From sequence record NC_041916.1: DNA of 64,000 nucleotides; one strand, 5' to 3'. Shown here one piece after another: positions 1 through 64,000 of this stretch. How positions within the stretch are numbered: position 1 is the first letter of the stretch; each line of letters opens with the position of its first letter. The position numbers were made by a program, and so were the translations under genes. The notes under the pieces were generated by a model. The model was given only the letters and a program-made list of their open reading frames with translations, was not told the DNA's origin and did not search any database.

Positions 1-901
1 GTTTCTCTACACGACGGTTATTAGAACGGTCCTTAAGACGCTCTGAGCGCACTTCGATGTTCTTTACTATAGAACCCGGAGGAGCGTAGAACTTAATGTC
101 ATAGAGACGGTCAGGGCGCATAAGCGCTTTCTTAGTTAATGACACTAAAGCAGAGTGAGTATCACGTCGACGGAACGCCATCACCAAACCATCGTCACGA
201 ACACGCTCACCATTCTCAGGGAAGGCTTTCGGATTATCCAATGTACCATATAGGTTAACTGGAATGTATTCCGCTTCGTTCCAACTGAACTTACGAATGT
301 GTTCGAACATCACCATGAGACGGTCTAGGTAATCGTCACGCACCATAATACCATCTTCTTCGGTTGCAGGCAGGGTCATACCCGCTACCATGGTCTCAAG
401 ACCGAACTTCCATTCTCCGGTGTCACTGATGCCCGGTGATTTAGCAAACAACTCACCTTTAGCGTAAGTCGCACCTTTACGGAGACGGTTCAACATTTCC
501 TTTTCATAAACGTACTCAAAACCCACGTAGAAGTTATGGGTATGATACTTAGGCAAGTGCAGTACGTCGTAACGTTGCATGTCAGCGTCAAAGTACACTA
601 CGTGGATGGTTCCCCAGTCATCAGTATGGGCTTCGTTAGAGTTGATGGATTTACGATACACCACCAATTCAACTTCCATATTACATGGGGCTACGATTTT
701 ACGGGCATGGTCACCGTATTGACGTTCAAAACCAGAGGTGATTCGGCGGTTAGTGATACCTTTAGCACGACATGATTTAGAGATCATGTTACCCGCCATG
801 TACTTACGGGCAGCAGCTACGTTGTGTGGCGAAACGCTGAGGTTGATACCCACACTGCACACTTCCGGCAAGATTTGGTTTTCAATTTTATAGATTTCCA
901 T
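1..901 (-). CDS. Non-virion RNA polymerase beta subunit, C-terminal half (phiKZ gp71-73-like); runs off the window edge
   Basis: Not in the ORF track because it is truncated. Manual translation from ATG at 901: MEIYKIENQILPEV...AAARKYMAGNMISKS (RpoB RALMGxNMQRQ-like)...TEEDGIMVRDDY (EDAIxxS-like)...PENGERVRDDGLVMAFR (GxxVxxGDxLVG-like). Its position downstream of the gp68/gp69/gp70-like genes matches phiKZ order. Confidence 0.85.
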   Translation of the reverse strand, partial: MEIYKIENQILPEVCSVGINLSVSPHNVAAARKYMAGNMISKSCRAKGITNRRITSGFERQYGDHARKIVAPCNMEVELVVYRKSINSNEAHTDDWGTIHVVYFDADMQRYDVLHLPKYHTHNFYVGFEYVYEKEMLNRLRKGATYAKGELFAKSPGISDTGEWKFGLETMVAGMTLPATEEDGIMVRDDYLDRLMVMFEHIRKFSWNEAEYIPVNLYGTLDNPKAFPENGERVRDDGLVMAFRRRDTHSALVSLTKKALMRPDRLYDIKFYAPPGSIVKNIEVRSERLKDRSNNRRVEK

Positions 902-934
902 TTGGACTACCCTTAGATATTTTAGGTTGGTTCA

Positions 935-958
935 CACCCTGATAATATAGGTTTGAAA
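935..958 (-). promoter_or_regulatory. Putative early (virion-RNAP) promoter
   Basis: Minus strand reads TTTCAAAC-CTATATTAT-CAGGGTG, one of six copies of the motif, about 35 nt upstream of the RNAP beta start. It resembles the phiKZ early consensus TATATTAC. Confidence 0.65.
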
Positions 959-970
959 AGGTATAGGAAA

Positions 971-1297
971 ATGGCTATAGATCTCCCCCCACCCATGGAT
1001 CATTTCTTTACAGAAGAATACCGAGTCATGGTACGCTCTAACAAAGAATATTTAGTTTCGGTTGCTGGTAGTTACCCGATTACGGACATCAGTTTCCAGC
1101 ACGCTCATCGATATGACTTCTATCGCTTAATTTTGGAATCGTTCAATGTTCCTCAACACATGCATTGGACTATTGCTTTCTTAAACGACATAGAAAACCC
1201 TAGCCAATACGTAGGTGATATGAAAGAAGTCCTAATAATCGACACGGCAGTTATTAATAAATTGATTCAGCGCAGTAACTTGGTTCGACAAAAATAA
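971..1297 (+). CDS. Small protein, possibly a T4 gp53/LysM-like baseplate component
   Basis: ATG at 971 follows an AGGA Shine-Dalgarno (the track start at 953 is TTG). The pattern RYDFYRLI..F.VP.HMHW.I..LN.I.NP..Y resembles gp53-like proteins. A terminator hairpin follows. Confidence 0.45.
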   Translation: MAIDLPPPMDHFFTEEYRVMVRSNKEYLVSVAGSYPITDISFQHAHRYDFYRLILESFNVPQHMHWTIAFLNDIENPSQYVGDMKEVLIIDTAVINKLIQRSNLVRQK

Positions 1298-1307
1298 AAC
1301 TAATATG

Positions 1308-1340
1308 AGATGCCTACCCCCGGTAAGGGGGTAGGTGTCT
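1308..1340. terminator. Hairpin between convergent genes
   Basis: AGATGCCTACCCCC-GGTAA-GGGGGTAGGTGTCT, a 14-bp stem with G-U pairs, between the stop codons at 1297 and 1343. Confidence 0.7.
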
Positions 1341-1342
1341 AT

Positions 1343-1963
1343 TTAAGGTAACATGGTTTCAAGATCTAAGTCGAAGGTAATGAACTCCGGCTCTAGAGAA
1401 GTGTTGAGACCAATGCGTGGATAGAAACGGAATGACGTTTCTTTATCTTCAATCCATTTCTCAACGATGTGCGCCAGTGGACCGTGTGGAACAAAGTCAA
1501 CACGAAGTCCTTGACTGGTCAAACGAATTTCCAGTATCTTGGCACCGATGAGGTTTTCATCCACATTAAAGTAGTTACGAATCATGTCCCCGTAACCCTT
1601 AATGCCTTTCTTAGTTTGTTCGTAGTAGATGTAGTCGATAGGTGGGATGTAACCCAAAGAGGCAAGGAACTCACCATCGGCTAACGTACGCTTAACGCTT
1701 TCTACGATGTCTTTGGCACGCACACCTGCTCGGTCCATTTCACTCACGGTTGCTGCCATAATCGAATAAGCGGCGTTTGGTTGGTCTGGGTCCAGTGGAG
1801 TAGGACGATAGCCCGGATTGCGTTTGATCGCCACAGGTGGGTTTTCTTCGTAGAACTTATCCCAATCGAATGGGTCGTGGATAGCCAATTCTTTCAAATA
1901 AACTTCCACTTCGGCTTCGCTAAGATTACGGATTTCTTCACCCGTCAGTTTCTTAAATGCCAT
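1343..1963 (-). CDS. Hypothetical protein (206 aa)
   Basis: Long ORF with GGAG SD upstream, bounded by hairpins on both sides; no recognisable motif. Confidence 0.75.
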   Translation of the reverse strand: MAFKKLTGEEIRNLSEAEVEVYLKELAIHDPFDWDKFYEENPPVAIKRNPGYRPTPLDPDQPNAAYSIMAATVSEMDRAGVRAKDIVESVKRTLADGEFLASLGYIPPIDYIYYEQTKKGIKGYGDMIRNYFNVDENLIGAKILEIRLTSQGLRVDFVPHGPLAHIVEKWIEDKETSFRFYPRIGLNTSLEPEFITFDLDLETMLP

Positions 1964-1993
1964 GATAAAATCTCCAAAAGTTAAATAAAGTGC

Positions 1994-2011
1994 CGTCCCC
2001 TTTCGAGGACG
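1994..2011 (-). terminator. Rho-independent terminator
   Basis: Minus strand CGTCCTC-GAAA-GGGGACG followed by a T-rich stretch, just after the 2021 stop. Confidence 0.6.
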
Positions 2012-2020
2012 ACCATTTAC

Positions 2021-3436
2021 TTATGACCAAGTGGTCGGGGTTTCAGTTGTTGGGTGGTATGTGTTCGCGCTGCTAACTTGATCAGCGTAAGTTGGTTGAC
2101 CCATGATCGCTGGATTCATAGTGCCTGCCAACATTGCTGCCATTTGCATTTGGTTCATGTTGTAACCGTAAGGGTTAGCGCCCGCCATACCCATACCCGC
2201 CATCATGGTAGATTCACGGCTTAAGAAGTTACCTTGACGAGAGTAACGGATTTGTACCGGACCTTGCATGGTCTGAACTGAGTGGATGAAGTGACCAGAC
2301 ATTGGGTCTTGAGTAACACCAATCCAAGTTTCACCCGGTTGTAGACCTGCTTTTACTTCGTTAACAAAACCGTTCGCCGCATTCGTTGCAGCATCCAGTC
2401 CACCTGTTGTGGTGGTTTGAACACTGGTAGGGCCGACGTTCGGTGTGATGTGAGACGTTTGGTTCATTAGGCTACCAACCATTTGGTGAGTCTGAACTTC
2501 GGTCTTCACTTCGTTGTTTGAAGATTGAGAGTTGTACGGCATTGGTGGAACCTGTTTGTAGATCACATCAATGTCTTCCAACATAGTAGAGTACGACGTA
2601 TCGATCTCGTAAACACCCACTTTATCAAATTCCGCACGGAATGTGTTTTGCAGGTTGTTCATGTCACTGATCATTGACGTGTACGTGTTCACAAATACCG
2701 AGAAACGAGCCGCTTCTGCTGATACTTGTTCTTGTTCATACGCCAATGGATCTTCCACACCCGGAAGTACGAAACGGAAGATTTCTTCAGCTACCACCAA
2801 TGCACCACGAGTAAATTCTTTACCCAGCAGTTTCACAGGACGGTTGTTTGCTTCACCTTCGGTACGAGTCAAACGACGAACCAGTTCGTTGTAGAACGGG
2901 AAGATAGGTTTACAGCTGTAGTAAATCTTATCGCCTGTCAGCTTACTACGACCGCCACGTTTAACATCGAAATGCACAAAACGACGGTCTACTGTATCAT
3001 CCGCTTCCATCTCCACGTTCATGTGGTCGAAGATTTGGATGACTTCTTTACGTTGGTTGGTCTTAGCCGTTTTAATGACTTCGATGCGTTCTAGCAAGTC
3101 ATTACGCAAGCCGCGTTTGGCTTTCTTATTCGCCACATCAAACAGCACAGGTGCAAACTTCTTAAAGTGAGTCAGAATTTGAAGACCTGCCATTTTACGG
3201 ATGATGCGGAAGATTTCAGTTTCTTTAGAGATGATAGACTCACACGCAGGGTGGAAGAATACTTTCTCAGTAGTGTCTGATTCCAACGCAGAGGTAAACG
3301 GTAGGTAAACGTCCATGTCATCCAAACGGATTGGGTAACGGTTACCATCCAGTTCCAAGTAAAGCTTGCCGTCTTCATCGTGGCCGGCATTCCATGTACG
3401 TGTAATTGCAACGTACAGTTTATTCAGTTCATTCAT
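2021..3436 (-). CDS. Conserved Chimalliviridae protein, positional equivalent of phiKZ gp70, with a low-complexity C-terminal tail
   Basis: 471-aa ORF directly downstream of the PicA-like gene; C-terminal ~70 aa rich in M/Q/N/G/A. Confidence 0.7.
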   Translation of the reverse strand: MNELNKLYVAITRTWNAGHDEDGKLYLELDGNRYPIRLDDMDVYLPFTSALESDTTEKVFFHPACESIISKETEIFRIIRKMAGLQILTHFKKFAPVLFDVANKKAKRGLRNDLLERIEVIKTAKTNQRKEVIQIFDHMNVEMEADDTVDRRFVHFDVKRGGRSKLTGDKIYYSCKPIFPFYNELVRRLTRTEGEANNRPVKLLGKEFTRGALVVAEEIFRFVLPGVEDPLAYEQEQVSAEAARFSVFVNTYTSMISDMNNLQNTFRAEFDKVGVYEIDTSYSTMLEDIDVIYKQVPPMPYNSQSSNNEVKTEVQTHQMVGSLMNQTSHITPNVGPTSVQTTTTGGLDAATNAANGFVNEVKAGLQPGETWIGVTQDPMSGHFIHSVQTMQGPVQIRYSRQGNFLSRESTMMAGMGMAGANPYGYNMNQMQMAAMLAGTMNPAIMGQPTYADQVSSANTYHPTTETPTTWS

Positions 3437-3528
3437 CAGGAAATTTCCTTAAAGTTATATTGATCAATGTTGGTGGGTGGAAGTCGTGGTCTTAGAGCGC
3501 GCTTTCTTTAACCACGACCAAAGAGTGT

Positions 3529-4995
3529 TTAGAAGTTCATGTAATCGACTAGGTTCGAGTAGAAGCCCGATACCGACTGTCCCAAACCTTGGGTAGTTAC
3601 CAATGTAGGGTCGAAACGGTTACCTGCCATAGTACCAAACACTTCAGTATGGATACTGTTCTCGTTACCAGATAGGAAAACCTTAACTTCGGTTTCACCA
3701 AATAGTGACGCGTTGATTTCCAAATCGACAATAGTACGCTCATGGATGAGTGCAGAGTTGTATTTGATGTAGAAGTTACTTAGGAAAGCTTCCACACCAG
3801 CTACCACGTTGTATTGCCAATCTGGGTCTTTAGATGCGATAGGAGCCGATTCACCAAGTTGGTAAATCACCGGAAGACCGTTTACGTTAATTTGACCCAT
3901 GCCATCATTCACGTTGTTACTTGCACGAATGTGGAAGTAAGACAGACGGAAATCGTTCATCATCGCATTTGACAGGTTGTTAAGCTCAGAACAAATGAGG
4001 GTCTCGTAAGTAGAACCATTCATTTGGTTCGTACTGTAACGGTGGTCGATTACGTTGAATGAATCGGTGTCTGTCAACGTAACGTTAGTTACTTGACCGA
4101 AGTTTTCAAACACCGTTGCAATTTCGCCAAGAGTGAAACCATCGAAGTTAGTCATTTGAACATAGCCCAAAGTACGACGCATGACTTTGATGAACGGGTT
4201 TTGTTCTAACGAAATTTCTTTGATGTTGTTCGCACCGGTCGCTGAACAGATAGCTGAGTATCGGTCACCAGTGTATTCACGTTCGAACGATGCCGTAGTT
4301 GCTGCGGTAAGAATGGTCTCAGCGTAATCTACTGTAGAGTTGTTGGCTGACTTAGAGATGTTCATACCGATGTTAGACAACAAACCAGAAGTCGTACCAC
4401 CGAATCCATCCAGAGCACCGCCCGGCATGTCTTCGTTATCAAACGCTGCAAGCGCTGATGCAGAGTTCACCACATCCATAGGACGGACGGTATGCAGACC
4501 TTGAATGCTGTTGTCGTTCAACAAGAAGTTACCGGCTTGGTTTAGACGACGTGTTTCAACTGGGAAGCCTGCACCATTCAAAGAAGCTTGGGTTTCCATC
4601 AACCACATCTTAACTGGGACGAACTTAATGTCCGGCGGAAGTTGTCCACCTGCCATGGTTACCGAACCACCGTGCAGGTAACCGTATACCGTTAGGGTTT
4701 GCGATTGAACTGGAGAAGCACCTGTGATTTCAAATTCCAAAGTAGCCAGACCGCGAGAGGTAGCCCAACCATCTTCGATGTAAGCGTTACCGCCAGATTG
4801 AGTTGCAACACCACCTGAGCGAGCTGCGATGGTGTGCATTTCTACCGGTGCCACTTTACTTGTAGAACCAAGACGAGCTGCTAAGAGTTCGTTCATGTCA
4901 GTCGCATCTACGTTTACGGCATGTGCACGTAATTGGTGATCTTGGTACGAGTTAGATAGACCAATAACAGATTGCGTTAGTGTAAGAGTTGCCAT
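3529..4995 (-). CDS. picA: Phage-nucleus protein import factor PicA/Imp1 (phiKZ gp69-like)
   Basis: 488 aa, immediately downstream of the gp68-like gene, as phiKZ gp69 is. The N-terminal SYQDHQLR...IEDGW..SR...F...VYGY pattern fits my recollection of the family. Synteny is the main evidence. Confidence 0.7.
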   Translation of the reverse strand: MATLTLTQSVIGLSNSYQDHQLRAHAVNVDATDMNELLAARLGSTSKVAPVEMHTIAARSGGVATQSGGNAYIEDGWATSRGLATLEFEITGASPVQSQTLTVYGYLHGGSVTMAGGQLPPDIKFVPVKMWLMETQASLNGAGFPVETRRLNQAGNFLLNDNSIQGLHTVRPMDVVNSASALAAFDNEDMPGGALDGFGGTTSGLLSNIGMNISKSANNSTVDYAETILTAATTASFEREYTGDRYSAICSATGANNIKEISLEQNPFIKVMRRTLGYVQMTNFDGFTLGEIATVFENFGQVTNVTLTDTDSFNVIDHRYSTNQMNGSTYETLICSELNNLSNAMMNDFRLSYFHIRASNNVNDGMGQINVNGLPVIYQLGESAPIASKDPDWQYNVVAGVEAFLSNFYIKYNSALIHERTIVDLEINASLFGETEVKVFLSGNENSIHTEVFGTMAGNRFDPTLVTTQGLGQSVSGFYSNLVDYMNF

Positions 4996-5048
4996 GGTTA
5001 TGTTCCTTTTTTTGATTCGTTTATAGTAAACGTTTGATAATAGATAAA

Positions 5049-6623
5049 TTAAGAGTTGACTTCTTTAACTAAGTCTAAGAATTCCTGTTTAAGTGAACGG
5101 TCAAGTTCAACTTCAAAGAAATCGCCTTGGTCCGCATTTCGCATGACCGATTCATCGTCCAACATGCCATCTTCGATGATAGAAGACCACTGTCCGTTAC
5201 CAAGTTCTTTTAGGAACTCATTAACAGCAATGACTGCTTCGTTGTCCGTTGATAAACCAGATGTGCCTCGGTACACCGCACAAAGACTCTCCAACATTTC
5301 TTTGTCCGCTGCATCTAACGCGAAAATTTCATCCGTTAGACTGCGAGGTTGTTCTGGGTCGTAAACTGTACATACTAAGGTCGCCAGCTTGGTATAGCCC
5401 ATCTCATGCAACTTAACCGTCGCCATGGACATTGCTGCCATCAGTTGATCATGATCTAACGACAAGTAAATGTTGTAAGAAATGTCTTCTGAGAACGCCA
5501 GCTGGAGTAGCTTAAAGATATGGGGTTGCAGTTCGAATTCCCAGTTACTCGGGATTTGATCGTACACCCATTCCGCTAAGCGAGGGTTTTTAATCTTCAG
5601 CCCCATGCAAGGGATGTCAAAGATGCCATCGGTGAGACGACGGTCAGTGTTGTCATACATTCCCATAGAGAAGTATTCACCGTGAGCTTCTTCATCCGCT
5701 GAACTTACTTCTTCTTTAAGGAAGTAAATTTCGTAGAGACTGCGCTTTTCATTCATTTCATCTTTGGTCGTCAGACGTTTCTCACGAATACGAGACGAAG
5801 GTGCGGAGTACTGCTTCGCTACGGAATACAGTGACTTAGCGATGTTCTTCGAATTGTCTTTCGATGGAATGTGGGTAGAACCCAGACGACTAAAGAGAGC
5901 CGAATAGAAAGCATGGTTCACGTAAGAGTCTTCAGAGATCAAAGACAACTGTAGTGAGTTTACGCCGTTGCTGGAATAGAAGTAGTTCATGTAGTTACGG
6001 ATTTTGTTCCAACCATGGTGGTTAACGAACACATCCATATCTTTGAACAGTCCTGCGGTTACCACTTCTTTATATTCGTCACCGGTGATCTCTTTGGCTT
6101 TCTGCATCATGCCAGAGAAAATCGGAAAACATGGACGCATTAATAAAGCAAGTTCCGCTATCTGTTCATATTCCGTTGGGTTAATGGTTTGTTCAGCGTG
6201 GTATTCTCCTCGTGCCACGGTTTCCTTTAATCCTTTCGGTGGAGCACATACACCAGATTGCTTTAGGAAGTACGTGAAGTTACGTAAATCCACAACCTGA
6301 TAGATCTCTCTTACAATAGGTGTAAGACGTTCCACCAAGAAACGGTAGTCACGGTGGTTTCGTAATAAGTCGTCATCGATACCTTGCGCTTCGGCAAAAT
6401 TCGGGTCTAAGATGGACTTGGCTTTACGAAACAAATTGAACAATTCTTTTTGTTTGGTTTCAGATAACGAAGAAAAATATTCATTAACTGTTTCAAATAA
6501 ATCATCCTTGGTGGTACCACAATGAGTCTTGGAATGGGCAGCGAAGTTAACCGACTCTTCCCCGTGAGTTACGACCACACCTTTGAATTGTGATATGGTG
6601 GCATTGGTAATAGCGATTTCCAT
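5049..6623 (-). CDS. Non-virion RNA polymerase promoter-specificity subunit (phiKZ gp68-like)
   Basis: 524 aa, close to the size of gp68. Predicted largely helical, lies between the ChmC-like and PicA-like genes and has its own promoter motif. Confidence 0.75.
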   Translation of the reverse strand: MEIAITNATISQFKGVVVTHGEESVNFAAHSKTHCGTTKDDLFETVNEYFSSLSETKQKELFNLFRKAKSILDPNFAEAQGIDDDLLRNHRDYRFLVERLTPIVREIYQVVDLRNFTYFLKQSGVCAPPKGLKETVARGEYHAEQTINPTEYEQIAELALLMRPCFPIFSGMMQKAKEITGDEYKEVVTAGLFKDMDVFVNHHGWNKIRNYMNYFYSSNGVNSLQLSLISEDSYVNHAFYSALFSRLGSTHIPSKDNSKNIAKSLYSVAKQYSAPSSRIREKRLTTKDEMNEKRSLYEIYFLKEEVSSADEEAHGEYFSMGMYDNTDRRLTDGIFDIPCMGLKIKNPRLAEWVYDQIPSNWEFELQPHIFKLLQLAFSEDISYNIYLSLDHDQLMAAMSMATVKLHEMGYTKLATLVCTVYDPEQPRSLTDEIFALDAADKEMLESLCAVYRGTSGLSTDNEAVIAVNEFLKELGNGQWSSIIEDGMLDDESVMRNADQGDFFEVELDRSLKQEFLDLVKEVNS

Positions 6624-6643
6624 TTTTTATCTCCTATGGATTA

Positions 6644-6667
6644 CACCAAGATAATATAGATTTAAAA
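6644..6667 (-). promoter_or_regulatory. Putative early promoter
   Basis: Minus strand TTTTAAAT-CTATATTAT-CTTGGTG, about 20 nt upstream of the AGGAG SD/ATG at 6623. Confidence 0.65.
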
Positions 6668-6689
6668 TAATTTAACGACATATAAAGCC

Positions 6690-6715
6690 GGGGAGAGGTC
6701 GTGAGACCCCTCCCT
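6690..6715 (-). terminator. Terminator after the ChmC-like gene
   Basis: GC-rich stem GGGGAGAGGTC/GACCCCTCCCT with a 4-nt loop, just after the 6734 stop. Confidence 0.6.
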
Positions 6716-6733
6716 GAATTTTTGTTGTGTAAC

Positions 6734-7471
6734 TTAGAACGGGATATCGTCGTACTCATCGCCGCCTGAGTCACCCCAACCGCCATTGCCGCCGCCATTG
6801 CCGCCGTTGTTACCATTGTTGTTATTACCGTTACCGCCCCAGTTGTTGTTACCACCACCGTTGCCGTTCTTAGGTTTTGGCGGTTGGTAGTTTTCGTCTT
6901 CTTTCTGGTCTAGGAATTTACGCACACGGTTAACGTAAGAACGAACCCAGATTTGAGACATGCGACCAGCGCCTGAAACCCACTCACCGTTTTCGAAGAA
7001 GTTAAGTTCAGAGAATCCCGGACGGTCAAACGTGAACAGGATTTTGTAATCACCACGAGAGTAGCCTAGTGAGATAACACCTTGTTGGTCACGGATGATA
7101 GTGAACTGACCTTGAGCGATAGGTTGGTCAGACATTTTAGATTGACCGTTTTGACGAACGAATGAACGTTTCTTAACGGTGTACTGCGCTTTAGTGAACG
7201 TTGGGTCAGATGCCGCTTCCAGTAGCAGTTCAAAGATTGCATTACGGTCGCCGTAACCCATTTCACATTCTTTCTTTTTGTACGCTTGCTGATCGTTAGG
7301 GTTGTAACGTTTGTCATCAGCTTTAAAAAGAATCTTGCCGTTGTTCGCGATTTCCCACAGCATTTGACCCGGGAACTTAGCACCTTCTACTGGTTGTAGT
7401 GTGGTAGGGTGCACACCGTAGAAATCGTTGAAAATAGTTTTTTGACGAGCGTTGCCTTGAGGTTGTGACAT
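6734..7471 (-). CDS. chmC: ChmC-like nucleic-acid-binding protein (phiKZ gp67/Imp6 position) with an N/G-rich tail ending in DDIPF
   Basis: 245 aa directly upstream of the gp68-like gene: a beta-rich core plus a disordered Asn/Gly tail (NGNGGGNNNWGGNGNNNNG...), as described for ChmC. The C-terminus is GDEYDDIPF. Confidence 0.65.
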   Translation of the reverse strand: MSQPQGNARQKTIFNDFYGVHPTTLQPVEGAKFPGQMLWEIANNGKILFKADDKRYNPNDQQAYKKKECEMGYGDRNAIFELLLEAASDPTFTKAQYTVKKRSFVRQNGQSKMSDQPIAQGQFTIIRDQQGVISLGYSRGDYKILFTFDRPGFSELNFFENGEWVSGAGRMSQIWVRSYVNRVRKFLDQKEDENYQPPKPKNGNGGGNNNWGGNGNNNNGNNGGNGGGNGGWGDSGGDEYDDIPF

Positions 7472-7541
7472 AATAGTGCCTTATTGAATTTGTTTGATTA
7501 AAAAATGTTTTGTGCTAATAGTAGGACACTCTGGTGAAAAG

Positions 7542-8330
7542 TTACCAGAACAGCAAGAGGCCTTTTTGATCCACACCAGTTAAGTAGGTGGAGATGGAAT
7601 TACGACATCGTTGCGGGGTGGTCGCTGAGGTCCAATTAGCTTTCTCAGCTAAGTCTTTCACGAGTTTCTTGATTCCGGCTTTCTGCCCAAAGAAGTTCGT
7701 AGACTTATCTCCGAAGACCTGAATGGTCATTCGGTTTAACGGAATGTTTTCATTACCGCTACCGGTGAGTTTTGTGTACCACATCAAATAAGGTTTCACA
7801 GCACCCGTTTGGGATTCCAATAGGTTGAGTCGAGACCACGCATCCGTCAACACTAAGTCGACCACATGGTGGGTGATCACCAACCCCTTCCCTTTGAAAT
7901 CCGGCATACCGCAGTCTGTTAGTGTCACAAGACTTGGGTACTCTTTAATAAAAGCTTTAGCGACGCCTTCCAATAACGCGTTTAACGTCTTTTGTTTATC
8001 CGTGCGAGGGGCCCATAGATCAGCGTGCGGGAACTTCGATTTCATGGATTTGTACGACGGGTAGTAAATTTCCACGTGTACGGCTTTACGTGGAGAAATC
8101 TCCGCTAAAGAAGAAGCGATGATCTTCACATCTTCCAGTAAAGCTGCTGATAAGGAATCCATGTCATTCGCCAATGGGTCATCGCTCGAATAAGCATTAT
8201 GAACGTTACGAACCAAAGTACGTAGGTTAATCAACAACGTATCGGCCAACGGAATCGCGTGTTTGGCTTCCTCCGTTTCAAACGCCATGGATGTCCCGTA
8301 GGACATCCCTAGTTCACCTAGTTCTCTCAT
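7542..8330 (-). CDS. Conserved protein, putative PIN/5'-3' exonuclease-like fold (phiKZ gp66 position)
   Basis: 262 aa overlapping the SbcD stop. Motifs LLINLRTLVRN, IYYPSY and LVITHHVVDL loosely resemble FEN/T4 RNase H acidic motifs. Confidence 0.45.
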   Translation of the reverse strand: MRELGELGMSYGTSMAFETEEAKHAIPLADTLLINLRTLVRNVHNAYSSDDPLANDMDSLSAALLEDVKIIASSLAEISPRKAVHVEIYYPSYKSMKSKFPHADLWAPRTDKQKTLNALLEGVAKAFIKEYPSLVTLTDCGMPDFKGKGLVITHHVVDLVLTDAWSRLNLLESQTGAVKPYLMWYTKLTGSGNENIPLNRMTIQVFGDKSTNFFGQKAGIKKLVKDLAEKANWTSATTPQRCRNSISTYLTGVDQKGLLLFW

Positions 8331-9469
8331 AAGAACTCCTTCAATAATTCCGCAGTTTCATCAATCTCTTTTACGGTGTATTTTTCTGAGTCGGTCATGA
8401 ACTGTCTTAAATGATCAGTGTAGTTATGTTCATTAAGGTCCACGCCTTCATACGTCAGATCATTCACCGTATCCAGAGCGATCTCTTTTTCCATTTGACT
8501 GGAAGCATCCACGTCGAAGAACAAATCAGGGTACGTACCCTGTAGGTATTCTGCGACTCCTTTAATCAACCCACCGTTTCTACCACGAATTTGTATACGC
8601 GATTTAGGTCGAGGTGATTTCAACTGTATTACTTGGTTGACACGGTCCAATAAATCATCGTTGGTGTCTTCCGGATGTTGAAGGACACGGTAATAAGGAA
8701 GGGCGTTCTTATTTTCCCAGAATTTGGTTTCCGCGTAATCCGAAGCAGGGTCCCACCAAAACTCATACCCGCCTTTAGGGTGCTCCTCCCCATGACGTGT
8801 GCGGTCAAACGAACCACTGACTCGAATCTTCCCATACTCCGAAGGAATGTGTACGTGACCAGCAAAGATGTTGCGTTTCACGATGGTTTGCCATTTCACT
8901 TCGGAATGAGAGTGTTTGCTAAATTTAAGCGGGATTTGATACTCAAAGGCTCCATGGAACCAGACGTAGTCTACTTTGTCCACGCCGTTATCCGTTAACA
9001 ACTTGAGAGTGCGGTCCCAAATAGTATCAGGACTCACACCACCCATGTTGTCGGGAACGTAGATCATATCTATCCCTAACTCGTCGATGCGTTCGTAAGA
9101 AAGCTCTTTCACCCATTTAAGGTTAAGACCTTCCGGACACTGAACAATGAAGTTCTCTGGCTGTTCACGGTCGTGTGACGATGTACCTTCAAGCACCCTC
9201 ACAATCACGTTGTGCTTCAAACATTCCAATAAGAAATCACGTATCCAGTGTTGAGTCAAACGCATGTCCGGGTGAGACGTATCTACAAGACGATCATAGA
9301 AGTCCCCACCAAACACGACGAGGTCCACTTCTTCCAGATTGTGGCTACGAGTCAAGAACTGGCTCGCGTTGTACAACACATGTTGCGTTGGTGTATTGTT
9401 GTGCAGTGTGTGTTGGTCACTAAACCACAACCCAAAAAAGCGGTCATTTTGCATAAATTTATTATCCAA
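8327..9469 (-). CDS. sbcD: SbcD/Mre11-like metallophosphoesterase DNA nuclease
   Basis: All five phosphoesterase motifs are present: FSDQH, GGDFYD, GTSSHD, FHG, AGHVH. Confidence 0.9.
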   Translation of the reverse strand: MDNKFMQNDRFFGLWFSDQHTLHNNTPTQHVLYNASQFLTRSHNLEEVDLVVFGGDFYDRLVDTSHPDMRLTQHWIRDFLLECLKHNVIVRVLEGTSSHDREQPENFIVQCPEGLNLKWVKELSYERIDELGIDMIYVPDNMGGVSPDTIWDRTLKLLTDNGVDKVDYVWFHGAFEYQIPLKFSKHSHSEVKWQTIVKRNIFAGHVHIPSEYGKIRVSGSFDRTRHGEEHPKGGYEFWWDPASDYAETKFWENKNALPYYRVLQHPEDTNDDLLDRVNQVIQLKSPRPKSRIQIRGRNGGLIKGVAEYLQGTYPDLFFDVDASSQMEKEIALDTVNDLTYEGVDLNEHNYTDHLRQFMTDSEKYTVKEIDETAELLKEFL

Positions 9470-9473
9470 CTAA

Positions 9474-10457
9474 TCAGTTATCAAATGGATCAAAGTCCGT
9501 ACTGTTAGATGGTACACGCGGTTGAGGATTACCGAGATCTTCCACTACTTCGTATTCTGGTGGAGTCCATTCACCTGAGGTCAAGATCTCCATGAAACGA
9601 AGTTGGTATTCGTTAAGTGCACGTTTGTGGTAGATAGAAGAGAAAACACCTTCTGCCATTTCCCAGTCGGCATGAATGGCTGGATTCAGGCCATAGATGT
9701 CACGACAGTAAACCAACGAGCGTTTAATGAAAGGTACCACATGGTATTTTTCGTAGAACCACTCTGGAATCAGATCAGTCACGGTAAGGGACTCGTCACT
9801 GATGTGTTCTTTGATTAGCTGAGACGTAGCAGAGATCAACTCTTGAGCACGGTGTGAATCACCAGTCTCTTCCGCAGAAGCTGCGTTAGTAAACGACTTG
9901 TGTGCCAAATCAAGCACGTACTGTTCTTTAGGAGTGAACGGCGCACGAGATAATGGTGGAACAACGAAAAGCGGTTTGCCTTCGTCATCTGTGATCACCA
10001 CACCACGTTGATGCCCGTGAGTCAACTTACCCCAAGTTGTTGCATCGAAATAGTTCGACGTACCAACAAACCCCAAAGCAAACTGATCAAGCCAACGCTG
10101 AACAAAAGTAGATTCGGTCATGGTACTATCAGAGATGATGTACGTACCCGCTTCATCACGAATAGAACGCATGCCATCGATGAGTTCAATCTTCAGGTTA
10201 CCAATCCAGCCGAAATCTTCTTTTAGACGGGCTTTATGCTTTTCATTGTTAACTTCGACACGCGACAGATACTCATACTCATTGTTTTCTGGGATAATGT
10301 CGTCATCGTCTTCATCGGACAAGGAATCAGACTCAGTATCGTCACCAGACACAGTTTCGGCATCATCTTGTACCTCTTCTTTTTCTACGGCGGTTGCTTC
10401 AGAAACTTCGTGTAGCTCAGTTTGTTCTTCGTTTTCAAATTGGTCTTGCTGTTGCAT
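9474..10457 (-). CDS. Hypothetical protein with a highly acidic N-terminal ~60 aa
   Basis: 327-aa ORF overlapping the upstream stop; the N-terminus is D/E-rich (DDTESDSLSDEDDDD). Confidence 0.75.
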   Translation of the reverse strand: MQQQDQFENEEQTELHEVSEATAVEKEEVQDDAETVSGDDTESDSLSDEDDDDIIPENNEYEYLSRVEVNNEKHKARLKEDFGWIGNLKIELIDGMRSIRDEAGTYIISDSTMTESTFVQRWLDQFALGFVGTSNYFDATTWGKLTHGHQRGVVITDDEGKPLFVVPPLSRAPFTPKEQYVLDLAHKSFTNAASAEETGDSHRAQELISATSQLIKEHISDESLTVTDLIPEWFYEKYHVVPFIKRSLVYCRDIYGLNPAIHADWEMAEGVFSSIYHKRALNEYQLRFMEILTSGEWTPPEYEVVEDLGNPQPRVPSNSTDFDPFDN

Positions 10458-10860
10458 TTAGACGTCCTTGGTTGATAAGTTGGAAAGTTTGTCCCGAAAC
10501 CGTGACAGCGTGACCTAAGTCATACCATGCTTGATTGTAAAGTACCGAGACCTGAATATACAAATGGAAACGACCATCTCGTTCGTTATCGAATCCCTTA
10601 GCTTCAGCGGAGACCTCCACTCGTTCAAAAAGTTCTTCGAAATGAACCTTTAGGTTTTCTCGAACGTCATCGACTACACGTTGTTGAGAACCTTGTGCCT
10701 GCATTAACACCCACTCGAAAGAATTCGTTTTACCAATAGTCATACCTTGGCTACGACGAGCAGCGAACCAATAAGCAATATGTCGATCCATTGCGAGTTC
10801 CGGGGAATCTGTGATCTGCCCTAATGTGGACATGGTTCCTACGATAAACTCTTTACCCAT
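10435..10860 (-). CDS. Hypothetical protein, possibly gp25/GPW-like baseplate fold
   Basis: 141 aa with GGAG SD; the helix-helix-beta pattern (VRENLKVHFEELFERVEVSAE...FHLYIQVSV) resembles gp25-like proteins. Confidence 0.4.
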   Translation of the reverse strand: MGKEFIVGTMSTLGQITDSPELAMDRHIAYWFAARRSQGMTIGKTNSFEWVLMQAQGSQQRVVDDVRENLKVHFEELFERVEVSAEAKGFDNERDGRFHLYIQVSVLYNQAWYDLGHAVTVSGQTFQLINQGRLNATARPI

Positions 10861-10892
10861 AAAAACTCCAAAAAATAAAGGATAGTTAGGGA

Positions 10893-10914
10893 CCTCCTAC
10901 CCGAAGGTAGGAGG
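10893..10914 (-). terminator. Terminator hairpin with a cUUCGg loop
   Basis: Minus strand CCTCCTACC-TTCG-GGTAGGAGG, 8 nt after the stop of the 45-aa ORF. Confidence 0.7.
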
Positions 10915-10921
10915 AAGGATA

Positions 10922-11059
10922 TTACCAATTACCGTACTGAATAGCTACATATAAGCTAGATGCCATTAGCGCACAGATCGCACCGTTAGTACGGTACCAT
11001 ACTACTTTAGCAGGTTTAACGAATTTGTTAGCTTGTACGTTTACGTAATCTTTAGACAT
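10922..11059 (-). CDS. Small (45 aa) predicted membrane protein, absent from the ORF track
   Basis: MSKDYVNVQANKFVKPAKVVWYRTNGAICALMASSLYVAIQYGNW*. It has a GGAG SD, its own promoter motif upstream, a terminator downstream, high-expression codons (GCT, GTA, AAA, CGT) and a hydrophobic C-terminal segment. Confidence 0.75.
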   Translation of the reverse strand: MSKDYVNVQANKFVKPAKVVWYRTNGAICALMASSLYVAIQYGNW

Positions 11060-11096
11060 GATGAAATCTCCGAAATAATTTAAGTGATTGACTTTA

Positions 11097-11120
11097 CACC
11101 TAAGTTATATAGACTTCAAA
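11097..11120 (-). promoter_or_regulatory. Putative early promoter
   Basis: Minus strand TTTGAAGT-CTATATAAC-TTAGGTG; 16 nt (CACCTAAGTTATATAG on plus) are identical to the chimallin promoter. Confidence 0.65.
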
Positions 11121-11131
11121 TAAACTCCATG

Positions 11132-11602
11132 TCAATTTTGACTTACTGATAAAATTGGTGTTTGCTCAGGTTCTACAAAGATCAAACAATTCTTGAAGAA
11201 CTGCTGACGACCTTTGTCATCACGGACGATATCGCCATTCTTTCGCACTGGACGTTTCACCATCTCGTGAGTAAAACGAAAGGTGGGTTTTTCTGAACTT
11301 AGTAACAACTGACCTAAGCTGATTTTACCATCTCCCAGAGTCACCGTTGGGTTATGAGAATCGGCAGTGGTAACAAATGCGGTCAAGTTACCTTGTTTGT
11401 CGTAATTAAAATCACGAAGTTTTAATACGGCATGTTTAGGGGTGACATGATCGTTGATAGGACGACCATACTCGACTAACAGGAAACGTTTCTTTTCAGG
11501 ACGTTTCTTTAGTGAACGGAGTAACTTAATTACTCCTAGTGATAAGTCTTCCTTTTTAAAGACTACCAGACGACGACAATTTCTTATACTTAAGTGATCC
11601 AT
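11132..11602 (-). CDS. Hypothetical basic protein (156 aa)
   Basis: Long ORF with AAGGT SD; K/R-rich; no recognised motif. Confidence 0.65.
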   Translation of the reverse strand: MDHLSIRNCRRLVVFKKEDLSLGVIKLLRSLKKRPEKKRFLLVEYGRPINDHVTPKHAVLKLRDFNYDKQGNLTAFVTTADSHNPTVTLGDGKISLGQLLLSSEKPTFRFTHEMVKRPVRKNGDIVRDDKGRQQFFKNCLIFVEPEQTPILSVSQN

Positions 11603-11629
11603 AAATTTACCTTTAAAAGATAAAGGGGA

Positions 11630-12280
11630 TTACTCCCCTTTTTCCTTATCCTTTGCTTCTTGTGCAGATTTACGCAACTCACCGCTACCGCTAGTAATGT
11701 CGAAGAGACTATTAGCAAGATAGTGGTTAGTCGCTCGGCGTGTAACCGCAAGGTCATAACGCTCACGCACACTTAACCCCACACCCGCCACGGAGTCGTA
11801 GTAGTGTTTAGTACGCGCAGTGTGAACGTCATCCACAGTATCGAGTTGGAGCATACCATGCATTTGACGACGGTAGTAGATGTTGTCTTCACCCACTCCG
11901 GTACACCAACTGCTGAAGTCTCCTTCCCAACCGCTGAGTTCACCCTCTTGATACAACTCCATCACACCCGGCATAGCCATGATGTAATCACGCATAAATC
12001 CTTGAGAGGTTTGCAAACCTTCGATGGTCTGCACTCGACCGATATCGTAATAACCGATGGCGGTTTCCTGCTGACCTCGAATACGACTTGCTAAATCCCA
12101 AGCACGAGAACTAACAAAGTTATTAAAACCACTCATGAAGTCAGACGCACCATCACCCAACCAACCTCCAACACCTTGGATTTGGCTGTAGTTCATCTGA
12201 ATCATGTTTGCATAAGACTGCATTTGATTGTCGTGTACCACTCCGGCAGTACCCATGGAGAATGCTCGACAAATATTCAT
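11630..12280 (-). CDS. Conserved hypothetical protein translationally coupled to RNAP beta'
   Basis: 216 aa; its ATG overlaps the beta' stop codon (TAATG). Confidence 0.75.
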   Translation of the reverse strand: MNICRAFSMGTAGVVHDNQMQSYANMIQMNYSQIQGVGGWLGDGASDFMSGFNNFVSSRAWDLASRIRGQQETAIGYYDIGRVQTIEGLQTSQGFMRDYIMAMPGVMELYQEGELSGWEGDFSSWCTGVGEDNIYYRRQMHGMLQLDTVDDVHTARTKHYYDSVAGVGLSVRERYDLAVTRRATNHYLANSLFDITSGSGELRKSAQEAKDKEKGE

Positions 12281-13905
12281 TATTTGAACTCCAGTTTACG
12301 CATTACGTTATTGATGTTCATCAAGTTGGTCGACGGTTGTTTATAGTGTCGACTGATTGAGAACGGTTTGTTTTCATCAAATACCGATTGATGACCGAAT
12401 GCTCCATAACTCACCGCCTTAGATCTTAGATCAGGTAAGAAGAATAGGACCATCTGGTCACCATCAAAGTCAGCGTTAAAGTTGCTAACTGACAGTATTG
12501 GAAGTCCTATAGATTGGTCTCCCAGATCTCGTTTAATGCGGGCAAAGAATGTCCGACGAGAGAGATACTGGATGGACGGCATACGACCAGATTTACAAAC
12601 AATATCATTTCGTTCTTCATGGTAAGTAAAGAACGCATCGATGTCAGGGTCCAGATAATGTGCTGCACGAGCAATCTTTTCTAGTGCTGCGGTTGGACTG
12701 TATCCCTTACGATATAAATGAGAGAGAATGTGTTTCTCTAGTTGTGCCAAAGCCATAATCCAAGGTACTTCAATCATACCCGGATTGTGGATGCCGGTCT
12801 TAGACGTAATAACAGAACGCCCAGTTAACGGTAGTGACCCAGAAGCCACCAGTTTACGTGCTGCACCCGGTTTAGGGAATAAGAAGTCTTTCATCTGAGT
12901 GGCGTTTTGTGAGGATAAAGCAACAATGCCTTTACCTACACGGTTTACCGACTCATTGATGTCAAACTCATTCACCGTATAAAGATCGGTCGTGTCTTTG
13001 GTATCAGCGATGGACATGTAAGTTGAATCCATTTTGAGCTGGCTGGAAGACGCGTAACGTTCCTTACCTGATTTCTCAATAACCGTAGAGAGCTTATTAG
13101 GGACTGGTAAATACTTCGTGAACACTTCGTCCTTAAAGTCGATGTAACCGCACATGATCTCTTTGGCATCCGAGTTTTTGAGAGACGTGATCTTACGACC
13201 TTCGCCTAACAAAAAGTGCTCCATGATGGTATCAGCATGAACCACGAATTCATTGAGATCGAGTTTGTTCAAGAGCAAGCGTAAGTGAGATTGTAACTCC
13301 CTTAGTTTTTCTGAACTTTGTGAGTTCATCTTACGACGATAAGAAGGGTCAATGATGTACGTAATGATTTCGATTTTAGGAGATGCCGTAGCGATCTTCT
13401 GCAAAAAGGTACGATAGAACCCCGGGTTAATAAACGAATGAACTCCAGTAGGAAGGCGTAACCACACTTTGGTGGTCAACTCGGTATCAACCAAACGCTC
13501 TACTTGGTTACCACAGTTCTTACACACTCGTCCCGACCCAATTAAGTGATTCCCCTTTAACGGTTTATCACAACCACAAGAAGCAGTTGTCTCAAAGGTG
13601 TCGGTGTCAAAATCCATTCGGATTAGTTTTTCTAGTCGCTCTCGGTCTTCTTCCAAACAAAAATCAAAATCGTTCAGATAGATAGGCTGAGACTTAGACG
13701 TATCATGAGCGAAATCGTAATTACGAAACGCTGGATACAGAGGAGCGTAATAAGACTGATCATCTAGAATACGATACCCCAGTTGTTGTTGGTATCTTTC
13801 AAATTGCTTAATCGGCAATAGGTCTTCAAATGATTCTCCAGCTAATACGTTAACTGCAATATCGTCGGTAACGTGTGACATTACAGGGTCTCCTTTTAAT
13901 GACAA
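12280..13905 (-). CDS. Non-virion RNA polymerase beta' N-terminal subunit (phiKZ gp55-56.1-like), uninterrupted
   Basis: Catalytic NADFDGD motif (NFNADFDGDQM), zinc-binding CGC...CKNC motif and a GRSVI motif; directly downstream of chimallin. Confidence 0.92.
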   Translation of the reverse strand: MSLKGDPVMSHVTDDIAVNVLAGESFEDLLPIKQFERYQQQLGYRILDDQSYYAPLYPAFRNYDFAHDTSKSQPIYLNDFDFCLEEDRERLEKLIRMDFDTDTFETTASCGCDKPLKGNHLIGSGRVCKNCGNQVERLVDTELTTKVWLRLPTGVHSFINPGFYRTFLQKIATASPKIEIITYIIDPSYRRKMNSQSSEKLRELQSHLRLLLNKLDLNEFVVHADTIMEHFLLGEGRKITSLKNSDAKEIMCGYIDFKDEVFTKYLPVPNKLSTVIEKSGKERYASSSQLKMDSTYMSIADTKDTTDLYTVNEFDINESVNRVGKGIVALSSQNATQMKDFLFPKPGAARKLVASGSLPLTGRSVITSKTGIHNPGMIEVPWIMALAQLEKHILSHLYRKGYSPTAALEKIARAAHYLDPDIDAFFTYHEERNDIVCKSGRMPSIQYLSRRTFFARIKRDLGDQSIGLPILSVSNFNADFDGDQMVLFFLPDLRSKAVSYGAFGHQSVFDENKPFSISRHYKQPSTNLMNINNVMRKLEFK

Positions 13906-13921
13906 AAAATTATAAAACGAT

Positions 13922-13954
13922 AAAAAGGAGTGGAGGACTTTCGCCCCCCACCCT
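13922..13954 (-). terminator. Terminator after chimallin
   Basis: Minus strand GGGTGGGGGGC-GAAA-GTCCTCCACTC then CTTTTT; the G-U pairs and GNRA loop fit the minus strand. Confidence 0.75.
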
Positions 13955-13977
13955 TAGAACTCACAACCTAAGGTTGC

Positions 13978-16086
13978 TTATGCGAATGTTACGCCAGATG
14001 GGTTACCTACTAGACCGCCGTTAGCTGCCATGTAAGCACCAGAAGCACCAGCCGCTGCCATTACTGCGAACTCTACTGATGGAGCGTAAATCGCAACGTT
14101 AGATGCGAATGTACCCATAGTACCAGAAGCGTTCAAGTTACCTAGTTTATCCATACATTGGCCTAGGAACTCAGCGAAGTCAGGAGCGATGTAGTAACGA
14201 CGAGCAGTACCAGTCATGTTCACATCATCGTTGATCAACGTTGGAAGCATAGTAGTCATTTTGTAACGACGTACAGCTTCTGGAGTTTGACCGTTGTCAC
14301 CGTAGATTGCACCTAGGTACTGAATCATTGGAGTTGAATCAGTTGGGCATAGACGGCTTAGGAACATTTCATCCACTTCTTCCAACGAGTGTAGTTGGCC
14401 GTTGTGTTTGAATGTACCCACTGGTAGGATGATAGAAGAAGCACAAAGGATAGGTTTATCCATTGTCCAACCTTTACCAGATTGACGGTTATCGTTGATA
14501 CGACGAGTCGCTTCACCATCAGTGATTGCATCAATCACTTTAACCACAGTCATCTTGTTCTCAGACGCTGTACCAGTCTTACCTGCTAGGTTAAGCAGGA
14601 AGTTGTGTAGCGCTGCTTCGTTACCGAACTCAGAAAGGTCGATAGCGTAAGATGCATGTGGAGCGATGTTACGACGAATCCAGCTAGACGTGAAGTCCAT
14701 GTCTTTAAGACGAGATTCGTTGATCTTGGTTTTGTCATCACGTTTTGGAAGTGCACCCATGATCATGTCATCGATACGACGTTCAATGTGAGACAAGTTA
14801 CCGCGAGCACCGTTAGACATCATGCGTAGTGGCTCAGTGAATAGGTGGTTGTGGTTCACTGTCATGTTAGCGTACAGACCCATCAACCAAGATGCGATAC
14901 CTGAGTTGTTACCCATTTGTGCTTGAGCACGAGCAGAGTTCATTACAACTACTGCTTGTAGTGGGTGGTAACCGTGTGGGTAAGCGTCCGCACCAGCAGT
15001 CAACATTGGGTTGAAGACTTGTGGTTGTTGACGGCTCATCAGGTTAGCTGTGTAAACTGCGAACGGAACACCGATTAGCTGTACAGTAGAGTAAGCCGTT
15101 ACAATACCGCGAGCTGCGTCTGTGTTGTATGGTTGACCTTCTTTAGGCGCTGTTTGTAGTTGAACAGTCATGTTCGCACCACAAGGTACACCGTCGATAG
15201 ACACTGGACCACCGTTTTGAGTTTTCACTGCTTCGATACGTGCTGTAGCTGACTTAGTCGCGCCGTAAGCATTTTTATCGATTTGACCTTTAGAGTCGAT
15301 GAACGGAGTTTTCAGTTCTTGCTGAGCTTTAACCATCGCTTTAGTTAGCGTGATTTTCATGCCACGTTCCCACTCATCTAGGATGACACCTGTAAGTAGT
15401 TGTGGTAGGCCAGCTTCTTTGTTTTCTGGAGTTTGGTAGTCTTCCAAGTTAATCACACGAGAAGTGATTAGTTGAACATCGTTTACGCCATCTGCACCGT
15501 AACGCAGTTTGATAGACTCCATGATGTTACGAACAACTTCACCAGTCATGTAACGGTTAGGTGCTTGTTTGATTTGCACTTTGCTAGGAGTGTTTTGACC
15601 TAGTACACCGTTAGTGTGAATCTCTTCAAGTTGAATCGCTAGTTCACGGTTAGAGAACATGATTGGAGCGATGATCATTGTGTTGCCTACGCGACGTGCT
15701 AGGATGATACCCGGCAGTACTGGAGACAAGTTAGAATCCATAGAAATGATTTCTTGCGGAATGATCGCTTGCAGAGCAGGTGCTAGAGAAGATTTACCTT
15801 TCTCTTCTTTAAAGTCGTTCAGTGCTTTCATCACGTCGTTCACAACAGGAACACTACGACCACCAGACATTACAGAGTTCATACCTAGAACTGATGCGAA
15901 GTCTAGAAGAGTTTGAGATTGTTTATTTGCTTGAGACATTTTAGCTGCTCCTTGTTGTGCAGTTTGAGAAGTGGTTGGTTGTTTTACAATTTGTTGTTGT
16001 GGAATCGGATTGTCAGAATGAGGGTCACTAGTATTTTCCTCATTTTTATTGATAATCTTTTCCCACTGGCTTTTACTAGAGACCAT
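13978..16086 (-). CDS. chmA: Chimallin, major phage nuclear shell protein (possible alternative start at 15939)
   Basis: Lies between the DNA polymerase/gp52-like genes and RNAP beta', like phiKZ gp54. Blocks fit my recollection of 201phi2-1 gp105 (LQAVVVMNSARA, SYAIDLSEFG, PIL..S.IILPVG, VNMTGTARRY). 653-702 aa with strong high-expression codon bias. Confidence 0.88.
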   Translation of the reverse strand: MVSSKSQWEKIINKNEENTSDPHSDNPIPQQQIVKQPTTSQTAQQGAAKMSQANKQSQTLLDFASVLGMNSVMSGGRSVPVVNDVMKALNDFKEEKGKSSLAPALQAIIPQEIISMDSNLSPVLPGIILARRVGNTMIIAPIMFSNRELAIQLEEIHTNGVLGQNTPSKVQIKQAPNRYMTGEVVRNIMESIKLRYGADGVNDVQLITSRVINLEDYQTPENKEAGLPQLLTGVILDEWERGMKITLTKAMVKAQQELKTPFIDSKGQIDKNAYGATKSATARIEAVKTQNGGPVSIDGVPCGANMTVQLQTAPKEGQPYNTDAARGIVTAYSTVQLIGVPFAVYTANLMSRQQPQVFNPMLTAGADAYPHGYHPLQAVVVMNSARAQAQMGNNSGIASWLMGLYANMTVNHNHLFTEPLRMMSNGARGNLSHIERRIDDMIMGALPKRDDKTKINESRLKDMDFTSSWIRRNIAPHASYAIDLSEFGNEAALHNFLLNLAGKTGTASENKMTVVKVIDAITDGEATRRINDNRQSGKGWTMDKPILCASSIILPVGTFKHNGQLHSLEEVDEMFLSRLCPTDSTPMIQYLGAIYGDNGQTPEAVRRYKMTTMLPTLINDDVNMTGTARRYYIAPDFAEFLGQCMDKLGNLNASGTMGTFASNVAIYAPSVEFAVMAAAGASGAYMAANGGLVGNPSGVTFA

Positions 16087-16162
16087 GACTGATCCTTACC
16101 GCGAGTTAAATATTCAATAACGTTATTAAACATTAAGTTATGAATTAATATCCATTGCTTAA

Positions 16163-16186
16163 CACCTAAGTTATATAGGACTGAAA
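16163..16186 (-). promoter_or_regulatory. Putative early promoter of chimallin
   Basis: Minus strand TTTCAGTC-CTATATAAC-TTAGGTG, about 80 nt upstream of the ORF start. Confidence 0.7.
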
Positions 16187-16305
16187 TATTTTAGCCTCAT
16201 CCCAAAAGGGACGATTTTATGTCTTAAATAACCAAATACTAGTCCTGATCACTCCAACCTTGCGGTCGGAGAAAGTTTTTATTTACATAGAATGGTAGCC
16301 AGTTT

Positions 16306-17412
16306 ATGCAAACACTATATACTGGGTTGAACTCTATCACAAATGCAGTTTACAGTTATAGTAATGTAAGTAACTTAAACCGAGTTTGTAGATTCAACCA
16401 AGAACAACTTAGACAAAGGGTGTTAAACACTTCGTATCGTTTAAACCACGCACATCCGTTAGTCGCTTTATTAGAGTTCATGCAAATCGACCCTAGTTGG
16501 GACGAAGAAGAACTGCACAGCGTTATCGACTTTAAAACCGAACGTTGGGCGAGTAACGCGAACGTGGTTGGTGTGTATAACTCAGGAAGATTGCAGAGAG
16601 GGGTCTTGTATCAAGAAGACTTTTCTGAGCTTCTAATATCTTTGCCACCGCAGTACAAGTTCACTGATTATCTCACCATGGATGAAAAAGTGATGTGTCC
16701 TTTTATTCCTGTCTATAGTGAATCCACCCAGTTAGACTTTAGACCTGTAAAAGATAAACCCCTCAGTGCGAAACCAACTAAGCTTGCCGTCATCGGTGTA
16801 GACTTTATGTGTCTCGCTGTCGCTTATTGGCGTTACCTGAAAGATTCTCAGGTTTACGGATTTGATGCGTCGCCTGAGAAGTGGTTGATTTACCCACTAA
16901 TGAACGCGCAAATCTTAGGGAACCGCTTAGTGGTGTTGAACGCTCTTTATAAAGGGGTAACTCAAGGTGTTAAACCGGAAGAGTTGGTCAGTGTACCTCG
17001 AACCACCTTCGCCATCAACCCTGTGGAAACGATGTTAAAACGTCACATAAAGGATTTACACAAACTGTTATCGCGTAACCCAATGCATAACATAGAACAC
17101 TTCCTAGGGTGCTTACAGACGCTGGATGACCTACCTACTCCAGAGGACAATCCAACCCAATGGATGTACCCGGGTCGATACGCCATGTATCTGAAATGTC
17201 GATGGACTTGGAACATCCCTTACATGCGTCTGCTGACCACGTATCTCCATTACAATAAATTGAGTCGTGCTAAAAACGGCGTGACCAAGAGTAACGTAGA
17301 ACGTTGGTTGCTCCAAGACGTTAAGCTTTCTACGGGTAACATCCGTAACCCTAGCTTAATCGAACGTTACGTTCAACTGAGAGACAAACTCGATAAAAGT
17401 GTGAACCTGTAA
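16306..17412 (+). CDS. Conserved Chimalliviridae protein (phiKZ gp52 position), probably virion-associated
   Basis: 368-aa plus-strand ORF, divergent from chimallin and convergent with the DNA polymerase; function inferred from synteny only. Confidence 0.6.
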   Translation: MQTLYTGLNSITNAVYSYSNVSNLNRVCRFNQEQLRQRVLNTSYRLNHAHPLVALLEFMQIDPSWDEEELHSVIDFKTERWASNANVVGVYNSGRLQRGVLYQEDFSELLISLPPQYKFTDYLTMDEKVMCPFIPVYSESTQLDFRPVKDKPLSAKPTKLAVIGVDFMCLAVAYWRYLKDSQVYGFDASPEKWLIYPLMNAQILGNRLVVLNALYKGVTQGVKPEELVSVPRTTFAINPVETMLKRHIKDLHKLLSRNPMHNIEHFLGCLQTLDDLPTPEDNPTQWMYPGRYAMYLKCRWTWNIPYMRLLTTYLHYNKLSRAKNGVTKSNVERWLLQDVKLSTGNIRNPSLIERYVQLRDKLDKSVNL

Positions 17413-17417
17413 GGTAG

Positions 17418-17443
17418 TCCCGTAGGGCGTAAGCCCTACGGGA
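17418..17443. terminator. Hairpin between convergent genes
   Basis: TCCCGTAGGGC-GTAA-GCCCTACGGGA, a perfect 11-bp stem. Confidence 0.75.
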
Positions 17444-17446
17444 TTA

Positions 17447-19519
17447 TTAGTGCTCATCGCTGATAATGCGACTGATCTTTTGGTTCACAATAAACAGACC
17501 TAAAGATTCCAATACCGCATACACACACTTCAAGTTTTGCTTGATGATAGAACGAATGTCCGCTGCTTGGATAACTTCCTTAGGAATACCAGTTGCACCT
17601 AAACATTCCTCAGGCACATAAATTGTGGTTAACTTAGCAGTGTCACCAAGGTGAGACGTAGCCGCCGCTTTCATTTCAGGTTCTAATCCATCAACCCACT
17701 CTTTGATTGATGCACGGTTCAACGTTTTCGCATTTACCTTGATAGCCGTGTACGGTAGCTCTGGCGCGTGTCCGTATTTTTTCGCAAACAAACGTTCCCA
17801 TAAGACATGGTACTGGAAGACTGACGATTCAGGTTTCGCGTAGATTTCACCATCTTTGATAGTAGACTTAGTTAACCACACCCATTTGCCATCCTCAACA
17901 TCACGGATGATCTCACGTTCTAATTCCGCCGCACGGAATAAGATATCCGCCGCATCCAACTGACGGTGTTCATGGATGGCATCCAACACTTCCCGCATTA
18001 GACCATGAGCGAAGGCCTTGATGTTCGCAGCTATCTTAGCAGACCTCAGGTGAACCCCTTTGATCTCCATCTCGACTTCTTTGTTCATCACACCCTCTAC
18101 CATGAGCTGAGTCGCATAGTAGTGTTTGGACATAGTGGTTGTCACGTAAGCGCCGAACAAGTATTCGTTCTTCATGTTCAAGCGGTAACGGAAGCGTTTC
18201 GCTACGTTCATGTTCTCTGAGAACTGAGCGTGTTGGTGAACGGCAATCATACGAACGAAGTAAGTTAATACGCCGTTAGTACGAAGTGACGTTGCACGGT
18301 CTTTGGTGTATTCATCTACCACAGTATCCACGGTGTAGATAGAGGAGTCTGTGTCTGACGTTAACACCACTTCACGAATCATGTCTTTGATACTAAAGAC
18401 GCCAGATGGTGGAATCTCTTGTTTCAAGAATACTTCAATGAAGTCTTTCCATTTAATCTCACACTCTAAGTGCCAAGAGTTCAAATGGTTAAGTTGCAGT
18501 TGACTTGGTTTACCAACGATTTTCGATACACACAATACGTATCGGTCACCGTTATCTGGTTTCGGATAATCTTCTTCTTTAGCACCCTCTGGGATTTCAG
18601 GGACCTTAGAGAAGTCATCCAAGAACTCATACAACACTTTACGGTTAGTAACACGAAGACCTTCCAAGTCCATCACACACAATAAAGCGGTTAGCTCTAT
18701 TGGTTTAAAGATGCTGACCATCTCTTCGATGATTTTCATACGAGACGCATTACGCCAGTAACGACCGGTAGAGTGACGAATCATGCTCATCACTTCATCT
18801 ACGGTTGCATGACGCATGTTCAGTTTGTCCATCACTTCCTGCATGCGGGTGAGGTCACTGTACTGAACCGTCGATATAATGTTTTGAAGGGTGTTCTCAA
18901 AGGTGTTGTATAGTCGGTTACCCGCCAACAATTTCTCGTTACAAATGTTGGCGGTTGATGTCAAACCACGACACGTGGATGTCAAAGTGGTGTGACCGGA
19001 CTTGTTCACCAGCGGAGTACCGTTAGAAGACATGGCACCCGACTGAGCGTTGTTAAAGATTTTTAGGGCGTTCTGGATAACGTCGTAGGTTTTCTCTGCC
19101 CACTTGTCACCTGAGCCTTTCGCGTCCTGACGTTTACCTTTGTAGAGCTTACGAAGAGTTAGGAATCGTTCAGTACCGATAGAGTTAACAGACTGTTCTT
19201 CTTCTGAGTTTTTGTACCCCACCAAAGACGGACTTAGGTGGTAGTTGTTGCTGTGAACATTCTCGAAGAACTGCGTGGCTTTCATGATTTTAAGCTCACG
19301 GTCACCGTATTTGTTTTTCTCTAGGACTTTGAACTTACGGTCTTCGTAGGTACCGTTATTAGGACGGAAGTTTTTCTTAACGACTTGACGTGCTTGTTCT
19401 TCGGTTACTCCGAAACGTTTCTGCACGTAGGTAGTCATCTGATTATGATAATGTTTAACAATGTTTCTATCAGAATGATAATCAGGGTCGACAAACGGAG
19501 ACAACATCGGTTGAATCAT
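17447..19519 (-). CDS. Family B DNA polymerase, palm-containing subunit of the split phiKZ-type polymerase (gp50-like)
   Basis: Motif B-like QNALKIFNNAQSG, motif C SDTDS, and K.Y and EIKGV motifs; no N-terminal exonuclease motifs seen; 690 aa. Confidence 0.88.
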   Translation of the reverse strand: MIQPMLSPFVDPDYHSDRNIVKHYHNQMTTYVQKRFGVTEEQARQVVKKNFRPNNGTYEDRKFKVLEKNKYGDRELKIMKATQFFENVHSNNYHLSPSLVGYKNSEEEQSVNSIGTERFLTLRKLYKGKRQDAKGSGDKWAEKTYDVIQNALKIFNNAQSGAMSSNGTPLVNKSGHTTLTSTCRGLTSTANICNEKLLAGNRLYNTFENTLQNIISTVQYSDLTRMQEVMDKLNMRHATVDEVMSMIRHSTGRYWRNASRMKIIEEMVSIFKPIELTALLCVMDLEGLRVTNRKVLYEFLDDFSKVPEIPEGAKEEDYPKPDNGDRYVLCVSKIVGKPSQLQLNHLNSWHLECEIKWKDFIEVFLKQEIPPSGVFSIKDMIREVVLTSDTDSSIYTVDTVVDEYTKDRATSLRTNGVLTYFVRMIAVHQHAQFSENMNVAKRFRYRLNMKNEYLFGAYVTTTMSKHYYATQLMVEGVMNKEVEMEIKGVHLRSAKIAANIKAFAHGLMREVLDAIHEHRQLDAADILFRAAELEREIIRDVEDGKWVWLTKSTIKDGEIYAKPESSVFQYHVLWERLFAKKYGHAPELPYTAIKVNAKTLNRASIKEWVDGLEPEMKAAATSHLGDTAKLTTIYVPEECLGATGIPKEVIQAADIRSIIKQNLKCVYAVLESLGLFIVNQKISRIISDEH

Positions 19520-19580
19520 TATATCACTCCAAAGTAAAAATTTATAGTTTATGCTAAATCATTTACCTCGGAGTTAAGGA

Positions 19581-20021
19581 TTACTTCCAAGTATTTTTTA
19601 GCTGTATAATATGCTCTCGTTTTTCTTCAATGCGTTCACCTAAACGAGCACGTTGGGATTCCATTCCGGCCACGTCTAACTCCATGCGTTTTAGCACACG
19701 ATCACGACATTCCGCTAATCCAACAGGTAGATGGAATTGTGAAGTCAAGAAAGTTTTCTTTTCTTTACGGGTTTCAAAGTTAGAATAAGAATACTCACAT
19801 ACATCGGGATGAGAGTCACACCATAAAGTCGTTTTCTCTCGGTTAAGGAGCAATGGTTTACTTAGGTCGCAACAGCGAGGACAGAACCAAGTTTGGGTTA
19901 AATCCAGATGAGCAAACGGACCTTGGTACCCTTCCATGGTGATTAAAGGGTAAGCTTTTTGCCATTCGACTTTTTGTTCTTCATTAAAAGCCAGTTCTTC
20001 TGATGGGTTACATTGTTGCAT
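19581..20021 (-). CDS. Hypothetical zinc-finger plus coiled-coil protein
   Basis: CPRC-x18-CDSHPDVC cluster and a heptad-like C-terminal helix; GGAG SD. Confidence 0.6.
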   Translation of the reverse strand: MQQCNPSEELAFNEEQKVEWQKAYPLITMEGYQGPFAHLDLTQTWFCPRCCDLSKPLLLNREKTTLWCDSHPDVCEYSYSNFETRKEKKTFLTSQFHLPVGLAECRDRVLKRMELDVAGMESQRARLGERIEEKREHIIQLKNTWK

Positions 20022-20054
20022 GAGAAATCTCCAAAAAAATAAGAAAGTGGTAAA

Positions 20055-20081
20055 CTACCCTACCCGTAATGGGTAGGGTAG
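20055..20081 (-). terminator. Terminator hairpin
   Basis: CTACCCTACCC-GTAAT-GGGTAGGGTAG, a perfect 11-bp stem after the 20085 stop, with a T-rich tract following on the minus strand. Confidence 0.7.
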
Positions 20082-20084
20082 GGA

Positions 20085-20495
20085 TTACTTGTCTGTGTCT
20101 TTAATGGTGTAGGTAGCACCAAGTGAAGCCAACAAGTCTTTAATAGGTTCACCGAACCATTCTGACCAGTTAGTGATGGTGATGGTCTTAGATTGTGTAT
20201 TCACTACTTTCAATGAGTTCTTCACGATCCAAGGTTCACCAATGGCTTCTACGACACCATTAGGATGACGAACTAAGATGTATTGGTAGTCCGTCGGGTT
20301 AATAGCATCAGGATAAGCGCCTTTGAAGTAAGTGCGTAGGTTTTGGTGTTTGATGTTGATGTCCGTAGTCACCATCACCGCTACCGCATGCCCTACCGTA
20401 CCTTGGTACGTCACACCTTCAAAACCACTGTTCATCAAACCAGATTCCACGACGCGGAAACTGATCAGATCTTCCTGACCAATGTTGTAAATCAC
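20085..20495 (-). CDS. Conserved hypothetical protein (phiKZ gp49 position)
   Basis: 136 aa, GTG start with AAGGAG SD; last gene of a tightly packed operon upstream of the polymerase. Confidence 0.7.
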   Translation of the reverse strand: MIYNIGQEDLISFRVVESGLMNSGFEGVTYQGTVGHAVAVMVTTDINIKHQNLRTYFKGAYPDAINPTDYQYILVRHPNGVVEAIGEPWIVKNSLKVVNTQSKTITITNWSEWFGEPIKDLLASLGATYTIKDTDK

Positions 20496-20521
20496 TGTAC
20501 TTCTCCTTTATCATCGCAGGC

Positions 20522-20851
20522 TTACTGCCTATAAAAATGCTCATAAACGATGCGACTCATCAAGACAACCAACGGGCACTCGCACACTAACCCATTGTCC
20601 CACGTCACACGATATCCAACTCGATCTAAGATCACCGGCACATACATGACTTGAAATGATGGGTCGACCATCAAGTAAGAAGTGATGATTGGGTCTGGGT
20701 CTTCACCCTGATCATTGAGCGCGGCAACATGGGAGTGTAAATGGGTTCCCAACATTTGTGAGGTTAAAACTCCATTGTCGGGGTCATACATCTGGTTAAT
20801 GTAGGCGGTAAGTCCCGGGTAATCAACATTAGCCAATAGGTATGTATTCAT
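20522..20851 (-). CDS. Hypothetical protein (109 aa)
   Basis: GGAG SD; overlaps the upstream ORF; part of a packed operon. Confidence 0.7.
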   Translation of the reverse strand: MNTYLLANVDYPGLTAYINQMYDPDNGVLTSQMLGTHLHSHVAALNDQGEDPDPIITSYLMVDPSFQVMYVPVILDRVGYRVTWDNGLVCECPLVVLMSRIVYEHFYRQ

Positions 20852-21173
20852 GTGTTCGATCTCCGTTACAAGTGAACATTAACGTCACCTGATTGGCTCC
20901 GAACTTAGCATCGGTTAACTCCACGGAACTGTACTGGTTGCAAAGAGAAGCTAACACTTGGTTAAGCTGGATGGCTTCTGACAGCAACGCCGATTTAGAC
21001 TCTGGGATGGGATGATCAAGTTCTTCATCGGTCATTGCGTAAAGATTGTGACTGATTCCGCGAGCACTGATAAGCTTGCCAATAAAAGAACACAAGCGTT
21101 CAATATCCGTAGCGGGAGGAACATTCATCAAATGGGTAAAAATTCTGTTATTGTTCACGTAGACACTCCACAA
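20829..21173 (-). CDS. Hypothetical protein (114 aa)
   Basis: Overlaps both neighbours within the operon. Confidence 0.65.
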   Translation of the reverse strand: MWSVYVNNNRIFTHLMNVPPATDIERLCSFIGKLISARGISHNLYAMTDEELDHPIPESKSALLSEAIQLNQVLASLCNQYSSVELTDAKFGANQVTLMFTCNGDRTHEYIPIG

Positions 21174-21552
21174 TCATGCCTCTTGGGACTTTGGTGTTTG
21201 GGACGGGCAAATAATTAACGATCGTATTTCCCACAAGCAATTCATCCATGGCTTCCACTAAAATGACGCCAAGGGCTTTTAACTCATGTTCGGTAGTTAA
21301 CCAAGGAAAGTCATCGACCAAGTCTAAACGAATCAAGTTCTCTAAGACTTGGACTAACATGTTACCTTTGGCTAATTCTACCGCTTGCTCTCGCCCCCAA
21401 GAAACAACGTTTTCATAAGCCAACACAAAGAAAGTGTGGAGCAACGGACCTTGGTCAATCCCAGTGAAATGGGTCAGCTGGCGACGCTCGATAAAATCCG
21501 CCATCGGCTCCATCAGAAAAAGTATCTTCATCGCACTCTTCCGTATCTTCAT
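21148..21552 (-). CDS. Hypothetical protein (134 aa or shorter; start uncertain)
   Basis: Operon member; the longest ORF overlaps the upstream gene by 98 nt, so the true start may lie further in. Confidence 0.6.
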   Translation of the reverse strand: MKIRKSAMKILFLMEPMADFIERRQLTHFTGIDQGPLLHTFFVLAYENVVSWGREQAVELAKGNMLVQVLENLIRLDLVDDFPWLTTEHELKALGVILVEAMDELLVGNTIVNYLPVPNTKVPRGMIVECLREQ

Positions 21553-22036
21553 GGTGAATGGTTACAAACATGCATCTCACGTGTGGCAAGGAAATCAACA
21601 CAGGATGCTCGAATCTAGTATTTGGAGTGAGTTGGTAAATGACCTGTAAGATCAAATAACGTATATCATCCAATATTAAATCCAGCACGTCAGTTGAATA
21701 ATACTTATGCAAGATGCGTGTATCGTACTCTTTATGTTCTTCCACAATGACAAAATCCATGTGTCCCTTCACTTTATCGAAATAATGTGTGGGTTGGTAA
21801 TTGGCTCGGTCACTGGGGAGTGTACGATACTCGAAGGTGCCGTAGTCTCCCAGTCCTTTTACGGTACTGGCAACTAGGGCAGCCGCAACTTCAGCGGTTT
21901 TATCCAAAGGTATGGAGCGAAGGTCATTATCCCACATGAGTTGAGTAATGACCGTATCGAACACTTCGGATATGCTTACAGAGTAAGTGTTAAGATTGGA
22001 TGAAGTTGGACATTTGATCTGGAGTCGGATTGTCAC
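21455..22036 (-). CDS. Hypothetical protein (193 aa or shorter; start uncertain)
   Basis: Operon member with an acidic C-terminus. Confidence 0.6.
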   Translation of the reverse strand: MTIRLQIKCPTSSNLNTYSVSISEVFDTVITQLMWDNDLRSIPLDKTAEVAAALVASTVKGLGDYGTFEYRTLPSDRANYQPTHYFDKVKGHMDFVIVEEHKEYDTRILHKYYSTDVLDLILDDIRYLILQVIYQLTPNTRFEHPVLISLPHVRCMFVTIHHEDTEECDEDTFSDGADGGFYRASPADPFHWD

Positions 22037-22445
22037 TGATCATTTCTCCTAAAGAAGTCGTAGGGTTAAATGGCTCGTAACAGTCAGCTATAGTGGAATC
22101 AAGATCCATTACTACAAGCAATTGGTTGATTTCACCACTGTGGTCGCGACCACGGTAATCACTGAGTTGTACCTTGATGCGAGGGTCCCAACCTGCACGG
22201 TGAGTGTATTCCTTGATACCTTCGTAAACTGAGATGTACGTAGGTTCTACCGCGAGGTTATTTCCGATCGTAGTGGTTAGATGACCGATGCGGTCGTATA
22301 GGTTTGTCGCATCCATGGAGTTGTACAACACAATGACGTCTTCCACGATGATCTGTGCAAACGGAGCGATCTCAATACGAGAGTGGTTGAGTTGATCGAA
22401 CGTGAGCAAGTTATCCACAATGGATCTGATATCGATAAAATACAT
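21990..22445 (-). CDS. Hypothetical protein (151 aa)
   Basis: GAGGT SD directly upstream of the ATG. Confidence 0.7.
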   Translation of the reverse strand: MYFIDIRSIVDNLLTFDQLNHSRIEIAPFAQIIVEDVIVLYNSMDATNLYDRIGHLTTTIGNNLAVEPTYISVYEGIKEYTHRAGWDPRIKVQLSDYRGRDHSGEINQLLVVMDLDSTIADCYEPFNPTTSLGEMISDNPTPDQMSNFIQS

Positions 22446-22453
22446 GACTACCT

Positions 22454-22759
22454 CTATTTAAAAAACTTAACTGAAAAACAATGTTGATTAGCTGGCTTAA
22501 TACCTACGTTGACTTCCGTAGGGATACCGTTGGCTTGATCAGCGATAGCCGTTCGAATATGAGCTCGAACAGGAGCAAGGTCGGATGGGGTACCTTGTAC
22601 GTGTTGAACGTGGCTCACATGGTAACCTAATTCGATCAAAGCTTCTTGGATTAAACCGATGGAGGTTTCTGATTCTGCACCGGGCGGTAAAGCATTGCTG
22701 AAATCTGATAAACAGATTCCAACTAAAGATAAGGTTTTGGTCATAATTGTTTCCGTCAT
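22454..22759 (-). CDS. Hypothetical protein (about 100 aa)
   Basis: First gene of the 22.7-20.1 kb operon; the start may be the second Met at 22744. Confidence 0.6.
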   Translation of the reverse strand: MTETIMTKTLSLVGICLSDFSNALPPGAESETSIGLIQEALIELGYHVSHVQHVQGTPSDLAPVRAHIRTAIADQANGIPTEVNVGIKPANQHCFSVKFFK

Positions 22760-22890
22760 TAAAGCGCGTGTAAGGGACTAGATGATTCACATCACAGTTA
22801 TCCTTTACACTGGGTTAGCGTGCATGGTTAAAGAGCCTTAAATGGCGTTACAGGAAGCTTACCGGTGATAGCTAAAAATAATCGGAAAGC

Positions 22891-23384
22891 AAAAAAATAC
22901 CATCTCCCGAAGGAGATGGTCATGCATTTTTTGTCACCTAAGTGACGCATGGAACGCAGTGGTGGTGTCGGAACACCCGAACTGTATTCTCCTAAGGAGA
23001 ACTAATAGGTATTGGAGGACCTATTAGAGAAGAACACAGCCGGCTGTAGAGACAGCAAGTTCGCCACATTTAAAAAATGGCCGGAAGGCGAACGTATCTT
23101 CAGAAGAGGAAAGGGAAAACCTCTAATGAGAATGTGGCGTCCCGTCGAATAGCAGCTCAATCGTGACAAGGGGCACGAACTACCCGACCGGACATAATAA
23201 GTGTCCGTCAATTTTCATTAACGGACGTGCGCTTTATATCTACTGATCTGTAACTAACCAATTGGGGGTTGGTAAGTTTGTGGTGAGACTTACGGCTATC
23301 TGCATCTCTGCCGTGATTCGCGGTAAGTACCTGTAGGTGTTCAAATTCGACATCTGAGCAGACGCTCGATTTATTCTCACCACA
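22891..23384 (-). ncRNA. Candidate ~490-nt structured non-coding RNA (family not recognised)
   Basis: About a dozen hairpins and long-range stems in an otherwise gene-dense genome, including a perfect 10-bp pair (23375-23384 with 23279-23288), a GAAA-capped stem (23203-23226) and a terminal cUUCGg terminator. No credible ORF. Confidence 0.5.
22899..22920 (-). terminator. Rho-independent terminator with a cUUCGg loop
   Basis: Minus strand ACCATCTCC-TTCG-GGAGATGGT followed by ATTTTTTTG. Confidence 0.85.
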
Positions 23385-23400
23385 TAGTATTACACTTCAG

Positions 23401-24105
23401 TTATATAGCGTTGATTAATTTTAGTTGGCGGTACTGCTTAGGACCTACGTCATAACGTTTGGTAAACTGCACAACAAAATAGTGATAGCTTACAAACCCG
23501 CACTCGGTCGCGATTTGTCGAGGTGTCAGTTTAGGTTTAAATAGCAACTTAGCTGCTTCTTCTAAACGCATGGTTACTAAACGTTCTTCGAAAGTACTGT
23601 CATAAACGATCTTCATAATCTCTTGCACTTCTTCTTTGCTGAGATTGAAGTCGTCTTGAACTCGAGTTAGGGTTAACTCAGGTTCGCGGAAGTGTCTGAT
23701 CAGGTATTTACGAAGTTCGTTTTGTGTCACTTCATTGATGCGTTTAGGATAAGTTTCTCGATCACCATCCTTAACTTTGCAGATTATTGATTTACGATAA
23801 TCGGTCGGCGACATCCCAGTGTAGTCTTTAAAACGACGCTCGAAGCTAGCACGAGCACCATAACCAACTTCATCATGAATGGTGAGAGGGTTAATCATGT
23901 CTAGACTAAGAAGGTGTTTAGCGTGTCCCATGCGAGCTTCTACTAACATCTCCTTAACCGATGGGTGGTTATGTTTCTCTAGGAAACGTCCCATGCTTGG
24001 CCCACTCATATTGAGCCGTGCGTAAATCTTAGCGGAGGCTTTGCTTTCTGCAAATAGTTCTTTGACTGCGGCTTCGATTTTTAAAATGGTTTCTTGGGTA
24101 TCCAT
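23401..24105 (-). CDS. AraC/XylS-family protein made of two tandem DNA-binding domains, no sensor domain
   Basis: Two AraC signature ends, VGYGARASFERRFKDYTGMSPTDYRK and IATECGFVSYHYFVVQFTKRYDVGPKQYRQ, each preceded by an R(M)xxAxxLL helix. Confidence 0.85.
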   Translation of the reverse strand: MDTQETILKIEAAVKELFAESKASAKIYARLNMSGPSMGRFLEKHNHPSVKEMLVEARMGHAKHLLSLDMINPLTIHDEVGYGARASFERRFKDYTGMSPTDYRKSIICKVKDGDRETYPKRINEVTQNELRKYLIRHFREPELTLTRVQDDFNLSKEEVQEIMKIVYDSTFEERLVTMRLEEAAKLLFKPKLTPRQIATECGFVSYHYFVVQFTKRYDVGPKQYRQLKLINAI

Positions 24106-24107
24106 AA

Positions 24108-24815
24108 CTACTTACTCTTAAAAGAATTGGCGTACGTTTGAGGATGTGTACGGAATTGTTGTTTAAATAACGTCACGAAGTATTGGAAGGAACATATCCC
24201 TATTTGCCCGTGTATGCTCGTCACATCAATCTTTGGGTTTTCACGGATTAAGTCAGAGGCGATTTTCATTCGTAGCGATTTACGCCAATCCGTGTAGGTC
24301 ATTCCGTAATAGTGTTCGAACATTTCACCCAAACACGACCCCGGTAGTTTAAATCGAGATTCTAGATCTCTCAAGGTGTAGTTACACTGTATGTTTTCGG
24401 TAACGAACTTCTTGATAGACTCTCGAAGTGATTCGGGATATAACACATCCATTTGTGGGACCGAGATAGGTTCAGTAATCACACCCGCATAGAACGTATA
24501 TTCCTCAGTAGGTGTGGTGGAAAAAGATTCCTGATAAACTCGGGTAAATGCGCGGTGCGAGCTGTACCCGCATTCCTTATAGACCGAAGTTGGTTTGACT
24601 CCATTCATCAGTAGCTGCTTGGCATGGCGCATACGAACACCCCGGAGATAAGCCCCGGGGGTGGTATCCAGTTGACGACGAAAGAGGTCAGTGACCCCAT
24701 TCATGCTCATCCCTAGTTGATCGCCGATATCTTTAGCTCGGATGGTACGGTGAAAGTTTTTATCGACCCATTTTAAGGTGTCTTGAAATAATTGTTCTCT
24801 GAACGATTGTTGCAT
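24108..24815 (-). CDS. AraC/XylS-family protein made of two tandem DNA-binding domains
   Basis: RMRHAKQLL...ECGYSSHRAFTRVYQESFSTTP and RMKIASDLI...IGICSFQYFVTLFKQQFRTHPQTY. Confidence 0.85.
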   Translation of the reverse strand: MQQSFREQLFQDTLKWVDKNFHRTIRAKDIGDQLGMSMNGVTDLFRRQLDTTPGAYLRGVRMRHAKQLLMNGVKPTSVYKECGYSSHRAFTRVYQESFSTTPTEEYTFYAGVITEPISVPQMDVLYPESLRESIKKFVTENIQCNYTLRDLESRFKLPGSCLGEMFEHYYGMTYTDWRKSLRMKIASDLIRENPKIDVTSIHGQIGICSFQYFVTLFKQQFRTHPQTYANSFKSK

Positions 24816-24827
24816 GGTAATAAACCT

Positions 24828-25976
24828 TTAATGTAGTTCTATGTTTTTGACTCCGACTTCGATGTACTTTTTGAATTGCTCGGTGTCCTTTAAACGCATT
24901 ACACGTTCTGGATGTTTGCGAGCTTCTGTCGGGGTCAAGCCGAAATGACGTTTAAAAGAAGTACAGAACGAACTGCGCTTGCCACTGGTCGCTACGCTGA
25001 AAATACGTTCCATACTCCATTTGGTGTTTAGAATAAGGTATAGTGAAGCTTCGAGTTCTAATGCACGGTAAACACATTTAGCGTTCATCCCAGTGGCGTG
25101 TAAGAACATCTTAGTCCAATTACCGTAATGAACACCGTAGAACTTTTGGATGTCTCGGATAGGTTGATGGTCTGTAAAGACTTCTTCCGCGAGGTGTTCT
25201 AAGATCTCATCCATCAAATGTTGGTTAACCCAACGTTGCTCCCCACACACTATCGCGGTAAAACCGTAGCTGTGTTCACGACCGTAGTCGAACGTCGTCT
25301 TCCCGTAATACTTTTTAAACATGAGATTAAAACCAGTGATGCGGGTTTGACGAACGTGTTTTAAAATAGTACGTTTGATCCAACCTCTCTGTTCAATCTG
25401 CTTAGCAATGTGATCACATTGTATCTTAATCAAGTATTCCTTAGGGTAGAGTCCGTTGGCTCGTTTAAAAGCACGGCGAACACTGACATCAGCAAATACC
25501 GTATCTTCCATCACTTCACTGACATTAACGATACGGGTGAAGTTTTGATCAATCACTTCCTTTAAACGAATCGCCACTTCGTTCGGGGTGTCAGTTGAAG
25601 GGGATTTACCTTCGGTCTCCATCTTAAACGCGATGCGATGTTTAATCGGTGATAACTTAGCGTGATGGATGTACCAATTCGTAAAGCGATGGACGTTTTC
25701 ATAAAGTAAGTCTTTCATGATCTCGCTAATAGGACGATCGGTTCGAGTAACTTCATGCATAGCGTATTCGCTGCGAAGTTTACCTAAGTAGTATTTAGGG
25801 CTTTCCAACCCATCCCTTGCAAACGCGTAACGTAATTGGTGAGGTCCAACGTTAAACGTTTCAGCGACATCCCGTGCCATGGTAATCGATTTAAAATTAT
25901 GCTTGATGTAATCGAGCGTGCGTTTTACCAATGCATCTTGGGTTTCTGGTAAAGAAGGAATGTAAGCAACGGACAT
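24828..25976 (-). CDS. AraC/XylS-family protein made of three tandem, more divergent DNA-binding domains
   Basis: Three ~100-aa units starting LDYIKHNF, LKEVIDQNF and ILEHLAEEVF, and ending F..W..HAKLSP.KHR, F.LMFKKYYGKT..DY and F..SFKRHFGLTPTEARK. Confidence 0.8.
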   Translation of the reverse strand: MSVAYIPSLPETQDALVKRTLDYIKHNFKSITMARDVAETFNVGPHQLRYAFARDGLESPKYYLGKLRSEYAMHEVTRTDRPISEIMKDLLYENVHRFTNWYIHHAKLSPIKHRIAFKMETEGKSPSTDTPNEVAIRLKEVIDQNFTRIVNVSEVMEDTVFADVSVRRAFKRANGLYPKEYLIKIQCDHIAKQIEQRGWIKRTILKHVRQTRITGFNLMFKKYYGKTTFDYGREHSYGFTAIVCGEQRWVNQHLMDEILEHLAEEVFTDHQPIRDIQKFYGVHYGNWTKMFLHATGMNAKCVYRALELEASLYLILNTKWSMERIFSVATSGKRSSFCTSFKRHFGLTPTEARKHPERVMRLKDTEQFKKYIEVGVKNIELH

Positions 25977-26009
25977 AATAATAATCCTTAAATGAAAAAA
26001 TAAACATAA

Positions 26010-26039
26010 CCCCTACCCCGCTTGTGACAGGATAGGGGG
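26010..26039 (-). terminator. Terminator between the 26047 gene and the AraC cluster
   Basis: Minus strand CCCCTATCC...GGGTAGGGG stem followed by TTATGTTTATTTTTT. Confidence 0.6.
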
Positions 26040-26046
26040 AACTAAG

Positions 26047-26820
26047 TTATACGACCAAACGAGAAGTCCAGTCTACGCTTTCTTGGGAACTGTTGCGGTA
26101 AGCTTGTAAGAAAGCTTCTACGGCGGTCTTAGGTCTTGGGTTAAGCTCTACGACGACGTTGTCTTTCTCTAAGTAACCAAAGCTTTCAACGTGCACAGCT
26201 TCTTCAGGATCAATGGTTACCCATCCGTCTTCTAAAGCAAGTTCGGCTTTACGATCCACACTACGTTTCTCGTAGAAGTCTTTTACTTGTTGTGTGGTGA
26301 CGATATCACTCTTCATCAAGTACACGATGTCTTCTACGCTTAACTCCAGCATATCCCCATCGATACTGTTGATCAAATCGTAACATTCGTTTTGATTAGG
26401 ATACACTTCCGCCCAATACCACTCTTTAGCTCTGGTGTCTACGTATAGCTCGTAGACCTTCCCTTCACGACTCACCGCGTTCCCTAAGAACCCCGGTAGT
26501 ACGTAAAGCTCTAACCCTTCCCATGTTAACATACAACTTAAATACGGTGCAGGTACCGCGTAATCTTTGTAAGTTGGTAATAACACTTCTTTAAAGCACA
26601 AATGTTCTGCTTGATCCACTAAGTGAATAGGAAACCCTTCTTTCAGCTTCGCTAATTGCTTCACCCAGTTTTGTGCTCTGGTTAATCGTACTTGCTTATG
26701 TCCTTTGATCGTGAACATGATGTTGTTCTGGCGATTAGGACGACCGTTCCCAGTCACTATCGTACCGTGAACGTGATGCACGTTCGTATTCGGTATCGTT
26801 TCTATCACTACCATACTCAT
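26047..26820 (-). CDS. Hypothetical protein with a NUMOD4-like segment
   Basis: VLPGFLGNAVSREGKVY resembles the NUMOD4 IPGYExYxVSNxGRV motif; no HNH motif follows; AGGAG SD. Confidence 0.55.
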   Translation of the reverse strand: MSMVVIETIPNTNVHHVHGTIVTGNGRPNRQNNIMFTIKGHKQVRLTRAQNWVKQLAKLKEGFPIHLVDQAEHLCFKEVLLPTYKDYAVPAPYLSCMLTWEGLELYVLPGFLGNAVSREGKVYELYVDTRAKEWYWAEVYPNQNECYDLINSIDGDMLELSVEDIVYLMKSDIVTTQQVKDFYEKRSVDRKAELALEDGWVTIDPEEAVHVESFGYLEKDNVVVELNPRPKTAVEAFLQAYRNSSQESVDWTSRLVV

Positions 26821-26867
26821 TTACTCCTGTTAAACCTATAAATCTAGTTGAATCAGTTTTACATTAC

Positions 26868-26891
26868 TACCAGAGTAATATAGATTCATAA
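26868..26891 (-). promoter_or_regulatory. Putative early promoter
   Basis: Minus strand TTATGAAT-CTATATTAC-TCTGGTA; contains the exact phiKZ early consensus TATATTAC. Confidence 0.7.
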
Positions 26892-26930
26892 ATGAATTAC
26901 TTAATCCCTTAGTCGGTATTAAACATTCTC

Positions 26931-27032
26931 GTTGAAGAGTACACTCCTTTTATCGTGTTTACGTACTTCGTACTACAACACTCACCGTTCACTACTCGTA
27001 CCTCATAGTTCACTCTAAGGAGTACTCTCAAC
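26931..27032. repeat. Interrupted inverted repeat enclosing a G-poor loop with a 21-bp-period direct repeat
   Basis: GTTGAAGAGTACACTCCTT (26931-26949) pairs with AAGGAGTACTCTCAAC (27017-27032) with two bulges; CTCAnnGTTCACT occurs at 26981 and 27002. Confidence 0.6.
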
Positions 27033-27122
27033 TCAAATGCAATAAAAACCCTTTCCCATCCTTTTCAGGGGGTCTTCGACGGTTCTTTTAGTTACTATAT
27101 AATATATATCCGCACTAAAAGT

Positions 27123-27857
27123 TTATTTTACAATAATCGTCTTACTAGGGGACATCATGGTACGCAACAGACATTCGGTAAAGTACTGATCTCGACGTAA
27201 GAGTTTGCGTTCTACAACCGTACTCAAGTTGTAATGACGAGTACCGGTGAGATTGATGATGAACTTACCCGATTGATTAAACCAATTGAACCCTGCTTTA
27301 GGATGACTGGTTCGAACGAATTGACAGAACTCTTCATACGCTTCATCTGCATTCATCCACAACATAGCCGTAAAGTCATTAATGGTTTGTTTGATGACGT
27401 CACGGTCTGGGAGATGATTGAATCGGTAAGTCAAAGAGATGAAAGGCAGATTCGCTTTTAACTGGTACGGTTCTTTCACCATGGTGTTTTTACAAACGAA
27501 CTTTAACGTGTACTTACGTTCGAGACTAGGGTCAAACGACACGAATACTTTAAAATGACTATCGTGATCGCTGATCATAATCGAATCGCTTACGGACGCC
27601 TTACAGCTCGTTGCCGTGATGTAGTACGAGATGTCATGGTGTTTAAGTAAAGAGTCATCTGGCGCATTCTTGTTTTCCTTGGTTAACACCACCGAACGAC
27701 GGTAAGAAAGTTGGTTGAACAGTTGAGCAATCCAACCTTCTGCATCTACCATGCTTCGGGTAATGTAAAAGAGTTCACCGATCTTGTTACGGTTTTCTTT
27801 AATCATCAGGATGTTGTCAAGTTTAGTGTTAGCGAATGAGAAAGGACAATTGTTCAT
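27123..27857 (-). CDS. Hypothetical protein, paralog of 27912..28667
   Basis: Shares the M.NCPF start, WI....NQL and MW.....A..E...F.R...P...FNWF. Confidence 0.8.
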   Translation of the reverse strand: MNNCPFSFANTKLDNILMIKENRNKIGELFYITRSMVDAEGWIAQLFNQLSYRRSVVLTKENKNAPDDSLLKHHDISYYITATSCKASVSDSIMISDHDSHFKVFVSFDPSLERKYTLKFVCKNTMVKEPYQLKANLPFISLTYRFNHLPDRDVIKQTINDFTAMLWMNADEAYEEFCQFVRTSHPKAGFNWFNQSGKFIINLTGTRHYNLSTVVERKLLRRDQYFTECLLRTMMSPSKTIIVK

Positions 27858-27911
27858 AATAAGTTCCTATAACGCGTTATAAGCGTTTTAATAAATGGGT
27901 GGGGTGGTTTA

Positions 27912-28667
27912 TTAAAGTATGAAATGTGTACGGAGTCCACTGAGCTCGTTGTAGGTTCCACGTAAGGTAATGACATCTCGTCTTAGAGGAACGTGAGTAG
28001 TGATCAGTTCTGTATCCATGAAATCAGAATTGATGATCGTAGGGCGAGTAATCGCGTGAGCAGATTTAAACCAGTTGAACTTAGGGTGAGGTTTCGCCAT
28101 GCGCATGAAAGCTTCAAGTTCTTTTTCTGCTTTAGACGAATCTAACCACATGTGTTGTGTGATGGTTTGTACCATGTCTTTGATACCTCGTTCATTCAAC
28201 ATCTTGAACTTGAAGTTAAATGAACGTTTATGGAACCACTCTTCAGCATTACTATTCTCGAATATCCCGCAAGGGAGCTCCCAAGTAAGATCATAACCGA
28301 CGCCTTCTTTGTACTCTAACTTGAATAAAAAGTCAGGATCCAGTTTATTACGAGATTCCGTTACGGTAATACTGCTGCGTCTACGGTTATGATGCTCGAT
28401 GGTGTACTGTCGGTAATCGTAATTTGCAGGAGAGATGCGGAAATGGTTTTTGTGAGCAAAGTTCAGATGTTGGGCACGGTCTTGATGGAGTTGATTAGAA
28501 ACATCCATGATCCATTGGAAAGCATTATCGAAACTATGATAGGCGTACACCAGTTTGCTCATCATCTCTAAACGAGATTCAAAAGTAAATGTACTGGTGG
28601 GTGGATGAGGAATAATTAAACCGTGTCGGTTATAACCCATGTGTAAAGTGAAAGGGCAGTTCTTCAT
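27912..28667 (-). CDS. Hypothetical protein, paralog of 27123..27857
   Basis: Same shared blocks; the GAGGAACTTATxATG leader is nearly identical in both genes. Confidence 0.8.
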   Translation of the reverse strand: MKNCPFTLHMGYNRHGLIIPHPPTSTFTFESRLEMMSKLVYAYHSFDNAFQWIMDVSNQLHQDRAQHLNFAHKNHFRISPANYDYRQYTIEHHNRRRSSITVTESRNKLDPDFLFKLEYKEGVGYDLTWELPCGIFENSNAEEWFHKRSFNFKFKMLNERGIKDMVQTITQHMWLDSSKAEKELEAFMRMAKPHPKFNWFKSAHAITRPTIINSDFMDTELITTHVPLRRDVITLRGTYNELSGLRTHFIL

Positions 28668-28679
28668 GATAAGTTCCTC

Positions 28680-28997
28680 TTAAAGGTTAGAAATTTTACG
28701 AATGATTTTGATTAGTGGTGTTACCCACATGGTAATTAACTCCCAGCCCGTCACTGGGTCAGGAGCAGGCGTCAGACTTCTTGTATGCGATTCTAAGCAA
28801 CGAAAGAGTGATCGGCTAAGGCTGACAGGATTAATTAAACGAAGCGCGTTATAACGTATCTTAGCGCCGTTTATCATAAAGTGTAAATCGTTGTCGTCGA
28901 TCTTTAATTCTAAATGGACTCCACCTAATACCATTCGGCTGTGTCCAGTTTGTTTAGTTTCTTCGATTAGAGTGTTGAGGGTTTGTTCTATGTTCAT
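28680..28997 (-). CDS. Hypothetical protein (105 aa)
   Basis: AGGA SD; packed against the next gene. Confidence 0.7.
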   Translation of the reverse strand: MNIEQTLNTLIEETKQTGHSRMVLGGVHLELKIDDNDLHFMINGAKIRYNALRLINPVSLSRSLFRCLESHTRSLTPAPDPVTGWELITMWVTPLIKIIRKISNL

Positions 28998-29026
28998 GTT
29001 ACGTCCTATGTAAACTAATACGGATA

Positions 29027-29080
29027 TTAGGAAAGAGTGGTCCCTTTCCTAATACGTCCCATGCCGAAGCACAGGACGTA
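29027..29080 (-). terminator. Tandem hairpins, one with a cUUCGg loop
   Basis: Minus strand TACGTCCTGTGC-TTCG-GCATGGGACGTA immediately followed by TTAGGAAAG-n8-CTTTCCTAA. Confidence 0.6.
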
Positions 29081-29085
29081 TTAAG

Positions 29086-29700
29086 TTAAATGGTGAATTC
29101 GTCGTATTTGACTTTAAGTTGGGTGTTGGGACCGACGTTGAGCGTGGACTCAGGGTAAAGTCGGAGTTTGCCACCCAAGACCTTAGGTTCAACCACCACC
29201 AAGAAATCGAAATGAGATAAACCAATGCGGTTGATCAAGTTACTACGCCCTAGGCTAAAAGCATTAGGGTAATGGTTATGAACCACTTCTTTCACTCGTT
29301 CACCTAAATACTCTTTGGCTTCTTTAAACTCGAAGTCGTCGTACGCTCTTAAATAACGTTCTAGGCTATGAGTTAACTGTTTGCTCACTTCCACTTTATC
29401 GAAGAACAACGATTGTTCAAATGCAAAGAGAAATGCTTCACGTTCGTAGAAACCCCCCGGGATGTCATTAGAAGGACGATAGATATCAGGAAGTCCACTG
29501 ATCTTCATAGTGAACTCACCCATCCCCGTACGGTGTTCTAGACGCTTGAGTCCGATGTTGATGGTAAGACCGCCGTATTCATGGGTGGTACGTCCTATGG
29601 TCAACCAACGATCAAAGATATCTTGGATGAATGGAAGTGGTTCTTTTTGTACAGTACGTAGGATGTGTACAAGTAAATAAGCGTCTTGTGGTTTTATCAC
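29086..29700 (-). CDS. Hypothetical protein, possible distant member of the 29.1-34.5 kb paralog family
   Basis: 204 aa; weak similarity to neighbours (LP.I..I...., F.MKISGLP). Confidence 0.7.
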   Translation of the reverse strand: MIKPQDAYLLVHILRTVQKEPLPFIQDIFDRWLTIGRTTHEYGGLTINIGLKRLEHRTGMGEFTMKISGLPDIYRPSNDIPGGFYEREAFLFAFEQSLFFDKVEVSKQLTHSLERYLRAYDDFEFKEAKEYLGERVKEVVHNHYPNAFSLGRSNLINRIGLSHFDFLVVVEPKVLGGKLRLYPESTLNVGPNTQLKVKYDEFTI

Positions 29701-29758
29701 GTTTAAAGCTCCTGTAAAGCAACAGGAGAGGTTTTACCCCCTCCTAGATAGATTGGTG

Positions 29759-30706
29759 TTAGATTTCGAAACGACGACAGTTGTGGAACGGCATGTGCTT
29801 CTCATTGACAGCGATTAATGCCTTGTCTTCAACATGATGGAAAATGCCTAAGGCATTCTTTTTCAGTTCCTTTACTTCCGCCATTTGACGAATTAAGTCG
29901 ATTTCGCTCGGTGACAACACATGCAAGGCACGAAGTTGCTTAATGCCCTCTCGCATTTGTTTCTGACGATATTCGTAATGACGAAGTAATGGTATTTCAA
30001 AGTAGTTAGAAGGATGATCCAAAGTAACCGTTAAACGGATCTCTGAAGCATATCGTTTCAAAGTAATGCGATGACATTGATCTTCGAAGATGTGTAAGTT
30101 AAGAATGTCGGTAAGCTGTTCGGTACCTTCTTCTAACAAACGCTCTACGATAGTTGGTAGTTCTTCTAAGCTTTCATTGAACAACCATTTCCCAAGCGCC
30201 ACTCGTTGTTCCATAATGCCCGGTGCTAGCTCATAGGTGCTGCCTTCATCTTTGTGCTTCAGTTCCATCGGGTAACCGTCACCGTCATACGTCAAGTACG
30301 GGGTTCCGTAGTTAGAGAACGTGGACATGTCATTAGGTAACCCACCTTTGTCTAATGCTACATCCACCAGTGTGTTGTAGCTTAGGATATCCACTTCATT
30401 GAGGATGGTTTGTAACTCTTCGTTAACACTATCCGTAACACTGTTCCCTATCGGGAGTTCGATACGAATGTTAGGCAAACCGATGTGACGTAAACCTTCG
30501 GTCTGTAAGGTGAAGGATTGTTCACGACGATCTACTATTCTCACGAATAACGAATCACCATTCCAAGGGATTATCGTGTGACCTACGAAGATGTTCTCTT
30601 CTAATGGTCTATCGGTTTTCTTCGCTACGACGGGAGATAGTTCTACCCAAGCTTTAACTAACGCTCTTAAAGCCAAAGTGAGGTCCATACGTTCTTGTAG
30701 TCTCAT
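29759..30706 (-). CDS. Hypothetical protein, paralog of 30709..31740
   Basis: Shared blocks LALR.L...WV, GL..IG....I...G, GTPY...YDG and YE...G....R.A..K...N......LPT.VE. Confidence 0.8.
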   Translation of the reverse strand: MRLQERMDLTLALRALVKAWVELSPVVAKKTDRPLEENIFVGHTIIPWNGDSLFVRIVDRREQSFTLQTEGLRHIGLPNIRIELPIGNSVTDSVNEELQTILNEVDILSYNTLVDVALDKGGLPNDMSTFSNYGTPYLTYDGDGYPMELKHKDEGSTYELAPGIMEQRVALGKWLFNESLEELPTIVERLLEEGTEQLTDILNLHIFEDQCHRITLKRYASEIRLTVTLDHPSNYFEIPLLRHYEYRQKQMREGIKQLRALHVLSPSEIDLIRQMAEVKELKKNALGIFHHVEDKALIAVNEKHMPFHNCRRFEI

Positions 30707-30708
30707 GA

Positions 30709-31740
30709 TTAACGCTCCTGTTCTAATAGAGTTACGTTGGTTGGATGATTAGTGATACCATCCGCTAGGAAGATATCTACTTCTTGGTCTACGTTACCAG
30801 CGATGATACCGTAGTCGGTGGTTTGGTGAACATTCTCTTTAAGGTAATCGATTAATGCTTCTTGATCGATCTCGTTCATTTCTAAGATATCTTTAAGATA
30901 CCACATTAACTCACCTAGCATAGCGTTACGTTCGTAAGTCTTCTTAGGGATAACGTACGTCGACGATTTCCCATCATGGATTACGTTCAACTCATAATCC
31001 ATTCCGGTGCGCATCATGTTAACCGTGATACCTTCGTGGGCTTGTACCCCTAGGTTAATTAAAGTAACCGTAGGGTAACGTTCATCCCCGAATCTAATAC
31101 GGTATTGTAGTAGTTCTTGTTCTACCAATGTTGGTAAACGATCAACTAACCGGTTACCGATTGCTTTAACCATTGCTCTACGACCTGCTAGTACTCCTTT
31201 CTCGAATTCGTAAGGATTAAAGTCCGGTGTACGTTCAGTTGCTAGGTATAGATCTTCTCCGATACCGTCATAGGAGATACGAACATAAGGAGTACCTACT
31301 TTCCCTAGTCTGATATCTCCTCCATCTCGAACATTACCTGTTTCTGGACGAAGTTGAAGTTCTCTGTTAAAGTCTGGGTTTTGCATCAAACGTAATAACA
31401 TCTCCTGACCTAGTGTCACGTTAGACCCTAAGATCAAACGAACGGCAGGACTACCTCGTAGATCATCCCCTAGTTTGAACGGAATAACGATTTCATCTGA
31501 ACGCATGCCTATTGACTTAAAGTCAAACGGTAGACCTGTTAATACCAAGTAAAAATCTTTATCTGACTCATGTATACCCACACCGATGGTTCTACCAGTA
31601 GGTCTGACTATACCGATAACGTCGTTGTGGGCTACGCTACGGTATTGGATTAAGTCTACGGCTTGTCGTACCCATTCTCTCGCTAGTACGCGTAACGCTA
31701 GTTTAACTTCTACTTTTAGTTCTGGTTTATTCATGTACAT
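30709..31740 (-). CDS. Hypothetical protein, paralog of 29759..30706
   Basis: Same shared blocks; AGGAG SD. Confidence 0.8.
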   Translation of the reverse strand: MYMNKPELKVEVKLALRVLAREWVRQAVDLIQYRSVAHNDVIGIVRPTGRTIGVGIHESDKDFYLVLTGLPFDFKSIGMRSDEIVIPFKLGDDLRGSPAVRLILGSNVTLGQEMLLRLMQNPDFNRELQLRPETGNVRDGGDIRLGKVGTPYVRISYDGIGEDLYLATERTPDFNPYEFEKGVLAGRRAMVKAIGNRLVDRLPTLVEQELLQYRIRFGDERYPTVTLINLGVQAHEGITVNMMRTGMDYELNVIHDGKSSTYVIPKKTYERNAMLGELMWYLKDILEMNEIDQEALIDYLKENVHQTTDYGIIAGNVDQEVDIFLADGITNHPTNVTLLEQER

Positions 31741-31751
31741 GATATGTGCTC

Positions 31752-32207
31752 CTATAAAGCTTGTATTGGCAACCCTGCGCCGTATGTTAAATGTTCTTTA
31801 CCATCTTTGTTCACTAACCCCGGTAACCCTAAGAAGTCATCTCGGTGAGTAGTAAGTAAAGCTAGTATACTTTCCCGATCTACGTTACCTAATGGTTCTA
31901 ACGTAACTCGTTCCCCTAACCCGTAAACGATATTAATATTACTGTAACCTAATAGATCTAATCCCTTAGTGCTTAAGTAATACTTATCGTCCTCTCGTCT
32001 TAACCATAGTTCTATCGTGTATCCGCTTAATCCTCGCTTGTTACGTCTACGAAACACTTTAAGTAAGTAAATGCTTTTATCTTCATCCAGTACGATGCCT
32101 AACGCTAAATCCATCGTACGGCTTACTAACCCCATCAATGTTTCTTCTACTACCATCACTACGTTTCCTATCCAAATATTTAAAAAGCAGTATAAACTCT
32201 TACTCAT
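31752..32207 (-). CDS. Hypothetical protein, short member of the same family (true start probably internal)
   Basis: MDLAL..VL, YYLSTKGL..LG..NI.I...LG and HLTY.G match the N-terminal half of 29759/30709; codons are strongly skewed to A-ending. Confidence 0.6.
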   Translation of the reverse strand: MSKSLYCFLNIWIGNVVMVVEETLMGLVSRTMDLALGIVLDEDKSIYLLKVFRRRNKRGLSGYTIELWLRREDDKYYLSTKGLDLLGYSNINIVYGLGERVTLEPLGNVDRESILALLTTHRDDFLGLPGLVNKDGKEHLTYGAGLPIQAL

Positions 32208-32655
32208 TAGAATTCTCTTTCTAAGAACTCTAATCTTAAGTTATTTATAATCAAAATGTAAATAAAAAACAGTAACCCTAACTATAGCTGCGCAGAACTC
32301 TCCTCTAACGAGTATCGTTCGCTATGCTACTAACGTATGACTTGTTATCCTTAACCACTCCATTCGTAAACTCATTACGTTCTAAGGAAGTCATACTAAA
32401 TACTTGGATATATTAATATATTAAATATTAATTATCTTGGGCGTTGCCCGAATCTTTTAACTAACTTGAACCAACTAACCTTGGACCCTACTCAACCTTG
32501 GACCCCCTCTTTCTCCCCCACGACCTTGCATTTTTAGGGTGCAAAATCATGTGGAAAAAGGCGTTCAAAAAGTGGGATACAAAGTTTTTTCTAGTATAGT
32601 ATAGCAACCCACTTGTAAAAGTTTACTGGACCCTATGACGAGCCCAGTAAAACCG
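32208..32655. other. AT-rich, G-poor non-coding spacer with inverted and direct repeats (origin-like)
   Basis: GTATGACTT/AAGTCATAC inverted repeat (32335-32343, 32388-32396), a pure A/T run at about 32408-32434, and AACCTTGGACCC twice (32477, 32494). Confidence 0.5.
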
Positions 32656-33126
32656 TTAAAACTTAAGATTCCACTCTAGATTCGAATACTCATTATTCGT
32701 CAAGTCGTAATCTTTGTGCAAAGGTGCGAGTTGAGTTAATCCCACTGGTAAGAAGCTAGGTACGAAGATACTACCCACTGCTCGATCGACACGAATCACT
32801 TTCGTTTCCTTATCGACTTTGTACGAGTATTCGTTGTAACCAGTGTCTTTGTTCACCGTAAGCTTACGGAACTGTCCACGGCTGGAATCGTACACCCGAC
32901 CTTTAGAACTGATGTACAACCCCGGAATCTCAAAGTAGGTATCGTCCCATTGGAAGTGCGGAGACCACAACTCGTAATCTGGATCGTCACTCACAGCTTC
33001 GCTTAAGTGATCAAACAAAATGCGACTGCGTCCAGCTGGTTCAGACTTCAAGAACATCTCGTGCATCGTTTTGTCCAGAACGTCTTTTGGGAACAAACTA
33101 GATGCAAGGAATTTTTCTACTAACAT
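32656..33126 (-). CDS. NUMOD4/HNH homing-endonuclease-like protein, divergent
   Basis: LYISSKGRVY (NUMOD4-like), then RVDRAVGSIFVP and LHKDYDLTNNEYSNLEW (HNH_3-like pattern VHRLVA..F.P...HKD....NN...NLEW). Confidence 0.7.
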   Translation of the reverse strand: MLVEKFLASSLFPKDVLDKTMHEMFLKSEPAGRSRILFDHLSEAVSDDPDYELWSPHFQWDDTYFEIPGLYISSKGRVYDSSRGQFRKLTVNKDTGYNEYSYKVDKETKVIRVDRAVGSIFVPSFLPVGLTQLAPLHKDYDLTNNEYSNLEWNLKF

Positions 33127-33135
33127 ATAAAGCTC

Positions 33136-33780
33136 CTAATCATTGGTGTCTTTAGATACATAACGGTACACTTCACCACGAGTCATTTCCGTGACTTGAA
33201 CGTGTCCAGTGATGCCGGTGTCTTCAAAACGAAATACGGCGGTGGGTTTAGATAAAAAGAATCCGTCTTTAACGATGAAGGAAACTTTACGGTTAGGGAG
33301 TAGTTCGTATTCCCCCATGATCTTGTTTCCTAAGAAGTCGCTAAGGAAGTTAGGACGGATAGGGTGCTGACGAATAGAAACGTTATCCACCATATGCTTA
33401 CGGTAGTTTTGCAATTTCTCTAAGGTCAGTTGTTCATCAAAGAGTTTGTCGAAACTGCGGTACAACGTCGTCATCAGTTCTTCGACTTCTAAACGTTCAT
33501 TGGGATCCACGATCTCCCAAACCTCGTTATAGATGTCTGGATGAGATACCGATAAAGCGTCTGCGTTTTTGATCATCACACGAATCCCCGTTTCTTTGTT
33601 TTCTAAACAAATGATGAAGTGTTTATTCATGAGATGAATTTTAACTAGTGTAACCAAGCGCTCCTTGATCACACGGCGTTGGTAAATCTTCAGTACTTCA
33701 GGTAACTGTGTAGCCAAGTCATGCAGTAGTACTGTACCAGCGTATTGTTTGGCTTCCAAAGGTGTCATTGTTTCCTCCAA
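33136..33780 (-). CDS. Hypothetical protein (214 aa)
   Basis: GGAGG SD with an early promoter motif upstream. Confidence 0.75.
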   Translation of the reverse strand: MEETMTPLEAKQYAGTVLLHDLATQLPEVLKIYQRRVIKERLVTLVKIHLMNKHFIICLENKETGIRVMIKNADALSVSHPDIYNEVWEIVDPNERLEVEELMTTLYRSFDKLFDEQLTLEKLQNYRKHMVDNVSIRQHPIRPNFLSDFLGNKIMGEYELLPNRKVSFIVKDGFFLSKPTAVFRFEDTGITGHVQVTEMTRGEVYRYVSKDTND

Positions 33781-33803
33781 TGTTTAAATAAATAACGGGC
33801 ACA

Positions 33804-33827
33804 CATCTTGATAATATAGATTTGAAA
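33804..33827 (-). promoter_or_regulatory. Putative early promoter
   Basis: Minus strand TTTCAAAT-CTATATTAT-CAAGATG. Confidence 0.65.
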
Positions 33828-33876
33828 AATCATAAAAGTGGATGTAAGTCAGGAGCCGAAGCCCCTGACCAATTTA

Positions 33877-34470
33877 CTATTTTACTTCTCGGCTGATACC
33901 ACCGTACAACTGAACTTTAGTTACGTGGTTGCTTTCACCTTCCAGTCTCCCCCAAGTAGTATAGTGGTAGCCCATGAATCCCGGAAGATTAGCTTTGTCA
34001 AACGATTGATCGAAGTTCGTTTCCACGACACCAAATAAACGACGGAAGTAACTAGGTGTCTTAACCGTGACTTGTTCGCTGTAATATTGCAACGCGTACT
34101 TGTTCAACGTGGACATGTAATAACGATATTCGGAGTCGTTTAGGAAAGGATTCAAACGCACACCCAAATCATTCATCACCCGATGGTTGACCAAGTGTGT
34201 CCCAGTACCGAGTTTAACTACCACATCCCGGGGACCCAGTTCGTAAGGCAGGTTTTTGAATTCAATGTAATACTTGGCTTTCGAATCCCGCACCATGTGG
34301 ATAGAAATACCACCTAGTGATTTAGGTGCGTGGAACAAGCACACACTTCCGCAGTTAGTGGAAGTGATTTCACGATGCCCTGCCATAACTATAGCTTTGA
34401 AGTTATAATAGAACATATTCAAAATAACGTATTGTAGTGCACGCAACACTAGCTCAATGGGCTTTGCCAT
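33877..34470 (-). CDS. Hypothetical protein, possible member of the 29.1-34.5 kb family
   Basis: 197 aa, AGGAG SD; LVLRALQ and KYYIEFKNLPYELG...VV.KLG echo the paralog blocks. Confidence 0.7.
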   Translation of the reverse strand: MAKPIELVLRALQYVILNMFYYNFKAIVMAGHREITSTNCGSVCLFHAPKSLGGISIHMVRDSKAKYYIEFKNLPYELGPRDVVVKLGTGTHLVNHRVMNDLGVRLNPFLNDSEYRYYMSTLNKYALQYYSEQVTVKTPSYFRRLFGVVETNFDQSFDKANLPGFMGYHYTTWGRLEGESNHVTKVQLYGGISREVK

Positions 34471-34762
34471 CTGTTTGCTCCTATATTTTAAATAAAGACA
34501 ATAACCAATAATAAGGGAAGTCCAGTTAAAGATACCCTCATTAAATCCCTGTTCCTATTCTATAGCAAATAACTTTTTACGAATGACACTGTGGTTGGTT
34601 GTCTTCGAACGTCGTAACGACACAAGGTTTGCTCTCGAGTTAGATATTTTCAGGTCGCATAATTTAAAGGAACGGTGGGGTGCATTTACCCCACCCCCTT
34701 ATTTTGCATTTTGGAATTTTATTGAACACCAACCCTCATCAACCCTATTAAGGTGACGTATT

Positions 34763-35608
34763 ATGAACTGTGTAGATTATGCGATCAACGAAGTGGTAGA
34801 AGGTGGGGACATCTCCAGTTATGTGTTAGAGCTCGCTTTCGCCAACCCCAATCAAAACGTCGTAGACAACTGGTTACAAGACCCGTTGAACTACAGCGTT
34901 GAACAAGGTCTGCGAGAACGCGTAATTCACGGCGTTGTCCTTAAACGTTGTAATATCCAAGGTGGTATTACCGAGCTTCTCGATCTGACCGGATCCAGCA
35001 TCATTGACTTAGGTCAATCTAAATTACAAGTCCAAGTTCCGGACTTTATCACTGGTGGTCGTAAGATCGTTTCAGTGGCGGAAGTGTACCAAGGTTCTAT
35101 CGGTGCTTCTAGCGGTGTGCTTTCCATGGCAGCTCAGAACGTGGGCTGTGGTGAAGGGACCCTCAACGACATGATGGCGGGGATGGTCAACGGTATGCGT
35201 TCTAACCGTTCTATTCCTCAAACCTTCACCAACATCCAAGTCGTGGGTAACAACACCTTCATCATCCATAACTGTCCTGCGGGTATTTTCTCTATGACCG
35301 CTCGTGTCATTTTGGAATCCGACGATAACCTTTCTCACATCAACCCGAGAGCTTATCCTTACTTCGCCCATTTGGTCGAATTAGCAACCAAAGCTCACAT
35401 CTACAAACACGTTCGTAACAAAATCAACGAAGGTGTTGTTCGTGGTGGTGTGAACCTCGATTCAGTTCGCGATGAAGTCTACGGTTACCAAGACGCTTGG
35501 AAAGATTACAACGAATACTTTGAAAACGAATGGCTCAAGTACATGTCGTACTCCGATGTGAACCGTAAGGCTGAAGCGATTCGTAAGTCAGTTCCAAGGA
35601 GAATGTAG
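34763..35608 (+). CDS. Probable virion protein, possibly a T4 gp13-like neck/head-tail adaptor
   Basis: 281 aa; C-terminal G.V.GGV.L...followed by a long amphipathic helix resembles gp13-type adaptors; AAGGT SD. Confidence 0.45.
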   Translation: MNCVDYAINEVVEGGDISSYVLELAFANPNQNVVDNWLQDPLNYSVEQGLRERVIHGVVLKRCNIQGGITELLDLTGSSIIDLGQSKLQVQVPDFITGGRKIVSVAEVYQGSIGASSGVLSMAAQNVGCGEGTLNDMMAGMVNGMRSNRSIPQTFTNIQVVGNNTFIIHNCPAGIFSMTARVILESDDNLSHINPRAYPYFAHLVELATKAHIYKHVRNKINEGVVRGGVNLDSVRDEVYGYQDAWKDYNEYFENEWLKYMSYSDVNRKAEAIRKSVPRRM

Positions 35609-36979
35609 ATGGATAAGTTTTATGACGTGTTCGGAGGGGAATCCTTCTACGAACCTACGGTGAGTTTGTTTAACGACTTACCGTACGAGTCAAAAGACCC
35701 AATGCTGGTTGACGGGATGGAGTCTTTGATTCCTAACTTCAACTACAACCGTGATAACGCCATCTTAGATGTCTGTGAGCAATTTGGTCGAGATCTAGTA
35801 ATCGACACCAAATGGGCAACGACACTAAAACGTTACATGTTTAACTTCACCACTCGTAAAGTCGGGATTACTGACTACGGTGAGTTTTTCGGTTCTCCTT
35901 ACTTAGGTCTTCAAAAGATCACTTTCACCACCGCTGACCGTAATGAATGGTTTACGGATATTTGGGATGTGGACGAAGAAGAACTGAAAGAAAGTTTGCA
36001 TGAATGTAAATGGGTGAATAAAGACTGGGCGGTAACTGGTGACGTATTCAACTTGACTATCCCTTATTTGTTGTGGAAGATCCAACAATCTAAACAACTT
36101 CCTTCTGGGATGAAACGTGAAGCGCAGATCATCGTTCTCTTTATGTATCATTGTAAATGTATTACGTCGATGATTCATAACGACTATCCGTACCTAGCGA
36201 AGCCTGAGATCGTCTATGAGACGTACAACCGACTAAGTCTGAAGTACGACATCAAAAAGTACGAAAGCTGGCGAGCGTTGTTCCTAGCGCGTGCTGAGTA
36301 CATCCTCAGTCCGACCACTGGCATTCACTACAAAACATTCATGACGATGAATGACGATAAGAAAATCATTTACATGGTAGGTGATATTCAAGACCGTCTT
36401 CGTGGTTTGGTGAACGACATCAACAAAGTGTTCCATGACGTGAAGAACCGCACCAACATCATGCAGCTCGATAAAGCGCATGTGAACATGGAAGAAGGGA
36501 TGACGGTCAAAGAGATCGCCAAACAAGTGAACGTTTACAAAAACTACGCCAAACAAATCTTAAGTGCTCCAACGGGATTCTACCGAGATGAGTACGCGGA
36601 CATCATTGTTAAGAAAATCGACAATGCCCCTAAAGATAAGTTGGAACGTATTTTGAAGGAGTTCCCGGGTAACTACCAAGCGAAGAACAAGCGTGGTCAG
36701 TATTATCAGGAATTCGTAGACGAAGTCCTAACTCACTTGTTTGAGTACTTAACCAATAACCGCATTAAGCAAACCAACTTGCGTGAAGTGATTAACCGCA
36801 TGGCGGGTACTTATGCGTCCCCTCGTAACCAAAACGAATCGGTTTTGAAAATGCGAGCCATGGGTGATGACATCGTACAAGACCTAACGGGTATTCGTAC
36901 TCGTGTCACGTACTCTTCATTACGCACTGCTTTGATGTTATACATCGTTCTTCGTGTCTTAACCAAAGATCGAAATTAA
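35609..36979 (+). CDS. Conserved hypothetical helical protein, probably virion/assembly-related
   Basis: 456-aa ORF starting immediately after the preceding stop; core-like codon usage; no catalytic motif recognised. Confidence 0.65.
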   Translation: MDKFYDVFGGESFYEPTVSLFNDLPYESKDPMLVDGMESLIPNFNYNRDNAILDVCEQFGRDLVIDTKWATTLKRYMFNFTTRKVGITDYGEFFGSPYLGLQKITFTTADRNEWFTDIWDVDEEELKESLHECKWVNKDWAVTGDVFNLTIPYLLWKIQQSKQLPSGMKREAQIIVLFMYHCKCITSMIHNDYPYLAKPEIVYETYNRLSLKYDIKKYESWRALFLARAEYILSPTTGIHYKTFMTMNDDKKIIYMVGDIQDRLRGLVNDINKVFHDVKNRTNIMQLDKAHVNMEEGMTVKEIAKQVNVYKNYAKQILSAPTGFYRDEYADIIVKKIDNAPKDKLERILKEFPGNYQAKNKRGQYYQEFVDEVLTHLFEYLTNNRIKQTNLREVINRMAGTYASPRNQNESVLKMRAMGDDIVQDLTGIRTRVTYSSLRTALMLYIVLRVLTKDRN

Positions 36980-37041
36980 CCGTAACTGTGAGCGGGAGTT
37001 TATGACTCCCGTTTATTTTTTTGTTTTAAGGATTTTTTATA

Positions 37042-37680
37042 ATGAAAACCACCCCTTTAGTTGTCGCCTTTGAAGGTATTGATTACGCTGGTAAGTCTAC
37101 TCTCATTGATGGGATTCGTGGCATGATTCATCGTGATGGTCGTCCAGTCCCTCCGGTTTTTGCGGAACCTCGCAAAGACACCCAAGAATGGCGAGACATT
37201 CGTAAGATGGTGATTTCTCCGACCATCCCTAAAGTTGGTCAAATTCACATGAGTGTGGCGTCTCGTGTTTCGTTGTATCAAGACCATATCGTTAAAGAGC
37301 TCAAAGAAGGCAAGCTGGTTTTCACTGATCGTTGTGTTCTGACTTCTATGGTGTATCAACAAGACGAGAACCACGGGGATAAAGAGATCTTAGATTTCAA
37401 TACCCGTGCTGGTTACCATCTGGAACATAACGTAGTGCCTGATATCGTCGTCTACCTTGAGATCGATCACGACACCTACATGTCACGCCTAGGACGAGAT
37501 CGTGCGGAAACGGAAGATGTGGAAACCTTCATCAGTGATCCAGTGAACTTCCAAACCTACTTAAACCGTTACTTTGATGCGTTGAAAAGTCTGCGTAACC
37601 TCCACGGGACTAAGATGATTTTCTCTAATGACCCAGAGTACGTGTATGAACAACTTAAAGCGTTGGGTTGTGAGTTTTAA
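37042..37680 (+). CDS. tmk: Thymidylate (dTMP) kinase
   Basis: FEGIDYAGKSTL P-loop, EP, DR...TS.VYQ and PD...YL motifs. Confidence 0.92.
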   Translation: MKTTPLVVAFEGIDYAGKSTLIDGIRGMIHRDGRPVPPVFAEPRKDTQEWRDIRKMVISPTIPKVGQIHMSVASRVSLYQDHIVKELKEGKLVFTDRCVLTSMVYQQDENHGDKEILDFNTRAGYHLEHNVVPDIVVYLEIDHDTYMSRLGRDRAETEDVETFISDPVNFQTYLNRYFDALKSLRNLHGTKMIFSNDPEYVYEQLKALGCEF

Positions 37681-37807
37681 CTGGGTTGTATATTTTATGT
37701 GCTGACATAAGTTTTGGGTTTTGGATGCACGTGATAACTCCTTTCTTGAAATAAAACCTCGTTGCAGTTAGTTGGCGTTAACTGCATACGTTGATCTTGG
37801 CGTATTA

Positions 37808-37850
37808 ATAACTCCTACTCCTTTCGGAGTAGGAGTTATTTTTGCTTTTT
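37808..37850 (+). terminator. Rho-independent terminator between tmk and terL
   Basis: ATAACTCCTACTCC-TTTC-GGAGTAGGAGTTAT (14-bp stem) followed by TTTTGCTTTTT. Confidence 0.8.
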
Positions 37851-37856
37851 GCTTAT

Positions 37857-40190
37857 TTATCGACGTGGACGACCACGTTTGTTTTCCAAAGAACGAATAC
37901 GACGTTCTTCTTCTGCTTTACGTTTAATGTCGTCAATGGTGATGGATTTACGAATCTCATTAGGAATCATCGCATGTAAACGATCCAAAGCCACTTCTAA
38001 ACGTGCTGCGATAATCGGGTCGTCAGTTTCAAACAGTTTCGCCGTTACTTCCTCGATCTTCTGTTTGTAGAAAGCCGTGCGCTTTTCTTGAACAGGGTCA
38101 GGTAATTCTTTCTTAGCATCCCCTAAACGAAGCATATCGACTGAACTCAAAGAAATACCGTTCGGGATACCGTACTCGTTTTTGTTTTCGCCTAGTTTAA
38201 TAAACCAGTACGTCAACAACCAACTGATAACGATATCATCGTGGTTACCGGTGTCGTGGTCAATACGACCGTTCTTCAATTTCAGGTTGGTCAACTCATC
38301 AATCAGTTTCGTGTAATGAGTACCACTGCCCGTCAAGCTTACCGCTTCTTCTAGGAACCCGTACATGGTTTCACGAGACTTCGCACCGGTGTTAAATCCA
38401 AAGAACTCTTTGTACTTGAGATAGAACGCATCATTACGGTTACCGAAGCTACGAGCTTTAATATCACGATAATGATTTTGGTACTTCATTGGGTCTTGGA
38501 AGATACGGTTATAGATCTTCTTAAACGGATCCAGTCCCATTGCTGGTAACGATTGCAACAACTGATCGATCATGTGGTGAGCGTAGTTACGTTCTGGTAT
38601 CAATAACGAATCAGGAAGCTCTGTAAGCAACGTTTGGACCACCATGCCTACCTCGGTTAAGAAAGCACGTTGATAACGCCCTACACCCACTACCTTGCCG
38701 TTACGGATATCACGGACTACAATCGTACACGCATCTCGACCTACCGCACCGGAAGTATCCAGACCGATCAAGTAGAAAGTGCTCGCTTTAGCACCACTCA
38801 TGATCTCTGCGTGTTCTTCTGGACTAATGAACCAGTCGAAGAACAATGACGTTCCAGCGATTTGTTGACTCCAAACACGACCGCGTTTAGCATCGTTTAA
38901 AGCATCACGAGTTTCGTCATCAAACAGTTTACCTTTGCCGTTGTCATCCCACATCAACAACAAGTCGATCTTAGCCTCACTGAGTGACAGCTTAAGTTCG
39001 TCGATGGTACGTTTAACCCAATCTCGGTCTTTACCAAGTTGTAGGTAGTTAAACACCATACCGACCGAAGGACTGGTGGTTGCCTTAGGAGAGTTCTTCA
39101 ACAACACATCGTACAAATGCGATTCGCTGTAAGTATCGAAATAGTTCTCACGCCATTCCGTAGACTCCATCAGGATGTTGTACATGTACGCCCCAGACTC
39201 AGTTAGAACACTGGCAGGTGTTGTGATGAAGCCGGTAGCGTAAGGTTCGTTTAGACGACGAGCGTTTTCACGAGCGGTTAGTGTAGAAGGACCTGCACCG
39301 TTGAGGATCTCTTCCATCCACTTAATGTACGCCGGCTCATCTATAAAGCGGGACTTGATGGTCAAACCACGACCTACGTTTCGTGCCGCTTCTTGACCGA
39401 TTTGCGGTACTGAAATGGTAAGTTTGTTCTTAACCTCATCACCAAAGGCAGAGTAGGTTAAGGAGTTACCCGCATCTTTATCTCGATAAGTGACGTTAGT
39501 CATCCAAGACGGTATGTTGTTCCGGATACCTTTAATGGCGTCAACGAACTGTTGTCGGTTATCGTCTTTCAGTGTGATCAAGTGAGATTCGTACGCACGA
39601 CCACTGATGTAAGTTAACCAGAAAAAGATACATTGTGCTGTAACGGTCTTACCTTGCTGACGAGGAAGAATCAGCATGGTGGTCAAATGGTTTAACCAAC
39701 ACCAAGCGAAACTGATGTTAGCACGGTTAGCACGGAAACGGATACCGCCGTTCAAGTGACACACTTCACGTAAGAAATACCAGAAGTTCTCTCGCATTTC
39801 CTGCATGATCATCAAACGTTGATCATCGGTTAAATTAGGGTCACGAGGATTAACACCCACTAACGCTGGGTTGTTAAGTTGTAAGTGGAAAGCACAGTTC
39901 TTCACTTTCATCTTACGGAAAACATCCATGGTACGTATAAAGGACGTGTTGGAAGTCTTCATGTCAGGTCTAGCACGGTAACGCTGGAAGTCTTTCATAA
40001 AACGAACGGTCTTGATAGAACGTAACGTATCTTCTTTCCAGTGAGTTTCTAGCAACTCTTCCCAAGAACGCTCTGGGACGTCATCTGACGGGTCGTCTAC
40101 CATTTTGGTAGGTAGTGTATCCTTTTGTATGTTTAAGTACTTCAGGACCTGTTCTTGCTCGATTAAATTGAATTCTAATGGCGCACCCAT
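37857..40190 (-). CDS. terL: Terminase large subunit
   Basis: Walker A LPRQQGKT, Walker B FIDEPAY, and nuclease motifs GLDTSG and HDDIVISW; 777 aa. Confidence 0.93.
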   Translation of the reverse strand: MGAPLEFNLIEQEQVLKYLNIQKDTLPTKMVDDPSDDVPERSWEELLETHWKEDTLRSIKTVRFMKDFQRYRARPDMKTSNTSFIRTMDVFRKMKVKNCAFHLQLNNPALVGVNPRDPNLTDDQRLMIMQEMRENFWYFLREVCHLNGGIRFRANRANISFAWCWLNHLTTMLILPRQQGKTVTAQCIFFWLTYISGRAYESHLITLKDDNRQQFVDAIKGIRNNIPSWMTNVTYRDKDAGNSLTYSAFGDEVKNKLTISVPQIGQEAARNVGRGLTIKSRFIDEPAYIKWMEEILNGAGPSTLTARENARRLNEPYATGFITTPASVLTESGAYMYNILMESTEWRENYFDTYSESHLYDVLLKNSPKATTSPSVGMVFNYLQLGKDRDWVKRTIDELKLSLSEAKIDLLLMWDDNGKGKLFDDETRDALNDAKRGRVWSQQIAGTSLFFDWFISPEEHAEIMSGAKASTFYLIGLDTSGAVGRDACTIVVRDIRNGKVVGVGRYQRAFLTEVGMVVQTLLTELPDSLLIPERNYAHHMIDQLLQSLPAMGLDPFKKIYNRIFQDPMKYQNHYRDIKARSFGNRNDAFYLKYKEFFGFNTGAKSRETMYGFLEEAVSLTGSGTHYTKLIDELTNLKLKNGRIDHDTGNHDDIVISWLLTYWFIKLGENKNEYGIPNGISLSSVDMLRLGDAKKELPDPVQEKRTAFYKQKIEEVTAKLFETDDPIIAARLEVALDRLHAMIPNEIRKSITIDDIKRKAEEERRIRSLENKRGRPRR

Positions 40191-40233
40191 AATAACTCCT
40201 TGCTTAATGGCACGGGTTCTATACGATTCGTAA

Positions 40234-40265
40234 ATAGCTAGGTGGGGTCAACCCCACCTAGCTAT
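40234..40265 (-). terminator. Hairpin after the 756-aa gene
   Basis: ATAGCTAGGTGGGG-TCAA-CCCCACCTAGCTAT, a perfect 14-bp stem. Confidence 0.7.
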
Positions 40266-40277
40266 AATAACGAGTGA

Positions 40278-42548
40278 TTACGCCACTGGAATAGTGATCA
40301 TTTTCTCTGTACGTCTCACAACGAAACGAAGATCCAACGAATCAGTAGGTTGGATATAAGCCGTGGTGTACATATATCCATTTTCGTTAGTTAGACCGTT
40401 ACCGCACCACGTCCAACCACCATTAACGAGGTCTCGGGTGTAGATGGTAATAAAGTCACCGCTGATCGGATTATCAAACTCATCCAAGTAACGACAACCC
40501 ACATCAAGGGATGTGGTCCCCGGAGCTATACTAGACGGAGTTGGGTCGACGATTTCGATTTTCTTAACGCGTTCCGGACCTACCCAAATCGTCATTCGAT
40601 CTGAATGTCCACCGTCTGGAGTTGACAACCAAAGATCGAATTTCTCACCACTTGCTGGCACTATGATGTCGATACTGAATGAACTGTCTTCCTCAGTCAT
40701 CGCAGTGTGAGTAGAAACGATCTCCGTATCGACGACTACCTTAGCGGTCAGTTCTATTGGTCCGGTGTCTTTAGTACTGTCTTCCCACGTCATGGCTCTC
40801 ATTTTACCAGTGAACGTAAGGATGTCACCATTGGTAACCCCATCAGGGAAACTCGGGTTATCGAAACGATAAAAATCGTAAACCGGTGCAGTACCGTCAT
40901 CCCAAGTCACGTCCACGATCGACATTTCCATTCCGATGCCAACGTATACCTTATTAGGTTCGCTAGCCTTAGGACGTTGTGGAGGAACACTGAGTTCGAA
41001 GTACCCGGTGTCATCAGTAGAGAACATGTGCTTGGTGTCAAAGTCACCAGAACGAGCAATCACACTAGCACGCTGAGTAAGAACCTCGCCGTCTGAACCA
41101 AATACGTACCCGCCCATGATCGCTGGTTGATACGGGTGTAAGTGGGTAGGGTGTGAAATCATCTTAATCGATTTAGGAACCACTTCCCCTTCGGCTGCAC
41201 CTTCGACCCTAATGCTGACGTCACGCTCTCCGATGATGGCGAACAGTTCACGTTGACCGTTTATTTCACTCCAAGGGATGGTGTGATACACAAGACCGTC
41301 CTTATCACCTACCATGGTCCCTACTACCGCACTATCTACGGAATCGTATTTAAAGGTGACTTCTGTCCCACCGCTCACTTTATCAAGTCTGTCACGACAA
41401 GCCATAGGAATGCGTAAGGATTCCCCGTGAGGAGCTTTCAGTGTTCCGTTAGTCAATCGTTCGACGTAAGGGACAACTTCCCCTTCGATATCTTTGATGA
41501 TGAAATCTTCAGCCGTAGCTACGACGTAAGTACAAACCCCGCTTTCCGGAGTGATGTTGATAGAGAAGCGACCGGTGTTGTCGGTGTATTCACTCGTCTG
41601 GAAATCCAGATCACCCCATTCGGTTTTGGTGTAAAGAAAAATGAAGGCGGTTTTCATAATCGCGCCGGCTGCATTTCTAAGTGTACCGGTGAGGTTAAGA
41701 CTGGTGTATTCAGGAACTGCCGTTGGGACAGGATCAAGTTCAATACGTCCCATGATCGTTCTGGCCGTACTCGACCACGTCACGTCCACCGTATCAGACT
41801 TCCCACCTGATGACATCTCGAATTCCACGCTGGTTGTTTTAGTGCCTGCTGGAGAATCCAGTTTAACCATGACGATACCATGCTCGTCACTCACCAATAC
41901 CGTCTCAAACGGATACTCGTCTGATAACGAACGAACTTGTACCGGGATGCCTGCGATGGCTTTGCCGTCGACATCTTTAACCGTACCGAACAGAGTCCAC
42001 ACTTCACCAATTTTGGTACTGAAACGATGGTACATCGGTACCACTTCACCGACTGCAACGTAGTCACTGATGTGTTCGTCCAACACTCCGCCCGCTGCGT
42101 TTTTCAGTTCATGGTTCTCTACACCCACACTGGTTTTAGACCACGGCACTTCTACAATACCGTTAGTCGGGATAGGAATGTGAAGATCTTCATATCCTGA
42201 GATCTCTGCGTGGATACTAATGTACTCGCCTTCGGTTGCGGTGTAGTTAGTCCCGTCCTCATTCTTTAATTGATAAGTCACTACTGAATCAGCGTTGAAT
42301 GGCATGGTAGGATATGTACCAGAAATAATCTCAGCAGTGAGTGGGATACCGGTAAAGGTAATAGTGTGCTCCCCAACCTTACGAATGCCATGGTGGATGG
42401 TGAACTTGACCGGTCCGATATTAGGAGTAGGGGCGGCAGTTAATTGCCATGAACCGTCGGGCTCTGTTGTTACAGTAATGTCTGGAAGACCGTCGTCTCG
42501 TTTAACAATAAGTTCAAGAACGTCACCGGATTTGGTATCAGAACTCAT
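40278..42548 (-). CDS. Ig-like (Big/invasin-type) repeat protein, 756 aa; putative virion fibre/adhesin
   Basis: Repeated ~90-100-aa beta modules (G.V.D.DG..I....V; TD..G.F; V.W); N-terminal KRDDGLPDI...DGSW module shared with the paralogs. Confidence 0.75.
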   Translation of the reverse strand: MSSDTKSGDVLELIVKRDDGLPDITVTTEPDGSWQLTAAPTPNIGPVKFTIHHGIRKVGEHTITFTGIPLTAEIISGTYPTMPFNADSVVTYQLKNEDGTNYTATEGEYISIHAEISGYEDLHIPIPTNGIVEVPWSKTSVGVENHELKNAAGGVLDEHISDYVAVGEVVPMYHRFSTKIGEVWTLFGTVKDVDGKAIAGIPVQVRSLSDEYPFETVLVSDEHGIVMVKLDSPAGTKTTSVEFEMSSGGKSDTVDVTWSSTARTIMGRIELDPVPTAVPEYTSLNLTGTLRNAAGAIMKTAFIFLYTKTEWGDLDFQTSEYTDNTGRFSINITPESGVCTYVVATAEDFIIKDIEGEVVPYVERLTNGTLKAPHGESLRIPMACRDRLDKVSGGTEVTFKYDSVDSAVVGTMVGDKDGLVYHTIPWSEINGQRELFAIIGERDVSIRVEGAAEGEVVPKSIKMISHPTHLHPYQPAIMGGYVFGSDGEVLTQRASVIARSGDFDTKHMFSTDDTGYFELSVPPQRPKASEPNKVYVGIGMEMSIVDVTWDDGTAPVYDFYRFDNPSFPDGVTNGDILTFTGKMRAMTWEDSTKDTGPIELTAKVVVDTEIVSTHTAMTEEDSSFSIDIIVPASGEKFDLWLSTPDGGHSDRMTIWVGPERVKKIEIVDPTPSSIAPGTTSLDVGCRYLDEFDNPISGDFITIYTRDLVNGGWTWCGNGLTNENGYMYTTAYIQPTDSLDLRFVVRRTEKMITIPVA

Positions 42549-42592
42549 AAATCATTCCTTACTTGTTGAAAATGGTCATACGATGTTAAGAA

Positions 42593-42622
42593 AACCAAGT
42601 AGGGGATTAACCCTACTTGGTT
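42593..42622 (-). terminator. Hairpin after the 1156-aa gene
   Basis: AACCAAGTAGGG-GATTAA-CCCTACTTGGTT, a 12-bp stem. Confidence 0.7.
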
Positions 42623-42638
42623 AAGTTTTTAAGGTTTA

Positions 42639-45600
42639 TTAAACGATGTTAAGATCAATGTCACCTAGGTAGATATCACCGTAGTAAGACGTGAAGCTTA
42701 ACGTTAATGGACCTGCGGCCTCGTACTTACGAGTAAGCGACCAAGTACCGTCACTGTTGTAAGTAGGTTTAGCAGTAACACCATCTGTACCGTGGCACGA
42801 TGGGCTTTGTGTCCAGTTACTAAACGTGGTAGGTTCACCATTAGAATCCAATACCTTACCGGTCAAGACGACTTCTTGCGCTGAAGCATTGATCGTAGCG
42901 CTCACCCCGTCATCCAATACGAGTGATTGGTAATCAGGGTTGCCAGAACGCCATGCGACTGTCTTAGAAGAAACAAGCGCATCGGTACCGTAGTAGAGTT
43001 CGAATGAAGTTACGTTAGGGTCTGGTTGCGTAATGCCGAATTCCACCCAACCGTTTTCATCCACATCGTTAGAACGATCGACGTAAACGCCAGTGTGGTT
43101 ATCAAACGTACCGAACGGTGTTGGCCCCGGAATAGGGACACCGAAGCGGTCAGTGATTTGAGCACGGAACTTAGCTAGGGTGGCTGTCTTAAGAGTCTTG
43201 GTCATGTAAACGTTGTTGTAACCTAGGTTATCTTTAAGAAGATTACCAACCCCACTTTCATGGATGGTCCAATCCATCGTGAACGCTTGACTCAAGCCAC
43301 AAGCAGACAACGTGTAATCCACAATGCCTTCAGGTTTTTCCTTAGGAGTCAGGATGACACTGAAGCCGATTGAAGAGTCAGCGACGGTACCTGAAGTCAA
43401 GCGCACTGAGTCACCGGTTGCCGATTCATTAACTGCAATCGGAACACCAGCCAGTGGCAGACCATCGTTATCTTTAAGAACTACAAGGAGTCGAGCACCG
43501 TTACTCTCTGACTTAGTTTGACTCATCGGAGATAACTCAAGAGTGATCGCTGAACGCCACTTAATAGTTCTCGTCGCGAATGACACACCACCGATTTGGA
43601 ATTGAGCTTCGATATCACCCGCTACATCGTAGTTGACAGTAACACTGAACTCACCCGTTGGCTTGATCACACCTACCGCAGTGGTTTCACCCATGACTAA
43701 GTCAAAAGACTCATCCGCTGGAGGTAAGTAAATATCACCGTATTGGTTCAAGATATTACCAGTCAGTGTAATGTCTGAATTTATCACACCGGCGTCAACA
43801 TTACCAAGCATGTCAACCCCACCCGGAACACCTTGGACACGTTCGAAGGTAAGCACTTTCGAAACCATCGCGTCGTCAGTCATGAACCACACTTTGTTTT
43901 CGCCCGGAGTAAACTCACCGATAGAAGCTGTACCTAGACCTGCGTCATTAATAAAGAAGCTGGTCTTAGATGTGTCGCCCGGAGTAAAGGTGTAGTTGCT
44001 CCATGTAGAAACTTGCTTGTTACCTTCGTGGTCATAAACTTCCACATTGACGTCGGTCTTAATCGGACCATTGACAACCTCTGGGAAGTTAAGGATACGA
44101 ATGTCGGTCATGCGAGGTTCTGACAAGTCATTCCAGTAAACCGTCTTCGAGAAGTAGTAGCTGGTCGCACTGTTTACTTTGAAACGTCTTGATGTCTCAC
44201 CTTCAGTGTAAGGGATGGTGAACTCCAAAGTACCGAACTTATCGGTCATGCCACGGATCAACTGAGTGTTGTCCACGCCATCTCTAACATCGAGGATAAC
44301 CCCTTCTACCGGCTGTTCGTCACTGACACGGTATACGTAAACACCCGCTTGGTAATCATTACCTTCGATTGCTCCGTATGACGTATGAGGTGATGCCATC
44401 ACTTTCAGGTCTTCTACCGGAACCGTGAATTCACCCAAGACTCGATCGTCAATCATGAACTCAAACGTAGGAGAAGTATCTTGATCAGTTTCAAGAGTAA
44501 GCAGATCGATTCTAGCAACACCATCAGGATAAACCAGACCGTAACCGCGGTCTGATAGGTCAGCCTTGTTACGTACCGTCATCTTCATCGGATGGGACGG
44601 CTTAGTTAACACTGAACCGCTGTCAAGCGTATTCAAATGCAGACGAGTGGTGTGATCTTCTTTCAGCACACTTGGCGTGAAGTCTTCAAACTCGACACTG
44701 ATTGCTTCGTTGCTCGCTGCACCACCCCAGTTCAGTTGAACCGCGTGACGTGCGTTACCGTAACACACTACCGCGTCATACAGACCATCTGGAAGAGCAT
44801 CGACCGTAACACCTAGTTCGTGATGCGATTTGTCCATCAAAACTGTCACAGGAAGTTTGGTCATCGTGTTCTTAATGAAGACAGAACACTCCGCTTCCAT
44901 GAAGTCCCAAACCTTACCAAGGGCGAAAGCTTTAAAGGTGATCAATGAAGCCACGTCGGTTTCAGTAGATTCCAGTGCCATCACTTCACGAAGTTCATCA
45001 GGTGCAGACTTCATGCCGTAAGTCATTACACGAATGTGTGCACGACTGTCACCTTCACGCACACCCTTACCACGTGCTGCAAAGTAAGAATCGCTCACTT
45101 GCTGAGACATAATACGTGTGAATTCCACGATGCCGTATTTGTCGGTCACTTGAGTGTCCAGCACTTCATCGGTGTTTTGATCAATCAGTTCGATTTCTTC
45201 ACCGACCAAAGGAACACCGTTAGGGTCCACAACCTTAAATGGTAAGAAGGCAGCCGTGTGGATTTGAACTTCTGTTACGGCGTAGTTCAAGTTACTGACA
45301 ACACGTGCAGGTGGGATGTATAACTCTGCCGCCACTTCGTGAGCGTAGTTGTCACAATAAACCATCAGGTTACGAGGAGACGATAGTTCCGCACCGTCTG
45401 GTGCGTTCCAAGTCGTGCCAACCAAATCACCTTCCAAGTCAGTGTGTTCGTTGGTAACGTTCGTCAACAAATTAAGGTCGTAAACGTAAATGTTTTTGTT
45501 TGGTACGACTGCACCGGTGGAGTCTTTAGGAATACCGCTTAAGTCCCCCACTTTGAGATCAAGAACTTTATCAGTAAAGGTCAGTTCGTCAATCGTCATT

Positions 45601-46109
45601 AATGGGACTGTGCCAGCAGCACGCCAGTTAACGACCAAGTCCTTCGTCATGGCACCACAACGAGCTTGAATGGTTCGAGCACCCACTGCTGATTCAGCAG
45701 GAACTTCAATTTCAGCAATGCCGTACTTGTTCGTGGTTACTTTACCAATCAACTCATCAGTGTCTTGGTAATAGAAACGCACAGGAATGTTAGGGAATGG
45801 TGTTCTGTCCACCCCACCAATAGGAGCGGTGCGAACCATGGCAGTACGACCCACTTCCGTTTCACTCACGGTGTAGTCGACGTCTCGCATTTCAACAATA
45901 TCGACGAACGTAAATGGCATGGTCTTAACCACTTTACCGTTCATCTCAAAATTGAACGTAACGGTTTTTGCAACGTCAGCCGTCAACTCCAATTGCCATT
46001 GACCATCGGCATCCGGTGTCACTTCAATGTCCGGTTCACCGTCACTGCGTTTGATGGTGAAAGGACCGGGACCCCATCCCGATAGTACGCGTGAAATTTC
46101 TTCAGCCAT
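42639..46109 (-). CDS. Ig-like repeat protein, 1156 aa; putative virion fibre/adhesin
   Basis: About 11 beta modules with T(N/D)KYG and D..G.P motifs; N-terminal KRSDGEPDI...DGQW module. Confidence 0.75.
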   Translation of the reverse strand: MAEEISRVLSGWGPGPFTIKRSDGEPDIEVTPDADGQWQLELTADVAKTVTFNFEMNGKVVKTMPFTFVDIVEMRDVDYTVSETEVGRTAMVRTAPIGGVDRTPFPNIPVRFYYQDTDELIGKVTTNKYGIAEIEVPAESAVGARTIQARCGAMTKDLVVNWRAAGTVPLMTIDELTFTDKVLDLKVGDLSGIPKDSTGAVVPNKNIYVYDLNLLTNVTNEHTDLEGDLVGTTWNAPDGAELSSPRNLMVYCDNYAHEVAAELYIPPARVVSNLNYAVTEVQIHTAAFLPFKVVDPNGVPLVGEEIELIDQNTDEVLDTQVTDKYGIVEFTRIMSQQVSDSYFAARGKGVREGDSRAHIRVMTYGMKSAPDELREVMALESTETDVASLITFKAFALGKVWDFMEAECSVFIKNTMTKLPVTVLMDKSHHELGVTVDALPDGLYDAVVCYGNARHAVQLNWGGAASNEAISVEFEDFTPSVLKEDHTTRLHLNTLDSGSVLTKPSHPMKMTVRNKADLSDRGYGLVYPDGVARIDLLTLETDQDTSPTFEFMIDDRVLGEFTVPVEDLKVMASPHTSYGAIEGNDYQAGVYVYRVSDEQPVEGVILDVRDGVDNTQLIRGMTDKFGTLEFTIPYTEGETSRRFKVNSATSYYFSKTVYWNDLSEPRMTDIRILNFPEVVNGPIKTDVNVEVYDHEGNKQVSTWSNYTFTPGDTSKTSFFINDAGLGTASIGEFTPGENKVWFMTDDAMVSKVLTFERVQGVPGGVDMLGNVDAGVINSDITLTGNILNQYGDIYLPPADESFDLVMGETTAVGVIKPTGEFSVTVNYDVAGDIEAQFQIGGVSFATRTIKWRSAITLELSPMSQTKSESNGARLLVVLKDNDGLPLAGVPIAVNESATGDSVRLTSGTVADSSIGFSVILTPKEKPEGIVDYTLSACGLSQAFTMDWTIHESGVGNLLKDNLGYNNVYMTKTLKTATLAKFRAQITDRFGVPIPGPTPFGTFDNHTGVYVDRSNDVDENGWVEFGITQPDPNVTSFELYYGTDALVSSKTVAWRSGNPDYQSLVLDDGVSATINASAQEVVLTGKVLDSNGEPTTFSNWTQSPSCHGTDGVTAKPTYNSDGTWSLTRKYEAAGPLTLSFTSYYGDIYLGDIDLNIV

Positions 46110-46129
46110 AATTTCCTCTGTTGTTAAAA

Positions 46130-46153
46130 GTTGCTCCCCTTTCGGAGAGCAAC
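46130..46153 (-). terminator. Terminator after the 1630-aa gene
   Basis: Minus strand GTTGCTCTCC-GAAA-GGGGAGCAAC followed by TTTT. Confidence 0.75.
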
Positions 46154-46163
46154 ACTATTAAAG

Positions 46164-49100
46164 CTAACTAGCGGCGATGTCGATGATCTGACGACCAACG
46201 TAACCGTAGTCATTGAAGTAGAAGGTAAGTACTTCGTTACCCGCCGCAGGTGGAGTCAGTGTAATACTGAATGTACCGTCGGACGTATTTTGGTACTTGG
46301 TAGTAGAACGACCAAAGCGAGCGTACAGTCTTTGAGAGATCGGTACTGTAACACCATCTTTATCCACCACTTTACCAGATACCGTGAACGACTGACCCGC
46401 CACAAACGATGTTGGGAATGGAGCGTCCCAAACGATGTGATGAGGAGTCATTCGGTTTTCGCTGAAGGTAACCCAACTGCTGCTGTAACCTGATGTAGTG
46501 TAGATCGATAGAGTGTCGCCACCGCTTTCATATGTGCTAGCAGGAACTTCAAACTCAAAACGACCGTTTTCATCCACGTCCGCAGTAAAGTCGAAAGTAG
46601 CACCGGAAGCCAACCAAATACCACCAAGTGTTACGTTAGCGATAGGAGCGTTATCGTAGTTAAGGATGAAACCACCCACACGGAACGCTTCACCTGTTTT
46701 CCAGTAACGAGGTGAGTACACGTATAAGGAGTACGGGATGTTGGTATCAGAAGTGAACGTCATGGTGTGTTCCGCTTCTTTACTACCGAACTTGACGACG
46801 TAAGTCAAATCACCTTCGTCATCTCGACCAGCCGGCCACAAGTCAATGTAACCTGCCTCATCAGTCACGTCGCTAGCCAACGAAGTACCGTCACCGCCTT
46901 TCAAGTATACGTTTACTTCAGCGTTTGGCACACCTTTACCGTCAGTGTCTTTAACGTACACAGGTAGGTAAGGGTACTCACCCAAAGGCATCAGTTTGTT
47001 GGCGTCAGGACCTACTTCAATAGAACCAATCGCCATGCCAGTCATCCAAGTTTCACCTAGGATTAATTCTGGGCGACGGTAAATCTCAAAGCGGTTCTCA
47101 CCTTTAGCGGAGATCTCAACAGTGATGCTGAATGAACCACCAACGTCAGAAGTACCTTCAAAGACTTTACCATCGGATTTACGACGTGCAAAGAGAGGTT
47201 CCACTTTCGTAGTAGAGTAACGTACCCCTTCTTTGGTTAACACACCTGTCACCGTTCCAGTTCCACCGACTTCCGCATTGTCGCCATCAGTGTGAGCTCT
47301 CATGCCGTCGATTGGGTCGTAAACACCTACGATCCATTCTACGTCGAACTCTAGGTAAGCACCTGAACCACAAAGCGCAAATTTGTGTACGCCTGTAGCG
47401 TGCACCGGAATAGAGAACTCGACCGTACTATTGTTCACAATAGATGCGGTTAGGTCTGTGTAGGTCTTAGTACCAAAGTCGTACAATTGAAGGGTGCTAG
47501 CGGTGTTAGCAGGGCGGTTGTTCATACCCAGAGTAACCAACGTACTGAACGCTTCGCCTTCACTACACTTGTTCGTTAGAGATATGTTAGTGATCTCGGA
47601 AGCTGGAGTGAAGTTACGACTCACCCAAGTTACCGTACGACTCTCCATGATACCACCACAGTAAGACATCGAGAAGTCTAACGACGCCGCGTCCTCTGAA
47701 GGGTACGGAGTTTTCACACGAACCAAACCATCGGCATTAGTCAATCCACCTACAGTACCAGTGACACTATCCCCAGTTAGAGCTACGAATGCACCTTCAA
47801 CCGGATTGCTGTCCTCGTCTGTCACCAAAGCAACCAGTTCCGCTGGTGTCTGGTAGTAAGGACCGTCAATACTCATCGGAGTGATTTCTAAATACGCACC
47901 TGAGATGACCGGGAACGTCATAGTGTGAACTAACGTATCGTTAAGTTTCCACTTGATGTTGATATCACCTACCTTATCAGGGTATTCGAATACTTCAAAT
48001 TCACCATCTGGAGTTAACAATGGGTTGTTGGTGTAACCTTGGTTATTTGTTTGAGTCACCAGTTCTGGAACACCTGTCAAACGCACCGGACCACCATCAG
48101 CGTCAACCAATGAACCAGACACCAACATATCGTTGTCCATTACAAAGACTTTAGAAGTCGTTGAAGCCAGTTCGAAATGTGTTGGGTTGATTAATGGGAT
48201 GTCTGACCAAACCATACGGAATGGGAAGAAACCATCGTCAGTCGCTACCACGTAGTCTTTAATGCCAGTACCCGGAACCGGTGCAGTGAAACGACCGTCC
48301 ATAAAGGTACGGCTTCCCATGCCCGATAGTTCAGTACCTGTTACCGCATCGTAGAAACGTAAGTTGGAGTTATGTACGAATTCACCTAGGTGTGATTTAA
48401 CACGACCCACTAGGATACCGTCATGACCGTTAGCCACGTCCAGCGTCCAATCCATGTCTTCAAAGACAGCACCGGTTTTACTTGTAGTCCATTCAACCAC
48501 GTAAGTAGTAGAAATACCGTTCGACACAAAGTAAAGTGTTTCGTTACCTTCCACTTTAACGTGGTTAGTTTCGTAGTACGCTTCACCTTTGTCGTTGGTC
48601 ATGACCGTAGCGTACAGTTCACCCGCCGCGTCAGTCTTATGAACTTCGATGACCGCGTTAGCAACCGGGCTACCTTCAGCATCAGTTGCTAGAATCGCAA
48701 ACTTAGAAGTGCTGTTGACGTTACCGTAGACTGGTGACCAAGGTTGAACTTTCAACGCCGTCACTGGTGCAGATACGGTATTGGTTAGGTTGTTCTTATC
48801 AAAGACGAATTCTTTAAAACCAGTCTCTGTGTAGTAAACCCAGTTAGTGACCTGCGTATCGTCTGTCGGCCAGTTAAGGTCCATTTTACCAGAGCGATTC
48901 GTGTAACGACCATTTAGGTTGTGGGCTTCTTTGTTGTAAATGCCCGCTTTGTTTTCCATCCAAACTTCGTATAACGCGCACGCTTCGTTGGTTAACAGTT
49001 TACCGAATTGGTCTTTTGCTTTAACGTCAACAGACCACTCAGTGCCCGGAAGTTGGGTTTCTGAGAAATGCAGTGAGATGTCACACGCTGTTGACTTACG

Positions 49101-51056
49101 TGTCCACATCAATTCTTGTGTGAACTCGTCACCTTCAGACTGGATGATGATTGTACGTTTGTAAGTCAATGGTTTCCAAGGCACGTCCGCCGTTACGCTA
49201 CCGAACGCGTCGGTAGTTAGCGTATGAACCGCTTCACCTTCAACCGCATCGTACCAAACCTTAACTGTCTTGTTCGCCAAAGGAGCAAGAGCGTCGTCTA
49301 GTACACGCCAACCCACAGTGATTGGGTAGCCAGCCACACCCGCACCTGCTGCATAGATCAACGGGTTAATACCTTTCGCTTTACCGATGACCACATCTTT
49401 ATCAACACGCATTTCGTCACAGCTCATTGCAATACGCGTACGGTTAGGGAACTTCTCTAACTCTCCGCCCAATGAGAACATGTAACGACTCTCTCCTTCG
49501 CCCAAATCCAAGTAAGGACGGTAGAAAGGATAATCACGAACTTGTAGGTGCATGCCTTCGTAAGTGATGGTCGGGTTAGTGTTGAAACGTTCACCGTTTG
49601 CATCAATCGGGTCAAAGTTCAACTGGATGTAACCGTCGTAAAAGATCGGTGGGATAAACGGCAGTGTAATGTCTGTCGCTACTTTGTACTTAGAAGCATC
49701 CACCCAGTCGTTCACAAAGTAAAGTTCTAGACCGTCTGCCTCTGCCACCATTTCTAGACGGGTTTGTTGATCACGTGGTTCAATAGTAAATGATACCACA
49801 CCGTATTTGTCAGTCACTGCTGTGCCAACTTCAGTCTTCACACCGTTTTCGATAGAAGACAGTTTAACGCTTACACCCGCAGTAGGGATGGATAAAGCGT
49901 TAGTGAAAGCAAAGACGTTCACGACCGGTTGTCCAATACGAACCCAGTTAGATGTGCCTGCTGCCAAGTTGAACATGTTACCGGTGTGACCGTAACGCGT
50001 CATTTGAGGATGAACCAAACGACCGTCCACAAAACACTGGTTGTGTTTAGAATCGTCACGAACACTCAACCACGTTTCCATCGAACCATCGTTATTAAGG
50101 TTTGCAGTTTGGTAGTAACGTGTGGCACGAAGATCGACCACGGTCATGCTGGAGCTGTTTAAGACAGGGTAAGTGCCTTCTTGGTCGAACAAGCGAGCGG
50201 AGAACTCAACACTTGAACCGCCACTCCATGTGGTGTCGAAAATCATCAAGTTACGAGACCCAACACGCAGCAAGTCAGGACGTTTAACACCCTTAATCAA
50301 ATCTGGAGCGTTTATCGAAGTAGACGCGTTGTTCATCAATGCAAACATCTGTGTTGGAGGGATGTCAATTGCAAAGAAACCGTTGTCTTCCAATGACGCC
50401 GATACGTCAGTCGGGAGAGCTGGGTTACGGTCCACGTACACCAACTTACGGTTAGGACCCAGTAGTTGAGTCTCGCTGTAGCTGTAGAACGTTTTACCGT
50501 AGACTTTCAATACTTCATCAGGGTCCGCTTTTTGAGGGTAGTAGACCGTGTCAAAGTTCATTGGTAGATATTCATCCACCAAATCAAAATTCAGTGTTGC
50601 TGAAACTTCACCAAGTGTGAGAGTAAGTGCCAACTTAGATTTACCCACCATCTCATTGGTAGGGATGCTAACCGAAAACAAACCGTACTGGTTGCTTGGG
50701 TAAGACGAGCCAGTAACTGCTGCTTCACCATCCACACTGTAAGAAAAGCTTACTGTCGTGTTAGGAACCGGAGCGAGTGAGTCCGAGATCAAACGAGCAA
50801 TGACGTTACTGTAGTTTTTAGTACTCAGTTTGTCATAAAACGCGTACCCGTCAAGAGTCGAAACGAAGTCAATGACTTGTTCACCCAGTTTCTCTTCACC
50901 ATTGAAGAATTGGAAAGTAACTTTACCTTTACCTTCGCTGCCCACATCAACGGACCATTTACCATCGGCATTACTAACGATGTCGACGTCAGGTTTCCCG
51001 TCACTACGTTTCATCGTCATTTTACGAGGACCCGTACCTTTAATTACTTCAGCCAT
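46164..51056 (-). CDS. Ig-like repeat protein, 1630 aa; putative virion fibre/adhesin
   Basis: About 16 beta modules (TDKYG, TDAFG, TNDKG, TDEAG); N-terminal KRSDGKPDV...DGKW module. Confidence 0.75.
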   Translation of the reverse strand: MAEVIKGTGPRKMTMKRSDGKPDVDIVSNADGKWSVDVGSEGKGKVTFQFFNGEEKLGEQVIDFVSTLDGYAFYDKLSTKNYSNVIARLISDSLAPVPNTTVSFSYSVDGEAAVTGSSYPSNQYGLFSVSIPTNEMVGKSKLALTLTLGEVSATLNFDLVDEYLPMNFDTVYYPQKADPDEVLKVYGKTFYSYSETQLLGPNRKLVYVDRNPALPTDVSASLEDNGFFAIDIPPTQMFALMNNASTSINAPDLIKGVKRPDLLRVGSRNLMIFDTTWSGGSSVEFSARLFDQEGTYPVLNSSSMTVVDLRATRYYQTANLNNDGSMETWLSVRDDSKHNQCFVDGRLVHPQMTRYGHTGNMFNLAAGTSNWVRIGQPVVNVFAFTNALSIPTAGVSVKLSSIENGVKTEVGTAVTDKYGVVSFTIEPRDQQTRLEMVAEADGLELYFVNDWVDASKYKVATDITLPFIPPIFYDGYIQLNFDPIDANGERFNTNPTITYEGMHLQVRDYPFYRPYLDLGEGESRYMFSLGGELEKFPNRTRIAMSCDEMRVDKDVVIGKAKGINPLIYAAGAGVAGYPITVGWRVLDDALAPLANKTVKVWYDAVEGEAVHTLTTDAFGSVTADVPWKPLTYKRTIIIQSEGDEFTQELMWTRKSTACDISLHFSETQLPGTEWSVDVKAKDQFGKLLTNEACALYEVWMENKAGIYNKEAHNLNGRYTNRSGKMDLNWPTDDTQVTNWVYYTETGFKEFVFDKNNLTNTVSAPVTALKVQPWSPVYGNVNSTSKFAILATDAEGSPVANAVIEVHKTDAAGELYATVMTNDKGEAYYETNHVKVEGNETLYFVSNGISTTYVVEWTTSKTGAVFEDMDWTLDVANGHDGILVGRVKSHLGEFVHNSNLRFYDAVTGTELSGMGSRTFMDGRFTAPVPGTGIKDYVVATDDGFFPFRMVWSDIPLINPTHFELASTTSKVFVMDNDMLVSGSLVDADGGPVRLTGVPELVTQTNNQGYTNNPLLTPDGEFEVFEYPDKVGDINIKWKLNDTLVHTMTFPVISGAYLEITPMSIDGPYYQTPAELVALVTDEDSNPVEGAFVALTGDSVTGTVGGLTNADGLVRVKTPYPSEDAASLDFSMSYCGGIMESRTVTWVSRNFTPASEITNISLTNKCSEGEAFSTLVTLGMNNRPANTASTLQLYDFGTKTYTDLTASIVNNSTVEFSIPVHATGVHKFALCGSGAYLEFDVEWIVGVYDPIDGMRAHTDGDNAEVGGTGTVTGVLTKEGVRYSTTKVEPLFARRKSDGKVFEGTSDVGGSFSITVEISAKGENRFEIYRRPELILGETWMTGMAIGSIEVGPDANKLMPLGEYPYLPVYVKDTDGKGVPNAEVNVYLKGGDGTSLASDVTDEAGYIDLWPAGRDDEGDLTYVVKFGSKEAEHTMTFTSDTNIPYSLYVYSPRYWKTGEAFRVGGFILNYDNAPIANVTLGGIWLASGATFDFTADVDENGRFEFEVPASTYESGGDTLSIYTTSGYSSSWVTFSENRMTPHHIVWDAPFPTSFVAGQSFTVSGKVVDKDGVTVPISQRLYARFGRSTTKYQNTSDGTFSITLTPPAAGNEVLTFYFNDYGYVGRQIIDIAAS

Positions 51057-51110
51057 TGCTTACTCCATTTAAATAGACTTAAGACCTAGTCATAGGATTT
51101 CAAAAAATAA

Positions 51111-51142
51111 CCATAACTCGGAGTTTCCACTCCGAGCCATGG
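51111..51142 (-). terminator. Terminator after the 1726-aa gene
   Basis: Minus strand CCATGGCTCGGAGT-GGAA-ACTCCGAGTTATGG followed by TTATTTTTT. Confidence 0.8.
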
Positions 51143-51175
51143 TGTTGTGTAAAGATTTCTCTTTACGAGTTAAAG

Positions 51176-54100
51176 TTAAGACGCGTTACCGGAGATTGTG
51201 GTCGTTCCAGTGGTTGTACCCATTGGAGTTTCCATTTCATCTACGGTGATGCTTTCAGCGCCCGGAATTTCAGGAATGATGGTTGTTCCTGAAAGGGTGG
51301 TTGTACTACCTGCTATCGCTAGAGGGAGTTCCATCGTGTCGATAGAAACACCTTCGGCACCCGTGATGTTACTCACCCAGTTAATGACGTGAGTACCTTC
51401 AACGCCGTTGCCAGCATTAAACGTGTACGTCACCACTTCTTCAGTGTCACGAGTGAACTGGTAAGCGATTTGACCGTTTTCATCAGTCATGGATTGAGGG
51501 AACGGAATACCGCCATCATCCCAAACCACACTCACGTTCGGCATAGGTTGCCCGAATTGGTCTTTCGTCAAGATAGTAACATTGGCTGTTTCAGCAATGG
51601 TTGCTGTCTCAGGACCAGTGATCTCAATAGAGGTTACCACTGGAGGTGGAGCTGACCATGTAACAGTCAGAGTTAAGTTCTCAACCGGACCGCTGCCGAT
51701 GAAGTTGTAAACCACATCGCCGACTTCGTTAGCATTCAACGTAAACGTTGCGATACCATCTTGGTCAGAAGTGCGTGCCGGCATGTTAGTACCACCGTCA
51801 CTCCAAGCCACAGATTGACCAGCCATCGGATTACCGAATTGGTCTTTCGTTAGGATTTTAACTTCTAACGCTGTACCTGTTGTGCCCGCTGTTGGTGACT
51901 GAGTAAACTCCATGCTAGTGAAGATTGGATCAGGAAGACTCCAAGTAACTGTATGACCGATACGAGGAATGTTAGGTTCCCAACCAAATTCGTAAAGCAC
52001 GTCACCCGCTTCTGTAGCGTTGTAGTCGAACGACCACTTACCGCCCGGAGGTGAGCGGAACGCATCGCCCGGAGTACCGTTGATGAACGGACGGACTGAT
52101 ACGCCTTCGATTGGATTACCGTATTGGTCAAGCGTCATGGCTTCCAGTTTGACTGGTGTGCCAACTTCACCGGTGCTTGGTTGTTCACCAACCCAAACGA
52201 TGCTGGTGTATTCAGGTGGAACCAAGTGACCCCACTCAATATCAAACGATTCAGAAACCACAGCCCCAACATGAACCGTGTAAGTCTTCTTCGTGTACTC
52301 AGCATAGCTGAGCGGGAACAAGAACTTACCTTCAGTGTCGATTGTACTTAATGTTTCACCGCCTTCAGTATCCACCAACTTAGCCACAACCACAGAGTTA
52401 GGAACTACGATTTGATCGTCAGCCGATAACAAGTGACCAGTTAGTTCAACTTCTTCACCTTCACTTGGATTTGCGCTGTGAGTATCAATAGCGATAGCTG
52501 TGTACTCTTTAAGCGGTTCATCCACCCAGCTGCTGTTCACTTGGGTACGAGCGTTCTCGGTGTAGATCATCACTTCAATAGAAGCGTCAGTCATACCCTC
52601 GATAGTGTACAGCCCGCGACCATGTTGGTTCGCATCAGGTGTGATAGTTAACGGTGTGAAGTTAGTGAAGTCAAACGCCCCGATAACTGGGTTAGCAATC
52701 ACCGCATCGTTCTGATCAGTAACCGTGATGTCAAACAACATCGCTTCACCGTTCACAGTAGGTTCGATGTTCAGTACCTCTGTGATCGCCGAGCCTACCG
52801 GTTGATCAGTAAAGCTGACTTCGTAAACCCCAATGACCGTCGTTCCCACTTTAACTTCCAACATGACCGTTGAGTTTGGTTCTGTTGAGTTAAAGAGCAG
52901 CACCCCGTAACCTCGAGCATCCGTGTAAGTACCACGAATAGGTTGAGCACCACCTTGGATGTAAAGGTCTAGTGGAAGATCTACAACATCTGCACCAGCG
53001 TTCGTTGCTTTGAACGCCAAGAACACTGAACCGTCGTTAGCAGCACGTGTTGTAGAGAACGGAAGTTTTTCTACCGAGTCGTAAGCCGGAATAACCAACT
53101 CGACTTTAACAGTACCGTAAACTAGATCAGCGCCCGCACTCACGATCAATTCGTGATCACCTTCTTCGACCATATTAACATCAATACGGAACGAACCACC
53201 AATAGTTGGTGTGCTAACGTAATCAATCCCCGTTAGTTTGTCAGTGACTGTAACGACAACACCTTCAAGTAGATTACCGTCTTTATCTTGGACGTTACCA
53301 GTAACCGCTACTGGTTTGTTAGGCAATGCTGTCGCAGGAACCACTACGTCACTAAGCACAACTTGTTTAGCTTCACCATCCCAAGTAACAACGATGGATG
53401 TTTCTGATTCAACAATGTCGGTGAGCTTAGCTTTAATAGTGACAATCTCAGGGTCAGTAATAGAAACCACGTAAGCCTCTGAAACTTTACCTGTAGCGTA
53501 ACCTAAGTGATCTGTAGTACCACCACTGATGTTTCCATACATCTCTTCAGAGTAGAAGTCTACCCACACGTTAGCAACGCCTTGGTGAACTTGGTTCATT
53601 GCTCGAGCAACCAATGTTGCTTGCTCACCGTGTGCGACGGTTTCAGTGGTTGCTTTAGACATCTCAACCAACAGATCGTCACGGAACGTTAGTGCAAACT
53701 CACCATAGTTCTCACCAGCATCACCTTCGTACTCTTGGTCTTCGAACCAGAATGTGTAGTCACCCGCCTCGTTCGGTACTACCGCTGAGTAAATTTCACC
53801 GTTAGGGCCGATGTGTGCGTAACCACCGTTGTAATCAACCCCGTCCATCTTACGATGTACAGCCACTTGAATACCGTAAGCTGGTTTGAATGGGTTACCG
53901 TCCGCATCTTGCGCTTGAGCCATGATAGGGAAGTAACCACCATCATTAACCATACCAACTGTCGGTGCGTCTGCGGTGAGCACGATCTTAGCTGGAGTAA
54001 CTACATCGGCTTCGTCGACGACGACTAGGTCAAAGTAAACGCGGGAGTTAGATTGGCGGTGCCACATCACCATTGGGTGAGTACCCACCCCTAGTTTGAA

Positions 54101-56356
54101 GTCGCCGAACATTTCAGCGGTTTCAACGTTGTACACGGATGTTCCGTCAAGCACATAATCAGGAGAAGAAACAGACATCGCTTTGAAAGAAGGTAAGTGG
54201 TAAACATGCATGCCTTGAAGACTTGAGACGGGTGTACCAAGTTTATCTACAGCAGTGCATTTCACTACAGCTGATTTACCTACTTGTGTCTTCTCATTAA
54301 TAGTGAAGTTAGCAAGTTCCATTACGCTCGGTCTTACATTACTACGAGTGTAATTCAGACGCAGTTGCTTGTCTTTGTACTTCGCCAAGTAGTAGACCGT
54401 TTCAAAGGCTTCAGTAAGTGGTGTATCCACCGTGACTTTAAGTTCAGCGAAACCGTATTCGTTGGTCATCACTGTCCCTAACTCTTCACCTTCGACTTCG
54501 TAGAAATCCGAACGGTAGAAGGTTACAGGTACGCCTGCCGCAGTTTCACCGTCGGCTGTAATAGCTGCAACACCAATCAAGTCCTCAGTTCCTTCCGGTG
54601 TGGACTCGGTCATCCATGGTAGTGCTCTGAAACTTTCAAAGACTGGAACGCTGTCAATCCACGTGGTGTCATGATGTTCTGCTACCGCATTGGCGGCTAA
54701 GATCAATTCGTGATCACCGATAGGTAACGGACCGTAGTTGATGTTGAAACTGCCATCATCTCCAATTGCACCGTTCTCACCAAATTCTTGGTACTCCAAT
54801 GTCGAGACGTTAAAGATACCGAGTTTCGTATCTTTAATAGGCGCACCGTTTTGGTCGTTCAGCACACCTGTGATCGTCATAGCGACATTATCTTTAGACT
54901 GGGTAGGGAAGACTACGTCTCTCAACGTCAAGCCCACAGGAACGCTTGCAGGCTTCCAGTAAACACCCGCCACTGCTTTAGACTCACCCACGATAGCGGT
55001 GATCTCTTCGTAGGTACGGTTTTCATCACCGCCCTGACTGATAGGAACTTCGAGGATGTGGTTGCCATCCACCGGTGTATTGGTGTAATGACGTTTACCA
55101 GAGCTCTCGATGTAATCTACCGCAGCAGCGGGTACCGCTTTACCATTAGTACCAGTAACAACGAAAGCAACAAAACCATCCTGACCGGTAGGGACAGCAT
55201 CGTTACCATATTCACACTTACTAATCGTTAACCCATCACGATATTCGAATTCGTGATCAAGTTTAGAAACCCCGTCAATCATCACGCCTTGACGTTGTGT
55301 CTTGGCTGTGTCTGATTGCGCGTTAATCACCAAAGAACCGTCTGGCAAAATAATGCCGAAAGACTTAGATGACCCGTTAATGGTGTTGTTGAATTTTAAC
55401 TCGTTACGAACTTTAACCACTTCACCATCAGCGTTATAAGCAATAGCCTTAACGTAAGTATCTACCACGGTTGGGTAGACATGAGCATCGGGTGCAGTTA
55501 AACGAACCGTATCGATCACATCACTGACTTGGTCTTGCCACGTAACCGTAACGTCTTTACGACCGTTATCAGAGAAGAAGCACAAACGGTGTGAACCTTC
55601 ACCTTGGTCATTCGGAGCCATGATGATACGACCATCAGGGTCTTGGTAAAAGTTAGAACTGATGATGGACAGTTTGTCTTTACTAAAGATGTCGAAGTTG
55701 TAAGGCTGAATAATCACTTCGCCATTTTGGTCTAACAAGTAACCACCCAGAACCGCACGACCACCCGGTTCCACTTCGTCAGTGTACATGAAGTCGGAAA
55801 TCGCGTAAGTCAAAGGCTTGCTGTCGGTCGTCCATTCAACCGTGTGTGTTGCGATGGTTTTGCCAATGGTGGCATTAAAACGACGCGGACCTAATGCTAA
55901 GCTACCCGATTCCGTTGTAGGAGAAACTAGGAACTCAACGATACCGAAGCGGTCAGTGTTTACTGTAGCCGTCGGGTTCGGGTCTGAACTGTCGTCGTAG
56001 AACGTTACAGGTGCGTTTGGTACACCTTTACCATCAGGGTCAGTTACCGCAAAGGCGATCAATGCACTATGACCTTGGTGGGTTTCACTGGAGGAATAAG
56101 GGAGAACCGTTAAGTTCAAATCGTCTACGAAGAAGACTTCGTAAGAACCAACTTCTAACCCGTTGTACATGAATGTGATATCACATTCCCCTACCTTTTC
56201 AGAAGTCAGGTTAAATGACCACGTACCGTCTGGTTCGGTGATCACGGAGATGTCATCCCCACCATCACTTCGAACACCGGTAATGGTTACTGGTTTTCCG
56301 GGCACGATAGGTCGACCCTGAGCATCCAGTATATTACCCTTAATAATCCCAATCAT
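51176..56356 (-). CDS. Ig-like repeat protein, 1726 aa; putative virion fibre/adhesin
   Basis: About 17 beta modules (DQFG.PM.G.SV.W.DGG repeated near the C-terminus); N-terminal RSDGGDDI...DGTW module; the C-terminus has two short partial modules. Confidence 0.75.
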   Translation of the reverse strand: MIGIIKGNILDAQGRPIVPGKPVTITGVRSDGGDDISVITEPDGTWSFNLTSEKVGECDITFMYNGLEVGSYEVFFVDDLNLTVLPYSSSETHQGHSALIAFAVTDPDGKGVPNAPVTFYDDSSDPNPTATVNTDRFGIVEFLVSPTTESGSLALGPRRFNATIGKTIATHTVEWTTDSKPLTYAISDFMYTDEVEPGGRAVLGGYLLDQNGEVIIQPYNFDIFSKDKLSIISSNFYQDPDGRIIMAPNDQGEGSHRLCFFSDNGRKDVTVTWQDQVSDVIDTVRLTAPDAHVYPTVVDTYVKAIAYNADGEVVKVRNELKFNNTINGSSKSFGIILPDGSLVINAQSDTAKTQRQGVMIDGVSKLDHEFEYRDGLTISKCEYGNDAVPTGQDGFVAFVVTGTNGKAVPAAAVDYIESSGKRHYTNTPVDGNHILEVPISQGGDENRTYEEITAIVGESKAVAGVYWKPASVPVGLTLRDVVFPTQSKDNVAMTITGVLNDQNGAPIKDTKLGIFNVSTLEYQEFGENGAIGDDGSFNINYGPLPIGDHELILAANAVAEHHDTTWIDSVPVFESFRALPWMTESTPEGTEDLIGVAAITADGETAAGVPVTFYRSDFYEVEGEELGTVMTNEYGFAELKVTVDTPLTEAFETVYYLAKYKDKQLRLNYTRSNVRPSVMELANFTINEKTQVGKSAVVKCTAVDKLGTPVSSLQGMHVYHLPSFKAMSVSSPDYVLDGTSVYNVETAEMFGDFKLGVGTHPMVMWHRQSNSRVYFDLVVVDEADVVTPAKIVLTADAPTVGMVNDGGYFPIMAQAQDADGNPFKPAYGIQVAVHRKMDGVDYNGGYAHIGPNGEIYSAVVPNEAGDYTFWFEDQEYEGDAGENYGEFALTFRDDLLVEMSKATTETVAHGEQATLVARAMNQVHQGVANVWVDFYSEEMYGNISGGTTDHLGYATGKVSEAYVVSITDPEIVTIKAKLTDIVESETSIVVTWDGEAKQVVLSDVVVPATALPNKPVAVTGNVQDKDGNLLEGVVVTVTDKLTGIDYVSTPTIGGSFRIDVNMVEEGDHELIVSAGADLVYGTVKVELVIPAYDSVEKLPFSTTRAANDGSVFLAFKATNAGADVVDLPLDLYIQGGAQPIRGTYTDARGYGVLLFNSTEPNSTVMLEVKVGTTVIGVYEVSFTDQPVGSAITEVLNIEPTVNGEAMLFDITVTDQNDAVIANPVIGAFDFTNFTPLTITPDANQHGRGLYTIEGMTDASIEVMIYTENARTQVNSSWVDEPLKEYTAIAIDTHSANPSEGEEVELTGHLLSADDQIVVPNSVVVAKLVDTEGGETLSTIDTEGKFLFPLSYAEYTKKTYTVHVGAVVSESFDIEWGHLVPPEYTSIVWVGEQPSTGEVGTPVKLEAMTLDQYGNPIEGVSVRPFINGTPGDAFRSPPGGKWSFDYNATEAGDVLYEFGWEPNIPRIGHTVTWSLPDPIFTSMEFTQSPTAGTTGTALEVKILTKDQFGNPMAGQSVAWSDGGTNMPARTSDQDGIATFTLNANEVGDVVYNFIGSGPVENLTLTVTWSAPPPVVTSIEITGPETATIAETANVTILTKDQFGQPMPNVSVVWDDGGIPFPQSMTDENGQIAYQFTRDTEEVVTYTFNAGNGVEGTHVINWVSNITGAEGVSIDTMELPLAIAGSTTTLSGTTIIPEIPGAESITVDEMETPMGTTTGTTTISGNAS

Positions 56357-56422
56357 TATTAACTCCGTTAATTAGGTTAATTAAATTCTTTTGTTGACAT
56401 CATCGTTGATTAAAGGATGAAA

Positions 56423-56444
56423 TAGGGGGAACGAATTCCCCCTA
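56423..56444 (-). terminator. UUCG hairpin after the largest gene
   Basis: Minus strand TAGGGGGAA-TTCG-TTCCCCCTA with only a weak U-tract. Confidence 0.55.
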
Positions 56445-56482
56445 AGATTATGGACTGTCTTGTGACACTAAATCACAGACCC

Positions 56483-59400
56483 CTAGATTATCGTCGCCGA
56501 ACCTTTCATGGTTACGGTGTCATCGACGATACCCACCGGTGGTGAGTCTTCCGCAATATCAATACGGATTTCGAACGGCTTCGGTAAGACCTCACCATTT
56601 TCAATCAGAATGTATTTGTTGGACGATTCATCCACGTTCACACGGTTAATGGTAATCAAGCCATCGATGACCTCGACGCTCACTTCTTCGTAGTAAGAGC
56701 CAGTGTAAAGAATCATGTCTTTAACACCCGCTTGGTCCCAAGGACCGATTTCTACGTCAAAGAGTTTAGAACCACCGTCTACCGCACTTTGGTTGTAGTT
56801 GTAGTTATGACGATCGTACAGACCGACAGGCATGCTGCTGATCGGGTTACCACGTTGATCGATCACTTTACCACTGACGTTGAACAGGTCGCCTAGGGCG
56901 ATACCAGTTGCTTTAGTCAGCTCAGAGAACGACGTAGGTAACAAGATGCTGTCCGAAGACCAGTCTACGTTATGTTCATCACGTTTGCCAGCGTACACTG
57001 CAATAGCGGTTACACGATCACGGTCAACGATGTAAGGAACTCGGAATGTTGCCACGCCGTATTCATCTGTTGTCGCTTTCGCGTTCAACACACCATTGCC
57101 TTCGATAGAGATACCGAACGTACCACCAACAACTGGGTTACCCAAGTTATCTTTAAAGCCGTACGCCAAAGTAGCTTCTTTACCGAAGTGTAGATCAGAA
57201 CTGCTGTAAGGTGCAGGATGCATCACCACGTTGTCGTGGTAGCGTACTGTGAGGTCACCCATGCCGATGTCATTGTCACCCGCTGGTGTCAACTTCCAAA
57301 TAACTGTATCTTCTGCTCCGTGAGTCAGTGTTACTGTCCAGTTACCTTCAGTGTCAATGACACCTTTAATAACCGCACCGCTTACTGAGTTCACTGCATC
57401 AAATTCAGTTTCCTCTGTAGGAGTAAATGGAGTGCCATCCAACTGATGCGCTGTACCCGTTACCACCATATCTGAGTTGGTTGTCCAGAAGTCACTTAGG
57501 TACTCTGATGGACGTAGGTCAGCCAACACCATAGGGCGAGCGTTCCAAACCACTTGTTCATTTTGATGGTGCATGTTCAATGCGAACACTACGTTGTTAG
57601 TCCCTTCTAGGAATGGACCGTAAGTTGCGTTCAACATACCGTCGCTGGTCAGGTTGTCTGACAGATCAACCAATTCCAGTTTCTCTTTCGAGAACACAAC
57701 CGCCCAACCATTTTCAGCAGACTGGTTACCGTTTTGTGTTAACACGGTACCGTTGACGCTTAGTGGGTTAGGAAGTTCGGCTTGACGGACGATATTCAAA
57801 ATACCGAAACTTGCCGGGTATTGTTCTGAATCGTTGACTTCCACCCAAGTAATGTAACCCTCGGACTTAGTATCACCGAACACAGACTCGACATTATCGT
57901 TCTCAACAAACTCACCCCAACGTAGGGTAGATTCTGCGATACCGAATCGGTCAGTACGTACTTTGCTGATTGGTACGTTAGGGAACGCATTCAGTCTAAA
58001 CTCTACTGTGGCGTTAGGAACCCCATTGCCTGCTGCATCTTTAACGTAAGCCGCGATGAACACGTCTCCGCCTCGGATAGCAGCGTCTTGAGAGTATTTA
58101 GCGTACGTGACTGCCGCACCACTGATGAACTTAACTGCTTTAGTAGCAATGTCTTGTCCATCTTTCACAAAGCTGTAGTGCCATTGACCGTCACTGCTTT
58201 GTTCCACTGGTATTGAAATCGTACCATCAGGCATCGCCCAAGCAGTACCGAACTCAACATCGTCAGTACGACGGTAACTAACTTCAACCGGACCTTGGAT
58301 ACGCATACGTTGTTCACCTTCTTCAGGTGTCCAGCGCATAAGCTTACCATCGATCAACGTTTCCGCACCAGTGCCTACTACCTCGGCAGTATCAGTTGGG
58401 ATCATCCAACCAATCGCTGCGTATTGAACAGCCGGAGCTGACAACCAAGTGATCGTTCTAGTGAACTGAGAAGACTCAGTGTAGAACGCAATGTCGTGTT
58501 CCCCTTCTGATTGTGCTGCCAAATGTCCGTAGAACATCTCGCGGTCATTATCGTGCTTGGTTAACGTTACAGTTTGTAGTGTACGTTTGTTAAACGCTGA
58601 CATAGCTGTAACCGGAACGTAACGATCGTTAAAGCCACCCATCGCCACTGCAACAACTGCATCTGAGCCCGCACCGACTGTGTCAGTATGGTCTGACCAA
58701 CGAACCATAACAGGCAAGCTGTAATCGTTCTTAGTCCAGTTGATGGTATGTTCTTCATTGAAGTCATTGGTGTAACTAGCCAGTACTTTGATGTCGCCAT
58801 CCCAGTAAACTGGTACCATTTGAACTTCGCCGAACACGGTGGTTTCTTTTGGATTCTCATCGTTGTCCGGAAGGATGAATTCAGCAATACCGTTTTCATC
58901 AGTAAGAACAGTTTGTGACTGTAGACCCGCGTAACGCAAACTGATGGTTACAGGGATGTTAGGTACAGCGTTGCCGTACTCACCCATGGCAGCAATTGCT
59001 ACAAAACCTTGTTCACGGTAAACCTGACGGGTGTTAGAGTAAGGTAGTACGCGAAGACCTACTACTGGTTCGGCTTCACCAACCCACTCGATGGTTTCTT
59101 CACGAATGTCATAACCTGTTGCGAACAACAGATGACGTGTTCCATCCCAAGAGCTTCCGCCTGCGATTGTTGCTGACAGACTACCGTCACCGCCAAACTC
59201 GTAATAAGGAGGACGATGATTTACGTCAGACGCTGTACCACAGTCAACGTAATCGAACGAACCTTTATCAAAGATAAAGAAGTGTTCAGTCGGACTACTT
59301 TCACCTGCTTTCGCGCTCACGCCAGTGGTCAGTCTTACTTCACCACGACCATAACCGATTTGATCGATAAACGTCACATCAATTACATCAGCCATTAGTG

Positions 59401-62400
59401 GATCAGTTGTACCAGCATCGTACCAAGTCACCGTTTGAGTTCTAGGCTGTGCCTCAACAAACACACTCGCCACACCGGAGGTGGTTTCGATAGTTTGACT
59501 TGTACCACTCAACACTGTTGGAGTGTCAATGACACCATTGGTTGGTGTGTCTGGGTTAAACGAAGCGACTACTGTATTGGTTCCCGGTACCGCATCGTCA
59601 CTACCAAGCACCAGTTCCATGATACCCCACTCATCGGTAATACCGTTCGTGTAGATTTCATTTTCTTCTGGGTTGATAGCTTTCAACAGAGTCAGCCCTG
59701 CTACTGCTCGATCGTGTTCATCACGAACACCCCAAGCTACTCGCGCCGATTCCCCAGTAAAGCGGAAGGTTTGAGAGTAAGGCAGTTCTGTTACCGTACC
59801 ATTGATGTATTCGATTTCAAACGTGGTTAAGATGCGTGAACCATCTTTGATGGTGTACACAACTGTACCCGCGCCCACTACATCATGGATGTAGAAACCG
59901 ATTGAACCGTCACTGTTAACCACGGTGTTACCAGTTGAACCGTCACTACCTTCCCATGTTACTGGGGTAGGAGTAGATGGTTGGTAAACCGATTCGTCAC
60001 CTGCAATACCTGTACCACGAATGTAGACCGTAGGAGCATCTACCGGAGTTAGGGCTTTTGTTGCGGTGTCGTCAGCCAGCTCAATGCGAGATAACACTTT
60101 ATCGTAGACTCGCCATGTGATCGGCCACACTTTAGTATCACACTCAGAGAAGAACACTAGGTTGTGTTTACCTTCAGGAAGTGGATCCACCCAGAACGCT
60201 TGTTCACCGTTACCTAACACACCTGCCCAATCGTTAAGATCGTGTGCTGGAGGTAGGTTATCCGGGTCGTAAGGTTGTAGAGTCACCAAAGAGTAATCGT
60301 CACGGTTGTAACACATCAAACGACCAGTAGGGACTGGGTCGCCTTCTTCATTTGATACAACTGCACGCACTAACGGTGTAACACCGTTGTAAACAAACTG
60401 TGGTGCGTTAAATGAAGAGATCGTGTGAGCGATGTCTGTTTCTTCTGTCCAAATTAATTCCACCGTTGCTTCTTTCTCACCAGCAAAGCCAGCGATTTCA
60501 CCAAAGCCTGTTTGGTAGTAAGGAACTGTGTATTCAAACTTACCGTACTTGTCAGTTATGCCATAACCCAAGTCTTTCTCTACCGGCAAGCGTTGGACGA
60601 TGTCAATGCGTTGACCTACCATCACATCACCGTTCTCGTCTACCACGTACCAGCCAATGGTCATGGTCTCACCCACCGGAATGCGGTAGTCTAGGTCGAC
60701 GTTAGGTAATGGACGAATAAAGATCTCGCCTTCGAATTTAACTGTGAATGTACCGACTACACGAGTGTTAGATTTAAAGGTGTATTGGATATCGCCTTCT
60801 ACATCGCTAGATGCTTTGAACGACCAACGACCATCACCCATGGAGTGTGCTTTCGCTACATTACCGTTACCGTACTCTACATCAAACTCGAATTCAGTGC
60901 CCGGAGCAAACAGTTTACCATGTTGGTCTACTGTCTCACCCTCCAACAACGCTGGAAGACCAAGTTTCGTTTCACGCGGCAAGCCGGCGTCAAACTTCAA
61001 GTTGTCTAAGCGTGCTGGTTCACCCATCCAAGTAATGGTGTGGGTTACCGGAGCCTTACCTTCTAGTTCAAACAAGAACGTAGTAACTTCCCAATCTTTA
61101 AACGGACCGACTTGAGTTTCAAAGCGACCGTCGATGCCTGCGTAAATCAGATCAGACTCACCGCTACCTAGTCGGGTAACCTTGATTGGGGTTTGACCTT
61201 CACTTACAAAGTCATTGCCTTCTGCATCCACCAATTTACCGGAAATAGCCACGGTAGTACCGGCAGGTGCTTCTGTTGGGTTTTCACTATCCAGTACAAT
61301 GCGGTCAGCCACGATAACTTCTTTCTCCCACGTTGCCGTGCCGAAAGCGAAGTCGTTGTCTGTCCATACGACGATGTCGTAAGTATTGCCCGGTTCCATG
61401 TACGCGTGGTTCAACACATACGTACCTTTAGCGGCTGTCGTAGTAACGTTAGCCGGATTCCATTGAGGGCCGAAACCAAACGTTGTAGTGACACCTTGTA
61501 CCAGTTCACCGAATTGATCGTAGACACGACCTGTGACCGCCATTTGATCGGTACCCACAAAGGTCCAGTCAATTTGGTCTAAGGTGATGCGGTCGCCGTA
61601 AGACTCAGTTTCTACCCAAGTCAATACACGAACGTCGTCGGTACCGCCCGCCTTGATGTTCATGACTGCAACTTTCTCATCACCCGTATGGAAACGAGTC
61701 AACAAGAAATCACCATTTTCATCTGTGGTCTCCGCTCGGATAGTATCCAAGTCATCACCAACCATGGAGTAGAATGGGAAGTCACGTAGACGGTTTTGTT
61801 CGTCGTCTTCCAAGTAACCGTAAGCGCGTGCAGGTTTGTTCACACCCACTTTCGTAGGAGAGTAAGGATAGAACTCACTAACGATGGTGTTTTCATTCTC
61901 GATGATCTCGATATCTTTTTCCAAGATATAAACTGGTGCTTTACCCGTTTCGAATGCAAACTCGATAGTTTCAGTTTCACCTACTGGTTTCTCGGACCAT
62001 GTGTAGAAGCGGAATGAACCGTCAATCTTCACAGGAACTTTACGTGGGGACTTATCGTGGAATACACCACCACGAACCATTAAGTTCGTTAAGCCGTCTT
62101 TCATTGGTTTACCGAACTGGTCGTAAACCACACCACTTACCGCAAAGACTTCATTCAGACCAATGCGACCCACTACTTCACGATCAAGTTCAATCGACGT
62201 AGGTTCTGGTGTTTCTGTACTTGGGCCTTCCACGACATCAATAGAGACACCTGTGGTTGCCAATAACAGACGTTCGCCTTGAATGGATTCGTAAACCCAA
62301 CGAACAAAGATCGTACGACCTTGTGGTTCTTGTACATCCAAGTAAAGCTTGTCTGCCCATTTCGATATCGCGTAAGAGTACACTTTACCTGAGCTGACTT

Positions 62401-63943
62401 CAATCTCAAAGTGAGTAGGTTTCATCGGACCTTTCTCACGCTGGCTATTGTACGACGGTTCTACTGCATAGTAGGTGTCTTCCAACCACTCGTCTTGAGA
62501 TTCGTAACCTTTACCGAATTCGATTTGCTGACGACCATCGGCTTGGTTAACCGCTTTGAACGTAGGGTCGTTGTAAGCACTTTGATCGTAAGAATAACGA
62601 ACGTCAAACTTGCTGCCGTCTTCGTTACCCGGTGCTTTCAGAATGAACGTCGTAGACTGACGCATGATCATTGGTTCGAACGTAGGAACCACATCACTTA
62701 GACGTAGGTTCAACTCAATGGTTTGTTCCACGCCGTAAGTCGTAGGACGGAAAGCAGGAGACAACTCATTGATACGAACGTAATCGGTAGCGTCCATAAT
62801 GAAAGAACGATCTAAGTCGGTCAGGTAGTGTTTCAACTGGTACTGACCATTCACCCATGTAGGGTAAGAGTAAAGCTTAGGTGAGTAAGCCCCGTCGAAG
62901 TCTATCGCCAGCAATGAGTAAGAATCTCGGTACTGGTTCGGGTTACCCGGTTGAGCTTCGTAGATGTGCTCGTCTGGGTCCAAGTTGTACACTAAGGTCA
63001 AAGTACCACGTTGCCCCGGAGTCGAAGGCTTGTGTTCATTCAGACCGTACAAAATGACCTTCTGACCATCGATCGGTAACTCTTCTGATTTCGAACCGTC
63101 ACTGTAGTGCACCAAGGCACGGAATGCCAAGTTTTGCAGCACCGTGTTAACTGGCACGTTCAGAGTTTTAGGGTCACCAGAGTTCAGGAACCAAGGAGCG
63201 AGCAACTCCACTTTACGGATGTAACGTTTACCCACTTGGTGGTCACGTAGCATAGCCGTGTGCTGAACCGTTAGCGAACGCGCTTTCGGAATCATGTTAC
63301 CGGTATGGTCGAACCACACCAAGGTCGCACGACTGCCATCTGGCAGTTCTTCCGCATTACGGTTCACGGAGAATGGTTGAGTAACCATGATCTCTTTGTT
63401 CGACAAATCGTGGTGTGCAGCTAACGTAGCAGGAATGCGGTTAGAGATCATTTCGTTGTTACTACCGTACACAACCGAAATGACTTTACCATTTTCCCCT
63501 ACGGTGTTGCCTTCGTACAACAGAGCGTACGCGGCACCCGGTGCCATTACTTGACCATCTACCACGGCACGGTTAGGACGCACTGAGTAGTCGATACCAA
63601 CGATCGCTTCTCCTTGGTAACCCGCAGGCAAACCAAAGATGGAGTTAAGTGGGTCGGAGTTACCATCACCACCGGTGTTAAAGATAGGTTCTAGGGTAGA
63701 ACGTAAGTCCCCTTCCCAGTTAACGTGCGAAACGATGTACCATTGTTGAGCGACAGGGTCAACGACCATTTCTTTCTCTTTAGGTACACGGTAACGACTC
63801 TCCTCCCCCGGCTTCACCGTATCAGGGTTATAGACATCCCAAATATAGTGAAAACGTCCGGCTTCATTATCGTTAGGGAGCTGTGGACCAGCTCCCGGGA
63901 TAACGGCGGATTGGGTAGGACTGTTTAAAGTTTTACTAAACAT
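56483..63943 (-). CDS. Giant virion protein (about 2486 aa): ~575-aa non-repetitive N-terminal domain plus about 19 Ig-like modules
   Basis: The track starts at TTG 63955, but ATG 63943 has a GAGG SD. Repeats (G.V.DQ.G; TD.YG; T.TW) begin near 62200. The N-terminal part lacks the repeat pattern and may be the baseplate/tail anchor (inference). Confidence 0.8.
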   Translation of the reverse strand: MFSKTLNSPTQSAVIPGAGPQLPNDNEAGRFHYIWDVYNPDTVKPGEESRYRVPKEKEMVVDPVAQQWYIVSHVNWEGDLRSTLEPIFNTGGDGNSDPLNSIFGLPAGYQGEAIVGIDYSVRPNRAVVDGQVMAPGAAYALLYEGNTVGENGKVISVVYGSNNEMISNRIPATLAAHHDLSNKEIMVTQPFSVNRNAEELPDGSRATLVWFDHTGNMIPKARSLTVQHTAMLRDHQVGKRYIRKVELLAPWFLNSGDPKTLNVPVNTVLQNLAFRALVHYSDGSKSEELPIDGQKVILYGLNEHKPSTPGQRGTLTLVYNLDPDEHIYEAQPGNPNQYRDSYSLLAIDFDGAYSPKLYSYPTWVNGQYQLKHYLTDLDRSFIMDATDYVRINELSPAFRPTTYGVEQTIELNLRLSDVVPTFEPMIMRQSTTFILKAPGNEDGSKFDVRYSYDQSAYNDPTFKAVNQADGRQQIEFGKGYESQDEWLEDTYYAVEPSYNSQREKGPMKPTHFEIEVSSGKVYSYAISKWADKLYLDVQEPQGRTIFVRWVYESIQGERLLLATTGVSIDVVEGPSTETPEPTSIELDREVVGRIGLNEVFAVSGVVYDQFGKPMKDGLTNLMVRGGVFHDKSPRKVPVKIDGSFRFYTWSEKPVGETETIEFAFETGKAPVYILEKDIEIIENENTIVSEFYPYSPTKVGVNKPARAYGYLEDDEQNRLRDFPFYSMVGDDLDTIRAETTDENGDFLLTRFHTGDEKVAVMNIKAGGTDDVRVLTWVETESYGDRITLDQIDWTFVGTDQMAVTGRVYDQFGELVQGVTTTFGFGPQWNPANVTTTAAKGTYVLNHAYMEPGNTYDIVVWTDNDFAFGTATWEKEVIVADRIVLDSENPTEAPAGTTVAISGKLVDAEGNDFVSEGQTPIKVTRLGSGESDLIYAGIDGRFETQVGPFKDWEVTTFLFELEGKAPVTHTITWMGEPARLDNLKFDAGLPRETKLGLPALLEGETVDQHGKLFAPGTEFEFDVEYGNGNVAKAHSMGDGRWSFKASSDVEGDIQYTFKSNTRVVGTFTVKFEGEIFIRPLPNVDLDYRIPVGETMTIGWYVVDENGDVMVGQRIDIVQRLPVEKDLGYGITDKYGKFEYTVPYYQTGFGEIAGFAGEKEATVELIWTEETDIAHTISSFNAPQFVYNGVTPLVRAVVSNEEGDPVPTGRLMCYNRDDYSLVTLQPYDPDNLPPAHDLNDWAGVLGNGEQAFWVDPLPEGKHNLVFFSECDTKVWPITWRVYDKVLSRIELADDTATKALTPVDAPTVYIRGTGIAGDESVYQPSTPTPVTWEGSDGSTGNTVVNSDGSIGFYIHDVVGAGTVVYTIKDGSRILTTFEIEYINGTVTELPYSQTFRFTGESARVAWGVRDEHDRAVAGLTLLKAINPEENEIYTNGITDEWGIMELVLGSDDAVPGTNTVVASFNPDTPTNGVIDTPTVLSGTSQTIETTSGVASVFVEAQPRTQTVTWYDAGTTDPLMADVIDVTFIDQIGYGRGEVRLTTGVSAKAGESSPTEHFFIFDKGSFDYVDCGTASDVNHRPPYYEFGGDGSLSATIAGGSSWDGTRHLLFATGYDIREETIEWVGEAEPVVGLRVLPYSNTRQVYREQGFVAIAAMGEYGNAVPNIPVTISLRYAGLQSQTVLTDENGIAEFILPDNDENPKETTVFGEVQMVPVYWDGDIKVLASYTNDFNEEHTINWTKNDYSLPVMVRWSDHTDTVGAGSDAVVAVAMGGFNDRYVPVTAMSAFNKRTLQTVTLTKHDNDREMFYGHLAAQSEGEHDIAFYTESSQFTRTITWLSAPAVQYAAIGWMIPTDTAEVVGTGAETLIDGKLMRWTPEEGEQRMRIQGPVEVSYRRTDDVEFGTAWAMPDGTISIPVEQSSDGQWHYSFVKDGQDIATKAVKFISGAAVTYAKYSQDAAIRGGDVFIAAYVKDAAGNGVPNATVEFRLNAFPNVPISKVRTDRFGIAESTLRWGEFVENDNVESVFGDTKSEGYITWVEVNDSEQYPASFGILNIVRQAELPNPLSVNGTVLTQNGNQSAENGWAVVFSKEKLELVDLSDNLTSDGMLNATYGPFLEGTNNVVFALNMHHQNEQVVWNARPMVLADLRPSEYLSDFWTTNSDMVVTGTAHQLDGTPFTPTEETEFDAVNSVSGAVIKGVIDTEGNWTVTLTHGAEDTVIWKLTPAGDNDIGMGDLTVRYHDNVVMHPAPYSSSDLHFGKEATLAYGFKDNLGNPVVGGTFGISIEGNGVLNAKATTDEYGVATFRVPYIVDRDRVTAIAVYAGKRDEHNVDWSSDSILLPTSFSELTKATGIALGDLFNVSGKVIDQRGNPISSMPVGLYDRHNYNYNQSAVDGGSKLFDVEIGPWDQAGVKDMILYTGSYYEEVSVEVIDGLITINRVNVDESSNKYILIENGEVLPKPFEIRIDIAEDSPPVGIVDDTVTMKGSATII

Positions 63944-64000
63944 TTTTAACCTCAAAGTGTCCGTTAGTATTAATACGAGATTCTAAGAAAACCTCATTAA

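Follow-up and report, generated by a model that had tools for sequence, protein, structure and literature searches.

The window analysed here, a stretch of 64,000 nucleotides, comes from the nucleus-forming jumbo phage pTD1 of Vibrio (Gorgonvirinae, Tidunavirus), and comparison of related sequences indicates that its minus strand very probably carries a separate gene for a non-coding structured RNA of a new family. What is new is the RNA family or class. Units homologous to it, 428-572 nt long, were found in 9/9 recovered lineages, which represent both Gorgonvirinae genera and include isolates as well as SRA assemblies. Each of the nine lies directly 3' of the third AraC-type gene, with an invariant TATG at its start and an intrinsic terminator at its end. 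The sequence-only reading of this DNA had proposed a discrete structured non-coding unit directly downstream of the AraC cluster, and these boundaries, together with covariation in the nine lineages, bear that proposal out. The features of the region in pTD1 are as follows.

23401-25976, minus strand: three tandem AraC-type (HTH_18) genes, immediately upstream of the RNA (Pfam and PHROGs).
23383-23386, minus strand: TATG motif with +1 at G (23383), putative core of a late (nvRNAP) promoter of the phiKZ type.
22891-23383, minus strand: complete RNA unit (493 nt), beginning with the G of the invariant TATG and ending with the U run of the terminator.
23375-23383, minus strand: 5' strand of P1 (GUGGUGAGA), which closes a 104-nt 5' domain; covariation, exact inverted repeat.
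23316-23346, minus strand: apex of the 5' domain, P3 (AUUUG/CGAAU) around a conserved GAACA and the mini-hairpin GGUACUUACC, then GCG.
23280-23288, minus strand: 3' strand of P1 (UCUCACCAC); covariation, exact inverted repeat.
23254-23271, minus strand: hairpin H2 (CAACC...GGUUaG); by-eye comparison gives CACCC/GGGUG in VP4B and CAUCC/GGGUG in KT1028.
23228-23240, minus strand: conserved single-stranded block GAUAUAAAGCGCA, seen as GUAUAAAG(C/U)GCA in 7/9 lineages.
23203-23226, minus strand: hairpin Pb (GUCCGUUAAU-GAAA-AUUGACGGAC), its stem paired in relatives.
23139-23193, minus strand: long hairpin Pc, the apical part of which bears a CGAU(U)GAG motif; found in every lineage, the stems being unrelated in sequence.
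23059-23129, minus strand: variable central part with hairpins Pd (23100-23129) and Pe (23059-23093).
23043-23056, minus strand: P7 hairpin (GCUGU-CUCU-ACAGC), the 3' end of which gives the AGC of the near-invariant AGCCGGCU.
22978-23042, minus strand: long stem P8 (CGG CUGUGUUCUU ... GAGAAUACAG U UCG); covariation.
23011-23018, minus strand: loop CCUCCAAU, anti-Shine-Dalgarno-like; a CUCC(A/C) loop occurs in every lineage.
22964-22977, minus strand: P9 hairpin (GGUGU-UCCG-ACACC), abutting P8; covaries as GAUAC/GUAUC, GGUAC/GUACU and AGUAC/GUGCU.
22953-22961, minus strand: conserved CACUGC(G/U)UU block, absent in L068 and altered in L095 (CAACUGUUCC).
22921-22951, minus strand: penultimate hairpin (CAUGC-GUCAC-UUAG-GUGAC...GCAUG), Tidunavirus type only.
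22891-22920, minus strand: intrinsic terminator, ACCAUCUCC-UUCG-GGAGAUGGU then AUUUUUUU, with the hairpin at 22899-22920.
22454-22759, minus strand: next downstream gene, 101 aa, no assigned function; PhuZ intervenes in Aphroditevirus-type phages.

The late promoters of phiKZ consist of TATG, the last G of which is the transcription start (PMC4666361). In all nine lineages the G of TATG is the first base of the P1 closing stem, so that the sequence corresponds to that of a phiKZ-type late (nvRNAP) unit; the comparison with phiKZ made by the sequence-only reading is supported at the sequence level, while the G, which it had put at the second base of the stem, is the first. TATG is only a 4-mer and the promoters of the Gorgonvirinae are uncharacterised. 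No recurrent motif upstream of TATG was enriched within the window, and no transcriptome of any Gorgonvirinae phage was found in the literature searched. At the other end, a terminator scan of the minus strand gave ACCATCTCCTTCGGGAGATGGT followed by a T run, that is, a 9-bp stem with a UUCG loop and a U run directly after it, and this stem is kept in all lineages with compensatory changes. Transcription would consequently start at the G (23383) of TATG and stop at the hairpin and U run of the intrinsic terminator.

Folding energy and covariation both support a structured transcript of the minus strand. The minimum free energy of 22891-23400 on this strand is -183.2 kcal/mol, against -129.8 +/- 6.0 kcal/mol for dinucleotide shuffles (z -8.9), and the plus strand gives z -6.0. 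In seven relatives z ranges from -3.5 to -8.2, and the sense strand folds more strongly than the antisense strand every time. Exact inverted repeats occur at 23279-23288/23375-23384 (10 nt), at 22899-22907/22912-22920 (the terminator), at 23002-23010/23019-23027 and at 23062-23070/23131-23139; by these and by the terminator scan the stems located by the sequence-only reading were confirmed, including the GAAA-capped stem at 23203-23226. In P1, 97-98% of the cells are paired (97.6% in the model-based alignment) and both sides have changed in 6/9 pairs, and in P8 all of the 101 cells in 13 pairs are paired; 0/500 shuffles match the observed percentage paired or the covariation score of P8, and slid controls reach 20-55%. 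A hand-curated table of nine helices holds 479 cells, of which 99% are canonical, with 37 G·U pairs and one C·A. The counts for P7 and P9 rest on this hand-made table because the central domain resisted automatic alignment between the genera, both with MAFFT and with our own structure-profile aligner. In the model-based alignment pairing reaches only about 66% for P2 and P3 of the 5' domain, but P3 is supported in the hand table. Compensatory substitutions support P1 and P8 and, in the curated table, P3, Pb, Pc, P7, P9 and the terminator. Covariance models R1 and R2 recover lineage L095, and R1 recovers L063 and L068, with matches at the predicted places; since these sequences were absent from the respective training sets, this is an independent test. 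Two of the checks that had been suggested at the outset, folding energy against dinucleotide shuffles and covariation in homologous spacers, thus came out in favour of the element.

The compensatory changes and the 37 G·U pairs, which would be C·A mismatches if the other strand were used, indicate that selection acts on a single-stranded transcript made from one strand, and the count of 37 G·U against one C·A identifies this as the minus strand, on which the genes also lie. An RNA read from the plus strand is ruled out by these counts, by the z-scores and by the orientation of the terminator, and the strand evidence, which the sequence-only reading had called mixed, is not mixed. A protein-coding or decayed gene is likewise rejected, as there is no conserved open reading frame: the positions of the frames vary by lineage, with 1-19 stops per frame, and indels among the homologous units are not multiples of three. 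Short 'hypothetical protein' genes are annotated antisense inside the element in 5 TSL-2019, USC-1 and one SRA contig, and these annotations are probably spurious.

In the 5' domain P1 encloses the conserved apex GAACA...GGUnnnnACCGCG. GAAMA...GGUnnnUnCCGC is found in 9/9 aligned sequences, representing six lineages, and the mini-hairpin of the apex is 100% paired. Downstream of P1, H2 is missing from the Aphrodite1 type, and the single-stranded block that follows is absent from the Aphrodite1 type and L068. The stem of Pb has an entirely different sequence in VP4B, KT1019 and PDCC-1, with pairing retained.

In the central part Pe covaries (GUUCGCC/GGCGAAC in pTD1, GUUCACCU/AGGUGAAU in VP4B and ACCCACCC/GGGUGGGU in L063) and competes with the 9-bp helix 23131-23139/23062-23070. 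This helix is one of two mutually exclusive pairings on which the sequence-only reading had based an RNA switch. Pairing 1, between CGGAC and the downstream GUCCG, amounts to -8.9 kcal/mol in pTD1 and only -2.0 to -5.6 kcal/mol in VP4B, L063 and KT1028, and is thus specific to pTD1. Pairing 2, the 9-bp CGCCACAUU/AAUGUGGCG, is retained in L063 with a change from G-C to A-U, whereas VP4B and KT1028 have lost it; it may do no more than close the central domain. Because pairing 1 is pTD1-specific and pairing 2 occurs in one further lineage only, a switch is not established. The hairpin at 22987-23001, also listed by that reading, is specific to pTD1 and not a conserved feature.

The 3' core consists of the three abutting hairpins P7, P8 and P9, and their junction is formed by AGCCGGCU and AGUUCG. 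AGUUCG is invariant, and seven lineages have G and two have A as the base after it; AGCCGGCU shows a single substitution, in L095, where the 5' end of P7 compensates C-to-U in AGUCGGCU with G-to-A. The changes at the junction are compensated, UCGG-to-UCGA (L068, L095) inside P9 and CCGG-to-UCGG (L095) inside P7. An extended rod replacing P7 and P9 was considered and is ruled out, since P9 covaries in all lineages. P8 of Tidunavirus bears an inserted hairpin (23002-23027). The penultimate hairpin has the form GUUC-UUAG-GAAC in KT1028, and the Aphroditevirus type is devoid of it.

CUCC(A/C) is located in a predicted hairpin loop in 9/9 lineages, carried by different hairpins. Its mean unpaired probability is 0.8-1.0 in five lineages and 0.34-0.80 in L068, PDCC1, Aphro1 (homologous hairpin iv) and, partly, KT1019. 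CUCCA is a short motif. The window contains 5 TTGGAGG sites where 6.7 are expected, which is no enrichment. A single ribosome-binding site, that of the gene starting at 33768, is complementary over 9 nt in pTD1; its counterpart in VP4B retains 7 nt, and the one in KT1028 matches over 7 nt with a shifted register.

No known RNA family accounts for the element. Rfam 15 gave 0 matches over the whole window at the gathering threshold, cmscan of 22700-23450 gave 0 matches at E<=10 and the loci of four other lineages gave 0 matches at E<=5, the families covered including tmRNA, RNase P, 6S, group I/II introns, GOLLD, ROOL, OLE, HEARO, raiA, pRNA, hammerhead and others. The 64-kb window contains no tRNA or tmRNA gene. 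A known family was rejected on these results in pTD1 and four relatives, and so the tmRNA or intron remnant that the sequence-only reading had held up against its own proposal did not appear. A literature search returned no report of the element.

The distribution of the RNA is narrow. In four other chimallivirus genera, represented by Klebsiella phage Miami, Aeromonas phage ACP1, Pseudomonas phage EL and Erwinia phage Joad, neither R1 and R2 nor clusters of the motifs gave a match upstream of PhuZ. In IMG/VR an exact 20-mer matched pTD1, VP4B and one further sequence only; the last match (L004) lies inside a high-GC coding region and is due to chance. A pattern of the 5' domain found 51 loci in IMG/VR, among which only known isolates passed model R1, and the same type of pattern gave 19 loci in GTDB genomes and JGI metagenomes, all rejected as chance and three of them coding sequences of IS630-like transposases. 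A 3' pattern had 0 matches in the JGI metagenomes, and E. coli genomes and plasmids contained nothing similar. Across the collections searched, the RNA occurs only in one group of nucleus-forming phages.

As the best explanation overall we favour a separately transcribed structured non-coding RNA of a new family that acts in trans, a reading to which we would give about an even chance. Trans action is suggested by the invariant three-hairpin junction and the anti-Shine-Dalgarno-like CUCC(A/C) loop. In such a case a stable structured RNA would act in trans, the near-invariant junction and the 5' apex would serve as recognition surfaces for a phage or host partner, and the exposed CUCCAA loop would pair with GGAG-type ribosome-binding sites of mRNAs in the manner of RNAIII. 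To this anti-Shine-Dalgarno mechanism we would give clearly less than an even chance.

Staphylococcus aureus RNAIII is a 514-nt multi-hairpin regulator, the C-rich loops of which pair with Shine-Dalgarno sequences, and it also encodes delta-haemolysin. The pTD1 RNA resembles it in size, in being a modular string of hairpins and in a C-rich loop (CCUCCAA) complementary to GGAG-type sites, but differs in having no homology to it, no conserved small open reading frame and no target found that is validated or convincingly conserved. The resemblance is put forward as a hypothesis and as a functional one only.

It is fairly unlikely that the element is a cis-acting leader or attenuator of the downstream gene (PhuZ, or the 97-101-aa gene in Tidunavirus), in which a ligand, a protein or an alternative fold would regulate read-through of the terminator. 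The terminator does lie only about 40 nt before the start codon of PhuZ in the Aphroditevirus type and 130 nt before that of the pTD1 gene, and no recurrent promoter motif is enriched after the terminator or in the spacer; however, both genera have a conserved AT-rich block 3' of the terminator, which could serve the downstream gene as a promoter of its own. Alternative folds speak for a leader in so far as the 9-bp helix competing with Pe recurs in L063 with its compensatory change and a segment B (ACAGC or UAGC) is complementary, by eye, to segments A (P7) and C (start of P9) in both genera, whereas no conserved competitor of the terminator stem was seen, by-eye matches being only 5-6 nt long, and the fate of pairings 1 and 2 outside pTD1 counts against it. 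Moreover, the element stays constant while the gene behind it varies, PhuZ in five lineages and the 97-101-aa gene in four, rather than the one constant gene that a riboswitch would regulate. PhuZ has been lost from pTD1 and phiKT1028 (PMC11724907), and the RNA is retained in phages whose neighbouring PhuZ gene was lost. Riboswitch and T-box leaders share with the pTD1 RNA an intrinsic terminator shortly before a start codon and some possible alternative pairings, but the pTD1 RNA is 2-5x longer, has no conserved anti-terminator that we could find, a variable downstream gene and no Rfam match; at 430-570 nt it is far beyond known leader length.

Distinctly unlikely is a 3' untranslated region of the AraC operon, that is, an mRNA-stabilising tail or a 3'UTR-derived RNA that may feed back on the AraC-type regulators. 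The order of AraC-type genes and RNA is identical in every lineage; in pTD1 the stop codon of the AraC gene and the start of the RNA are 17 nt apart, elsewhere 10-40 nt, always on one strand, and the terminator scan detected no terminator between the two. The AraC-type genes also share the narrow distribution of the RNA, and a search of IMG/VR with the AraC protein returned pTD1 itself as the sole match. Against this, the invariant TATG exactly at the first base of P1 points to a start of its own or at least to a defined 5' end, and co-occurrence is the sole link, AraC-family proteins being DNA binders (Pfam HTH_18). As to the functional link with the AraC genes that the sequence-only reading had considered possible, the one observation that speaks for it is the strictly conserved adjacency.

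It is very unlikely that the RNA represents a new class of catalytic or ribonucleoprotein RNAs, as a ribozyme or as the subunit of a phage machine like the pRNA in the packaging motor of phi29, with the junction as active or binding core. The RNA is large and multi-domain, and bases at the junction (AGCCGGCU/AGUUCG) and at the apex (GGUGUAUACCGCG) are near-invariant where helices merely covary, but no ribozyme, RNase P or pRNA model matched at E<=10 in Rfam. The pRNA of phi29, of about 120-174 nt, forms a ring via loop-loop pairing and has a structural, non-regulatory role. Like it, the pTD1 RNA is phage-encoded and structured, and its palindrome AGCCGGCU could in principle drive RNA-RNA dimerisation or support multimerisation; unlike the pRNA, this palindrome is base-paired inside P7 and P8 in the conserved fold and hence not exposed, and Pfam and PHROGs annotation places no packaging or RNA-processing gene next to the RNA.

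It is extremely improbable that the region acts at the DNA level (as a replication origin, a packaging site or a set of protein-binding palindromes) or is a spacer rich in hairpins, or a decayed gene, without RNA function: it is situated among replication genes, DNA polymerase and chimallin lying a few kb away in related contigs, and an 8-bp palindrome is present, but many helices show compensatory changes with 37 G·U pairs, there are no iterons or direct repeats and no coding remnant in the region, and the absence of iterons and of a GC-skew turn speaks against a replication origin.

Among known RNAs, the pTD1 element comes close to the large orphan non-coding RNAs of bacteria and phages. GOLLD, ROOL, OLE and raiA are also several hundred nucleotides long, with many covarying helices and conserved junction or loop nucleotides; some families of this type are phage-encoded, and they were likewise found by comparative analysis before their function. 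The pTD1 RNA matches none of them in sequence or structure (Rfam cmscan). GOLLD and ROOL often adjoin tRNA genes, unlike the pTD1 RNA with no such gene in the window, and in comparison with orphan non-coding RNAs its host range is very narrow, being confined to a single subfamily of jumbo vibriophages. Transcript mapping has revealed a conserved chimallivirus non-coding RNA, namely, a 5'UTR-derived sRNA of <250 nt upstream of the tail gene gp182 in phiKZ, 201phi2-1, EL and PA3, with a mapped start at one end and a premature terminator at the other (PMC11512511). The pTD1 RNA is distinguished from this sRNA by its length of 430-570 nt and its position between the AraC-type genes and PhuZ, and the PhuZ regions of EL, Miami, ACP1 and Joad do not contain it.

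Few RNAs exceed 400 nt and contain many covarying helices; those with known roles, such as rRNA, RNase P, tmRNA and group I/II introns, perform fundamental functions, while the orphan large RNAs OLE, GOLLD, ROOL and raiA are under active study. In nucleus-forming phages a protein shell separates transcription from translation, and to our knowledge almost nothing is known of the non-coding RNAs of these phages. The pTD1 element offers a well-defined RNA with a testable structure in this group, in phages that are used in aquaculture phage therapy, and it corrects the antisense 'hypothetical protein' calls in existing records. Conceivably, it is the first known member of a class of large structured RNAs that is restricted to one lineage of nucleus-forming phages, and would be made by the phage's own polymerase and have a dedicated job in the compartmentalised infection. 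Its 3' or central domain might then be bistable, and the job might be that of a cytoplasmic anti-Shine-Dalgarno sponge or translational regulator, or of the RNA subunit of a phage ribonucleoprotein.

The stretch 22891-23383 of the minus strand (493 nt in pTD1) is a conserved, non-coding and strand-specific RNA element in which many helices are maintained by compensatory change. Its position, the TATG at its first paired base and the terminator at its end are all constant, and no curated RNA family is related to it. Over the 641 bases around it the window matches Vibrio phage pTD1 at 100% identity (AP017972.1, whose coordinates minus 124000 are those of the window); this phage belongs to the genus Tidunavirus of the Gorgonvirinae, nucleus-forming jumbo phages; chimallin lies a few kb from the RNA locus on contigs of pTD1 relatives. 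All genes flanking the element are on the minus strand.

The RNA element and its neighbours in the window
24828-25976, minus strand: AraC-type gene, first of three in tandem upstream of the RNA (each Pfam HTH_18 and PHROG 7620 'transcriptional regulator')
24108-24815, minus strand: AraC-type gene, second of the three
23401-24105, minus strand: AraC-type gene, third of the three
22891-22920, minus strand: terminator, ACCATCTCC-TTCG-GGAGATGGT then ATTTTTTT (terminator scan)
22454-22759, minus strand: gene of 101 aa, function unassigned, next after the RNA in pTD1

Searched by blastn, the RNA region matches pTD1 and VP4B only. The flanking proteins, searched by tblastn, reveal a gene order common to all Gorgonvirinae isolates (VP4B, phiKT1028, phiKT1019, PDCC-1, Aphrodite1, 2 TSL-2019, 5 TSL-2019 and USC-1 were compared with pTD1), each with 500-680 unannotated bases after the third AraC-type gene. 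Protein look-ups in SRA (Logan) gave near-identical pTD1 variants (L065, L066), a VP4B-like lineage (L063), PDCC-1-like contigs (L069, L071) and two divergent lineages with PhuZ (L068, L095). The total is nine distinct lineages, with pairwise identities of 56-89% in the element. R1, a covariance model of the 5' domain trained without L063, L068 and L095, finds all three at the predicted coordinates (E ~8e-9, 2e-9 and 1e-5), and R2, a model of the 3' core trained without L095, finds that lineage at E 2e-9; in the 64-kb window a single site is significant for each model. Neither matches the PhuZ-upstream regions of Klebsiella phage Miami, Aeromonas phage ACP1, Pseudomonas phage EL or Erwinia phage Joad, pattern searches of JGI metagenomes and GTDB genomes gave chance matches only, and E. 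coli genomes and plasmids hold no similarity to the element. Three contigs found by a 5'-domain DNA pattern (L089, L090, L094; JGI metagenome Ga0082212) proved to be IS630-like transposase coding sequences unrelated to the RNA, in which TGGTGTATACCGCC encodes W-C-I-P. As far as can be seen, only Gorgonvirinae-like vibriophages have the RNA family, and they are also the ones with the AraC-type trio, which is present in all Gorgonvirinae lineages; outside them the third AraC-type protein gives only partial tblastn matches, in two Acinetobacter phage records.

The sequence-only reading had described a candidate structured RNA of about 490 nt. Its inverted repeats are exact and lie where it had placed them, and its GAAA-capped stem (helix Pb) was found at 23203-23226 by the terminator scan. 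The minus strand of 22891-23400 (510 bases) folds at -183.2 kcal/mol versus -129.8 +/- 6.0 for dinucleotide shuffles (z -8.9; plus strand, z -6.0), the homologous element occurs in nine lineages with pairs kept by compensatory change, and Rfam 15 gave no match at any threshold used (five lineages). The observation is genuine and exceeds what chance would give. The 64-kb window has no tRNA genes, and the literature searched that names these phage taxa makes no mention of the element. The chimallivirus ncRNAs described derive from 5'UTRs, are short (<250 nt) and lie upstream of a tail gene (PMC11512511), whereas the pTD1 RNA has 493 nt and follows AraC-type genes; in phiKZ a 75-nt ncRNA prediction could not be confirmed (PMC8244752). 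In Klebsiella phage Miami a type III hammerhead ribozyme match (L072:2238-2290, plus strand; core CUGAUGA...GAAAC) is sub-threshold, at 23.7 bits (E 0.69) where the gathering score is 48.5. The region around it, upstream of PhuZ, is gene-poor over 1.5 kb, with no ORFs but tiny ones on the opposite strand, and a strong terminator (L072:3338-3372) ends it. The corresponding place in Miami may hold an RNA of another, unrelated kind.

The alignment resolves into the following blocks, between which the sequence is free to vary.

Conserved blocks of the alignment
TATG(T), RNA start
GAAMA...GGUGUAUACCGCG
GUAUAAAGCGCA
AGCCGGCU
CAGUUCGGGU
CACUGCUUU
terminator, then U6-GC

No conserved reading frame was found: ORFs of >=25 aa lie at differing places between lineages, stops occur in every frame, and indels between conserved blocks are not multiples of three. 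An ORF from the +1 GUG has 47-60 aa in some lineages (25 aa in KT1028) and is closed in VP4B, L063, KT1019 and L068. Antisense 'hypothetical protein' genes of 35-37 aa are called inside the RNA in 5 TSL-2019, USC-1 and one SRA contig (L012:3989-4102, L013:3989-4102 and L068:3899-4006, all minus); they are not conserved and probably spurious.

The outermost helix of the 5' domain, P1, pairs RNA positions 1-9 with 96-104, and its sequence is different in almost every lineage.

Sequence of P1 by lineage
pTD1: GUGGUGAGA/UCUCACCAC
VP4B: GUGGGU/ACCCAC
KT1028: GUGAACAGA/UCUGUUCAC
KT1019: GUAAGCGAU/GUCGCUUAC
PDCC-1 and Aphrodite1: GUGAGCGGU/ACCGCUCAC
L068: GUGAGCAAG.../CUUcGCUCAC
L095: GUAGGGA/UCCCUAC

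In the R1 re-alignment of ten sequences P1 is 97.6% paired, with both sides changed in 6/9 pairs. For the whole 5' domain pairing is 84% against 31-48% in slid controls, and 0/500 shuffles reach the observed covariation score. P2 and P3, the inner helices, do less well in this alignment (66-67% paired); P3 looks better in a hand-curated table because a bulge shifts its register. That table (P1, P3, mini-hairpin, Pb, Pc, P7, P8, P9 and terminator) is canonical in 99% of its 479 cells. The registers of Pb and Pc are not strictly homologous between lineages, and therefore all that their 'double changes' show is that the same place retains a hairpin, of unrelated sequence. The complementarity of TCTGC and GCAGA, pointed out from the sequence alone, corresponds to a nested helix, P1b, within the 5' domain, with UAGCU/AGUUA as its equivalent in the Aphroditevirus type. 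The strand evidence, previously called mixed, points one way: 37 cells of the table are G·U (C·A on the other strand) versus one C·A, sense z is -3.5 to -8.2 versus -2.1 to -5.2 for antisense (sense stronger in 7/7 relatives tested), and it is on the minus strand that a U run comes after the terminator. The RNA is therefore encoded on the minus strand, that of the genes. In Aphrodite1, 5 TSL-2019 and USC-1 it is ~140 nt shorter (L009:1531-2028 versus L010:1602-2239) and has no H2, GUAUAAAGCGCA block, Pb or one further hairpin, which are thus dispensable in at least one lineage.

The 3' core is built on P8, a long stem of CGG-CUGNGUUCUU with AAGAANNCAG-U-UCG. In a plain MAFFT alignment 100% of its 101 cells are paired, with three pair types (U-A, A-U, G-C) at one position; slid controls reach 20-55%, and 0/500 shuffles equal the observed percentage paired or covariation score. 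The hairpin at 22987-23001 in the earlier description is present in pTD1 and specific to it, its 3' half being the conserved 3' strand of P8. No spacers separate P7, P8 and P9: the AGC of AGCCGGCU closes P7, CGGCU opens P8, AG-U-UCG closes P8 and the next base opens P9. Two natural 'mutants' support this reading. UCGG is replaced by UCGA at the P8/P9 junction of L068 and L095, and in L068 the new A pairs with the U ending P9 (AGUAC/GUGCU); in L095 AGCCGGCU becomes AGUCGGCU, whose new U pairs with the A replacing G at the 5' end of P7 (ACUGC/GCAGU). Pairing of the P7 3' strand with the P9 5' strand would give an alternative, extended rod, which can form in both genera but conflicts with P9 covariation; both folds may be in use.

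Two switches had been proposed. The first, pairing of CGGAC (23203-23207) with a downstream GUCCG instead of Pb, is not conserved (-8.9 kcal/mol in pTD1 versus -2.0 to -5.6 in VP4B, L063 and KT1028), whereas Pb itself is conserved. The second, a 9-bp helix CGCCACAUU/AAUGUGGCG competing with Pe (23059-23093), survives in L063, where a G-C pair has become A-U (-11.5 kcal/mol), and shrinks to ~4 bp in VP4B and KT1028; Pe covaries across Tidunavirus-type lineages. Since the 9-bp helix lies exactly at the position of the Aphroditevirus-type CCCU/AGGG helix closing the multi-hairpin central domain, it may be a structural helix and nothing more, or else belong to a real alternative as one of its arms.

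A hairpin loop with CUCC(A/C) occurs in all lineages, on a carrier that varies.

Carriers of the CUCC(A/C) loop
Tidunavirus type: UCCUCCAAU, on a hairpin inserted at the P8 tip (pTD1 window 23011-23018, minus strand)
L095: CCUCCAA, terminal loop of P8 itself
KT1019, L068, PDCC-1 and Aphrodite1: (A)GCUCCAA or GCUCCCA, on a central-domain hairpin

PDCC-1-type RNAs have a second CUCCAA-loop copy (GCCUCCAAAU) in an extra domain. Five lineages have a predicted unpaired probability of 0.8-1.0 for the loop, and the remaining four a lower one (0.34-0.80). In 16S rRNA the anti-Shine-Dalgarno sequence has CCUCC as its core. The motif looks functional because it is kept while its carrier hairpin changes. 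TTGGAGG is not enriched in the 64-kb window. The ribosome-binding site AUUGGAGGA (window 33768-33785, minus strand) is complementary to the UCCUCCAAU loop over 9 nt; the gene behind it (start 33768, 210 aa, PHROG 35994) is Tidunavirus-specific with function unassigned, and of the orthologous sites that of VP4B keeps only 7 nt and that of KT1028 pairs over 7 nt in a shifted register. The target search is not convincing, and pairing of the loop with ribosome-binding sites is a lead only.

Two main rivals concern the neighbours. One is that the RNA is a cis-acting leader of the downstream gene, which is the tubulin PhuZ in Aphroditevirus-type phages, between the RNA and the 97-101-aa gene (L008:2601-3566, L009:2029-2994, L010:2240-3205). 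In Tidunavirus phages a small gene follows directly and PhuZ is missing, as published (PMC11724907; PMC10587174). PhuZ is cleanly absent at the corresponding site (window 22760-22890) in pTD1, VP4B, phiKT1028 and L063, and its loss leaves RNA and terminator untouched. The other rival is a 3' UTR of the AraC operon. The AraC-family paralogues (234, 235 and 382 aa; window 23401-25976, minus strand) have two HTH_18 stretches each, and a ligand domain was recognised in none of the three; for the last gene the GenBank CDS (BAW98349.1) has 594 nt, fewer than the 705 nt of the ORF matching VP4B.

The phiKZ late promoters have the consensus TATG with the start site at its final G (PMC4666361). TATG is invariant across the lineages and P1 begins at its G in every one, as would be expected if this G is the RNA 5' end. 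Upstream of it no further motif is shared with other places in the window. After the terminator an AT-rich block conserved in both genera, not a recurrent motif, may serve as promoter for the gene that follows. The start, timing and abundance of the transcript are inferred. The RNA would be a separate transcript from a late-type promoter, working in trans through its invariant junction, 5' apex and CUCCAA loop.

What the first reader, a model, noticed from the sequence alone, without database searches (positions are those of the whole stretch)
23401..25976. Cluster of three sensor-less, multi-AraC-domain proteins (seven AraC DNA-binding domains in 2.6 kb)
Seen: three adjacent, nearly abutting genes consist only of 2, 2 and 3 tandem ~100-aa AraC/XylS DNA-binding domains, with no ligand-binding or dimerisation domain. 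The copies are highly diverged from each other. Known: AraC proteins normally carry one such domain; stand-alone ones (MarA, SoxS) activate by contacting host RNAP alpha-CTD, and host virulence or stress regulators such as ToxT, ExsA and Rob belong to this family. phiKZ-like phages use their own RNAPs inside a protein nucleus. Inference: these may be long-footprint DNA readers that reprogram or silence the host chromosome, titrate host RNAP, or regulate phage DNA inside the nucleus. A terminator lies just upstream (26010-26039) and no copy of the early promoter motif precedes the cluster, so its expression control is unexplained.
Basis: partly seen in the sequence, partly recalled or inferred. 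Interest (0 to 1): 0.75.

Follow-up and report, generated by a model that had tools for sequence, protein, structure and literature searches.

The report
Phage operon of tandem AraC DNA-binders
A giant, nucleus-forming Vibrio phage carries three back-to-back genes whose proteins are strings of 3, 2 and 2 AraC-type DNA-binding domains with no sensor part; they are probably always-on gene regulators made early in infection, but their DNA targets are unknown.

Summary
The window is Vibrio phage pTD1, a 239-kb nucleus-forming jumbo phage (Gorgonvirinae). Three minus-strand genes (gp142, gp141, gp140; 382, 235 and 234 aa) contain only AraC/XylS DNA-binding domains. Six of the seven pass Pfam's HTH_18 cut-off; the middle domain of gp142 is divergent but still AraC-like. 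All domains are basic, fold like MarA, SoxS and AdpA, and are under purifying selection.

The triplet is syntenic in all nine cultured Gorgonvirinae and in two divergent metagenomic relatives. A fourth protein of this kind (gp033, about 2.5 domains) lies elsewhere in the genome, directly behind a strong early promoter.

A conserved early-type promoter sits 0.9 kb upstream, before gp143, and a structurally conserved hairpin separates gp143 from the cluster. Read-through expression is therefore likely.

Tandem AraC-only proteins are rare but not unique: scattered, uncharacterised bacterial examples have 2 to 6 domains. RefSeq and UniProt already label these genes as AraC-type regulators, and Iyer et al. 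2021 noted AraC-like factors in this phage group.

Function and targets remain untested. This scan had already flagged the same operon on other DNA (s1-159642), with the same reading.

The parts
26862..26905 (-). Early-type promoter motif (AT-rich stretch + CTATATTAC + n5 + GTAGTA), centred at 26883, 56 nt upstream of the gp143 start codon. Probable promoter of the gp143-A-B-C unit.
   Evidence: Position-weight-matrix hit, score 26.1. It is one of 24 hits in the genome, all on the minus strand. A motif at the equivalent place occurs upstream of the gp143 homologue in all 8 relatives scanned.
26047..26820 (-). gp143, 257 aa, unknown function (PHROG 24322). It is the conserved upstream neighbour and the probable first gene of the transcription unit.
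   Evidence: The homologue sits directly upstream of the triplet in all relatives.
26010..26038 (-). G+C-rich 12-bp hairpin with an interrupted T-tract, lying between gp143 and gene A. Candidate partial terminator, attenuator or RNA-stability element.
   Evidence: The hairpin is present in all 8 genomes folded, with different stem sequences, at -16 to -23.5 kcal/mol and z -2.5 to -5.6. The tail plus ribosome-binding site (GTTTATTTTTTCATTTAAGGATTAT) is repeated exactly at one other gene start in the genome.
24828..25976 (-). Gene A (gp142), 382 aa, with three AraC-type DNA-binding domains: A1 at nt 25614-25964, A2 (divergent) at nt 25269-25622, A3 at nt 24900-25247. A beta-hairpin (aa 238-251) and a C-terminal helix complete the protein.
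   Evidence: Pfam HTH_18, 3 stretches, E 4.5e-23. Domain envelopes. AlphaFold2 model with mean pLDDT 75.5 showing three 7-helix units. Each unit matches single AraC DNA-binding domains in the PDB at TM 0.7-0.8.
24108..24815 (-). Gene B (gp141), 235 aa, with two AraC-type DNA-binding domains: B1 at nt 24483-24815, B2 at nt 24111-24467.
   Evidence: Pfam E 9.3e-28, 2 stretches. AlphaFold2 pLDDT 91.1 and pTM 0.51, i.e. well-folded domains with a free relative orientation. PDB matches to YesN, AdpA-DNA, MarA, SoxS and Rob at rmsd 1.2-2.8 A over about 100 residues.
23401..24105 (-). Gene C (gp140), 234 aa, with two AraC-type DNA-binding domains: C1 at nt 23779-24102, C2 at nt 23413-23763. RefSeq annotates a shorter 197-aa form.
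   Evidence: Pfam E 8.9e-27, 2 stretches. The full 234-aa frame is conserved in orthologues.

Best explanation
gp142, gp141 and gp140 are ligand-independent DNA-binding regulators of the AraC/XylS family. In them, the usual sensor/dimerisation domain has been replaced by covalent repetition of the DNA-binding domain.

Shown:
- Each protein is a chain of independently folded, basic, seven-helix AraC domains joined by short flexible linkers.
- The three genes are tightly packed paralogues. Profile comparisons (suggestive only) fit a two-domain ancestor that duplicated, with gp142 gaining a middle domain.
- The genes are conserved as a syntenic unit across the whole Gorgonvirinae subfamily, under purifying selection.

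Inferred:
- They are transcribed early, from the early-type promoter before gp143, by read-through of a conserved hairpin that probably lowers their dose relative to gp143.
- They are probably made in fixed proportions through close translational coupling.
- One AraC domain spans about 20 bp (MarA, Rob and AdpA complexes). A two-domain protein would therefore read a composite site of about 40 bp and the three-domain protein about 60 bp, each as a monomer and without an inducer.

My best guess for the target is the phage's own DNA: together with gp033 they would help set the phage's temporal programme, for example the early-to-middle switch. The reason is that the recognition helices change as fast as the phage genomes do, whereas the Vibrio and Photobacterium hosts are presumably much more alike.
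For: - Domain identity and count.
- Fold. Single AraC DNA-binding domains, including DNA complexes 3w6v, 1bl0 and 1d5y, match at rmsd 1.2-2.8 A.
- Charge: all seven domains have pI 8.6-9.7 and all orthologues but one have pI 9.0-9.9.
- Selection: dN/dS is 0.077 for B and 0.078 for C (pTD1 vs VP4B) and 0.20 for A (vs phiKT1028). dS is saturated, so the ratios are approximate.
- Synteny: the triplet keeps its gene lengths in 9 isolates and in 2 metagenomic contigs at 27-29% identity.
- Paralogy: the best profile pairs are B1-C1, A1-B1, B2-C2 and A3-B2.
- Promoter and hairpin: the early-type promoter before gp143 is conserved in all genomes. The hairpin is conserved in structure but not in sequence.
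- Fourth paralogue-like protein: gp033 has about 2.5 AraC domains and starts 48 nt behind a top-scoring early promoter. It is conserved in the same nine phages.
- Recognition helices are no more conserved than the rest of the domain and differ between genera.
- It is an open question what gives phiKZ-type non-virion RNAP its middle and late promoter specificity (PMC7598289).
Against: - There is no expression, localisation or binding data. No RNA run holding this sequence was listed, and that search was not RNA-specific.
- No repeated operator-like motif was found in pTD1 intergenic DNA beyond promoters, terminators and one leader.
- The base-contacting Arg/Lys equivalent to MarA R46/R96 is kept in only 5 of 14 helix-turn-helix units. 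Three units carry Asp or Glu there. Ordinary family members vary at these positions too.
- Jumbo-phage RNAPs have no alpha subunit (PMC7598289), so the canonical AraC activation contact cannot apply to phage polymerases.
- To act on phage DNA the proteins would have to be imported into the phage nucleus, which is unknown.
- The module is confined to one subfamily, so it cannot be a general chimallivirus mechanism.
Confidence: 0.4

Rival explanations
1. The proteins act on the host. Made early and left in the cytoplasm, they would bind the Vibrio chromosome or host RNA polymerase, as the stand-alone AraC domains MarA, SoxS and Rob do through alpha-CTD and sigma70 contacts. The effect would be to switch host genes on or off, or to titrate host RNAP, during the first minutes of infection.
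For: - The genes lie in an early region behind an early-type promoter, and gp033 is directly behind one.
- The closest solved structures are MarA, SoxS, RamA and Rob, which work by contacting bacterial RNAP.
- Phage RNAPs lack an alpha subunit (PMC7598289).
- Cytoplasmic early proteins meet host DNA first.
Against: - In the relatives Eric and Ariel no extranuclear DNA remains at 60 min, so host DNA is destroyed (PMC10587174). Any host effect can only be brief.
- Recognition helices diverge strongly between phages of closely related hosts.
- No close similarity to any cellular AraC protein was found: the best non-phage hits are at most about 40% identical over one domain in an exhaustive search of 1.84 billion representatives. 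Mimicry of a particular host regulator is therefore not indicated.
Confidence: 0.28
2. The proteins are architectural, low-specificity DNA binders. Multi-headed AraC chains would coat, bridge or compact DNA (phage DNA in the nucleus, or host DNA before its breakdown) rather than regulate particular promoters.
For: - Several DNA-binding heads on flexible linkers (pTM 0.42-0.51 despite good per-domain confidence).
- Basic charge throughout.
- Weak conservation of specificity residues.
- No repeated operator detected.
Against: - Three or four distinct paralogues are each kept for a long time with fixed domain numbers, which suggests non-redundant, specific roles.
- The hairpin upstream suggests a low dose, which is unlike abundant nucleoid proteins.
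Confidence: 0.17
3. Some or all domains no longer bind DNA and serve as protein-interaction modules or decoys, for example against a host factor or defence system that recognises AraC-like folds.
For: - Asp or Glu occupies the MarA R46-equivalent position in B1, B2 and C2, and A2 scores poorly against HTH_18.
Against: - Every domain is basic.
- The helix-turn-helix geometry is retained.
- Ordinary AraC family members also vary at these positions, e.g. P0091 has Asp there.
Confidence: 0.08

Closest known systems
MarA / SoxS / RamA (stand-alone AraC-family DNA-binding domains of enterobacteria)
   Same: No sensor or dimerisation domain. The same seven-helix, two-HTH fold (rmsd 2-3 A). Similar basic charge. 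Activity presumably set by protein amount rather than by a ligand.
   Different: Those are single-domain monomers reading one ~20-bp marbox and activating host sigma70 RNAP. Here 2 or 3 domains are fused in one chain, sequence identity is only 12-20%, the genes are phage-borne, and the partner polymerase, if any, is unknown.
Rob and classical AraC/XylS regulators (AraC, XylS, ToxT, Rns, ExsA)
   Same: HTH_18 (PF12833) DNA-binding domain.
   Different: Classical members have one DNA-binding domain plus an N- or C-terminal ligand-binding or dimerisation domain, and reach long or repeated sites by dimerising. The phage proteins have no such domain and would reach long sites through covalent tandem domains.
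Uncharacterised bacterial tandem-AraC proteins (e.g. Clostridia MAG MEE1013532.1; metagenomic P0023, P0081, P0025 and P0011; UniProt A0A4R2H9X3)
   Same: Proteins made only of 2, 3 or up to 6 HTH_18 domains. At least two sit in ordinary bacterial gene neighbourhoods.
   Different: Several are recent internal duplications with near-identical halves. The phage domains are anciently diverged (10-21% identity) and organised as a three-gene paralogous operon. None of the bacterial proteins has a known function, as far as I could find.
AraC-like HTH transcription factors of 'group 1' jumbo phages noted by Iyer et al. 2021 (PMC7824862; example QGZ14570.1)
   Same: Probably this very family (the identity of QGZ14570.1 was not checked). 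The paper predicts them to be transcriptional activators.
   Different: The paper gives one sentence. It does not mention the tandem architecture, the three-gene operon, the fourth protein or the promoter context.

Membership tests
AraC/XylS family (Pfam HTH_18, PF12833) | A ~100-residue DNA-binding domain with two helix-turn-helix motifs joined by a long helix | tested here: met
   Six of seven domains score above the Pfam cut-off. A2 is below it (15.3 bits) but is supported by hhalign (97% to B1) and by its predicted fold.
AraC/XylS family (classical two-domain regulators) | A companion ligand-binding or dimerisation domain (AraC_binding, cupin, etc.) | tested here: not met
   No other Pfam domain is present. 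The AraC domains tile the whole length of each protein.
AraC/XylS family | Sequence-specific DNA binding through helices 3 and 6 | not testable with these tools
   Indirect evidence only: basic pI and fold. The MarA R46/R96-equivalent Arg/Lys is kept in 5 of 14 HTH units.
MarA/SoxS/Rob-type sensor-less activators | A single DNA-binding domain acting as a monomer | tested here: not met
   There are 2 or 3 domains per chain.
MarA/SoxS/Rob-type sensor-less activators | Activation by contact with host RNAP alpha-CTD or sigma70 region 4 | not testable with these tools
   No binding data. Phage RNAPs lack an alpha subunit (PMC7598289).
PHROG 7620 (phage 'transcriptional regulator') | Full-length profile match | tested here: met
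   E 7e-175, 9e-75 and 2e-63 for A, B and C. By tblastn the family is confined to Vibrio and Photobacterium jumbo phages.

The most novel reading that the evidence does not exclude
The four multi-AraC proteins (gp140-142 plus gp033) are the promoter-specificity factors that this clade's non-virion RNA polymerase lacks. Imported into the phage nucleus, each would read a 40-60-bp composite site with its covalently linked heads and recruit or position the phage polymerase at middle-gene promoters. That would be a new way for AraC domains to work (no ligand, no dimer, no bacterial RNAP) and a first answer to how chimallivirus middle or late promoters are chosen.
Probability: 0.1. Interest if true: 0.8.

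Novelty: new variant of a known kind. Interest (0 to 1): 0.45.

Why it matters
Nucleus-forming jumbo phages transcribe their genes with their own polymerases. What tells those polymerases which middle and late genes to read is still unclear (PMC7598289). No phage-encoded sequence-specific regulator turned up for this family in the literature searches made here.

This subfamily offers a conserved, early-placed set of four candidate DNA readers with an unusual build: AraC domains strung together instead of paired with a sensor. It is a concrete, testable entry point in phages that already have genetic and imaging tools (phiKT1019/Eric and phiKT1028/Ariel).

The architecture is also of general interest. 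It shows how AraC domains can be concatenated into long-footprint readers, and the same build exists unstudied in scattered bacteria.

The value is limited by three things: function is entirely inferred, the module is clade-restricted, and the AraC identity is already in public annotation.

Tried and rejected
- Protein-DNA complex prediction (gene B protein with 60 bp of promoter DNA) was counted but not folded by the tool. It is no evidence either way.
- Expression data: no listed RNA run was shown to hold this sequence. Only five metagenomic DNA runs hold 9-29% of the sampled words. The search used kind 'any', which is not a dedicated RNA search.
- Single-protein scan of IMG/VR found nothing. 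The alignment-based scan returned only the already known isolates.
- Word-indexed homologue searches returned only the nearest orthologues. The exhaustive phmmer search was needed.
- Search for a multi-copy operator in pTD1 intergenic DNA: only early promoters, terminator hairpins and one conserved leader turned up. The conserved palindromic element upstream of gp143 is single-copy.
- PhuZ pseudogene in the ORF-less stretch downstream of gene C: no trace. Loss of PhuZ in pTD1 is already published (PMC10587174, PMC11724907).
- Rfam scan of 22300-27200: no match.
- Literature search for 'tandem/two/double AraC' returned only noise from Arachis and arachidonate papers. 'AraC' plus 'Chimalliviridae' gave only a plasmid-construct mention.
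- Recent capture from the host was rejected. No cellular protein comes close, and the seven domains are as far from each other as from MarA.
Full report
**Identity of the window.** The region is 100% identical to Vibrio phage pTD1 (NC_041916, 239,276 bp; window position + 124,000 = record position). pTD1 belongs to Gorgonvirinae, genus Tidunavirus. Published work places it in the nucleus-forming Chimalliviridae: it encodes chimallin (ORF65) and lacks the PhuZ tubulin (PMC10587174; PMC11724907).

**Check of the observation.** Three minus-strand ORFs lie exactly where stated: A = gp142, 25976..24828, 382 aa; B = gp141, 24815..24108, 235 aa; C = gp140, 24105..23401, 234 aa. The gaps between them are 12 and 2 nt.
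- Pfam finds only HTH_18/HTH_AraC, in 3, 2 and 2 stretches, with E 4.5e-23, 9.3e-28 and 8.9e-27.
- A six-frame search of the whole genome scores six domains above the 33.6-bit cut-off (B1 61.8, C1 50.4, C2 47.2, A1 41.7, B2 39.1, A3 35.8). A2 scores 15.3 bits.
- A2 is nevertheless AraC-like. Its orthologue profile matches B1 at 97% probability, and the AlphaFold2 model shows a seven-helix unit there.
- A home-made AraC profile gives envelopes A 5-121, 119-236, 244-359; B 1-111, 117-235; C 2-109, 115-231. The domains therefore tile the proteins, and no room is left for a sensor or dimerisation domain.
- The seven domains are 10-21% identical to each other and 12-20% identical to E. coli MarA.

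**Structure.**
- The model of B (24-sequence alignment) has mean pLDDT 91 but pTM 0.51. The model of A (7 sequences) has pLDDT 75.5 and pTM 0.42, with a disordered 102-126 linker. These are well-folded beads on flexible strings.
- Foldseek against the PDB returns only single AraC DNA-binding domains, each covering about 100 residues: YesN, the AdpA-DNA complex (rmsd 1.2 A), MarA-DNA, SoxS, Rob and RamA.
- No solved structure has tandem AraC domains.
- Sequence search of the PDB agrees.

**Are the genes real and functional?**
- Orthologues of all three, with conserved lengths and no stops, occur in VP4B (A 71%, B 76% identity), phiKT1028 (48%, 41%), and phiKT1019, Aphrodite1, USC-1, 5 TSL-2019, 2 TSL-2019 and PDCC-1 (28-37%). 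The order is always gp143-homologue, A, B, C.
- Two metagenomic contigs whose B protein is only 27-29% identical keep the same layout, followed by PhuZ and the DNA polymerase.
- dN/dS is 0.077 for B and 0.078 for C (vs VP4B) and 0.20 for A (vs phiKT1028). dS is saturated, so these ratios are approximate.
- Every domain has pI 8.6-9.7, and the orthologues have pI 9.0-9.9 with one exception.

**History of the cluster.** Profile-profile scores are highest for B1-C1, A1-B1, B2-C2 and A3-B2, and A2 is closest to the N-terminal type. The simplest reading is a two-domain ancestor duplicated twice, with A acquiring a middle domain. The resolution is limited, so this is an inference.

**DNA-contact residues.** I aligned the domains to MarA, translated from E. 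coli K-12.
- The positions equivalent to MarA R46 and R96 are the base-contacting arginines of helices 3 and 6. This assignment comes from my recollection of the MarA-DNA structure, 1BL0.
- They are Arg or Lys in only 5 of the 14 helix-turn-helix units: A2-H3, A3-H3, C1-H3, B1-H6 and C1-H6.
- B1, B2 and C2 have Asp or Glu in helix 3.
- Ordinary single-domain family members in the same alignment also vary there, and one has Asp. This does not argue strongly against DNA binding, but it does leave specificity open.
- Across nine orthologue sets the recognition helices are no more conserved than the rest of the domain. They differ between the two genera, while the long linking helix 4 is the best conserved in most domains.

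**Transcription context.**
- A k-mer and matrix search of the genome recovers a clear motif: an AT-rich stretch, then CTATATTAYY, n3, GTGTA. There are 24 hits, all on the minus strand and nearly all intergenic. Its form and placement match the description of early (virion-RNAP) promoters of phiKZ-like phages (PMC7598289).
- One lies at 26883, 56 nt before the gp143 start codon. A promoter-like hit lies about 60-100 nt before the gp143 homologue in all eight relatives scanned.
- Between gp143 and A every genome has a 10-14-bp hairpin whose sequence differs but whose structure is kept (-16 to -23.5 kcal/mol, z -2.5 to -5.6). It is followed by a T-rich tail that is often imperfect, and by the ribosome-binding site TAAGGA.
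- The most economical reading is one early transcription unit, gp143-A-B-C, with the hairpin acting as a leaky terminator or stabiliser that sets a lower level for the three regulators. This is inferred. No RNA run holding the sequence was listed, and that search was not RNA-specific.
- The tight spacing or overlap of A, B and C in all genomes suggests translational coupling.

**A fourth member outside the window.**
- The genome search found an eighth HTH_18 match at genome 29096-29320.
- It belongs to gp033 (28460-29404, minus strand, GTG start, 314 aa, annotated 'hypothetical'). The protein has one clear AraC domain (E 1.2e-11), a second weaker one, and a C-terminal half-domain. Its pI is 9.0.
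- Its start codon is 48 nt behind one of the best early-promoter matches (score 38.6). phiKT1028 has the same arrangement.
- gp033 is conserved in exactly the same nine phages.
- This clade therefore carries four sensor-less multi-AraC proteins, and at least one is almost certainly early.

**How unusual is the architecture?**
- Among 50,697 phage records, full-length relatives occur only in these Vibrio and Photobacterium jumbo phages.
- In an exhaustive HMMER search of 1.84 billion representative proteins, only five hits are below 1e-30, and all are orthologues.
- Among the best 150 hits, about 30 unrelated proteins carry two or more AraC domains. They include proteins made only of 2 domains (215-277 aa), 3 domains (370 aa) or 6 domains (677 aa).
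- One is a Clostridia MAG protein, and two sit in plainly bacterial neighbourhoods.
- Several have near-identical halves, which points to recent independent duplications.
- AlphaFold DB clusters also contain cellular proteins that align over both domains. BFVD suggests one or two other phages with a similar build, e.g. Bordetella phage PHB04.
- The list is biased by the two-domain query, so it shows existence and not frequency. I found no paper on such proteins.

**Prior knowledge.**
- RefSeq calls the three genes 'transcriptional regulator'.
- UniProt calls them 'HTH araC/xylS-type domain-containing protein'.
- PHROG 7620 is labelled 'transcriptional regulator'.
- Iyer et al. [quoted passage not shown]
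- None of these mentions the tandem build, the operon or gp033.
- This scan had already reported the same operon on other DNA with the same conclusion (s1-159642), and a 2.5-domain protein (s1-159679).

**Mechanism.** What is shown is the anatomy, the conservation and the promoter context. I infer that the proteins bind DNA constitutively, each domain covering about 20 bp, so that covalent tandem domains replace the dimerisation used by classical AraC proteins.

The target is undecided.
- Phage DNA (0.4) is favoured because the recognition helices evolve as fast as the phage genomes while the hosts are, I assume, much more alike, and because a long-lived set of four distinct paralogues suggests specific roles in the phage's own programme.
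- A host-directed role (0.28) is favoured by early timing, by the mechanism of MarA and SoxS, and by the absence of an alpha subunit in phage polymerases. Against it, host DNA is gone by 60 min in the relatives.
- An architectural role (0.17) and loss of DNA binding (0.08) remain possible.

**Verdict.** This is a real, conserved, uncharacterised module: a new variant of a known family. It is moderately interesting as a testable handle on gene regulation in nucleus-forming phages. Its basic identity is already annotated and its function is wholly inferred.

Noticed in passing
window 22899-23430 (minus strand): The ORF-less ~500 nt downstream of gene C looks like a separate early-transcribed non-coding RNA. 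An early-type promoter motif (score 20.9) overlaps the last codons and stop of gene C at 23408. A strong terminator (9-bp stem plus T7) lies at 22920-22899. Sequence blocks (GGTGTATACCGCG, GTATAAAGCG, AGCCGGCTG, CAGTTCGGGTG) are conserved in 8 divergent relatives, whether or not PhuZ follows. There is no Rfam match.
   Followed up: partly
outside the window: genome 28460-29404 (L017:2461-3405, minus strand): gp033, annotated 'hypothetical protein', is a fourth sensor-less AraC protein with about 2.5 domains and a GTG start. It starts 48 nt behind a top-scoring early promoter at genome 29460 and is conserved in the same nine phages.
   Followed up: yes
window 23401-24105: RefSeq annotates gp140 as 197 aa (record 147401-147994). 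The 234-aa frame starting at window 24105 is conserved in all orthologues and is needed to complete domain C1, so the deposited start is probably too far downstream.
   Followed up: yes
genome 61273, 111593, 135112 (window 11112), 195782, 206496: A sub-class of the early motif carries TTGACAT, an 18-nt spacer, then TATATA. That is a good sigma70-type -35/-10 pair superimposed on the phage motif. Two or three copies share a conserved ~45-nt leader. This is odd for a phage thought to be independent of host RNAP.
   Followed up: partly
window ~27085-27120 (minus strand): A near-palindromic AT-rich element (TTAGTGCGGATATATATTATATAGTAACTAA) lies between gp144 and gp143. It is conserved in all seven isolates about 290-320 nt upstream of the gp143 homologue and is single-copy in the genome. 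It could be a promoter of another class or a protein-binding site.
   Followed up: partly
window 27123-28667: gp144 and gp145 are tandem paralogues (PHROG 20775, unknown function), both starting with M(N/K)NCPF.
   Followed up: no
window 22790-23400 versus L004, L005, L008, L003, L015 and L016: In Aphroditevirus and the metagenomic relatives the PhuZ tubulin gene follows the AraC cluster and the non-coding stretch. In pTD1, VP4B and phiKT1028 it is missing without any remnant. Loss of PhuZ in this clade is already published.
   Followed up: yes
L004, L005 and L008, about position 6521-6536: The three Aphroditevirus genomes scanned have an early-motif-like hit (score 18.4) inside gene B. It may be chance or an internal promoter.
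   Followed up: no

What the first reader, a model, noticed from the sequence alone, without database searches (positions are those of the whole stretch)
40278..63955. Five giant Ig-repeat genes with split modules: possible branched fibre built by inter-protein strand complementation
Seen: a full internal module reads [x(I/L)x(L/I)DxxxPxxxxxG-xxxx(I/L)xG] + [xxxDxxGxP...V...DGxW/F...VxW], e.g. DRIVLDSENPTEAPAGTTVAISGKLVDAEG...IDGRF...HTITW. The four downstream proteins (1726, 1630, 1156, 756 aa) all BEGIN with only the second part (consensus KRSDGxPDIxVxxxxDGxW), missing the first strand(s). The two upstream proteins END with only the first part, apparently twice each. The 2490-aa protein ends ITINRVNVDESSNKYILIENG / FEIRIDIAEDSPPVGIVDDTVTMKGSATII, and the 1726-aa protein ends GAEGVSIDTMELPLAIAGSTTTLSGTTII / GAESITVDEMETPMGTTTGTTTISGNAS. 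The 1630, 1156 and 756-aa proteins appear to end in complete modules. Each gene has its own SD and downstream hairpin. Known: donor-strand complementation of incomplete Ig folds assembles chaperone-usher pili. Inference: roughly four donor tails and four acceptor heads would build a branched tree of Ig fibres (2490 to 1726 to tip proteins) anchored by the non-repetitive N-terminal domain, a plug-in adhesin architecture I do not recognise from phages.
Basis: partly seen in the sequence, partly recalled or inferred. Interest (0 to 1): 0.8.

Follow-up and report, generated by a model that had tools for sequence, protein, structure and literature searches.

The report
Plug-in Ig fibres on phage baseplate
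Five neighbouring genes of the jumbo Vibrio phage pTD1 encode long rods of immunoglobulin-like modules hung from a baseplate protein, and their cut-off first and last modules suggest, without proving, that the rods plug into one another by sharing a beta-strand.

Summary
The window is Vibrio phage pTD1 (100% identity). There are five minus-strand genes of invasin-type Ig modules. All four downstream proteins start, right after Met, inside a module that lacks strand A. The two upstream proteins end in 58-62 extra residues that match only the first 28 positions of the module (strands A, A', B).

New context: residues 39-557 of the first protein are homologous to phiKZ gp26 (PDB 9xqd). In phiKZ, gp26 cross-links the outer baseplate, with 30 copies per virion. 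So these are baseplate fibres, not head decoration. Outgroup phages lack the array.

The split between gene 1 and gene 2 is conserved in all ten related genomes examined, in some with only a 10-nt spacer. A second, independent split occurs in a metagenomic relative. AlphaFold2 gives a six-strand head next to a seven-strand module, and tails that are disordered when modelled alone.

Against the neat 4:4 tree: phiKT1028 has 5 heads but 2-3 tails, and Aphroditevirus has 2 heads but 1 tail. Strand B is present on both sides of each split. No complex could be modelled.

Verdict: strand complementation is plausible (about 0.5). A fixed branched tree is not general. This is a new variant of known phage fibre systems.

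The parts
56483..63955 (-). g2490 (pTD1 gp161). The annotated start is ATG 63943. It consists of a baseplate anchor, about 19 Ig modules and two C-terminal tails.
62210..63955 (-). N-terminal domain (aa 1-582), homologous to phiKZ gp26, the cross-linker of the outer peripheral baseplate.
   Evidence: PDB 9xqd PHIKZ026, E=2.3e-59, query aa 39-557 aligned to chain 22-539. tblastn finds it in 290 chimallivirus-type phage records. Synteny sheath | gp28 | gp27 | gp26 | terminase. Role taken from PMC13250141.
56660..62209 (-). Ig-module array of g2490 (aa 583-2432). The profile detects 17 modules.
56594..56659 (-). Tail T1 (22 aa, contains VDESSN), a strand-A-like segment. It is the most conserved tail and is present at the end of gene 1 in every relative.
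   Evidence: 91% identical to VP4B while the flanking modules are 47-68%
56486..56575 (-). Tail T2 (30 aa). It follows the linker EVLPKP (56576-56593) and matches module profile positions 5-28.
51176..56356 (-). g1726 (gp160, annotated 'putative invasin'). It has a long-type head, 16 detected modules and two tails.
56114..56356 (-). Head of g1726 (aa 1-81, long type). It starts at strand B and lacks strand A.
   Evidence: Profile positions 24-99. AlphaFold2 gives six strands, mean pLDDT 84 for the whole 175-aa model and block means of 68-87 within the head. Pfam Invasin_D3 positions 27-95 of 98.
51275..51364 (-). Tail T3 (30 aa).
51179..51262 (-). Tail T4 (28 aa). It matches profile positions 1-28 and is 71% identical to VP4B.
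46164..51056 (-). g1630 (gp159). It has a short-type head (aa 1-68, 50853-51056) and ends in a complete module.
42639..46109 (-). g1156 (gp158). It has a short-type head (aa 1-73, 45891-46109) and ends in a complete module. Only 23% identical to its VP4B counterpart overall.
40278..42548 (-). g756 (gp157). It has a short-type head (aa 1-67, 42348-42548) and ends in a complete module.
56357..56482 (-). Spacer between g2490 and g1726 (126 nt). It holds a terminator-like hairpin (56426-56442), then GGAG before the ATG.
51057..51175 (-). Spacer between g1726 and g1630 (119 nt). It holds a 15-bp hairpin plus T run (51110-51143), then GGAG.
46110..46163 (-). Spacer between g1630 and g1156 (54 nt), with a hairpin and GAGG.
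42549..42638 (-). Spacer between g1156 and g756 (90 nt), with a hairpin and AAGGA.

Best explanation
The five genes encode a set of long, thin fibres attached to the outer rim of the baseplate.

The first protein is the local version of phiKZ gp26, a multi-copy cross-linker of the peripheral baseplate. In this phage subfamily (Gorgonvirinae) it has been extended by about 19 invasin-type Ig modules. It ends in two unpaired half-modules, the tails, each made of strands A, A' and B.

The four downstream proteins are Ig rods of about 7-17 modules. Their first module is a specialised, highly conserved head that begins at strand B and has no strand A.

Most likely a tail inserts its strand(s) into the open edge of a head, by beta-strand complementation or exchange, so that distal rods plug onto proximal ones. 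T1 would take the long-type head of g1726, a pairing conserved across the subfamily. T2, T3 and T4 would take the three short-type heads.

Because strand B is present on both sides, the tail hairpin would either displace the head's own first strand or add to its edge.

The distal rods evolve fast and probably make the first contacts with the host surface.

Shown: homology, truncation, conservation, predicted disorder of the tails, and baseplate anchoring by homology.

Inferred: tail-head binding, branching, and host contact.
For: - Anchor: g2490 aa 39-557 match PHIKZ026 in PDB 9xqd at E=2e-59. The gene order matches phiKZ. The role and copy number of gp26 (five per star lobe, six lobes) come from PMC13250141.
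- Origin of the array: the closest outgroups have a ~575-aa gp26 homologue followed directly by terminase, so the array is a clade-specific addition.
- Heads are truncated: 20 of 21 first modules start at profile position 22 or later, against 1 of 314 internal modules. The model shows six strands against seven.
- Tails: they match profile positions 1-28 and are disordered alone, pLDDT below 50, beside modules with pLDDT above 90.
- Conservation of the split: T1 followed by a long head occurs in all relatives. Only 10 nt separate stop and ATG in Aphrodite1, PDCC-1, phiKT1019 and a metagenomic contig; 2 TSL-2019 and USC-1 have the same 10-nt spacing by their annotated coordinates.
- Independent second split: in the metagenomic contig, gene 2 ends in a tail and gene 3 starts 16 nt later at profile position 11.
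- Selection on tails: T1 is 91% and T4 71% identical between pTD1 and VP4B. Both g1726 tails are kept in three lineages.
- Heads are the best conserved part of each downstream protein, for example 74% against 39% overall for g1726 versus phiKT1028.
- Class co-occurrence: genomes with only T1 have only long heads. Short heads occur only where T2-like tails exist.
Against: - No complex could be predicted or measured here, so binding is an inference.
- Counts do not match in phiKT1028 (5 heads, 2-3 tails; its gene 2 ends in a complete module) or in the Aphroditevirus isolates (2 heads, 1 tail). This requires heads to compete for tails on the many copies of the anchor.
- Strand B is duplicated in tail and head, which simple complementation does not need.
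- pTD1 T3 and T1 are weak profile matches.
- The class co-occurrence rests on essentially one phylogenetic contrast.
- I found no proteomic data for pTD1. Virion presence is inferred from the PHROG label 'virion structural protein' and from gp26 homology.
Confidence: 0.5

Rival explanations
1. The heads are a common attachment domain that docks on some other baseplate or fibre component, not on the tails. The tails have a different role. They might cross-link neighbours, as the C-terminus of phiKZ gp26 does, or pair with each other.
For: The numbers of heads and tails disagree in phiKT1028 and in Aphroditevirus. The C-terminus of phiKZ gp26 inserts into neighbouring proteins (PMC13250141). Strand B is already present in the heads.
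Against: This does not explain why the tails are precisely the part of the module that the heads lack. It also does not explain why tail and head sit on the two sides of the same gene boundary with 10-16 nt spacers, or why tail class and head class co-occur.
Confidence: 0.28
2. The partial modules are neutral scars of gene fission or of module-level recombination. The five proteins act independently of one another.
For: The overlap of strand B on both sides looks like a duplicated junction. The modules recombine freely: gene numbers and lengths differ between relatives.
Against: The tails persist, in frame, across two genera and about 25% nucleotide divergence. T1 is more conserved than its flanking modules. 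Two tails are kept in tandem in three lineages. The heads form one tight family that always starts at the same strand. Scars would be expected to decay or be trimmed.
Confidence: 0.12
3. The genes are joined during translation by readthrough, frameshift or bypass into one giant protein, so the modules are not really split.
For: The 10-nt spacer in Aphroditevirus and the similar strand-B residues on both sides of the junction.
Against: In Aphroditevirus, gene 2 is in a different frame, with two stop codons in that frame just before its ATG. In pTD1 the spacers are 54-126 nt, each with a strong hairpin plus T run and its own Shine-Dalgarno box. No module-like reading exists in any other frame.
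Confidence: 0.02
4. The proteins are capsid decoration fibres of the Hoc type, as older 'structural head protein' annotations of the phiKZ homologue suggest.
For: KTN4 annotates the gp26 homologue as 'putative structural head protein'. The PHROG category is 'head and packaging'. The cluster lies next to the terminase gene.
Against: The cryo-EM atlas places phiKZ gp26 in the outer peripheral baseplate (PMC13250141; PDB 9xqd).
Confidence: 0.05

Closest known systems
phiKZ gp26 (PHIKZ026), cross-linker of the outer peripheral baseplate
   Same: The N-terminal ~560 aa of g2490 are homologous over nearly the whole of gp26. The gene order is the same, next to the gp27- and gp28-like genes, the sheath and the terminase.
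   Different: gp26 is 552 aa and ends there. Here about 1900 aa of Ig modules and two tails are appended, and four further Ig genes are inserted before the terminase.
Inverse-autotransporter adhesins (invasin, intimin, InvE, FdeC) with Big_1 / Invasin_D3 arrays
   Same: The module fold and sequence family are the same: Pfam Big_1 at E=4e-31 in g1726, and Foldseek top hits InvE, invasin and intimin. The best non-phage match to the head profile that could be traced is a 3943-aa bacterial protein with IAT_beta plus Big_1 repeats.
   Different: There is no beta-barrel anchor, no signal peptide context and no C-terminal lectin-like tip. The array is divided among five polypeptides and is anchored to a phage baseplate protein.
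Donor-strand complementation and exchange in chaperone-usher pili
   Same: The idea is the same: an Ig-like fold with one strand missing, completed by a short extension of the neighbouring subunit, builds a non-covalent fibre.
   Different: In pili, strand G is missing and the donor is an N-terminal extension. Here strand A is missing and the donor would be C-terminal. No chaperone or usher is present. The donor also carries a copy of strand B. Binding has not been demonstrated.
Goslar DUF7941 'fibre cloud' on the chimallivirus peripheral baseplate (PMC13742148)
   Same: Both are in the same virus family and at the same location. Both are proposed to form head-to-tail chains through a disordered segment of one protomer binding the N-terminal domain of the next.
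   Different: The protein family is unrelated: Pfam scans of the five proteins gave no DUF7941 hit. Here the chain would be hetero-oligomeric and would go through a split Ig module.
Branched receptor-binding complexes of phages (CBA120 tailspikes, G7C gp63.1/gp66); from my own knowledge, not tested here
   Same: Several receptor-binding proteins with conserved N-terminal attachment parts and variable distal parts are hung on one another or on one adaptor.
   Different: Those use dedicated adaptor domains on trimeric spikes. Here the subunits are presumably monomeric Ig rods, and the proposed joint is a shared Ig module.

Membership tests
Bacterial Ig-like domain group 1 (Pfam PF02369 Big_1 / PF09134 Invasin_D3) | Score above the Pfam gathering threshold | tested here: met
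   Big_1 scores 107.3, 60.6, 51.0 and 47.4 bits (cut-off 34.9) in g1726, g2490, g1630 and g756. g1156 is just below on Big_1 (32.6) but above on Invasin_D3 (35.7 against 33).
Bacterial Ig-like domain group 1 | Seven-strand beta-sandwich fold similar to invasin and intimin domains | tested here: met
   The AlphaFold2 models of complete modules have strands A, A', B, C, E, F and G with pLDDT above 90. Foldseek top hits are InvE 5n40, invasin 1cwv and intimin 6tpl.
phiKZ gp26 family (peripheral baseplate cross-linker) | Sequence homology over the full length of gp26 | tested here: met
   phmmer against PDB: 9xqd PHIKZ026, E=2.3e-59, query 39-557 aligned to chain 22-539 of 552. tblastn gives 28% identity and E=2e-50 to phiKZ-type phages.
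phiKZ gp26 family | Conserved gene neighbourhood (sheath, gp28-like, gp27-like, gp26-like, terminase) | tested here: met
   (PhiKZ_VTX and DUF7193 on the two upstream genes)
phiKZ gp26 family | Physical location in the outer baseplate of the virion | not testable with these tools
   Known for phiKZ only (PMC13250141). I found no structural or proteomic data for pTD1.
Chaperone-usher donor-strand system | Subunit Ig fold that lacks the C-terminal strand G, with an N-terminal donor extension | tested here: not met
   Here the missing strand is the N-terminal strand A, and the candidate donors are C-terminal.
Chaperone-usher donor-strand system | Dedicated periplasmic chaperone and outer-membrane usher genes | tested here: not met
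   None is annotated in the locus or its flanks. The Pfam scans covered only the five Ig proteins and the terminase, and found only Ig-type families.
Chaperone-usher donor-strand system | Demonstrated strand insertion between subunits | not testable with these tools
   No multimer prediction was available. Single-chain models only.
Chimallivirus DUF7941 fibre proteins | DUF7941 domain | tested here: not met
   No such Pfam hit in any of the five proteins.

The most novel reading that the evidence does not exclude
Gorgonvirinae jumbo phages build combinatorial or branched baseplate fibres from separate Ig-rod proteins through a split Ig module. A C-terminal A-A'-B hairpin of one protein would complete, or swap into, the strand-A-less first module of the next, with two plug-and-socket classes: T1 with long heads, and T2-like tails with short heads. 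This would be a virus-encoded counterpart of donor-strand assembly that needs no chaperone, and it would let the phage swap distal host-binding rods as cassettes.
Probability: 0.4. Interest if true: 0.8.

Novelty: new variant of a known kind. Interest (0 to 1): 0.6.

Why it matters
The outer baseplate and fibres of nucleus-forming jumbo phages are the least resolved part of their virions; both recent atlases leave them largely unmodelled.

This locus makes a concrete, testable proposal for how one subfamily attaches very long adhesin-like rods to the gp26 network. It points to a general trick, a domain split between two genes, for joining fibre proteins without dedicated adaptor domains.

It also identifies which parts are conserved sockets and which are fast-evolving distal rods. 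That is the information needed to read host specificity from these genomes.

Tried and rejected
With 7 long heads it returned only the already known isolates.
- A literature search for donor-strand mechanisms in phage tail fibres found no paper with that wording among the 15 papers listed. Papers on pTD1, pVa-21, the phiKT phages and Aphrodite1 say nothing about these proteins.
- A search for a natural fusion of tail and head in one chain, using the last module plus tails of g1726 as query, found only orthologues with the same tails and one unrelated-N-terminus protein. The 2840-position PHROG 27570 profile hints at a longer relative, but I did not find it.
- The motif ATCGTATR, seen after three terminators, is not enriched in the window: 2 matches against 4.5 expected. 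I dropped it as a promoter candidate.
- P0002 could not be traced to a contig.
- Parallel rank orders of tail and head conservation (T1 > T4 > T3 > T2; g1726 > g1630 > g756 > g1156) suggest a pairing. With four items this is not a test, and I do not count it as evidence.
- Translational joining of the genes was considered and rejected (see the rivals).
- A tail-head complex could not be modelled. The structure tool takes single natural chains only, and no chain of 1200 aa or less carries both a head and a tail.
Full report
**Identity and coordinates**

The region 40278-63955 is 100% identical to Vibrio phage pTD1 (AP017972 / NC_041916; Gorgonvirinae, Tidunavirus), a 239-kb phiKZ-related jumbo phage. 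It holds five minus-strand ORFs of 2490, 1726, 1630, 1156 and 756 aa at exactly the coordinates given.

GenBank names them gp161 ('virion structural protein'), gp160 ('putative invasin') and gp159-157 (hypothetical). The terminase large subunit follows. On the other side lie two conserved structural genes and then the sheath and tube genes. The 2490-aa reading starts at a TTG. The annotation and all relatives use an ATG four codons further in, which overlaps the upstream gene by 8 nt.

**What the proteins are made of**

Pfam finds Big_1, Invasin_D3, macroglobulin MG3/MG4 and CarboxypepD_reg-type beta-sandwich matches throughout, and nothing else. All five match existing PHROG families: four nearly end to end, and g1156 only in parts.

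I built a 100-position profile of the repeat by iteration over 29 proteins from nine genomes. It finds 17, 16, 13, 10 and 7 modules in the five proteins. Within the 64-kb window no other reading frame carries such modules.

AlphaFold2 models of complete modules are confident (pLDDT above 90) beta-sandwiches with strands A, A', B, C, E, F and G. Foldseek puts them nearest to InvE, invasin and intimin. The highest-scoring non-phage protein for the head profile that could be traced to a contig is a chromosomal inverse autotransporter.

**The heads**

Each of the four downstream proteins begins, 5-14 residues after Met, in the middle of a module, at profile position 24, 36, 40 or 38. In the full set, 20 of 21 first modules of downstream proteins begin at position 22 or later. 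Only 1 of 314 good internal modules does, and the median start is position 5.

There is no room for a missing strand upstream of the start codons. The AlphaFold2 model of g1726 residues 1-175 (mean pLDDT 84) shows six strands in the head and seven in the following module. The head lacks strand A.

The heads are not arbitrary truncations. They form one tight family, with R, D, G and W invariant in 18 sequences. They score 100-121 bits against a head profile, while any internal module scores 25 bits or less.

In a library of 1.84 billion representative proteins, a full-length head at the N-terminus occurs only in about 16 proteins, all of this phage group.

Heads come in two lengths: a long type that keeps the B-C hairpin, and a short type that lacks about 12 residues.

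**The tails**

After their last complete module, g2490 and g1726 carry 58 and 62 further residues. The other three proteins carry only the 11-14 residues that finish the module. Each extra stretch is two units joined by a short proline-rich linker.

| Tail | Profile positions matched | Shuffles reaching the score (of 200) |
|---|---|---|
| T1 | 5-16 | 8 |
| T2 | 5-28 | 0 |
| T3 (pTD1) | — | 41 (not significant) |
| T3 (VP4B orthologue) | — | 0 |
| T4 | 1-28 | 2 |

(All.)

By comparison with the model of the complete modules, a tail holds strands A, A' and essentially all of strand B. In the model of g1726 residues 1477-1726, the two tails have pLDDT below 50 and no secondary structure, next to two modules above 90.

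**Where the assembly sits**

Residues 39-557 of g2490 match PHIKZ026 in PDB entry 9xqd (E=2e-59, nearly full length of the 552-aa chain). The gene order around it is that of phiKZ gp28-gp27-gp26-terminase.

In the phiKZ atlas, gp26 cross-links the outer peripheral baseplate. There are five copies in each of six star lobes, and its termini reach into neighbouring proteins (PMC13250141). The nearest outgroups (Aeromonas phage AerS_266, Klebsiella phage YC1) have a ~575-aa homologue followed at once by the terminase.

The Ig extension and the four extra genes are therefore an addition made in Gorgonvirinae. The array most likely hangs from the baseplate rim, possibly in up to 30 copies if the phiKZ architecture holds.

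**Comparative test of the split**

I compared these relatives:
- VP4B
- phiKT1028
- phiKT1019
- Aphrodite1
- PDCC-1
- 2 TSL-2019
- USC-1
- a 244-kb metagenomic contig (L015)
- a Logan-assembly contig (L020)

.

In every one, gene 1 ends with a T1-like segment and gene 2 begins with a long head. In the Aphroditevirus genomes and in L015 the stop and the next ATG are only 10 nt apart. The ATG is in another frame and is preceded by stop codons in that frame, so the two are separate proteins (for 2 TSL-2019 and USC-1 the spacing is from the annotated coordinates).

In L015, gene 2 also ends in a 21-residue tail. Gene 3 starts 16 nt later with an ordinary module cut at profile position 11. This is a second, independent split at the same structural place.

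Conservation between pTD1 and VP4B:
- T1 is 91% identical, where the neighbouring modules are 47-68%. T4 is 71% identical.
- T3 and T4 are both kept in pTD1, VP4B and L020.
- Heads are always the best conserved part of their protein, and the distal parts diverge fast. g1156 is 23% identical to its VP4B counterpart overall but 46% in the head.

**What does not fit the 4:4 tree**

- phiKT1028 has five head-bearing genes, but its gene 2 ends in a complete module. Only the two or three tails of gene 1 remain.
- The Aphroditevirus isolates have two head-bearing genes and only T1.
- A one-to-one tree is therefore specific to pTD1, VP4B and L020.
- The classes do co-occur. Genomes with only T1 have only long heads, and short heads occur only where T2-like tails exist. 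But this rests on few independent lineages.
- If tails are sockets on a protein present in many copies, several heads could compete for them. That would reconcile the counts.

**Mechanism and confidence**

I consider it well supported (about 0.75) that this is a baseplate-anchored, multi-protein set of Ig fibres, and that the heads are attachment domains.

That attachment goes through the tails by strand complementation is plausible but unproven (about 0.5). The tails are exactly the piece the heads lack. They sit across the same gene boundaries, are under selection, and are disordered when modelled alone. However, strand B is duplicated, the counts vary, and I could not model a complex.

The rivals are: heads docking elsewhere, neutral scars, translational joining, and capsid decoration. 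They are weighed in the Rival explanations section.

**Comparison with known systems**

The modules belong to the Big_1/invasin family. The anchor belongs to the gp26 family. The system is not a member of the chaperone-usher family: a different strand is missing, the polarity is opposite, and there is no chaperone or usher. It might still work in a similar way.

Chains of proteins on the chimallivirus baseplate rim have been proposed for Goslar, with an unrelated domain (PMC13742148). Branched receptor-binding complexes are known in other phages (my own knowledge).

I therefore rate this as a new variant of a known kind.

Noticed in passing
window 63943-63955: The mechanical ORF for the first gene starts at a TTG. 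The annotated ATG, four codons downstream, matches all relatives and overlaps the stop of the upstream gp27-like gene by 8 nt, which suggests translational coupling.
   Followed up: partly
L002 8074-11001 (VP4B gp051, 975 aa): This tip protein ends in VLPKPAE. That is the same VLPKP motif that links T1 to T2 in gene 1 of pTD1, VP4B and phiKT1028, but no tail follows it here. It may be a lost or never-completed tail.
   Followed up: no
L015 25574-28789; L016 8310-11525; window 37857-40190: The terminase large subunit is 777 aa in pTD1 and VP4B but 1071 aa in Aphroditevirus and the metagenomic relative, with matching N- and C-termini. There it is annotated variously as DarB-like antirestriction protein or helicase. 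A roughly 1130-aa terminase in Klebsiella phage YC1 is annotated as intein-containing. Pfam found nothing in either the 777-aa or the 1071-aa form.
   Followed up: partly
L003 38936-40977 (phiKT1028): Thymidylate synthase is annotated in two pieces that flank a putative homing endonuclease gene. This looks like an intron- or intein-type insertion that pTD1 and VP4B lack.
   Followed up: no
P0153 (1508 aa, Logan assembly): This protein has the same kind of terminal Ig modules (42% identical to the end of g1726) but a different, non-head N-terminus, and it ends in a complete module. It may be a different anchor carrying the same rods.
   Followed up: no
window 40220-40227 and 42577-42584, minus strand: The only two copies of ATCGTATR in the window lie in spacers of this cluster, just after terminator-like hairpins. 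Similar CGTATR or TGTATG sequences occur in two spacers each of VP4B and phiKT1028. The motif is not enriched overall: 2 matches against 4.5 expected.
   Followed up: partly
phrog_27570: The PHROG profile that g1726 matches end to end is 2840 positions long. g1630 matches its later part. This hints at a relative in which a g1726-like protein is much longer or is fused to further modules.
   Followed up: no
The best solved-structure sequence matches to the head profile are weak: a tandem Ig-like repeat of an ice-binding adhesin (4p99, E 0.001) and filamin C Ig domains (E about 0.005). From my own knowledge, filamin domains are known to bind partners by strand augmentation.
   Followed up: no
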